A stretch of DNA of 27,270 nucleotides from a virus (taxonomy: Duplodnaviria > Caudoviricetes), in IMG/VR virus record IMGVR_UViG_3300008448_007388, positions 1 through 27,270 of that record. The stretch is one strand, 5' to 3'. A model generated the notes under the pieces. The model worked only from the letters and a program-made list of their open reading frames with translations, searched no databases and had not been told where the DNA came from. Shown here piece by piece: positions 1 through 27,270 of the stretch. Position numbers and translations under genes: made by a program. Position 1 is the first letter of the stretch. Every line of letters starts with the position of its first letter.

Positions 1-232
1 GTAAAGATTCTACTCCCTGATCCTCTAATCCAAAACAAGGTTCGCATTCAGGAGGTCGTTCTCCGTTAGTTACTTGTTTTCGTATCCTACGCATATTGTC
101 ATTGTTCCATATTTCTTCTAGTGTATTCTTAGTGATATCACCAATGGGATGACTGCGGCAGCATACTTGAATGGCTCCGTCTTCTCTAGTGGCCAACCCG
201 GTAAACGGGTGCATACAAAAGGTATTACTCAT
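1..232 (-). CDS. N-terminal twitch/SPASM-domain radical SAM protein (5' part only; runs off the window; not in the ORF track)
   Basis: ATG at 232-230 overlaps the TGA of the upstream gene (ATGA). Manual translation is open to the edge: MSNTFCMHPFTGLATREDGAIQVCCRSHPIGDITKNTLEEIWNNDNMRRIRKQVTNGERPPECEPCFGLEDQGVESL. The FCxxPF...DG...CC...IG...LEEIWN...R...CxxC pattern is a SPASM/twitch Fe-S domain. The radical SAM core would lie outside the window. Confidence 0.8.
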   Translation of the reverse strand, partial: MSNTFCMHPFTGLATREDGAIQVCCRSHPIGDITKNTLEEIWNNDNMRRIRKQVTNGERPPECEPCFGLEDQGVESL

Positions 233-1032
233 AGTCTAGATATAGGAGGACGGTATGGTTTATTTGAATAATCCCAAGACAATGCATATTTTCTAGCCTT
301 ATCACTTAATGTATTATTTGGCCATAGCCAATCTAAAAACTGTAATGCTTCCATTGGCGTAGGATGTAGATCATTATCAGGAGCTATTCTATGATTTATG
401 CACTCAACTTCAAACCATTTGTACATAGCATCCACGTTAGTAAATACATCTTGGTATAATTTAATTACATCTCGGTCATCAAAAAAATCAGCAATAGAAC
501 CACCTAGATAGATTTCTTTACTTTTTTCTCTCCAAAGTCTAAGTAAAGATTCTTTGTCATTAGATGTTTGTCTCAAGTGAGAACTGTTAAACAATTCATG
601 CCATGTAAAATTCACCCAATCACAATCTTTGTTTTTCATTATATCTTGAATCGCTTTCATATATGCCATGTCACGTACTAAGAATCCGCGGAAATCTACT
701 CCAAATCTCATGACCCATTCTTTGCCATATGTTTTTTCTTGGGTAGTGTTAGTGTCATTCAACCATACATTATTATGATATCTATCTTCTCTTTCTTTGG
801 TACTCCAAAAAATGATTACTAAATCATCTTTATTGTAGTGATATCTAGCGTCTGCTTCTATAACGCTATTGAATATGAAATGATTGCCGGCGCCGGGCAT
901 TGCCCAGTTTTGATAAAATTCAATATCTTGTCCAATTATATCAGCCCAAGTAGGCCATTTATAATTAGTAAAGCTACATCCAAAGGCAAAAAATCTCTTA
1001 TACTTTTTTGTATCAAGATTATGCATTCTCAT
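229..1032 (-). CDS. SGNH/GDSL-like hydrolase or acyltransferase-fold protein
   Basis: Block I-like FFAFGCSFT, block II-like NWAMPGAGN and C-terminal DxHP (NDLHPTP). Confidence 0.6.
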   Translation of the reverse strand: MRMHNLDTKKYKRFFAFGCSFTNYKWPTWADIIGQDIEFYQNWAMPGAGNHFIFNSVIEADARYHYNKDDLVIIFWSTKEREDRYHNNVWLNDTNTTQEKTYGKEWVMRFGVDFRGFLVRDMAYMKAIQDIMKNKDCDWVNFTWHELFNSSHLRQTSNDKESLLRLWREKSKEIYLGGSIADFFDDRDVIKLYQDVFTNVDAMYKWFEVECINHRIAPDNDLHPTPMEALQFLDWLWPNNTLSDKARKYALSWDYSNKPYRPPISRL

Positions 1033-1756
1033 TGATTGCCCATTCTCTTTCTTTACACCAAAAACATTCTCCGCAGACAGGGACCTGTTGTCCTAATTCA
1101 TATGTAGTATAATCTATTTCAGGGAACTCTCCCTCACAACTACGAGTGAGATTCAATAAACTATCTAACTGTAGTCTCTTATATTGTCTGATTACCCAAT
1201 CTTTTTCAATAAATCTAAAGGGGTGACTGACTACTTTGCCCATGTGCATAGTCAGTCTAAGATGTTGATTTGTTTCATCTGGTTCAACATCTCTTTTTGT
1301 CATACCCCCTAAGTCTACACTACGAGGATTATGAGTAACAGCATTAAAGTAAGCGTCAGCATTTTCATGGGTACAAATATATTCTGCAAAACTCTGTATC
1401 TCTATTATGTCTCCGGATACACTCTTTCCGTATTCATCAGTTAAGGTAGGGCCGGTATTTCCCCATTCTAATGCAGGGGGAATAAAGTTTTCATATCGTG
1501 TGAAATGTATGTTTTTAAAGTTATGAGACAAATACCTATACACATCTAAACTATTGTATTTTTGCCATGGTCTAGTCTTCCACATTCTAATATGACTCAG
1601 TATCAATATGTCTGTATTTAAGTTGTGTTCTGTTATGTAATTACATAACAAATACGTCAACAATGCACTATCTGCGCCGCCACTGACACTAACAGCAATG
1701 ATGTTCCAATCATGTTCAAATGGTATTTCTACCCCATCTACTATAAAATTATTCAT
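1019..1756 (-). CDS. QueC-like PP-loop ATP pyrophosphatase
   Basis: PP-loop VSVSGGADS near the N-terminus and C-terminal Zn-type motif TRSC...CGECFWCKER, as in the QueC family. Confidence 0.7.
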   Translation of the reverse strand: MNNFIVDGVEIPFEHDWNIIAVSVSGGADSALLTYLLCNYITEHNLNTDILILSHIRMWKTRPWQKYNSLDVYRYLSHNFKNIHFTRYENFIPPALEWGNTGPTLTDEYGKSVSGDIIEIQSFAEYICTHENADAYFNAVTHNPRSVDLGGMTKRDVEPDETNQHLRLTMHMGKVVSHPFRFIEKDWVIRQYKRLQLDSLLNLTRSCEGEFPEIDYTTYELGQQVPVCGECFWCKEREWAINENA

Positions 1757-2594
1757 TCTCTAAATACCTCAATAATGGGCTAACTCCAACAGGCTGATTA
1801 TCTTTTAATGCTAGATAGATACTGTTGGTTTCAGTTAAATTAAAATCTCTGCATACTCTACTATAGTTAATATTATGCTTCCACCATAGATAATCGGGTC
1901 TAACATTATCTATAAAGTATTTGGCAATGGTTATTAATGCACGATTATTCATATTAAAATCGTTCATTATTGTAACACTATCTTGGGTAGTTTGTCTACT
2001 ATATCTTAACCCAACACGATTCCAGCCTAGACCAAGACCCTTGCTAAGGCTAATGCCAACAGACTTGATGCATGGATGGCTAAAATCAAAAACAATATTA
2101 CGACAACAAGTAATCCAGGCCCCGTCGATGTGAACCGGGATATCTTTTTTAGAACATTCATATAAAATTTCCTCCATGTGTATGTGTATATTCCCCGTAC
2201 TAGGGAAGGGCATTGCTATTATTAATGGGACATTAGGTATTAAACTACCAACATCTTTAACACTACTTAACCCTAGACGATTATGATATCTATAATCACC
2301 GGTAATAGTCTGTACTAGGCTCTGCATATAGAGATTATCTATATACTGCGTACAGCCTATGATAATATCTTTACGGTTAAACTTATCTAATCCAGTTAGT
2401 GTATTTATTTGGGTGCTTTCAATATATTTACTACATTCAACTATAAAGTCACTATATTCAATATACTCGGATTTAAACTGCCCACTCAGTACATTATTGG
2501 TTAATAATTCTAAGTAACTGTCAGTTAAGGGTTGTGGTCTTTCAGTTTCTAAGTATTCACTAGTGTATTCTTTAGCCACCTTAATTCTATTCAT
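1749..2594 (-). CDS. PLP-dependent fold-type I enzyme (aminotransferase/aldolase/decarboxylase-like); start revised to ATG at 2594 (MNRIKV...)
   Basis: VHIDGAW (PLP-binding Asp) and SLSKGLG (Schiff-base Lys) followed by RVG. The revised start has a TAAATA box 5 nt upstream and removes the head-to-head overlap with the 2635 gene. Confidence 0.7.
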   Translation of the reverse strand: MNRIKVAKEYTSEYLETERPQPLTDSYLELLTNNVLSGQFKSEYIEYSDFIVECSKYIESTQINTLTGLDKFNRKDIIIGCTQYIDNLYMQSLVQTITGDYRYHNRLGLSSVKDVGSLIPNVPLIIAMPFPSTGNIHIHMEEILYECSKKDIPVHIDGAWITCCRNIVFDFSHPCIKSVGISLSKGLGLGWNRVGLRYSRQTTQDSVTIMNDFNMNNRALITIAKYFIDNVRPDYLWWKHNINYSRVCRDFNLTETNSIYLALKDNQPVGVSPLLRYLENE

Positions 2595-2599
2595 ATTAA

Positions 2600-2605
2600 T
2601 ATTTA
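2600..2605 (-). promoter_or_regulatory. T4 late-promoter-like box (TAAATA)
   Basis: Minus strand reads ctTAAATA-ttaat-ATG(2594). Confidence 0.6.
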
Positions 2606-2623
2606 AGACATAAACCCTATAAC

Positions 2624-2629
2624 TAAATA
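2624..2629 (+). promoter_or_regulatory. T4 late-promoter-like box (TAAATA)
   Basis: acTAAATA-tttta-ATG(2635). Confidence 0.6.
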
Positions 2630-2634
2630 TTTTA

Positions 2635-3306
2635 ATGCTATTGCCTACCACTTATAGTATCACCAAATCTCAGTTAGAACTTGCAAAAAATACAGATTTT
2701 GGGGACACATTCAAATCAACTATAAACAAACCCACTGGGAATTTCTTCTATGACCCGTGGATTATCGGTGATGAATATAAGGACACAGTTTGGAACGATA
2801 TATTAAACACACTACCCGTTAGTAAAGGTGAGGCTAGGGTTATATTACTTAGGCCTGGGCAATGCTATCAAAGTCATAGTGATATTGACGATAGATATCA
2901 TCTGAACATTAATGGAGATTTCAATTACTTAATAGACTTAGATAGTGAAATCATGTACCGTAACAATAATGACTGTAAATGGTATGATTTAGATACTAGT
3001 AGTAGACATACTGCAATGAACGTGGGTGAGACTGTTAGAGTGCAATTAGTTGTGCGTAAACTGTTACTGAATAATGTATTGAATGAATTTGTCAAAGTTA
3101 AACTATCATCTATAACATTAAGTCCGGACGATGCACGATACAAGTTTGATGATGTTATTAGTGGGTGGTTAAATCGTGCAAACAAAACAGGTATTATCAA
3201 CGAGTTTAATCCCTCATTAACACATGTGACATTTAACATAGAAAAAAGTTGTTTAATTGAATTAGAAAAGATTATGCCTACAGAGTTTAGTTTGGAACTA
3301 ATATGA
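2635..3306 (+). CDS. Aspartyl/asparaginyl beta-hydroxylase-like Fe(II)/2OG oxygenase with extra C-terminal domain
   Basis: RVILLRPG...HSD..DRYHLNI...HTAMNVGETVRVQL gives the HxD...H triad and the 2OG-binding Arg. Confidence 0.75.
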   Translation: MLLPTTYSITKSQLELAKNTDFGDTFKSTINKPTGNFFYDPWIIGDEYKDTVWNDILNTLPVSKGEARVILLRPGQCYQSHSDIDDRYHLNINGDFNYLIDLDSEIMYRNNNDCKWYDLDTSSRHTAMNVGETVRVQLVVRKLLLNNVLNEFVKVKLSSITLSPDDARYKFDDVISGWLNRANKTGIINEFNPSLTHVTFNIEKSCLIELEKIMPTEFSLELI

Positions 3307-3992
3307 TAGATATCTCTAAATGGCGACATTTATATAAGTTTAACTATGAAAGCGGATTAATTGGTGCCACTAACATGTTGTATACCCCGTATGTTAGCCA
3401 TGATGGGAAAACACTATGCATGTGGTATGACGAAAAAAATCCCTATCAAGCAGAGAATAGAGAACTTAGTAAAGAGTTAGTAGATTTCTTTTATCAACGT
3501 GAATTAAAGTATTTGTCATTATTGCAATCGTATTCTTGGGCCCCAAAAATAATAGATATAGAAGAAGAACATAATAAAATATACATAGAGTTTAACAATG
3601 AAACTTTAAATCATATAACTATGGATTCAAATAGAGATATTAATAAAGAGTTGCCCAATTGGAAAAAACAGATATTCTCTATCTTATCTGATATTGACCA
3701 TGCAGGGTACTACAAGTTAGCACTATACCCACATTGCTTTTTTGTCGGTGATGATAATGAATTAAAGACTATGGATTACTACAGTGTAGTGGAAAAAGAT
3801 AACTGTTGTATAGAACGTAGTAAAATTGAAGGTATTATTGGTTCTGAAAGTACCGGACGATTTGACGATTCTACTGTAGGAGAAATGATTGATTTTGAAA
3901 TATTTTTTAAAACAACCATGATGGAACATTTAGGACAGCGTTGGGCTGACAACCCCTTCCCAGAATTTTATAATAGATTATATGCAAAATAA
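3303..3992 (+). CDS. Protein-kinase-like fold protein with non-canonical catalytic motifs (paralogue of 12815..13504)
   Basis: alphaC-like YQRELKYL, APKIIDI..KIYIEF hinge, YKLALYPHCFF at the catalytic-loop position and LKTMDYY at the DFG position. Confidence 0.55.
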   Translation: MIDISKWRHLYKFNYESGLIGATNMLYTPYVSHDGKTLCMWYDEKNPYQAENRELSKELVDFFYQRELKYLSLLQSYSWAPKIIDIEEEHNKIYIEFNNETLNHITMDSNRDINKELPNWKKQIFSILSDIDHAGYYKLALYPHCFFVGDDNELKTMDYYSVVEKDNCCIERSKIEGIIGSESTGRFDDSTVGEMIDFEIFFKTTMMEHLGQRWADNPFPEFYNRLYAK

Positions 3993-4572
3993 CTCAGCAC
4001 ACTTTGACAAAAGACTATTAGCATTAGAAAGTTCTATTTTTCTAAGTACCTATAGAAGAATTAACTGGAATGAAGTAATTGTATCTTTGCTAGAAAAAGA
4101 AGGGAGTGCCGTTACAACTGATCCATCTAGATGGAACACGGACACCACAGGCTATAACGAAATATATGCAATGTGGAAGAATGCAAACTTCAACAGTGAT
4201 AGTATTAAATGGATTAATTATTATCCCAGAGTGCATTTTGATCAGAGCCTAGTAGATGATATAGCAGATTATTTAAATGTAAATGTACACAGAGCATGGA
4301 TTAGCAGAATTGATCCAGGCTATTTTGCACCAAAACATTGGGACGTAGATGATAACGAGAACGAATACTTACTAAAGGGTGATATATCTAGATATAGCAT
4401 TCTAATGGGGGACCCAACACATGGGCACATCTTTATACTAGGGGATGACTATCTATTCAATTGTCCAAAAGGCTCTATTTTTAAGTGGAATAATCATCGT
4501 GATTGGCATAGTGGCATTAATGCAGGAATGGTGCCTAAATTCATGTTTCACTTAATAGCATACAATAAATAA
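3982..4572 (+). CDS. Fe(II)/2OG oxygenase-fold protein (paralogue of 5117..5638 and 6231..6743)
   Basis: IDPGYFAPKHWD...GHIF...WHSGINAGMVPK: HxD...H triad. Confidence 0.7.
   Translation: MQNNSAHFDKRLLALESSIFLSTYRRINWNEVIVSLLEKEGSAVTTDPSRWNTDTTGYNEIYAMWKNANFNSDSIKWINYYPRVHFDQSLVDDIADYLNVNVHRAWISRIDPGYFAPKHWDVDDNENEYLLKGDISRYSILMGDPTHGHIFILGDDYLFNCPKGSIFKWNNHRDWHSGINAGMVPKFMFHLIAYNK
4566..4571 (+). promoter_or_regulatory. T4 late-promoter-like box overlapping the upstream stop codon
   Basis: aaTAAATA-aatt-ATG(4576), the same spacing as at the divergent junctions. Confidence 0.5.
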
Positions 4573-4575
4573 ATT

Positions 4576-5130
4576 ATGTTTTACAAATTAGATATTCAAA
4601 TAGATACAGATAGAGCAAAAAAATATTATGCTGATTTGGAAGAAAAGTATCAGCATTTAAAATGGGAAGCTACTTTAGGCAAGAGAACTATATATGGATG
4701 GTCTATCCATATTTTAAATGGTTTTTTGCCCCCGTTTGGATTTTATGACAAAAATACTGAGCCTTTAGGTGTAGAGAATTACTATAAATCAGAAATTCAT
4801 TTTGATTGGGCGCAAGACATACTAAACATTATTCCCTATGGTTACAGGGCCGGCGTTGGGGTAAGTCCGGCCGGTACTATAGTACCCAAACACATTGATG
4901 AAAATTGGCGTGATATGATGAGATTACATATTCCTATTATTACTAATAAAGATTATGTATGGCATACTCATCTAGGTGAACTACATATGGCAGAAGGCAG
5001 TGTATATTTAGTTGATACTTCTTTTGAGCATTCTACTATAAACAACGGAGCTGAACCTAGGGTTCATTTTGGAATGAACGTACCTAGATCAATGTGTCAT
5101 TTATTGTGTCCTGAACTTAGTCATGCATAG
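4576..5130 (+). CDS. Aspartyl/asparaginyl beta-hydroxylase-like Fe(II)/2OG oxygenase
   Basis: PAGTIVPKHID...RLHIPIITN...YLVDTSFEHSTINNGAEPRVH, a typical AspH-family signature. Confidence 0.85.
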   Translation: MFYKLDIQIDTDRAKKYYADLEEKYQHLKWEATLGKRTIYGWSIHILNGFLPPFGFYDKNTEPLGVENYYKSEIHFDWAQDILNIIPYGYRAGVGVSPAGTIVPKHIDENWRDMMRLHIPIITNKDYVWHTHLGELHMAEGSVYLVDTSFEHSTINNGAEPRVHFGMNVPRSMCHLLCPELSHA

Positions 5131-5638
5131 TAATTTGTAAAGTGTATCTAGTATTATAACCAATATTAACACATCCATGAACAATCATAGGGTCACTCCA
5201 TTCATATAAATCACCGGCTTTATAATTAGATATCATTTGGTCATCCCAAACAAATATATGGCCAGGCTCAAAATCTTGTAAGTACATAGTATAGCGTACT
5301 GGATTTTTAACTTCTACTAGATGAGGATCAATATGCATCGCTTGCATTTGTCCTGGATTTAGTTTAACAAACCACCAGAATACATATTTTCTACTATCAG
5401 GCAATTCAGGCAATTCAACATCAAAATTAAACATATCTTTACTATTCTTATTAAACTGTTGAAAGTCGTGATTTTTATTACTATAACCGGGTCGTGCTTT
5501 TTCTTTGTATTCTTCTAATAAAGGATGTCCAGACCATCGTTCGGGTTGCCATACATAAGCTGTATCTCCCTCATGTGCCTTAAGATGATTCATTAAATCA
5601 TCTGTGATCCAATACGAATAATTATCTATATATCTCAT
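5117..5638 (-). CDS. Fe(II)/2OG oxygenase-fold protein
   Basis: KLNPGQMQAMHID...EPGHIF...HGCVNIGYNTRYTLQIT. Confidence 0.75.
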   Translation of the reverse strand: MRYIDNYSYWITDDLMNHLKAHEGDTAYVWQPERWSGHPLLEEYKEKARPGYSNKNHDFQQFNKNSKDMFNFDVELPELPDSRKYVFWWFVKLNPGQMQAMHIDPHLVEVKNPVRYTMYLQDFEPGHIFVWDDQMISNYKAGDLYEWSDPMIVHGCVNIGYNTRYTLQITMHD

Positions 5639-6234
5639 ACAGTTGCAACCAAATTACTCATATAATCTAAGTATTGGTAAGGACTACTTATTTCTATGTG
5701 TACTAAGTCAGTTGTTCCGTCATTTCGCAACTCAGACAATGAATCCATAGTGTTTAATAAAATAGTTCCCGGGACCAATGGTACTCTCACCCCCGGGTTA
5801 TAGTGAGTTATTAAATATGCGTCCGGATTACTAATGATAGGAATGTAAATTCTAAAATGTTTAGGGGGTGTAGGGAACCATGGTCCAAGATAATTTCCAC
5901 TTGGATATACAAATAAAAAAGTTCTAAACGGATCTTTTACTAAGTTCATTATTCTTTTTACAAATCCAAAAGCTAGCACAGTATCATTAAAATACACAGG
6001 GCCCTCGTTATGTGGATCTAAATCACAATGATATTTGAAGTCTATGTCTTTGTAAATGGTTTGTATCCCCCAACCATACATCTTATCTAATTTGTTTTTA
6101 GGGTCTATAACTGAAGGTTCATTGTGGTCTTTAGTATACATCCATTTCTTAGATTGGTGTTCATTAGTTAGTGTTGTGTAGTATTCTACCGCTTCAATTG
6201 GGTCATATTTTAAATTAATAAGTGGAACTATCAT
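5635..6234 (-). CDS. AspH-like protein lacking the iron ligands (degenerate paralogue of 4576..5130)
   Basis: Aligns by eye with the 4576 protein (KW...YGWxI...RIYIPIISN...NDGTTDLVH), but HID is replaced by WFP and the distal His and Arg are missing. Confidence 0.6.
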   Translation of the reverse strand: MIVPLINLKYDPIEAVEYYTTLTNEHQSKKWMYTKDHNEPSVIDPKNKLDKMYGWGIQTIYKDIDFKYHCDLDPHNEGPVYFNDTVLAFGFVKRIMNLVKDPFRTFLFVYPSGNYLGPWFPTPPKHFRIYIPIISNPDAYLITHYNPGVRVPLVPGTILLNTMDSLSELRNDGTTDLVHIEISSPYQYLDYMSNLVATV

Positions 6235-6743
6235 AATCTTTGTACATAGGTTGAAAAATGAAATGTGAGTCTAGTATTATTACCTATATTACAAGCACAA
6301 TGGATTGCTTGACTGTCAGGGTAACAATAAATATCACCTTTTTTGTAATCGACTAACGCTTGATTTTCATACATGAAAATATGACCCGGTTCCCAATCTT
6401 GCAAAGCCATCCAATATCTTTTGCAATCATATATATTAGGATCTTGTGTATGAGGATCTCTGTGTATAGGCATAAAGTTTCCAGGATTCATTTTAATACC
6501 CCACCATAATGAATCGATTCCATTGTTAATTTCAAACGGTAAACTTACGTTAAACGGGAAAGTATCCGGTTCATAAATGTACCAATATGTTTGACTAAGG
6601 TCGTAACCGTGTTCCTTTGCTTTTCTAAATTCTTCTGAGTCCGGATTCCGACCGCCTCCTGGCCTAGGTGTGCCGTCGTTGGCTAGCAGGTAATCTGTGT
6701 ATTCTTGTTTTATCCAAGTTTTGTAATTCCCAATGTAAATCAT
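6231..6743 (-). CDS. Fe(II)/2OG oxygenase-fold protein
   Basis: KMNPGNFMPIHRD...EPGHIF...HCACNIGNNTRLTF. N-terminus MIYIGNYKTWI parallels MRYIDNYSYWI of 5117..5638. Confidence 0.75.
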   Translation of the reverse strand: MIYIGNYKTWIKQEYTDYLLANDGTPRPGGGRNPDSEEFRKAKEHGYDLSQTYWYIYEPDTFPFNVSLPFEINNGIDSLWWGIKMNPGNFMPIHRDPHTQDPNIYDCKRYWMALQDWEPGHIFMYENQALVDYKKGDIYCYPDSQAIHCACNIGNNTRLTFHFSTYVQRL

Positions 6744-7366
6744 ATTAAATCCTGATAGTTGAAAACATGGGCCGGTGTTTCGTATATACCATCTTCTCTA
6801 AAACGAATAATAAAAACTAATCTAGTTTTGTCACTTTTATTTTCAACGTTGTGATAAATGTCTGATTTGATTAGAGTAATATCAGTCAGGGTGGTTGATC
6901 CGATAGGATCAACCTTAACATTGTCTTTCACAAATGAGATATAAAAATTATACGGTGGTTCTGGTCTTACCCTGTTCACTATTCGTTCATCTTCATCACT
7001 AACATCATCATTTTGATACCAATAATTGACTGTATTTTCTGTGTTAGCGATAGGTATAACCATAACCCATTGATTTGCCCTTAGTCGATTACTGGGTACA
7101 TTCTCATTGTTTGTTTTAAGCCCATCTATATGAAGTTTTAGATTAGTGCAGCCGGGTAAAAAACAAGTACTGGTTTCTACTATCTCTGTAAGCACACGCG
7201 GCATTATAAAACTTTTAAGTAACGGAAACTTATCAAAATCCATTTGTACGAAATATTCATGTACAGCCTCCGGCTGTAATAATTCAGGATGATTATCAAA
7301 AAATGTTAATACTTCATTTTGAATTTGTGGTAAGATAGGAACATTGATTTTTTGATACAAGTACAT
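6740..7366 (-). CDS. Fe(II)/2OG oxygenase-fold protein
   Basis: LHIDG...VIPI...YHNVENKSDKTRLVFIIRF. Confidence 0.7.
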   Translation of the reverse strand: MYLYQKINVPILPQIQNEVLTFFDNHPELLQPEAVHEYFVQMDFDKFPLLKSFIMPRVLTEIVETSTCFLPGCTNLKLHIDGLKTNNENVPSNRLRANQWVMVIPIANTENTVNYWYQNDDVSDEDERIVNRVRPEPPYNFYISFVKDNVKVDPIGSTTLTDITLIKSDIYHNVENKSDKTRLVFIIRFREDGIYETPAHVFNYQDLI

Positions 7367-8172
7367 TAATAAGTCTCCAAATGGCTAATACACAGTTTCT
7401 TTCTAAAATCTTCAGTAAACTTGCCATCAATACGCAAGCTATAACTCTGTTCCATTATCTTTTCTCCACCGTGCCAGTCGTTGTCATTCCACCATGCTGC
7501 TCTGGTGTTTAGATATATCTTGTTTTTATGTTCGGGATCCCATATATAAAAGGCTTTTTTAGTGTTAGGACGTATATGTATAAATTCGTTACGATGTGGC
7601 CCATGATTATTAATGCCGTTCTTAGCATCTAAATCTCTATGCTCAAAGGGTATTCCGTCTGCTTCACAATGAAAGAATATAACACGGCCTATATGTTCAA
7701 AGATATTGTTTGTAATCATATCTTCAACCCATTTAACTGTGCCTGGAAAATACTGTGCTTCTTCTGTTAGTTTACGTGGTGCAGTACGATCATCCCATGA
7801 CCCTTCTTCCCATAAGAAATAATATATATAAGGGTCATAAGCGCCCATAGCCATTTTAAGATAGCGAGTAAACTTATTACGTTGTTTATAGTTAGTAAAG
7901 TCTTTGAACAAATCTATCCCACCCTGATATATAGGGTCATCTTTGTGTAGTTCCATAAACTCTTCCATAGCTTGATAGATGGGCTTCCAGTTATGTTTAT
8001 AACTCATTTGCTCAAATGTAAAGCCTGGCTTCATCCAAGTACCTTCTTTAGCAAACTCACGTGCTTCTGCAAACCCACGGATAATTTCAGGTTGCAGTCT
8101 GTCAAACTCTGACATATCTACATATGATTCCATATCAAAGTATGGATTGTTATTAATTCCTAATATGGCCAT
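7366..8172 (-). CDS. Fe(II)/2OG oxygenase-fold protein with long N-terminal extension
   Basis: GRVIFF...EHRD...DWHGG...SLRIDG: HxD...H with jelly-roll-type spacing. Confidence 0.55.
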   Translation of the reverse strand: MAILGINNNPYFDMESYVDMSEFDRLQPEIIRGFAEAREFAKEGTWMKPGFTFEQMSYKHNWKPIYQAMEEFMELHKDDPIYQGGIDLFKDFTNYKQRNKFTRYLKMAMGAYDPYIYYFLWEEGSWDDRTAPRKLTEEAQYFPGTVKWVEDMITNNIFEHIGRVIFFHCEADGIPFEHRDLDAKNGINNHGPHRNEFIHIRPNTKKAFYIWDPEHKNKIYLNTRAAWWNDNDWHGGEKIMEQSYSLRIDGKFTEDFRKKLCISHLETY

Positions 8173-9211
8173 AATTCTCTATATATTCTTTAGGGATAGT
8201 ATCGTATAACATCATCTTTTTATTAATCATAGCATCACGTAATATAACTTGATGCACTAGTGGACTAGGTGGTTTTCCTGGCAATATGTCAGCAATAGCT
8301 TCTGTTTGCACCTCACCCACATCAATAGTTTTTACATCTGGCCATTGAATAATTTTAACTGGTAGACCATTAATAATGGCTGCATAATGACTACGATTCC
8401 CATCGCCGGAATCGTGAGTAAATTCCCATCCTCTAGCATGAGATATAGCCTTTACTTCATTAACTAATTGACTCATATATATCTTAGGACCACCTGGATA
8501 GCGTCCTATATCAGCGCCGCAACGTATTCTGTATTGCTTACATATACTATTTCCAAACTCTTGTATTTCTTCTAAACAATACTCTAGTTGATCTAATGTC
8601 TCTAGGGTATAACTAACATTTTTAATGGGTAGTTTTAAATCAATGCAATTTTTAATACCTTCCATTTGTTTTTTACGAACAGTATGCCCTTGATAATCAG
8701 GATGATTCAATCCTACGGTCCAATGAACATGATTAAACTCTGTAAACTTTTCTGCATACTCGTAATTACTTAAGTACACTCCGTTAGTTAATACCATTAT
8801 ATTTCTATGTTTACGATTCATGTTGTTTATTGCACGAATTAGTTCAGGTAAATCTTTACGTGTTGTCGGTTCTGCACCCACTAATGCAACCGGAAACCCA
8901 TCATCTGGCCAGCTATTAATTAATGATAATAGATAGTCAATCGAAGGGTCCGATGATTTATTATCTGGTTCTTGATAGCAATGAGGACATGTTAAATTAC
9001 AACGATTAGTAATCTCTAAGAAATAGCTACCAAGCGTATGTCTTTCATACACATAGTCTATGTAAAAATTAGCATCAGGTTCAACTAAATGTTCAACATA
9101 TCCATGTACTGGGCATGTTTTCCCTAAATATATACTATCGTTGTGTACAAGTCTTGTTGCAGGCACATGCCTGTAACAATGCTCACATAATGATAAGGTT
9201 TCTTCTAGCAT
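8153..9211 (-). CDS. Radical SAM protein with MJ0619/Tes-type N-terminal metal-binding domain (paralogue 1)
   Basis: TLSLCEHC-x20-CPVHG, LEITNRCNLTCPHCY (CxxxCxxC), LVGAEPT and LTNG. Confidence 0.9.
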   Translation of the reverse strand: MLEETLSLCEHCYRHVPATRLVHNDSIYLGKTCPVHGYVEHLVEPDANFYIDYVYERHTLGSYFLEITNRCNLTCPHCYQEPDNKSSDPSIDYLLSLINSWPDDGFPVALVGAEPTTRKDLPELIRAINNMNRKHRNIMVLTNGVYLSNYEYAEKFTEFNHVHWTVGLNHPDYQGHTVRKKQMEGIKNCIDLKLPIKNVSYTLETLDQLEYCLEEIQEFGNSICKQYRIRCGADIGRYPGGPKIYMSQLVNEVKAISHARGWEFTHDSGDGNRSHYAAIINGLPVKIIQWPDVKTIDVGEVQTEAIADILPGKPPSPLVHQVILRDAMINKKMMLYDTIPKEYIENYGHIRN

Positions 9212-9235
9212 AATTATGTACTCAATATCTTAAAA

Positions 9236-10363
9236 TTATAATAGGCGTTTTGGTCGGCGCATTGGATCCGTGATAGCGTACTCAAGCTGTTTAATATCAA
9301 CAGGCCCAGTCCAATTAGTTTTCCAATACATATCTGCTGTCTTTTCTGATAGTCTATAATATTCAGGAACTATATCTAATTTTTTTAATTTATTATTAGT
9401 AAACGCATCTCTTAAAATAACTTGATGAATATAATTTGTAATAGGGCCTTCATTGAATGTAGCCCATGGACCATTATTCAATTCTTCCATATCTATACTT
9501 CTAACATCAGGCCATTGTATAAGCCTTAATTTCATGCCCTTCCAGTTATACATGTTATGATAGAGATTATCTTCTAACGGGGTATGCACCAAATCATTAC
9601 CTAGTAACTTTTTTAATTCTTTGATAGTATTACTCAGATAGTTCCTGCCGCCAGTGCTACGTCCAATACTTGCACCCATTCGAATTCTTACTAAGTCAAC
9701 ATTGTCTCTACCAATCTTATCTAGTTCTTCTAATATGTTGGGTAGATGATTAATATCTTCAATTGTATATCCAATACCATCTAAGCTGCCATACTCTTTG
9801 ATATTAGCAATGCCGCGCAGTTGTTTATCGTGTACTTTTTTACCCTGATAAGTATAATGATTTAACCCTACGGCAGGTAGTATATTTTTACCGGATAATA
9901 ACTTACTTGAAAAATCTTTATCTGCAAATCTAAGACCATTAGTTAGCATTCTAACTTTTTTAAACTTATGTTCCAGTGTATGACTTAACGAAATTATATC
10001 ATTATACAAAGAGGCTTCTGCACCCGCTAATATAGGGATAAAATTATCGGGAAAAGTATTTGTTATTCCTAACACTGACTCTATAGATCCATCAACATAT
10101 GAATTATCTGGAAGTTGATAACAATGTGGGCATTTAAGTTGACATTTGTTTGTTACTTCTAACATTATAGAAATAAAATTACTAGGGTTAGTTTTAGTAA
10201 GACTGTAATAAAATTCAGTATCAACTTCAACAACTTCTTCCATTATGCCATGATTCATGCATTTTTTGGTTAACCAAATTTTATCATCTCGTTCAAAGAT
10301 AACTCCGGGAATATGTCTATAACAATGATTGCATAAGCTAACTGTATCGTGAATAAATTTCAT
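9236..10363 (-). CDS. Radical SAM protein with MJ0619/Tes-type N-terminal metal-binding domain (paralogue 2)
   Basis: TVSLCNHC-x20-CMNHG, LEVTNKCQLKCPHCY, LAGAEAS and LTNG. Confidence 0.9.
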   Translation of the reverse strand: MKFIHDTVSLCNHCYRHIPGVIFERDDKIWLTKKCMNHGIMEEVVEVDTEFYYSLTKTNPSNFISIMLEVTNKCQLKCPHCYQLPDNSYVDGSIESVLGITNTFPDNFIPILAGAEASLYNDIISLSHTLEHKFKKVRMLTNGLRFADKDFSSKLLSGKNILPAVGLNHYTYQGKKVHDKQLRGIANIKEYGSLDGIGYTIEDINHLPNILEELDKIGRDNVDLVRIRMGASIGRSTGGRNYLSNTIKELKKLLGNDLVHTPLEDNLYHNMYNWKGMKLRLIQWPDVRSIDMEELNNGPWATFNEGPITNYIHQVILRDAFTNNKLKKLDIVPEYYRLSEKTADMYWKTNWTGPVDIKQLEYAITDPMRRPKRLL

Positions 10364-10367
10364 TTAG

Positions 10368-10384
10368 TATTTATATTATAAATA
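10368..10384. promoter_or_regulatory. Two back-to-back consensus T4 late promoter boxes
   Basis: TATTTATA-t-TATAAATA: a perfect TATAAATA on each strand (10375-10368 minus, 10377-10384 plus), each 4 nt from an ATG (10363 and 10389). Confidence 0.8.
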
Positions 10385-10388
10385 CCAT

Positions 10389-11135
10389 ATGATAAAAATG
10401 GTTGATAATTTTTTTTCAATTGACGAGTGTAATCAAATTACAACAGTTGTAAAAGATAATGAAAATTTATGGGAGTTATGCCCATGGACTAATATGTACA
10501 TCTTAGGCAATAGTTTGTTTCGTAAAATTACACTAGACGGTATTAGTATTGATTATGGTAATTACTTTGATACCGCATATTTTGACACAGATGCTATTTA
10601 CCTGTTGAAATCAAAACTTAGTCAGTTTTTTGAAAAAGTAGAATTCATTCCTACTTTTAGCAAACCCGGGTTTCAAATCATTAAACTAAATCAGAATAAA
10701 AATCCTGGAGTTTGGCACTATGATAATATGATAACATGCTACCCGTTCAAAAGAGTTTTTAAAGACTATACAGAAAATTTCAACGAATACTTTGATCGTA
10801 AGCTAATATTTACCACAGTGATTAGTGACGGGGAATATAGTTTTGACTATTATCCAGAAACAGTTTCTCGTTTTGAAAAAGATTTTTATGAGTCAAGTAA
10901 AATAGCTCCACTATGTAACGAGCATCGTAATTTAGTAGGGGATATATGCTCAAATGTTACATGTCCATTAAAAGAGTTTACTAGTCTATACTACAAAAAA
11001 GGAACTCTGCTCATACAAGAAGACCGAGTATTGCATAGGGTTGGAATGAAAGATTTGAATGGCAGTGATAATTTAAGGATTACCTTGCAAGGTTATGGTT
11101 TAGTGCGAAAAGGTATTCTTTACTTAGTATGGTAA
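10389..11135 (+). CDS. Fe(II)/2OG oxygenase with Cys/His-rich insertion
   Basis: VDNFFSIDEC N-terminus, PGFQI...WHYD...LHRVG...RITLQG, and an insertion CNEH-x7-C-x4-C. Confidence 0.75.
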   Translation: MIKMVDNFFSIDECNQITTVVKDNENLWELCPWTNMYILGNSLFRKITLDGISIDYGNYFDTAYFDTDAIYLLKSKLSQFFEKVEFIPTFSKPGFQIIKLNQNKNPGVWHYDNMITCYPFKRVFKDYTENFNEYFDRKLIFTTVISDGEYSFDYYPETVSRFEKDFYESSKIAPLCNEHRNLVGDICSNVTCPLKEFTSLYYKKGTLLIQEDRVLHRVGMKDLNGSDNLRITLQGYGLVRKGILYLVW

Positions 11136-11737
11136 ACGATTAATTTAGAATAGGGTTCAACAGTCATAATATTATAATTGTATTTTTTTATTTGATTTTT
11201 TACTTCATAACTTGTATATGCGGCTCTTAATGAGTTTACTACATCTTGTTTGTATATTGGATCATCACAACATATACTATTAATTCTTTCATCTGATGGT
11301 CTATCAATATCAATAACCATAATGGAATCCCCTAAACTATTAATTGTTTCCCAAAATTGTTCGGTATCTTCTATATGATGTAGTACACGATTAGATAGTA
11401 CTACATCGTATTTGCCACAGACCGTTAATAAGTCATCTTGGATTATTGTTATTCTATTTTCTAAATTGTTTTTTGTTATATTTTCTATGGCTATTTCAAT
11501 CATTGCAGAAGAAGATTCATAACATACAAAATTTAATTTAGAAAATGCTTGAGCCAATGCTATGACAAAATTACAAGATCCTGAACCTAAATCCACTACA
11601 CTACCAGTGGATATACCGATTAATTCTGTATATAGGTTAACATATTCATTTAACGATTCTGGATTAGAAGCATGTGTATTATAGCTCCTGCATTGTTCAA
11701 TGTCATCCATTGTAGATTTAGGTTCAGGGATTCTCAT
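11120..11737 (-). CDS. Class I SAM-dependent methyltransferase
   Basis: Motif I VVDLGSGSC, SSAMIEIA and YDVVLSNRVLHHI. Confidence 0.85.
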   Translation of the reverse strand: MRIPEPKSTMDDIEQCRSYNTHASNPESLNEYVNLYTELIGISTGSVVDLGSGSCNFVIALAQAFSKLNFVCYESSSAMIEIAIENITKNNLENRITIIQDDLLTVCGKYDVVLSNRVLHHIEDTEQFWETINSLGDSIMVIDIDRPSDERINSICCDDPIYKQDVVNSLRAAYTSYEVKNQIKKYNYNIMTVEPYSKLIVYHTK

Positions 11738-12771
11738 CTATACTGGTCCGGTAACGTGTCAAATAAAGGCTGCTTTTGATTAACAAATCTATCTCTTAGT
11801 ATTACTTGATGCAATAATGTACTCATGGGTTTTCCGGGTACAAGTTCGGCTAATGATTCACTGAATACTTCACCAAAGTCAATCGTTTTAACGTCTACCC
11901 ATTTAATTAATCTATGCAATACTCCATTAATGTAAACAGCATAGTGAGTACGATTGCCTTCTGTGCTAGGCTCCCATGACCAATTCTTATTAAGTGTTTC
12001 TTGTTTAGTAGCTTTTACTAAATCACTTAGATACAATTCGGCTTCATGTTCTTCCGGAGTTCTTCCTATATCAACTCCTACTTGTATGCGTGTGTTATCA
12101 CATATACCTTTACGATTCCATTCTTGGACTTCTTCTAGTACATATGGTAGTTGATTTAAATCTCCTAATGTATATGTAAAATTTTTAATGGTCAATCCTA
12201 AGTTGACACAGTTCTTAATGCCTTCTTCTTGTTTCTTACGTATAACTCCGCCATTATACTCAGGATGATTAAGTCCAATAGTCCATTTAAGATTCTTTAT
12301 ACCAACAAACTTTCTAGCATAATCTTCTTTTCCCAAGTTGATACCGTTGGTTACAATCATAATCATTCTAGGTTTGCCCGGCAATGCTTGAATTGCACGA
12401 ATCAAATCAGGTAAATCTTTTCGTGTTGTGGGTTCAGCCCCGACTAAACTTATCGGAAAGCCATTGTCAGGATAATTACTAATTTGAAATAATATATAGT
12501 CTAGACTAGGATCAGTACTGGTATTCTCCGGCATCTGATAACAATGTGGGCAGTCTAAGTTGCATCTATTCGTTATGTCTACCCAATAGCTGTTTGGCTT
12601 GCGTTTTTCGTATTCCTGACTTAAGTAAAACTCGCTGTCAACTTCTACTAAACATTCGTGATAACCATGTTTTGGGCATGTTTTACCTAGATATATAGAC
12701 CCATCTCGGATGAATCTCTTTGCTGGTATATGTCTATAGCAGTGTTCGCATAATGAATAGGTATCTATCAT
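11734..12771 (-). CDS. Radical SAM protein with MJ0619/Tes-type N-terminal metal-binding domain (paralogue 3)
   Basis: TYSLCEHC-x20-CPKHG, VDITNRCNLDCPHCY, LVGAEPTTRKDLP and VTNG. Confidence 0.9.
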   Translation of the reverse strand: MIDTYSLCEHCYRHIPAKRFIRDGSIYLGKTCPKHGYHECLVEVDSEFYLSQEYEKRKPNSYWVDITNRCNLDCPHCYQMPENTSTDPSLDYILFQISNYPDNGFPISLVGAEPTTRKDLPDLIRAIQALPGKPRMIMIVTNGINLGKEDYARKFVGIKNLKWTIGLNHPEYNGGVIRKKQEEGIKNCVNLGLTIKNFTYTLGDLNQLPYVLEEVQEWNRKGICDNTRIQVGVDIGRTPEEHEAELYLSDLVKATKQETLNKNWSWEPSTEGNRTHYAVYINGVLHRLIKWVDVKTIDFGEVFSESLAELVPGKPMSTLLHQVILRDRFVNQKQPLFDTLPDQYR

Positions 12772-12783
12772 AAAATTATTTTC

Positions 12784-12805
12784 TATTGATATTTATTGAT
12801 AAATC
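12784..12805. promoter_or_regulatory. Divergent promoter region with weaker late-type boxes and an 8-bp direct repeat
   Basis: TAAATA on minus (12795-12790, 18 nt before ATG 12771) and TAAATC on plus (12800-12805, 9 nt before ATG 12815). TATTGATA is repeated at 12784 and 12794. Confidence 0.35.
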
Positions 12806-12814
12806 TTTATACGT

Positions 12815-13504
12815 ATGAATTTTAACTATTACTATAACCATGTACCCGGAGAAAGTCCCTCACGTAATAACCTTATCTATACCAGTCTGATATCTGATGA
12901 TAAGAAGGTATTTGTACAATGGTATCATAACGATACTGAGTATCATAAAGGGCAGAATCAAGTAGTAGATCCATTATTAATGGAAATTAAATGGGAACGT
13001 GAGTTAAAGTATTTAAAATTGATGCATGGATCATTCCCCGATCATGTACCCAAGATATTAGATATTGATTATAAGTTACGTAAAATCTATTTACAGATAG
13101 ACGGACCAGACTTTTGGCAGCGTAGTTTAGATGGTACGGGAAACTTTGATGATGTATTACCCGATTGGCGTGAGCAAATGTTAGAAATAATAGATAGTCA
13201 TCATCTGTTAAATCTATACAAATACAGTATGCATCCTAGCAGTTATTTTATAGTTGACGGTAAATTGCGTAGTATTAACTACTTTTTTACATATCATTTA
13301 GACGAGGGACCGATCTCAATTAGTGACCATTTAAGTCATATATACAGTACACGACAAGAACAGTTAAAGTTATATACAGATATGTTGGGCATTGACTGGA
13401 ATACTCCGCAACCATTAAATGTATTAGAACACTTATGTTGGGATAGTTTTCGCACTAATTATCCAGAAGATTTCATAGATAAAGTAAAACAATGTATAAG
13501 ATGA
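12815..13504 (+). CDS. Protein-kinase-like fold protein with non-canonical catalytic motifs (paralogue of 3303..3992)
   Basis: WERELKYL, VPKILDID..RKIYLQI, LPDWREQM, YKYSMHPSSYF and LRSINYFF; collinear with the 3303 protein and the same length (229 aa). Confidence 0.55.
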   Translation: MNFNYYYNHVPGESPSRNNLIYTSLISDDKKVFVQWYHNDTEYHKGQNQVVDPLLMEIKWERELKYLKLMHGSFPDHVPKILDIDYKLRKIYLQIDGPDFWQRSLDGTGNFDDVLPDWREQMLEIIDSHHLLNLYKYSMHPSSYFIVDGKLRSINYFFTYHLDEGPISISDHLSHIYSTRQEQLKLYTDMLGIDWNTPQPLNVLEHLCWDSFRTNYPEDFIDKVKQCIR

Positions 13505-14034
13505 TTTTATGGCATCGTGACTTAGATTTATCTGACTTTTATATTAAAGCAGAAGAACGTGGGTTTTATAATAATGCAAATGAAAAAAATTTGATTCAAT
13601 CTATAGCAAATGAACGTGAATGGCAAGTATGGATTTTATACTATAATGATTCTGCTGTAGGGTGTGTAGCCGCACATAGTATAGAAGAAGGTTATAGAAT
13701 ATGTACTAGAACTTGTATTCTTACTGATTTAATACCCACTAACTCATTGCGTACTCGTAATCAAATCATTACTCATCAACATATCACAGCACAATTCTTT
13801 ATACCCAAATGTATTGAATGGGTTAATGGAAAGGGTGACATGTATATTACCACACATCCTAGCAATGTAGGAACACAACGATTAGTACATAATATATGGG
13901 CGCCGTCATTAGTAAAGACTAATGTATTGTTTAAAGCATTTGATAAAGAATATAGAGGTCATACACAGACTTTTTGGAAGCTCAATTCTGACGAATTCCT
14001 AAGTCAACTTAGTAAAGTTAAATCATGGCAGTAA
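13501..14034 (+). CDS. GNAT-like N-acetyltransferase fold protein (start 13501 by ATGA coupling; 13492 possible)
   Basis: VWILYYNDSAVGCVAAH...YRICTRTCIL strands and MYITT, a GNAT-like topology at about 180 aa. No clean acetyl-CoA binding loop is visible. Confidence 0.45.
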   Translation: MILWHRDLDLSDFYIKAEERGFYNNANEKNLIQSIANEREWQVWILYYNDSAVGCVAAHSIEEGYRICTRTCILTDLIPTNSLRTRNQIITHQHITAQFFIPKCIEWVNGKGDMYITTHPSNVGTQRLVHNIWAPSLVKTNVLFKAFDKEYRGHTQTFWKLNSDEFLSQLSKVKSWQ

Positions 14035-15326
14035 CTCCATTTATAAAACGCGGTAGTAAAAACGTATGGTGTATAGTAGATAATCATGCGAAATTTTCTA
14101 ATGGTTGGGCAAGAGAAATATCAATTAACTTATCTGACCATATGATTTTCAAAATTGATCTTTTTGGATATGACATATATATCGGCGATGATGAAGATGA
14201 ATTGTTAAGAACAGTATCAATAGATTATGAGTATGCTATTGTTGTTGCTTCTGGAACTTCGTTTACATTATCTGATAAACTTTTTCCGTTAATAGAAGAT
14301 TTATTGAATAAGGATTTTTTCATTGCAGGGCATATACTAGATCGCGGGGCAGAATATCCTGAATTACACCATCAATTTTATGTAATTAATCTAGTAGAAT
14401 ATAGAAAATGTCATTGCCCTATAATAGGTCCGGGTAAGGAATTTAATAGTTTAGATATGCCCTGGCATGGACATCATATAATGCGTATAGCAGAATATAA
14501 GACAATAGATATAGGTACAGCGATTCGTAATGCAAAAAGATATCTATACTATGAACATGAGCATGTATTTTTAAAAGAGTTATCTAACATATACCATGAT
14601 CAATTTTTTGCTAACAACTTTTTTGCATCATGGAATTCAGATAAGTTGTATACTGATATTGCATTCGCCGGGCCCGTCGATCAATACGTAACAGTAGGTA
14701 TAGGTTTGAATTGGATTAAAAATTTAGAAATTATTGGATTCACTAAAGATTCTAATGTTGTATTCACAGACATAAATCACAATTGTCTGGTATATATGAA
14801 GAAATTAATTGAAACATGGGACGGAATGAATTATACTCAGTTCTACAAAGATAACAGTCCAATGGGTATTAACGGGGAGTCCCCTATACCACAATCTTAT
14901 TATGATAAAACTCAATCTGAGTGGGAACAGTTTATATCTACCTTTGATGATTGGGCATCAATATGGAATCAAGTACGACAGCTAAAATTTAAGTATATAC
15001 TTACCAACTATATGTCAAATTACAACTTTGATTGGATCGACTCCGAAAAACGGACAGTTATCAATTTAAGTGACTTATTTACGCATACACCCTATATATT
15101 TGTTCATAGTTTGAAATATAGGATTGCTAGTGAAAACAAATTATTCAAAATGCTAGTAGAAAAAGATCCTGAAATAACATTGATGTTGACCTCACGGGCA
15201 GTTAATGGATTTGCAGAAAATAATCAATTAATAGGTAACCGACTGATAGTTGGTAAAGTAAAAGATTTTGCATTAACAGACATTAAAGATTTAAGGTGTC
15301 CGCCCTGGCATAAAAATGATTGGTAA
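14025..15326 (+). CDS. Hypothetical two-domain protein (possible glycosyltransferase-like N-terminus and Rossmann/SAM-binding-like C-terminus)
   Basis: 433-aa ORF coupled to the upstream gene. YVTVGIGLNW...VVFTDIN...INLSDLF resembles a degenerate SAM-binding fold. The CDS is secure but the function is not. Confidence 0.35.
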   Translation: MAVTPFIKRGSKNVWCIVDNHAKFSNGWAREISINLSDHMIFKIDLFGYDIYIGDDEDELLRTVSIDYEYAIVVASGTSFTLSDKLFPLIEDLLNKDFFIAGHILDRGAEYPELHHQFYVINLVEYRKCHCPIIGPGKEFNSLDMPWHGHHIMRIAEYKTIDIGTAIRNAKRYLYYEHEHVFLKELSNIYHDQFFANNFFASWNSDKLYTDIAFAGPVDQYVTVGIGLNWIKNLEIIGFTKDSNVVFTDINHNCLVYMKKLIETWDGMNYTQFYKDNSPMGINGESPIPQSYYDKTQSEWEQFISTFDDWASIWNQVRQLKFKYILTNYMSNYNFDWIDSEKRTVINLSDLFTHTPYIFVHSLKYRIASENKLFKMLVEKDPEITLMLTSRAVNGFAENNQLIGNRLIVGKVKDFALTDIKDLRCPPWHKNDW

Positions 15327-15327
15327 C

Positions 15328-16188
15328 TTATAAGTTAATTGGGTAGTCAAACATTGCTCTATGCAATAATCGTTTGTCCATATTATTAAATGCCCATCGT
15401 TTGTGCAAACCCATGCGATTGTCAGATATAACTATGTCACCTAATTCCCAATTATGATGATAGCAATATTTTTCCTGTGTCATATGTTCTGCTAGTTTAG
15501 AAAATATTTTTTTACTTTCATCTCTTGTTAAGGCATTTATATGATGAGTATTATAAAAAGAGAACATTAGGTGCTTTTTACCCATTAGGCTAGTACATAC
15601 AATCGGTTGTGTATAACCTTCAAATTCTTCACCAGGAGCCCACATTGTACCGTCATCATCTTTGCTGAAGCGGCTTACATTAAAATCTACATATCGTGTC
15701 ATGGTAACAGTTGATTTTTCTAAAAAATTTTTAGTTTCTTCATCTAAATCTTCGTATGCCATGATACTATTAAGCCAAGAAGTTTTAGATCCTTCTACAC
15801 CCTCAACGGCATGTAGCCAAATTAACGCTACTTTATTCTTTTGCATTGACCAATGAAAATCCAAATGCCATGCCATTTCTTCTTTGTGGCTAGATATTCC
15901 TCCTACTTGATATTCATTTTTTTTACCACCTACTCTGAGTAATTTTCCATTAGTACCGGCGACTTCTAATAATTTCATTTGTTCGTCACTAACGCTCAAA
16001 AAAGAACCAATATCTCTGAACATACTAACTACTCGTAACTCATCAGATAATGATAATTTTTGTTTTTTTATTACTACTAAGGTATGTGTAGCTATCAATT
16101 TAGAAATGACATTTATGTCAGCTTGAGTAGCCAATGCTAAATCAAACTCAGTTATAATGGGTGCCCAATTGACATAATCAATTTTCAT
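15328..16188 (-). CDS. TauD/TfdA family Fe(II)/2OG dioxygenase
   Basis: LVVIKKQKLS, WHLD, GSKTSW and YHHNWELGDIVISDNRMGLHKR...RLLHR. Confidence 0.9.
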   Translation of the reverse strand: MKIDYVNWAPIITEFDLALATQADINVISKLIATHTLVVIKKQKLSLSDELRVVSMFRDIGSFLSVSDEQMKLLEVAGTNGKLLRVGGKKNEYQVGGISSHKEEMAWHLDFHWSMQKNKVALIWLHAVEGVEGSKTSWLNSIMAYEDLDEETKNFLEKSTVTMTRYVDFNVSRFSKDDDGTMWAPGEEFEGYTQPIVCTSLMGKKHLMFSFYNTHHINALTRDESKKIFSKLAEHMTQEKYCYHHNWELGDIVISDNRMGLHKRWAFNNMDKRLLHRAMFDYPINL

Positions 16189-17053
16189 TTAGATAGTCCT
16201 GATCAGGGAAATCAAATACCATACGATGCAATACTCTTGTGTAGATTTGCTCAAATCTCCAGCGTTTATGAATGCCTAGCCATTGTTCACTTAACACTAT
16301 ATCTCCGTCTTCCCAATCATGATGATAGCAATATTTTTCTTGAATAGTGTGTTCAAATAAAGGTTTGGCTATCTCCAATGATTCTTCCCTAGACATTCCT
16401 TCAAATTTTTCTAGTTGTAATAGAGAAAAATATAAGCCTGTTTTTCCTGCATTATTTGTATGTATAATATTTGGCGTAAAATTTTCTATTACAAATTTAC
16501 TTTTACCAAACGTATCACTATCTTTATATTCAGTAGTATGTTGCATTCCACCATAATATATGCATTTTAAATCATGCAGTTTATGTTTAGTGTCACTATC
16601 TAAATCATTGTATGATAGTATATTATTGTTCCAACTAGTTCTAGAACCTTTTGTACCTTTGACTCCATACAGCCAAACTATAGGAGATCGATCTTCTTTA
16701 TACGGGTGATTGCAATGCCATTGCATTTCATCTACATGGCCTGCAATACCCGGCTTACCGTGTTCGTTTAATTCGCCTGACACCCTGCAAACAATTCCAG
16801 TAGGGTCTTGAGTAATGTCTGCTACACAGTCCATAAAAAATTCATCTTCAGGTTTAAACAGAGGATTAGGGTTTTTAAACATTTTAGCAATTCTAACTTG
16901 GTCAGCTACTGTAAGATGTTGACCTCTTACAACAACACATGTATGTTTAGCAATCAGTCTTGCAATTTCTAATATGTTTTCTTGTGTAGCCGTATTGAAG
17001 TCAAAATCTTCTAATAATGCAGTCCATCCGTTTTCATGTATTTTGTATTTCAT
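16178..17053 (-). CDS. TauD/TfdA family Fe(II)/2OG dioxygenase (HxN variant)
   Basis: VVVRGQHLT, WHCN, GSRTSW and YHHDWEDGDIVLSEQWLGIHKR...RVLHR; tandem paralogue of 15328..16188. Confidence 0.85.
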   Translation of the reverse strand: MKYKIHENGWTALLEDFDFNTATQENILEIARLIAKHTCVVVRGQHLTVADQVRIAKMFKNPNPLFKPEDEFFMDCVADITQDPTGIVCRVSGELNEHGKPGIAGHVDEMQWHCNHPYKEDRSPIVWLYGVKGTKGSRTSWNNNILSYNDLDSDTKHKLHDLKCIYYGGMQHTTEYKDSDTFGKSKFVIENFTPNIIHTNNAGKTGLYFSLLQLEKFEGMSREESLEIAKPLFEHTIQEKYCYHHDWEDGDIVLSEQWLGIHKRWRFEQIYTRVLHRMVFDFPDQDYLNEN

Positions 17054-17808
17054 AAATTAAATCCCAATGTAAGAATATCATCTTGTATTAAACTACTATC
17101 TAATTCATTAACCGCTTCTATAAATCTAAACACATTATCAACTGGTAATGTTTTTAATATGTCTAGTTTAATGTTCCACCATTTAGTTTCCAAGAGTTGT
17201 TCTTTGATTTTGTCTGGAAATCTATCTCTTAATGGCTTAGCTGGTATACCACCAGCTATAGTATATGGTTCTATATCAGTAGACACAACCGCATTTGCCG
17301 CAATCACGGATCCTGTACCGATAGTTGCATCTGGCATGACTACAATACCATCACCCAAAAACACATCGTTTTCTATAATTACTGGTTCTTGAATGATATC
17401 TAATTTTACATTATCCGGAAAATTTAATAATATCTTTTCTTCTTCTGAGTAATTAGATTGATGAGCCATTATAGTATCTGAATTTATGCTCACTCCAGAG
17501 ATGTTATGCATTCCGGCAGCAATAGTACATCTACGTCCTATTCCACTATGTCTGCCCATAAAAATGTTATCACGCATATAGCCACCGTCTCTGATGCTAG
17601 AGTATGCACCTATAAATATTCTGTTGTGATTGCTTTTAAAATTTTGAGACCAATTCATTGATCCTTTTTCAAATAAAGTGCCGTTAATATACTCTAAATT
17701 AGTATGTCGTATATTATATAATGGCAAGTCATCTGTTTTTAACTCTATGTCCTGTGACAATTTATTTTCAAGGAACATGGACAATTTATGTTCTATACTA
17801 TGATTCAT
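17050..17808 (-). CDS. Hexapeptide-repeat (CatB/Vat-related) O-acetyltransferase; start revised to ATG at 17808 (MNHSIE...)
   Basis: PVIIENDVFLG...IGTGSVIAANAVVSTDIEPYTIAGGIPAKPLRDRF...KWWN. TATAAATA lies 5 nt before the revised start. Confidence 0.85.
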   Translation of the reverse strand: MNHSIEHKLSMFLENKLSQDIELKTDDLPLYNIRHTNLEYINGTLFEKGSMNWSQNFKSNHNRIFIGAYSSIRDGGYMRDNIFMGRHSGIGRRCTIAAGMHNISGVSINSDTIMAHQSNYSEEEKILLNFPDNVKLDIIQEPVIIENDVFLGDGIVVMPDATIGTGSVIAANAVVSTDIEPYTIAGGIPAKPLRDRFPDKIKEQLLETKWWNIKLDILKTLPVDNVFRFIEAVNELDSSLIQDDILTLGFNL

Positions 17809-17857
17809 AGCTATATTTATATCTCTACTTTTGGGTACGTACATAAATATAGCTATG
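17806..17857. repeat. Perfect 15-bp inverted repeat, each arm being a late-promoter box, 5 nt and an ATG
   Basis: CATAGCTATATTTAT (17806-17820) and ATAAATATAGCTATG (17843-17857) with a 22-nt spacer. The boxes are TATAAATA (minus, 17821-17814) and CATAAATA (plus, 17842-17849). Confidence 0.9.
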
Positions 17858-18424
17858 GATTACTCAAAGGTTATAGCAATAGAAGTTGACATTGACATAG
17901 ACTATGATATGATGCGTGAAGAATTTCTAAGTATTTTAGACAGTCAATGGAATAATCATTCATCGTATCTACCCGGATACAATCATGTAACTTACAAATC
18001 TTTATTTTTAACAAAGAATAATCATGGGGTTTTTGATGATTTTAAAGTAGCAAAAACTATACCACATTCAGAATGGTATTGGGATGATAGTATTAATATG
18101 CCTTATACCAAAACAGTTATAGATTCGTTACCGTCAAAATCTATTGGTATAGTTAGAATAATGGTAACCAACGGCGTATTACCATTACATACTGATTGCA
18201 ACTCAAATACTTCGGTTGATCATACATATAGGTTAGGATTAACTATTTCTCCCATGTGTAGTGATAAGTTGCAATTAGGTAATACATTCATTCCATATAA
18301 AGCACTATTTTTTAATGATTGTGTTCCTCACGGATTTTTATCAAGTGCTGACACACAAATGAGTGTTAGAATTTTTGGTGATTTTGAATATGAGAAATTT
18401 AATATAAAAAGGATCTATGCATGA
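17855..18424 (+). CDS. Fe(II)/2OG oxygenase-fold protein (AspH-like); start revised to ATG at 17855 (MDYSKV...)
   Basis: YTKTVIDSLP...VRIM...LPLHTD...FFND..PHG: HxD...H. Confidence 0.65.
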   Translation: MDYSKVIAIEVDIDIDYDMMREEFLSILDSQWNNHSSYLPGYNHVTYKSLFLTKNNHGVFDDFKVAKTIPHSEWYWDDSINMPYTKTVIDSLPSKSIGIVRIMVTNGVLPLHTDCNSNTSVDHTYRLGLTISPMCSDKLQLGNTFIPYKALFFNDCVPHGFLSSADTQMSVRIFGDFEYEKFNIKRIYA

Positions 18425-18879
18425 AAAATGTTGAGTATCTGGATTTAGATAGAATTCCAGATTATCTAATTGTTGATATATACCAGACTATTAGAAATAC
18501 CCCTCCCAAAGAAAGACACTCAGTTCCTGAAGGAACTGACGCTGAAAAATATAATGCTTGGAATAGTATTAAAGTAAGTGATAAGTTAAAAGAATTTGTA
18601 AAAACTTTATTTGACTTTGAGCATGATGTGCATATTTTTGTACTGTCAGGTGATTTGCCTGTACATAAAGACAATACTAGAAATGTTGCCTATAACTATG
18701 TTTTAGAAACGGGCGGGGCAACAACTAACTTCCATGATGAAGATAAAGTACTAATAGAAGAAAATCATATTCAACCGTTTATATGGCATAAACTAAACGT
18801 AGCTGAGTTTCATAGTGTGTTGATACCAAATCCACCAAGAATTGTAGTAAGTGTGTCAGTGCATTGGAAAACAGATTAA
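18421..18879 (+). CDS. Small Fe(II)/2OG oxygenase-fold protein
   Basis: LPVHKD...AYNYVLETGG..T.F...WHKLNVAEFHSV...RIVVSV. Confidence 0.7.
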   Translation: MKNVEYLDLDRIPDYLIVDIYQTIRNTPPKERHSVPEGTDAEKYNAWNSIKVSDKLKEFVKTLFDFEHDVHIFVLSGDLPVHKDNTRNVAYNYVLETGGATTNFHDEDKVLIEENHIQPFIWHKLNVAEFHSVLIPNPPRIVVSVSVHWKTD

Positions 18880-19523
18880 ACGTTTTTCCAAGTATTCCCA
18901 TTAATACCATCTAACTTTCTTTTTAAGAATTTTTTAGTAGATACATCAAAGATATCCCCGGTGTGCCAATTATTGATTACACATTCGCCTTCATCAGTAA
19001 AGTCTACAACATAATCTGATTTAGGTGTAAAGTCGAATGCTTCACTGTTATAGCCTATGAAAACAGGGGGAGGCATTTCTGTCATTCCATACCAGTTAGC
19101 AACTAGTTTAACACCTTTATTTAGAAAATCATTTATCATTTGCTGATTTACTTGTCCACTTCCAGTTACCATGTAACGGACACAACTCATGTCCATATTG
19201 TTCCATTCTACTGTTTCTTTTAATAATTCCCAATGACGAGGTATAAGTGCGATGTATGTAGGTCTAAATTTATTGAATTTTTGTAAGTAATCAGATGCTT
19301 CAAATTTAGCTGACACTAGTTTTGCTCCTGCTCTATATGCAGGCATCGTAGTAACTGTATAGTGTGCTATTGTATTACCAGGAAATACATCTAAGACTAT
19401 ATCTTCACTACTTAATCTAATTTCTTTAATAGACCTTTGTATAGATGATTCAATATAATCCCATGTATGGATAACTGTTTTTGGTGCTTTAGTTGTACCA
19501 GACGTTAGTAATGTTAAACTCAT
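18876..19523 (-). CDS. Miniature AMP-binding (ANL superfamily) adenylation protein; start revised to ATG at 19523 (MSLTLL...)
   Basis: A3 P-loop LLTSGTTKAPK at the very N-terminus, A5 NWYGMTE, GEC and A7 WHTGD; only about 215 aa. Confidence 0.8.
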   Translation of the reverse strand: MSLTLLTSGTTKAPKTVIHTWDYIESSIQRSIKEIRLSSEDIVLDVFPGNTIAHYTVTTMPAYRAGAKLVSAKFEASDYLQKFNKFRPTYIALIPRHWELLKETVEWNNMDMSCVRYMVTGSGQVNQQMINDFLNKGVKLVANWYGMTEMPPPVFIGYNSEAFDFTPKSDYVVDFTDEGECVINNWHTGDIFDVSTKKFLKRKLDGINGNTWKNV

Positions 19524-19524
19524 T

Positions 19525-20370
19525 TTAAAACACAAATACGTATTTCATTATTCTAGCAATAGTATCGTTTGCCTCTTCAGTAGGGTTGACCGGGCACAGA
19601 TAATCAGGTTGTTCTTTCTCAATAGGTACAGCTAGTATATTACTTACTCCGCTTAGTCCAAACGGATTAATATCGTTTTCTTTAAATGTTTTATTAATTG
19701 GTTTATGTCTGCATACTACCCAATATTGTTTGTAGTCTCTAGAATCTAACCATTTATAACATTTTTCCCAAACTTCCTTATTAAGTGCTTCATAGAAAAT
19801 AACAGGACGTTGATTCTTAATAGTCTTTGCCGCGCCTTTAAGCACATCTAATTCTGCACCCTCTACATCAATCTTCATTAACGTAACTTCTGTTAAATCT
19901 TCTAAGTTGTCTAGTTTGATTACTTGTACCTCAATACCTTCGTTATTAACTCCTACTTCACCATAGTTGCCTGATATGTTTTCATCAAAGTTGCTTATAG
20001 TCATAGTGCCATTCTTACTACCTATTGCAGCATTGTATATCCTAATAGGTTTGTCTTTACAGTTATATGCGGCTACTGAAAAGTGATTAGGGTGTGGTTC
20101 AAAAGCTAGCACAGGGCACCCTACTTGTTGATATATTGCTAAGGCATGATATCCAATATTAGTACCTATGTCTAAGTAAGTAGATTCGTGCGTAAGATAT
20201 CTAGACATAACTTGTACCTCTGCATCACAGTACTCGCCAAAGAATAGTATCGATTGACTTACTACAGAATCATTTTTGTAGACTGCCATTTTACCTACTT
20301 TACTATCAGTAACTACTAAGTTTGGGGACAACTGTTCAAGAGTCTCGGTGATGTTTAAATGTTTTGTCAT
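19525..20370 (-). CDS. FkbM family methyltransferase
   Basis: YLDIGTNIGYH, LAFEPHP and LMKIDVEGAELDVLKGA..TI...RPVIFYE. Confidence 0.92.
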   Translation of the reverse strand: MTKHLNITETLEQLSPNLVVTDSKVGKMAVYKNDSVVSQSILFFGEYCDAEVQVMSRYLTHESTYLDIGTNIGYHALAIYQQVGCPVLAFEPHPNHFSVAAYNCKDKPIRIYNAAIGSKNGTMTISNFDENISGNYGEVGVNNEGIEVQVIKLDNLEDLTEVTLMKIDVEGAELDVLKGAAKTIKNQRPVIFYEALNKEVWEKCYKWLDSRDYKQYWVVCRHKPINKTFKENDINPFGLSGVSNILAVPIEKEQPDYLCPVNPTEEANDTIARIMKYVFVF

Positions 20371-20378
20371 TATATTGT

Positions 20379-21176
20379 TTAGAATAGTATTTTATAATTT
20401 GCAAGACGTTGTACCATATTAGAATAATCTTCTCCTGCTAATACTTCAACTAAATCGTTTGGCTGCATATTTTCTTCAGGCACAGCTAAAATACTGCTAA
20501 CGCCTGCCTTTCCAAACAAATCTTCTTCTGACTTTTTAAAGTTCTCACCAATTGGTTTAGTTAAACAGGTGACCCAGTATTGTTTATATTGTTTACTATT
20601 TAAAAAAGTATAACAATCAGACCAAACTGTCAAGTCTATTGCTTGATACATTATAACTGGTCTATATTTCTTAATGATTTTAGATGAACCTTTTAATATC
20701 TCAAATTCATGACCATTAGTAGTAATCTTCATAACATTTATCTTTTCAGATAGTTCTGATATGTCATCTAGTTTTTTACAAGGAACTTCAATATCATTCA
20801 ACAATGTAACTGTGCCTTTTGCGCTACTAAGTGCAGTATGGAATAATTTAATTGGTTTGTTTTGACAGTTAAACGCAGACAATGCAAAGTGATCAGGATT
20901 AGGTTCAAAACCATATACTTTGCATTTAGTCAATTGATTAATAGCAACACATCTATATCCTATATTTGATCCAATATCTACAAAAATAGATTCTTCCTTC
21001 AAGTATGAAGATAGCATATACAATTCAGCACTGTATAATTCTCCGTATCCGATTAGGGCAGTACTAGTAACGCTATCAGTATTAGCCCTATACACACACA
21101 GTTCCCCAAATTTAGTGTCAGTGGTACCTAAATTAGACTTAAGTTTGTCAAAATGTTCTTGTAATTCGTAACTCAT
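20379..21176 (-). CDS. FkbM family methyltransferase, degenerate paralogue
   Basis: FVDIGSNIGY and GFEPNP are present, but KITTNGHE replaces KIDVEGxE. Shares YKQYWV.C..KPI...FK...F...GVS.ILAVP.E with its neighbour. Confidence 0.8.
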   Translation of the reverse strand: MSYELQEHFDKLKSNLGTTDTKFGELCVYRANTDSVTSTALIGYGELYSAELYMLSSYLKEESIFVDIGSNIGYRCVAINQLTKCKVYGFEPNPDHFALSAFNCQNKPIKLFHTALSSAKGTVTLLNDIEVPCKKLDDISELSEKINVMKITTNGHEFEILKGSSKIIKKYRPVIMYQAIDLTVWSDCYTFLNSKQYKQYWVTCLTKPIGENFKKSEEDLFGKAGVSSILAVPEENMQPNDLVEVLAGEDYSNMVQRLANYKILF

Positions 21177-21180
21177 CTAT

Positions 21181-21188
21181 TATATATA
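21181..21188 (-). promoter_or_regulatory. Possible late-promoter variant (TATATATA) at the right edge of the enzyme island
   Basis: TATATATA-atag-ATG(21176): one mismatch to TATAAATA with the same 4-nt spacing. Confidence 0.4.
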
Positions 21189-21216
21189 CAGGATGAGTTA
21201 CTACTAAAAATATTAT

Positions 21217-21750
21217 TTACTTCTTGCTATAAAAGATATGATTCCCAATTTGTTTTACCTGTTTATAAGGCCATAACGGGTCAACATGTAAGTTATGAAA
21301 AAATAATGTAGTTTTGGGTATAACTTCTTTATACTTATCTAATGCTAGTACTTCATATGCAATCTGGAATGCACGTTGATATTTTGGATCATTTTCATTC
21401 AATTTTCCTTTGTTCTCGCAAACCCAACTAAATTGACATACTTTAACCTTTTCATCTAATCCCCTATCTACATAGATAACTTGATGAATAACTTTGCATG
21501 GGGTACTAGCAAATCCGTGATCAACACGATTAACTACTACACGTGCGACTGCGGCTTGACCCAATAATGGTTCTTTCCTAGCCTCATAGAAGATGTTGGC
21601 TGCTAGGCATTTGACTTGAGCCAAATCTACTTTCTTATAGATTTTTTCAAATAAAGTTGAATTAGTATTGTTTGTAGATACAAACAAACTTAATAATATT
21701 AGAGGTACAAATAGGTATACTCTAAAAAAGCTGAAAAATGTGTGCTTCAT
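21217..21750 (-). CDS. Cell wall hydrolase, SleB/Hydrolase_2 family, with N-terminal hydrophobic segment
   Basis: CLAANIFYEAR.EP..GQAAVARVVVNRV...CQFSW...FFH...P.W...IGNHIFY; Shine-Dalgarno AAAGGA upstream. Confidence 0.92.
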   Translation of the reverse strand: MKHTFFSFFRVYLFVPLILLSLFVSTNNTNSTLFEKIYKKVDLAQVKCLAANIFYEARKEPLLGQAAVARVVVNRVDHGFASTPCKVIHQVIYVDRGLDEKVKVCQFSWVCENKGKLNENDPKYQRAFQIAYEVLALDKYKEVIPKTTLFFHNLHVDPLWPYKQVKQIGNHIFYSKK

Positions 21751-21762
21751 AATTTCCTTTCT

Positions 21763-21779
21763 ACTGGATGTTATCCAGT
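21763..21779 (-). promoter_or_regulatory. Short hairpin immediately upstream of the hydrolase ribosome-binding site
   Basis: ACTGGAT-gtt-ATCCAGT, a 7-bp perfect stem in the 56-nt intergenic gap, with no U-tract. Confidence 0.35.
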
Positions 21780-21806
21780 GACAGCACTATGATAGTTGTT
21801 AACTAA

Positions 21807-23840
21807 TCATAAGTTTTCCCAACAGTCACAATTGCACAATACTACATCAGCAATGGCATCTGTTGGTGTTAATACTGTAGCACAACCTGGTTCGATAAGA
21901 ATGCTCAGGTTATTTGGTATTAACGTTGTTTGAGAAGATCCTGCTAGACTTCCCGGGACTGTAGCTGCACCTGTTATAATAGGTATGTTGCTTAGATTGC
22001 TACAGTTTACAAAACCGTCGATTGGGCTGTTACCCAGTGTTTCTCCGGTTACTCTAGGTAATACTAAGTCAGATGCAATGTTTACGTCATTGTCTTGTTC
22101 TGCCCCTGTATACCCTAATCTCTTTGCATTCCGTGCTTCACGCATGGCTGCTATTATACTGTTTCCTCCTACAGTGGTCGTGTCACATATATTTTCTATA
22201 ACTAATGCAGATTCTTTAATTTCTGTCTCTGTGGCGTATTGAGATAAACTATCTATAAAGTTTATTGTATCACTAGTGGTACTTGTTAATTCGTCTATTG
22301 TAGACAAAGCTAACAATCTAGCGTTTTCTTCTTTTGCTATATACTCACCAAACTTATTATACAATGAGTTTAGAGTAGAAGCTAATGTTGGATTAGCAAT
22401 CATTATACTATATATTTCATCATTTGCAGAATCAATCAATGTTTGTAATGAACCATATGGTCCAAACCCACCTAATAAGCTATTGATATTATTGTAAATA
22501 GCAAATAAATTAGTAGACTGTAATGCTCTAATCTGTGTTTGTAATTCAGCCCAATCATAGTGTATATCTGTCATGCTTCCAAAGAAGTCACACATCGTAT
22601 ACAATCCATTAGTGCCGGATCCTTTTGCTACTGCATCTATTGCAACATTGGCTAACTCTGTATTAGTTGGGATGTTTGTCCCGTTAACACCTAACCCATT
22701 AACATTTTCTAAATTAGATACTACTTGACTAAATTTTTCAATATCCATGTTTTGAATATTTCGTACTTGCATCATGGATCTACTGAGTGCATCACACGAA
22801 TATGCTAGTTCAGGTGGTATGATATTGTTTAACCTATCACCAATACTTAGACCTGGCACAGCATCTATAGTACCATTCTTATAAATTAAATAATATGTTT
22901 TGCTATTTGTAGGTAAGGGTGCGCTGTTAAATACAGGTGTTGTCAATGATTGATAGCTATTAGGGAATAATTTCTTAGGGTCTAACAAGTCTGCTAACAT
23001 TACTAACCCTTTAGTCTGACAGTTCAAAGGAGTTAGTACATCTGTTAAATCATCTCCGATAATTAAACAGAATGTAGCGTAAATGTATTTTTGTTGCTCT
23101 GATGTTGCAGGTGTACCATTAAATATGTTAGTGATATCATTGGACGTCATTCCTGCACTTAACAAACCTAAGTTAATTGACTGTGTGACTGCACCATTCT
23201 TATATAGTGTTCGTAGTAAATCATCAGGATTACCGAATGTTGAGATATACTTTAAATCTATTGCTTTACCCACAGCAATCAAATCTTGTCCCCAATAGAA
23301 GGTACTTAGATTTATACCAGCTATATCAGCAGTAATAAGGTCATTCATATTACTATAGATACCATCTAAGAAAGTCAACGAATTATTCAATGCTTTTATT
23401 GTATTATTCATTTGTGTTTTCTTACCATACATTGCATTGAATGTTGCTAGGAAATCACTGTAACTACCGTTGTTGATGTAAAAATCTTTATGTGCCTGCC
23501 ATGCAATTAATCTTAAGAATCCATGACGAGTATTCTGCCCTGTATATGCATTAATGTATGTACTGGGTTTAGCATTACCCAATGCAGGTATTGTTGACGA
23601 ACCTATACTTATTAAGTTATTATATTCACCCTGAGTTATTCCTGCACCTATCAATGGGTATGCTACATTCATAGCGTTAGTGATAGCAGATAGAATGGTT
23701 GTATCTATTATTGTACCCGGTGTATAGTTAATAACCGATGTACTAGTACCCATATATGATTGTGCATTTGGGTTGATGTATAGACCTACATCTTGCAACA
23801 GAGAACCCATTGCATTGATTTTTAACGGAGTGTAACTCAT
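21807..23840 (-). CDS. Large hypothetical protein, probably virion/baseplate-associated
   Basis: 677 aa, rich in N/T/S/G/I and translationally coupled (ATGA) to the PAAR gene; no catalytic motif recognised. Confidence 0.45.
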   Translation of the reverse strand: MSYTPLKINAMGSLLQDVGLYINPNAQSYMGTSTSVINYTPGTIIDTTILSAITNAMNVAYPLIGAGITQGEYNNLISIGSSTIPALGNAKPSTYINAYTGQNTRHGFLRLIAWQAHKDFYINNGSYSDFLATFNAMYGKKTQMNNTIKALNNSLTFLDGIYSNMNDLITADIAGINLSTFYWGQDLIAVGKAIDLKYISTFGNPDDLLRTLYKNGAVTQSINLGLLSAGMTSNDITNIFNGTPATSEQQKYIYATFCLIIGDDLTDVLTPLNCQTKGLVMLADLLDPKKLFPNSYQSLTTPVFNSAPLPTNSKTYYLIYKNGTIDAVPGLSIGDRLNNIIPPELAYSCDALSRSMMQVRNIQNMDIEKFSQVVSNLENVNGLGVNGTNIPTNTELANVAIDAVAKGSGTNGLYTMCDFFGSMTDIHYDWAELQTQIRALQSTNLFAIYNNINSLLGGFGPYGSLQTLIDSANDEIYSIMIANPTLASTLNSLYNKFGEYIAKEENARLLALSTIDELTSTTSDTINFIDSLSQYATETEIKESALVIENICDTTTVGGNSIIAAMREARNAKRLGYTGAEQDNDVNIASDLVLPRVTGETLGNSPIDGFVNCSNLSNIPIITGAATVPGSLAGSSQTTLIPNNLSILIEPGCATVLTPTDAIADVVLCNCDCWENL

Positions 23841-24118
23841 GGAACTACTACGTCAGGGCTGCCTTCAACTATACTATGACCACAACTATTTCCTGATCCT
23901 ATTCTTAATACTGGGTCACCCTCAGCAAATACTGTAGGGCTACCGTCAGTTGTAGTTGCTGCCGCATGTGGGGGATGCGGTGGACCAAATGGCGCATGAG
24001 GTGTCATAACACTTACATGCAATCCTACATTAATGCCGTTGGCAATAACAGTACCGGCGCCGCGTACTATCGCACCACCTGTTTGATTTTTATCACCCTT
24101 ACGACTTAATTGTGGCAT
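23837..24118 (-). CDS. PAAR-domain spike tip protein (T4 gp5.4-like)
   Basis: SRKGD...GAGTVIANG...PH...PPH...GSPTVFAEGDPVLRIG...CGHSIVEGSPDV, 93 aa. Confidence 0.9.
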   Translation of the reverse strand: MPQLSRKGDKNQTGGAIVRGAGTVIANGINVGLHVSVMTPHAPFGPPHPPHAAATTTDGSPTVFAEGDPVLRIGSGNSCGHSIVEGSPDVVVP

Positions 24119-24119
24119 A

Positions 24120-24419
24120 TTATCCTAGTATAATTTTTTTCTCTGGAACTTGAATTCCAGTAGTAGCCTCGATGTATTTCATCTTAATGCTATCTTCTGT
24201 GATAGCAAAAACGGCAACGCTATTAGTATTTAGTGTAACATCTCCGCCTGGTTCTGCGGTAAACATGCTAGGAATCATTTGCATACCTTTTTGTCCGGGT
24301 GCAATGCTAACTGGTTCCGTGATTGTCAAATAACCGTCACCTTTGTTTAGTTCTGTTACTTTAGCGATTAGTTCTTCACCGCTATTCAATTTAAATGTAT
24401 ATACTTGTCCAACTTCCAT
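24120..24419 (-). CDS. Conserved phage hypothetical protein (Sm-like beta fold)
   Basis: FKLNSGEELIAKV N-terminus and Y...TTGIQVP C-terminus, a pattern familiar from small proteins of T4-like phages. Confidence 0.55.
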   Translation of the reverse strand: MEVGQVYTFKLNSGEELIAKVTELNKGDGYLTITEPVSIAPGQKGMQMIPSMFTAEPGGDVTLNTNSVAVFAITEDSIKMKYIEATTGIQVPEKKIILG

Positions 24420-24649
24420 TATACGCTTTCTGTTAATTTTGTTCTGAGTTCATTAAACCCACCCACATATTCATTATCTAAGAAAATCTGTGGTACTGAT
24501 CTGGCAGTTGGAACTGCTTCTAATAATTCTTCTTTGGTGTATCCGTCACCAATCTTTCTTTCTTCGTAGGGTATACCCTTACTTTCTAATAATGCCTTTG
24601 CTTGGTCGCAATAAGGGCAGTGGTACTTACTCCATACAATTGCTTTCAT
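24419..24649 (-). CDS. grx: Glutaredoxin
   Basis: CPYC active site, RSVPQIF and YVGGF; adjacent to nrdB; Shine-Dalgarno AAGGA upstream. Confidence 0.95.
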   Translation of the reverse strand: MKAIVWSKYHCPYCDQAKALLESKGIPYEERKIGDGYTKEELLEAVPTARSVPQIFLDNEYVGGFNELRTKLTESV

Positions 24650-24658
24650 GTTGTTTCC

Positions 24659-25762
24659 TTATAATACTGGTAATTCTTCATAGTCAACTACGTCTGACAT
24701 AACGCCGATAACATAGTTAGTTGATTCTGTTTCTTGTAATGCTGATTGTTTTTTATTGATGTTTACATGTTTATTGAACCACGGAATAGGACTATTCTTT
24801 GGATGATTCTCGTTATATTTAATACCGATATCCTTCAGTCTATTAAAAGCAGTGTAGTCTACAAAATCTGATAGTATTTCAGCATTCAAGCCAATCACAA
24901 CACCTTTGCTGAATAGATAGTCTGCCCATTCTTTTTCTTCACGGATAACATCTAAGTACATTTCATATACTTCACGTTCGCATTGTTGTTTAGCAATAAC
25001 AAATCTTGGGTCATCTTTAACTACATTATTGATTAACCAAGCTGTCCATTCTGTGTGCAACAATTCGTCTTGCAGGATCAAGGAGATAATGTTTCCGTTA
25101 CCAATGTAAATCTTGTTCTCTACCATAGCAAGACTAGTTGCAAAACTTACCATGAAGCGTAATGCTTCTAATGCATAACTTGCATTCAATGCTAACCAAA
25201 TACTGTTGATGTGTTCTTGATGTCCTACTTTGCTAGGATCTAGTTCTTTCAAACAATTTAGTTGATGTAGTTCGTCATAATATTTGCCTACACTGCTAGA
25301 CATTTCTACGATTTCTTTTGTATCGTGAATTTTATTAAATTCTTCTTTGGGAACACCATATACGTTCCTAATAATATGGCTGTAAGATTTTGAGTGTATA
25401 TTAGTTTCAAAGAAACTCCAATTACTAACTAATGCTTCTAGTTCAGGTATGCTAATGACTGGACTGAACACTTGACTTGGTGCACGACCTTGAATACTAT
25501 CAAGTGCAGTTTGTCTTAATAAGTTACTAGTAAAGATATGCTTAATTGCATCACTACTGTCCTTGTGGTCTATCTTATCTTTTGTTAAACTGATTTCTTC
25601 TGGTACCCAAAAGAAACCACGTGCTGTTTCCTCATACTTAGCAAGTCTTGGATACTTAACTTCTTCAAATCGTTGTACGGTTACCGGACCTTCTGGGTCT
25701 AAAAACATTGTACGTTTTAGATAATTAGTCTGTTTACTTAAATTATATTGTTCTTTACTCAT
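24659..25762 (-). CDS. nrdB: Ribonucleotide reductase class Ia beta subunit
   Basis: FFWVPEEISL, LDSIQGR, FETNIHSKSY (Fe ligands and radical Tyr), LEALRFMVSF, DELLH and C-terminal LQETESTNY. Confidence 0.97.
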   Translation of the reverse strand: MSKEQYNLSKQTNYLKRTMFLDPEGPVTVQRFEEVKYPRLAKYEETARGFFWVPEEISLTKDKIDHKDSSDAIKHIFTSNLLRQTALDSIQGRAPSQVFSPVISIPELEALVSNWSFFETNIHSKSYSHIIRNVYGVPKEEFNKIHDTKEIVEMSSSVGKYYDELHQLNCLKELDPSKVGHQEHINSIWLALNASYALEALRFMVSFATSLAMVENKIYIGNGNIISLILQDELLHTEWTAWLINNVVKDDPRFVIAKQQCEREVYEMYLDVIREEKEWADYLFSKGVVIGLNAEILSDFVDYTAFNRLKDIGIKYNENHPKNSPIPWFNKHVNINKKQSALQETESTNYVIGVMSDVVDYEELPVL

Positions 25763-25949
25763 CTTCTACTTCCAATAGTATTTTACCATCTATGTTTAAC
25801 ACATCACTAACTGTGTATATTTTTCCATTAACTTTCACAAGTACTGGAACATCATTGTATATTTTCTTTATAGTGTCGGCACCACTAGCTAATGCTAGTC
25901 TGCGCCACTCTGATAATATTTTTTGTTGAATTTCATATGCGTCCATCAT
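25755..25949 (-). CDS. Small hypothetical protein between nrdA and nrdB
   Basis: Fills the gap exactly. ATG 25949 overlaps the nrdA stop (ATGA) and its end overlaps the nrdB start. Confidence 0.6.
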   Translation of the reverse strand: MMDAYEIQQKILSEWRRLALASGADTIKKIYNDVPVLVKVNGKIYTVSDVLNIDGKILLEVEDE

Positions 25950-27270
25950 AATACACAACTTTCACAATAATCTTCATCTCCTAATACTTCTTGTTTAACA
26001 AATGGGATAACATTATCTTCTTGCAATGCTACTTTACTACCCACTTTGTTAATCAAACTATAATAGATAGTTTTGATTCCCCACTTGTACGCAAGCATTA
26101 GATTCTTAGCAATCAATGTACCGGGCACCTTACCTTCAGGAAAATATGCAGGATTGTAGAATGTATTAGTACTTAGGCTTTGATCAATATATACTGCTAA
26201 TACAGCCGCTGTCTTTAAGTAGTCAACACAATCTTTCTGATCCCACATCAATTGATAACGATTCTTTAATCGCTTGTATTCCGGGACTACTTGTACAAAT
26301 GATCCAGCTTTGCTTTCTTTAACACTTATCATCTCCATTGGCATTTCAATACCATTTGTTGAGTTAAGTACAACGCTAGAACTTTCAACAGGTGCTACAG
26401 CCATCAGTGTAGCATTTCTAATGCCATACTTCAATAGTTTTTCACGTAGACTTTCCCAATCCATACTAGGGCTAAAGTCTGTTAATTCATTAACACCCTC
26501 ACTTCTGCGTTCCCAGGGGAAGATGCCTTGTCCGTAGAAGGTATGTTGGCTACGACCGCATGCACCACGTTCTTGTGCTAATTCTACACTTGTTTCTGTT
26601 AGATAGTATGCTTGATGTTCCATCCAACGTTTTACTTCTGCCAATGCTTCTGGCGTGCCATATTTATAACTACGCTTTGCATGCCAGTAAGCTAAATTGG
26701 TAATCCCTACACCAAGAGGTTCGAAATCTAAGTTAGCTAACTTACTCTGAACACTCAGGAAGTCTTGATAGCTAAGGAGATTACTTAGACTGCGGACTAA
26801 TACTCTACATGCCTTACGCATTTCTTGGGGCGTCTTAAACGCACCCCAGTTCACACTGCCTAATGTACATAGTGCAATGCGCCCAGCCTCGTCTTCAATA
26901 CGTTGAAAAGGCTTTGTAGGTAATAGTATTTCTTGGCAAAGGTTACTCTGGTAAATCGGATCAAGTTTAGTATCAAACGGACCCTGATTAATTACGTTAT
27001 CAATGAATACTAGATAGATACGACCTGTATCTGTACGTTCTTTTAGTATTCCATTCTTAAATATTTCTACTGCTGGCAACACTTTCTTTTTGATGCCACG
27101 CTTACTTTCGTACATAGTGTACAATTTTTCAAATTCTTCACTATCTCTATAGTATGCTTCATACAAGTCTGGTACATCATGTGGGTCAAACAATGTAATG
27201 TTTTCATTCTTAGCAAAACGATTAAAGAACATCTTATTGACCACAACACTGTAATCCATTTGACGCACAC
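25946..27270 (-). CDS. nrdA: Ribonucleotide reductase class Ia alpha subunit (3' part; start outside the window)
   Basis: ERTDTGRIY, QSNLCQEI (NxCxE active site), ALCTL, GIRNATLMAVAP.ESSS, IDQSLS, KTIYY and C-terminal CESC. Confidence 0.97.
   Translation of the reverse strand, partial: VRQMDYSVVVNKMFFNRFAKNENITLFDPHDVPDLYEAYYRDSEEFEKLYTMYESKRGIKKKVLPAVEIFKNGILKERTDTGRIYLVFIDNVINQGPFDTKLDPIYQSNLCQEILLPTKPFQRIEDEAGRIALCTLGSVNWGAFKTPQEMRKACRVLVRSLSNLLSYQDFLSVQSKLANLDFEPLGVGITNLAYWHAKRSYKYGTPEALAEVKRWMEHQAYYLTETSVELAQERGACGRSQHTFYGQGIFPWERRSEGVNELTDFSPSMDWESLREKLLKYGIRNATLMAVAPVESSSVVLNSTNGIEMPMEMISVKESKAGSFVQVVPEYKRLKNRYQLMWDQKDCVDYLKTAAVLAVYIDQSLSTNTFYNPAYFPEGKVPGTLIAKNLMLAYKWGIKTIYYSLINKVGSKVALQEDNVIPFVKQEVLGDEDYCESCVL

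Follow-up and report, generated by a model that had tools for sequence, protein, structure and literature searches.

A conserved island of radical SAM enzymes and Fe/2OG oxygenases in freshwater jumbo phages, possibly devoted to virion glycan tailoring

A gene island in a lake jumbo phage

Positions 1–21,176 of the window (the 27,270-nt stretch of IMG/VR record IMGVR_UViG_3300008448_007388 analysed here) carry a dedicated, conserved modification system of an uncultured freshwater (lake) jumbo phage. Its core recurs in 79 loci, and the earlier note's observation that no NRPS/PKS, carrier protein or precursor gene is visible there was upheld. We tentatively favour the reading that the island assembles an uncommon sugar unit in the late phase of infection and couples it to virion proteins, that is, that it tailors virion glycans.

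The earlier note had described ~30 consecutive genes for modifying enzymes. The region holds 29 ORFs, is ~98% coding and has internal gaps of at most 37–40 nt, and the island is in fact larger: an identical contig (G001) lengthens it by 13 kb leftward, to 40 genes including 11 radical SAM enzymes. G001 ends 493 nt past the left end of the island, and no structural gene is reached on that side before the contig end. Annotation confirmed the phage neighbours nrdAB, a glutaredoxin, PAAR and a SleB-like hydrolase. The relatives of the island phage are T4-like jumbo phages of ~330–360 kb; its nrdA is closest to those of Xanthomonas and Ralstonia phages (53–59%). Searches of IMG/VR retrieved 317 relatives of the QueC-fold gene that we used as anchor and 483 of ORF 7366, and a phage collection searched with a 677-aa left-flank protein, one Tes-like gene, the QueC-fold gene and ORF 4576 returned no match. 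We found no description of the island in the literature searched, which included few subscription journals.

A conserved core and a variable periphery

Recurrence was counted at 79 related loci anchored on the QueC-fold gene. Nine families were present in 55–78 of these loci. Four radical SAM families recur beside the anchor (74–78/79), with the same twitch gene following it in 74 loci, and the Cpz10-like hydroxylase (74/79), a kinase-fold protein (64/79), a methyltransferase (63/79) and the PLP enzyme (55/79) are also frequent. The synteny check that had been proposed thus showed a recurring core and not unrelated combinations, and this conservation in 79 loci refutes a random pile of genes. 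The 29 genes do not, however, form one fixed pathway. The right half of the window is mostly variable among loci (TauD in 8 and FkbM in 2 of the 79), and the accessory genes include those for the TauD, FkbM, hexapeptide and adenylation proteins. Gene order and strand are reshuffled even among close relatives, and at least three modules are separable: the QueC core, a module with ORFs 7366, 12815, 13492 and the Tes-like genes, and a glycosyltransferase (GT) operon.

Radical SAM enzymes

HMM annotation confirmed the four radical SAM genes reported in the window. ORF 1–232 (minus strand) is the N-terminal part of an N-terminal-twitch radical SAM protein, cut by the window edge (417 aa at full length in G001), and belongs to the core (77/79 loci). 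It is a member of NF033640 (N_Twi_rSAM), with 344 bits against a cut-off of 170, which two left-flank genes also pass (384 and 333 bits), giving three island genes at 333–384 bits. Members occur in 5/5 related phage records, and 0/14 control genomes pass. The family is defined by domain order only; here it occurs in a phage island of 40 genes that also encodes oxygenases, a QueC-fold ligase and GT-fold proteins. BtrN is the match of the twitch domain (E 2.7e-4), and the core radical SAM proteins weakly match viperin-like, MoaA and BlsE models, with viperin and MoaA scores far under cut-off. In the relative G011, all 15 radical SAM matches fall inside the island, which ends with IscA/IscU.

Two shortened Tes/GDGT-MAS-like enzymes (8153–10363) and a third (11734–12771), all on the minus strand and identified by HMM, share the N-terminal zinc ribbon and radical SAM core of GDGT-MAS/Tes, and match it (PDB 7TOL, E 1.2e-20) over residues 3–158 only. 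They differ from it in length (345–375 aa versus 526), in having a single CxxxCxxC motif and few or no C-terminal cysteines, and in scoring 64–74 bits against the NF045702 cut-off of 450, so that neither a full-length match nor a score above the cut-off was found.

The twitch gene matched two loci in a genome collection: a contig of 2.6 kb binned with Bacteroidota, which looks like phage DNA and keeps the gene order at 69% identity, and a distant radical SAM array in Elusimicrobia. The Campylobacter phages CP220 and CPt10 are likewise large and lytic and have multi-radical-SAM regions (11–12 such genes), with a swappable five-gene module without known function (PMC2853527); that module, in contrast, carries an amidinotransferase. 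Three queries from the island, run against the phage collection, hit neither phage.

QueC-fold ligase, PLP enzyme and kinase-fold proteins

The core anchor (1019–1756, minus strand) is a PP-loop ligase with a Zn site, whose predicted fold is closest to QueC (best TM 0.54; Cap9 0.49) and has tRNA-modifying PP-loop enzymes among its neighbours. The QueC-like gene of the earlier note was therefore right as to fold, but not as to signature. With motif definitions from PMC13329287, the SGGxDS loop and the CxnCxxCxxC zinc site common to QueC, Cap9 and QatC are kept in 30/30 family members (the first spacer being of 20 residues, not 8), whereas the QueC substrate motifs YxQxHxxE, VPxRN and YPDC are each found in 0/30, as are the Cap9 Y/FxQ(x)5E and YxDC and the QatC D(x)4R(x)7WxR motifs; PF(x)4K occurs in 29/30. 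The score against PF06508 is under the Pfam cut-off, and a profile search of the genome collection gave no confirmed relative.

Linkage to queD and queE was not seen: in G011, QueD lies at 26.7 kb, a QueE-like gene at 77.4 kb and the anchor at 241.8 kb. That phage has FolE, QueD and QueE-like genes but no canonical QueC, and its deazaguanine DNA cassette adjoins the DNA polymerase, ~160 kb from the island. An ORF of G011 with a DSGGYQ motif, spotted by eye, is presumably DpdA-like; a TGT-family search of five relatives found nothing.

The next core gene (1749–2594, minus strand; 55/79 loci), with TAAATA 5 nt before its ATG at 2594, encodes a PLP fold-type-I enzyme, an assignment borne out by its predicted structure (TM 0.85 to an aminotransferase I/II cluster). 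Two kinase-like genes had also been noted, a core one (3303–3992, plus strand) and a second placed by family alignment (12815–13504, plus strand). Their protein-kinase fold holds, weakly (PDB profile E 2.8e-4), but the catalytic Asp is kept in 0/31 aligned members; the HxD Asp and downstream Asn columns are Ser/Ala/Thr and Cys/Ser in 31/31, unlike an active ePK. Judged from these residues, the proteins probably have a binding role and no phosphorylating activity. For the families of the QueC-fold, PLP and left-flank methyltransferase genes and of ORFs 7366 and 14025, PDB sequence profiles yielded no useful match.

Fe/2OG oxygenases

We counted the same 13 Fe/2OG-fold genes as the earlier note, but their support is uneven. 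Pfam names four (2635, weakly; 4576; 15328; 16178), custom profiles tie 3982, 5117 and 6231 to these, and 6740, 7366, 10389, 17855 and 18421 were called from the HxD...H motif alone. ORF 5635–6234 has no HxD where expected and ORF 16178 has HxN.

ORF 2635–3306 (plus strand), a core Cpz10/proline-hydroxylase-like oxygenase, matches Cpz10 with E 1.5e-19 over ~97 residues and retains counterparts of Y112, H115, D117, H123, H160 and R170; it thus has the HxD...H triad, the 2OG arginine and the neighbouring Tyr and His. It differs in an extra C-terminal domain and in being one of many unstudied relatives, Cpz10 being its nearest solved one: 295 clusters have E <= 1e-10, and ~130 of the 150 listed exceed its 73.7 bits. 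Ten Cpz10-like database proteins bore no informative names. Cpz10 (PDB 7V4F) is a beta-hydroxylase in caprazamycin biosynthesis (PMC9814697). The glycyluridine transaldolase and aminoribose genes of the caprazamycin system, in contrast, are not annotated in the island. That the nearest solved relative of this core hydroxylase acts on a nucleoside antibiotic and not on a glycan speaks against the glycan reading.

Downstream on the plus strand lie a core oxygenase-like protein (3982–4572; custom profiles; 59/79 loci) and an AspH-family oxygenase (4576–5130; Pfam) with TAAATA 4 nt upstream. Four small Fe/2OG-fold genes follow on the minus strand (5117–5638, 5635–6234, 6231–6743 and 6740–7366), and then a highly conserved HxD...H protein, a putative Fe/2OG oxygenase (7366–8172, minus strand), accompanied by the second kinase-fold and GNAT-like genes (76/79 and 67/79 loci). 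The latter protein had no PDB profile match, and hhalign gave no link to the 2635 family. The other members are an accessory gene (10389–11135, plus strand; motif), two accessory TauD-family dioxygenases with HxD and HxN variants (15328–17053, minus strand; Pfam) and two genes at 17855–18424 and 18421–18879 (plus strand; motif), with TAAATA 5 nt before the ATG at 17855.

Transferases and glycosyltransferase context

ORF 14025–15326 (plus strand) fuses, in its predicted structure, a GT-A-fold domain (residues ~11–189) to a class I methyltransferase fold (residues ~190–420). It occurs in 33/79 loci, adjoining an AspH-family gene in 25 of the 33. Among the structural matches of the N-domain, which is predicted to adopt the GT-A fold, the PBCV-1 capsid glycosyltransferase 2P6W ranks first (Z 10.9; rmsd 3.7 over 168 aligned residues), and STIV A197 reaches Z 10.2; the identity to 2P6W is, however, 8%, GlmU and other nucleotidyltransferases are tied with it within 1 Z, and no DxD is seen in the consensus. 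The methyltransferase fusion resembles what we take to be the domain layout of A064R. A role as aminocarboxypropyl transferase was rejected, without Pfam or fold support.

In the left flank, at the island end (G001), lies a two-domain GT2-like gene. A member of that family occurs no more than 10 kb from the anchor in just 17/79 loci; this scarcity, the 33/79 of ORF 14025 and the lack of a nucleotide-sugar dehydratase in the window count against the glycan reading. In G007, G011 and G015, N-twitch radical SAM genes are embedded in a GT operon, which in G007 and G011 includes a carbamoyltransferase and is preceded, on the same strand, by two structural-like ORFs of ~300 aa that are rich in Thr/Gly. 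Every GT2-like match of G014 is ~85 kb from the nearest N-twitch gene, and G006 (72% complete) has none. The GT operon can be separated from the core island. In the cultured Vibrio phage K566, four twitch-like radical SAM genes alternate with GT8, GT4 and GT8 genes, and in the cultured Ralstonia phage RsoM2USA one lies between SGNH-like genes and a carbamoyltransferase. No radical SAM array was found alongside known virus-encoded virion glycosylation systems in the literature searched.

The three methyltransferases reported were confirmed by Pfam: an accessory class I SAM enzyme (11120–11737, minus strand) and two accessory FkbM-family proteins (19525–21176, minus strand; also HMM). Of the three acyl-transfer folds, the accessory hexapeptide-repeat acetyltransferase (17050–17844, minus strand) was verified by HMM, but the GNAT-like protein (13492–14034, plus strand) and the accessory SGNH-like protein (229–1032, minus strand; 16/79 loci) stand on motifs alone, with no HMM match. 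The adenylation enzyme holds: it is a short adenylate-forming protein of 215 aa (18876–19523, minus strand), yet the short form is conserved in 25 other contigs, its gene usually being followed by a GNAT-like gene.

Late promoter boxes

TAAATA boxes stand back to back at 2595–2634 (2600–2605 minus, 2624–2629 plus) and at 10364–10388, each of the latter 4 nt before an ATG. The motif is scarcer than expected in the window (35 versus 71), and precedes, by our own count, 7/9 strand-block heads. Since it lies 4–5 nt ahead of island start codons, the late expression proposed earlier is likely, as judged from these motifs at unit heads. The T4-type combination of box and sigma is present, with a late sigma (gp55-like) in G007. 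In G011, TAAATA precedes 13/17 structural, 13/20 island and 5/14 replication unit heads, the island-versus-replication contrast being not significant (Fisher p 0.16) on hand-picked gene sets.

Possible functions of the island

Among the substrates that the earlier note had offered, virion proteins or their glycans gained partial support from the GT2-like left-flank gene, the GT-A fold in the window and the twitch radical SAM genes amid glycosyltransferases of cultured phages; phage capsid glycosylation has a precedent (PMC11256854). Under this tentatively favoured reading, a nucleotide-linked sugar would be oxidised, epimerised or deoxygenated by the twitch and related radical SAM enzymes, with phage IscU/IscA as their suppliers; its amination would fall to the PLP enzyme, and an acid would be joined to an amine via an adenylate by the QueC-fold ligase. 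Cpz10-like oxygenases may hydroxylate the amino-acid part or the acceptor residue, the GT-A proteins (the GT2-like gene and ORF 14025) would transfer the unit, and accessory methyl-, acetyl- and carbamoyltransferases with extra oxygenases might diversify it between strains.

Alternatively, the core might turn host metabolites into a small molecule that stays free and derives from a nucleoside or an amino acid (an antibiotic-like compound, a signal or a counter-defence agent), which would make a scaffold gene unnecessary. The conserved Cpz10 residues, the weak viperin-like, MoaA and BlsE matches and the QueC-like fold agree with this, as does the fact that caprazamycin pathways likewise employ a kinase and PLP enzymes besides a UMP dioxygenase (PMC9814697). 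We rate it unlikely: most listed clusters outscore Cpz10, TauD is accessory, the kinase fold lacks its catalytic Asp, viperin and MoaA scores are too low and the island has no transporter gene. Late remodelling of the lipids or LPS of the host envelope, for instance as a means of keeping out other phages, lost ground and appears distinctly unlikely. The Tes-like and AspH-family enzymes, the adenylate-forming and GNAT-like pair and fatty-acid desaturase genes in some relatives point that way, but the Tes match is partial and C-terminal cysteines are few or lacking, Cpz10 is the nearest solved relative of the AspH-like core enzyme, the genes for adenylation and desaturation both count as accessory, none of the window's ORFs shows an evident membrane anchor, and a PP-binding carrier domain was found in 0/4 relatives (three of them >= 90% complete) against 11/14 controls.

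Post-replicative hypermodification of bases in phage DNA or in tRNA, perhaps drawing on deazaguanine made elsewhere in the genome, is improbable. Radical SAM and PLP enzymes, kinases and acetyltransferases all take part in known thymidine pathways (PMC8989533), and both the tRNA-modifying fold neighbours of ORF 1019 and the G011 deazaguanine genes without canonical QueC fit; yet that cassette is remote from the island, the QueC substrate motifs are missing, and the thymidine-pathway kinase is a P-loop enzyme, none being annotated in the window. The shuffled order and separable modules would suit a hypervariable parking lot of late genes with several unrelated targets, to which the nine recurrent families and the fixed anchor–twitch pair leave little credence. 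Lowest of all we place a RiPP-like system with its precursor encoded elsewhere: the wealth of radical SAM/SPASM-type and B12 enzymes, alongside oxygenases and methyltransferases, is compatible with it, but maturase models score far under cut-off, no island gap has room for a precursor, and the left flank, where the earlier note had suggested that one might lie, contains none over 13 kb.

A bolder version of the virion glycan reading, doubtful as a whole, is that freshwater jumbo phages have a complete pathway of their own that needs no scaffold: ~ten unstudied radical SAM enzymes, along with Cpz10-like hydroxylases and a new type of QueC-fold ligase, would assemble a unit that is part sugar and part amino acid (or nucleoside) and has no known cellular counterpart, and GT–methyltransferase fusions would hang this unit on hydroxylated virion proteins, the shuffling periphery acting like phage serotypes.

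A large, abundant phage group devotes ~1/10 of its genome to these iron-hungry tailoring enzymes, and K566 and RsoM2USA, both cultured, carry a reduced twitch cassette. If virions are indeed decorated, no phage surface chemistry that we found described would be as elaborate, and the island would offer several radical SAM, oxygenase and ligase families that are still unstudied.

Extent and gene content of the island

The tailoring-enzyme genes fill window positions 1–21176 with 29 densely packed ORFs, followed on the right by genes for a SleB-like hydrolase, a 677-aa protein, PAAR, glutaredoxin and nrdAB. The overlapping IMG/VR contig G001 (40,791 bp), identical to the window over 1–20000, adds 11 genes on the left, so that the whole island comprises 40 genes (~34 kb), including 11 radical SAMs. 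Seven radical SAMs lie in this flank (two with the NF033640 N-terminal twitch, N-twitch; one B12-binding) together with, by motif, one methyltransferase-like and two SGNH-like proteins. A two-domain GT2-like gene (weak Pfam match, E 3.5e-5) is a candidate for the kind of glycosyltransferase (GT) that the earlier note suggested seeking there. The inventory of that note held in outline, firmly for the radical SAM, methyltransferase, TauD, hexapeptide and adenylation genes, and less so for 9 of 13 oxygenase-like genes and the GNAT-like and SGNH-like genes, assigned by in-house profiles or motifs.

The absence of a visible scaffold gene, also noted earlier, was supported: the island has no gap >40 nt and hence no room for a precursor, a search of four relatives (three 93–100% complete) gave no carrier domain, the examined loci contain no carrier motif, and Pfam scans of 181 of the 310 called ORFs of the related phage G011 detected no NRPS or PKS domain. 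The contig, from lake water according to the sequencing run listing, gave no sign of being cellular or chimeric: GC content is uniform across the window and the relatives are T4-like jumbo phages, 331–360 kb when near-complete. One of them, G007, has genes for the major head protein, portal, baseplate and a late sigma factor, and a counterpart, at 61% identity, of the window's 677-aa flank protein (21807–23840, between PAAR and the SleB-like hydrolase), which is 50–94% conserved in relatives and has no confident family. G007 also encodes a protein with a ubiquitin-like domain (L115:16525–16959; Pfam E 5.9e-8) and, ending its structural block, RCC1-repeat proteins of 1981 and >4200 aa (G007:C1:112,381–131,900, L110); methyltransferase, oxygenase and GT genes come next.

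A conserved core with a shuffling periphery

The QueC-fold gene (ORF 1019; 1019..1756, minus strand) has 317 confirmed relatives. We counted island families within 10 kb of it in the best 80 of these minus the self locus, that is, 79 loci that include several near copies (not dereplicated) and often end at contig edges. The genes did not occur in unrelated combinations: radical SAM families F9 (78/79), F13 (77/79), F5/F12 (75/79), F10/F11 (74/79) and F3 (60/79) recurred, as did hydroxylase ORF 2635 (74/79), the kinase-fold gene (64/79), methyltransferase F6 (63/79), oxygenase-like ORF 3982 (59/79), the PLP enzyme (55/79), the HxD...H protein ORF 7366 (49/79) and the two-domain ORF 14025 (33/79). 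Tes-like (20/79), GT2-like (17/79), TauD (8/79) and FkbM (2/79) genes were rarer. Around ORF 7366 (n = 79), a second kinase-fold gene appeared in 76 loci and a GNAT-like gene in 67. A second module thus accompanies the conserved core of the island, and the periphery is shuffled.

A 2.6-kb contig in a Bacteroidota bin (L133), with an island twitch gene at 69% identity and phage gene order, is probably mis-binned phage DNA. In an Elusimicrobia bin (L134:41–14549), some nine radical SAM genes, TPR-fused or of SPASM type, form a cellular array close to queD/queC/queE. The related phage G006 carries a second array (G006:C1:32,553–48,400, L117–L118) directly after tail-fibre-like genes, with ~12 small oxygenase-like and, by eye, four tryptophan-halogenase-like genes.

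Probable late promoters

The T4-type late-promoter box TAAATA occurs in the window at about half the expected frequency. Directly upstream of start codons it is 38-fold enriched across the 79 loci (215/1547 ORFs; peak gap 4–5 nt). Two back-to-back pairs (2595–2634 and 10364–10388), each box 4–5 nt before an ATG, imply divergent transcripts that would be leaderless. In G011, boxes lie ≤80 nt from 13/17 structural, 13/20 island and 5/14 replication unit heads, and at 4–8 nt gaps from 2, 9 and 0, respectively; with these hand-picked gene sets, the contrast with replication is significant for structural genes (p 0.03) but not for the island (p 0.16). Transcription of the island is thus likely late and partly leaderless, in line with the late expression that the earlier note proposed.

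Predicted enzymes

The predicted structure of ORF 1019 (pLDDT 93) is a PP-loop enzyme closest by TM score to QueC and Cap9, but the substrate motifs given for these in PMC13329287 were not found in it; the model indicates a distinct adenylating ligase. ORF 14025 (14025–15326; pLDDT 87) has a GT-A fold at its N terminus and a methyltransferase fold at its C terminus. For the former, the best match is the PBCV-1 capsid glycosyltransferase, in a tie with nucleotidyltransferases; for the latter, weak matches to lysyl hydroxylase LH3 also appeared. An AspH-family gene adjoins ORF 14025 in 25/33 loci, though not in the window, a pairing compatible with putative hydroxylation, then glycosylation, then methylation. 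By profile comparison ORF 2635 is nearest to the caprazamycin β-hydroxylase Cpz10 (described in PMC9814697) and then to proline cis-4-hydroxylase, which points to putative hydroxylation of an amino-acid moiety; Cpz10 is one among hundreds of clusters scoring similarly. The catalytic Asp is absent from 31/31 aligned kinase-fold proteins. The TauD-family protein (16178–17053) has HxN instead of HxD, as do 14/23 members compared (self copies included). The adenylate-forming enzyme (18876–19523) belongs to a 210–222 aa form that lacks the N- and C-terminal regions typical of such enzymes; this short form is intact in 25 further contigs (L235–L259), where a GNAT-like gene usually comes after it.

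Possible products of the island

The best-supported reading, which we hold tentatively, is that late in infection the island enzymes would make an edited sugar unit and then move it onto virion proteins. A free nucleoside or amino-acid metabolite is a less likely product. Envelope remodelling is unlikely, as the Tes-like proteins share with tetraether lipid synthase nothing beyond a zinc ribbon and the core radical SAM domain, and no carrier domain was detected in the four relatives searched.

Nucleic-acid modification appears slightly less probable still, since G011 has a separate deazaguanine-type cassette beside DNA polymerase B (G011:C1:63,480–78,231, L218–L219), apparently a dedicated locus for modifying DNA. 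The cassette encodes DpdA-like (539 aa) and QueE-like (both by eye), QueD-like (146 aa) and GT-B-like (360 aa) proteins, UDP-sugar dehydrogenase, FolE, a phosphoribosyltransferase and split HldE-like genes; no canonical QueC was found in it, and its product may be a glycosylated or carboxy-deazaguanine base. A loose collection of genes is improbable, and a RiPP system, given the tight gene packing, very improbable. No account of this island turned up in our literature search; the closest published cases it returned concern multi-radical-SAM Campylobacter phages (PMC2853527), thymidine hypermodification clusters (PMC8989533) and mycobacteriophage capsid glycosylation (PMC11256854, citing Freeman 2023).

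The main weakness of the proposed transfer of a sugar unit to virion proteins is that the core is sometimes distant from the GT operon. In G007, G011 and G015, N-twitch genes belong to an operon whose GT genes are GT8-like (by motif) and GT2-like. In G007 and G011 this operon comes after two structural-like ORFs and also has a carbamoyltransferase gene; in G014 it contains no N-twitch gene and is a long way from the core. In both G007 and G011, IscU/IscA genes border the island. Reduced cassettes, at 24–25% identity to the twitch gene of the window, occur in Vibrio phage K566 and Ralstonia phage RsoM2USA, where the neighbouring genes are GT8/GT4 or SGNH/carbamoyltransferase genes. In K566 (L132:14962–24423), next to a fibre-like ORF, four twitch-like radical SAM genes alternate with genes for GT8, GT4 and GT8. 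This cultured phage offers a tractable model for the twitch cassette.
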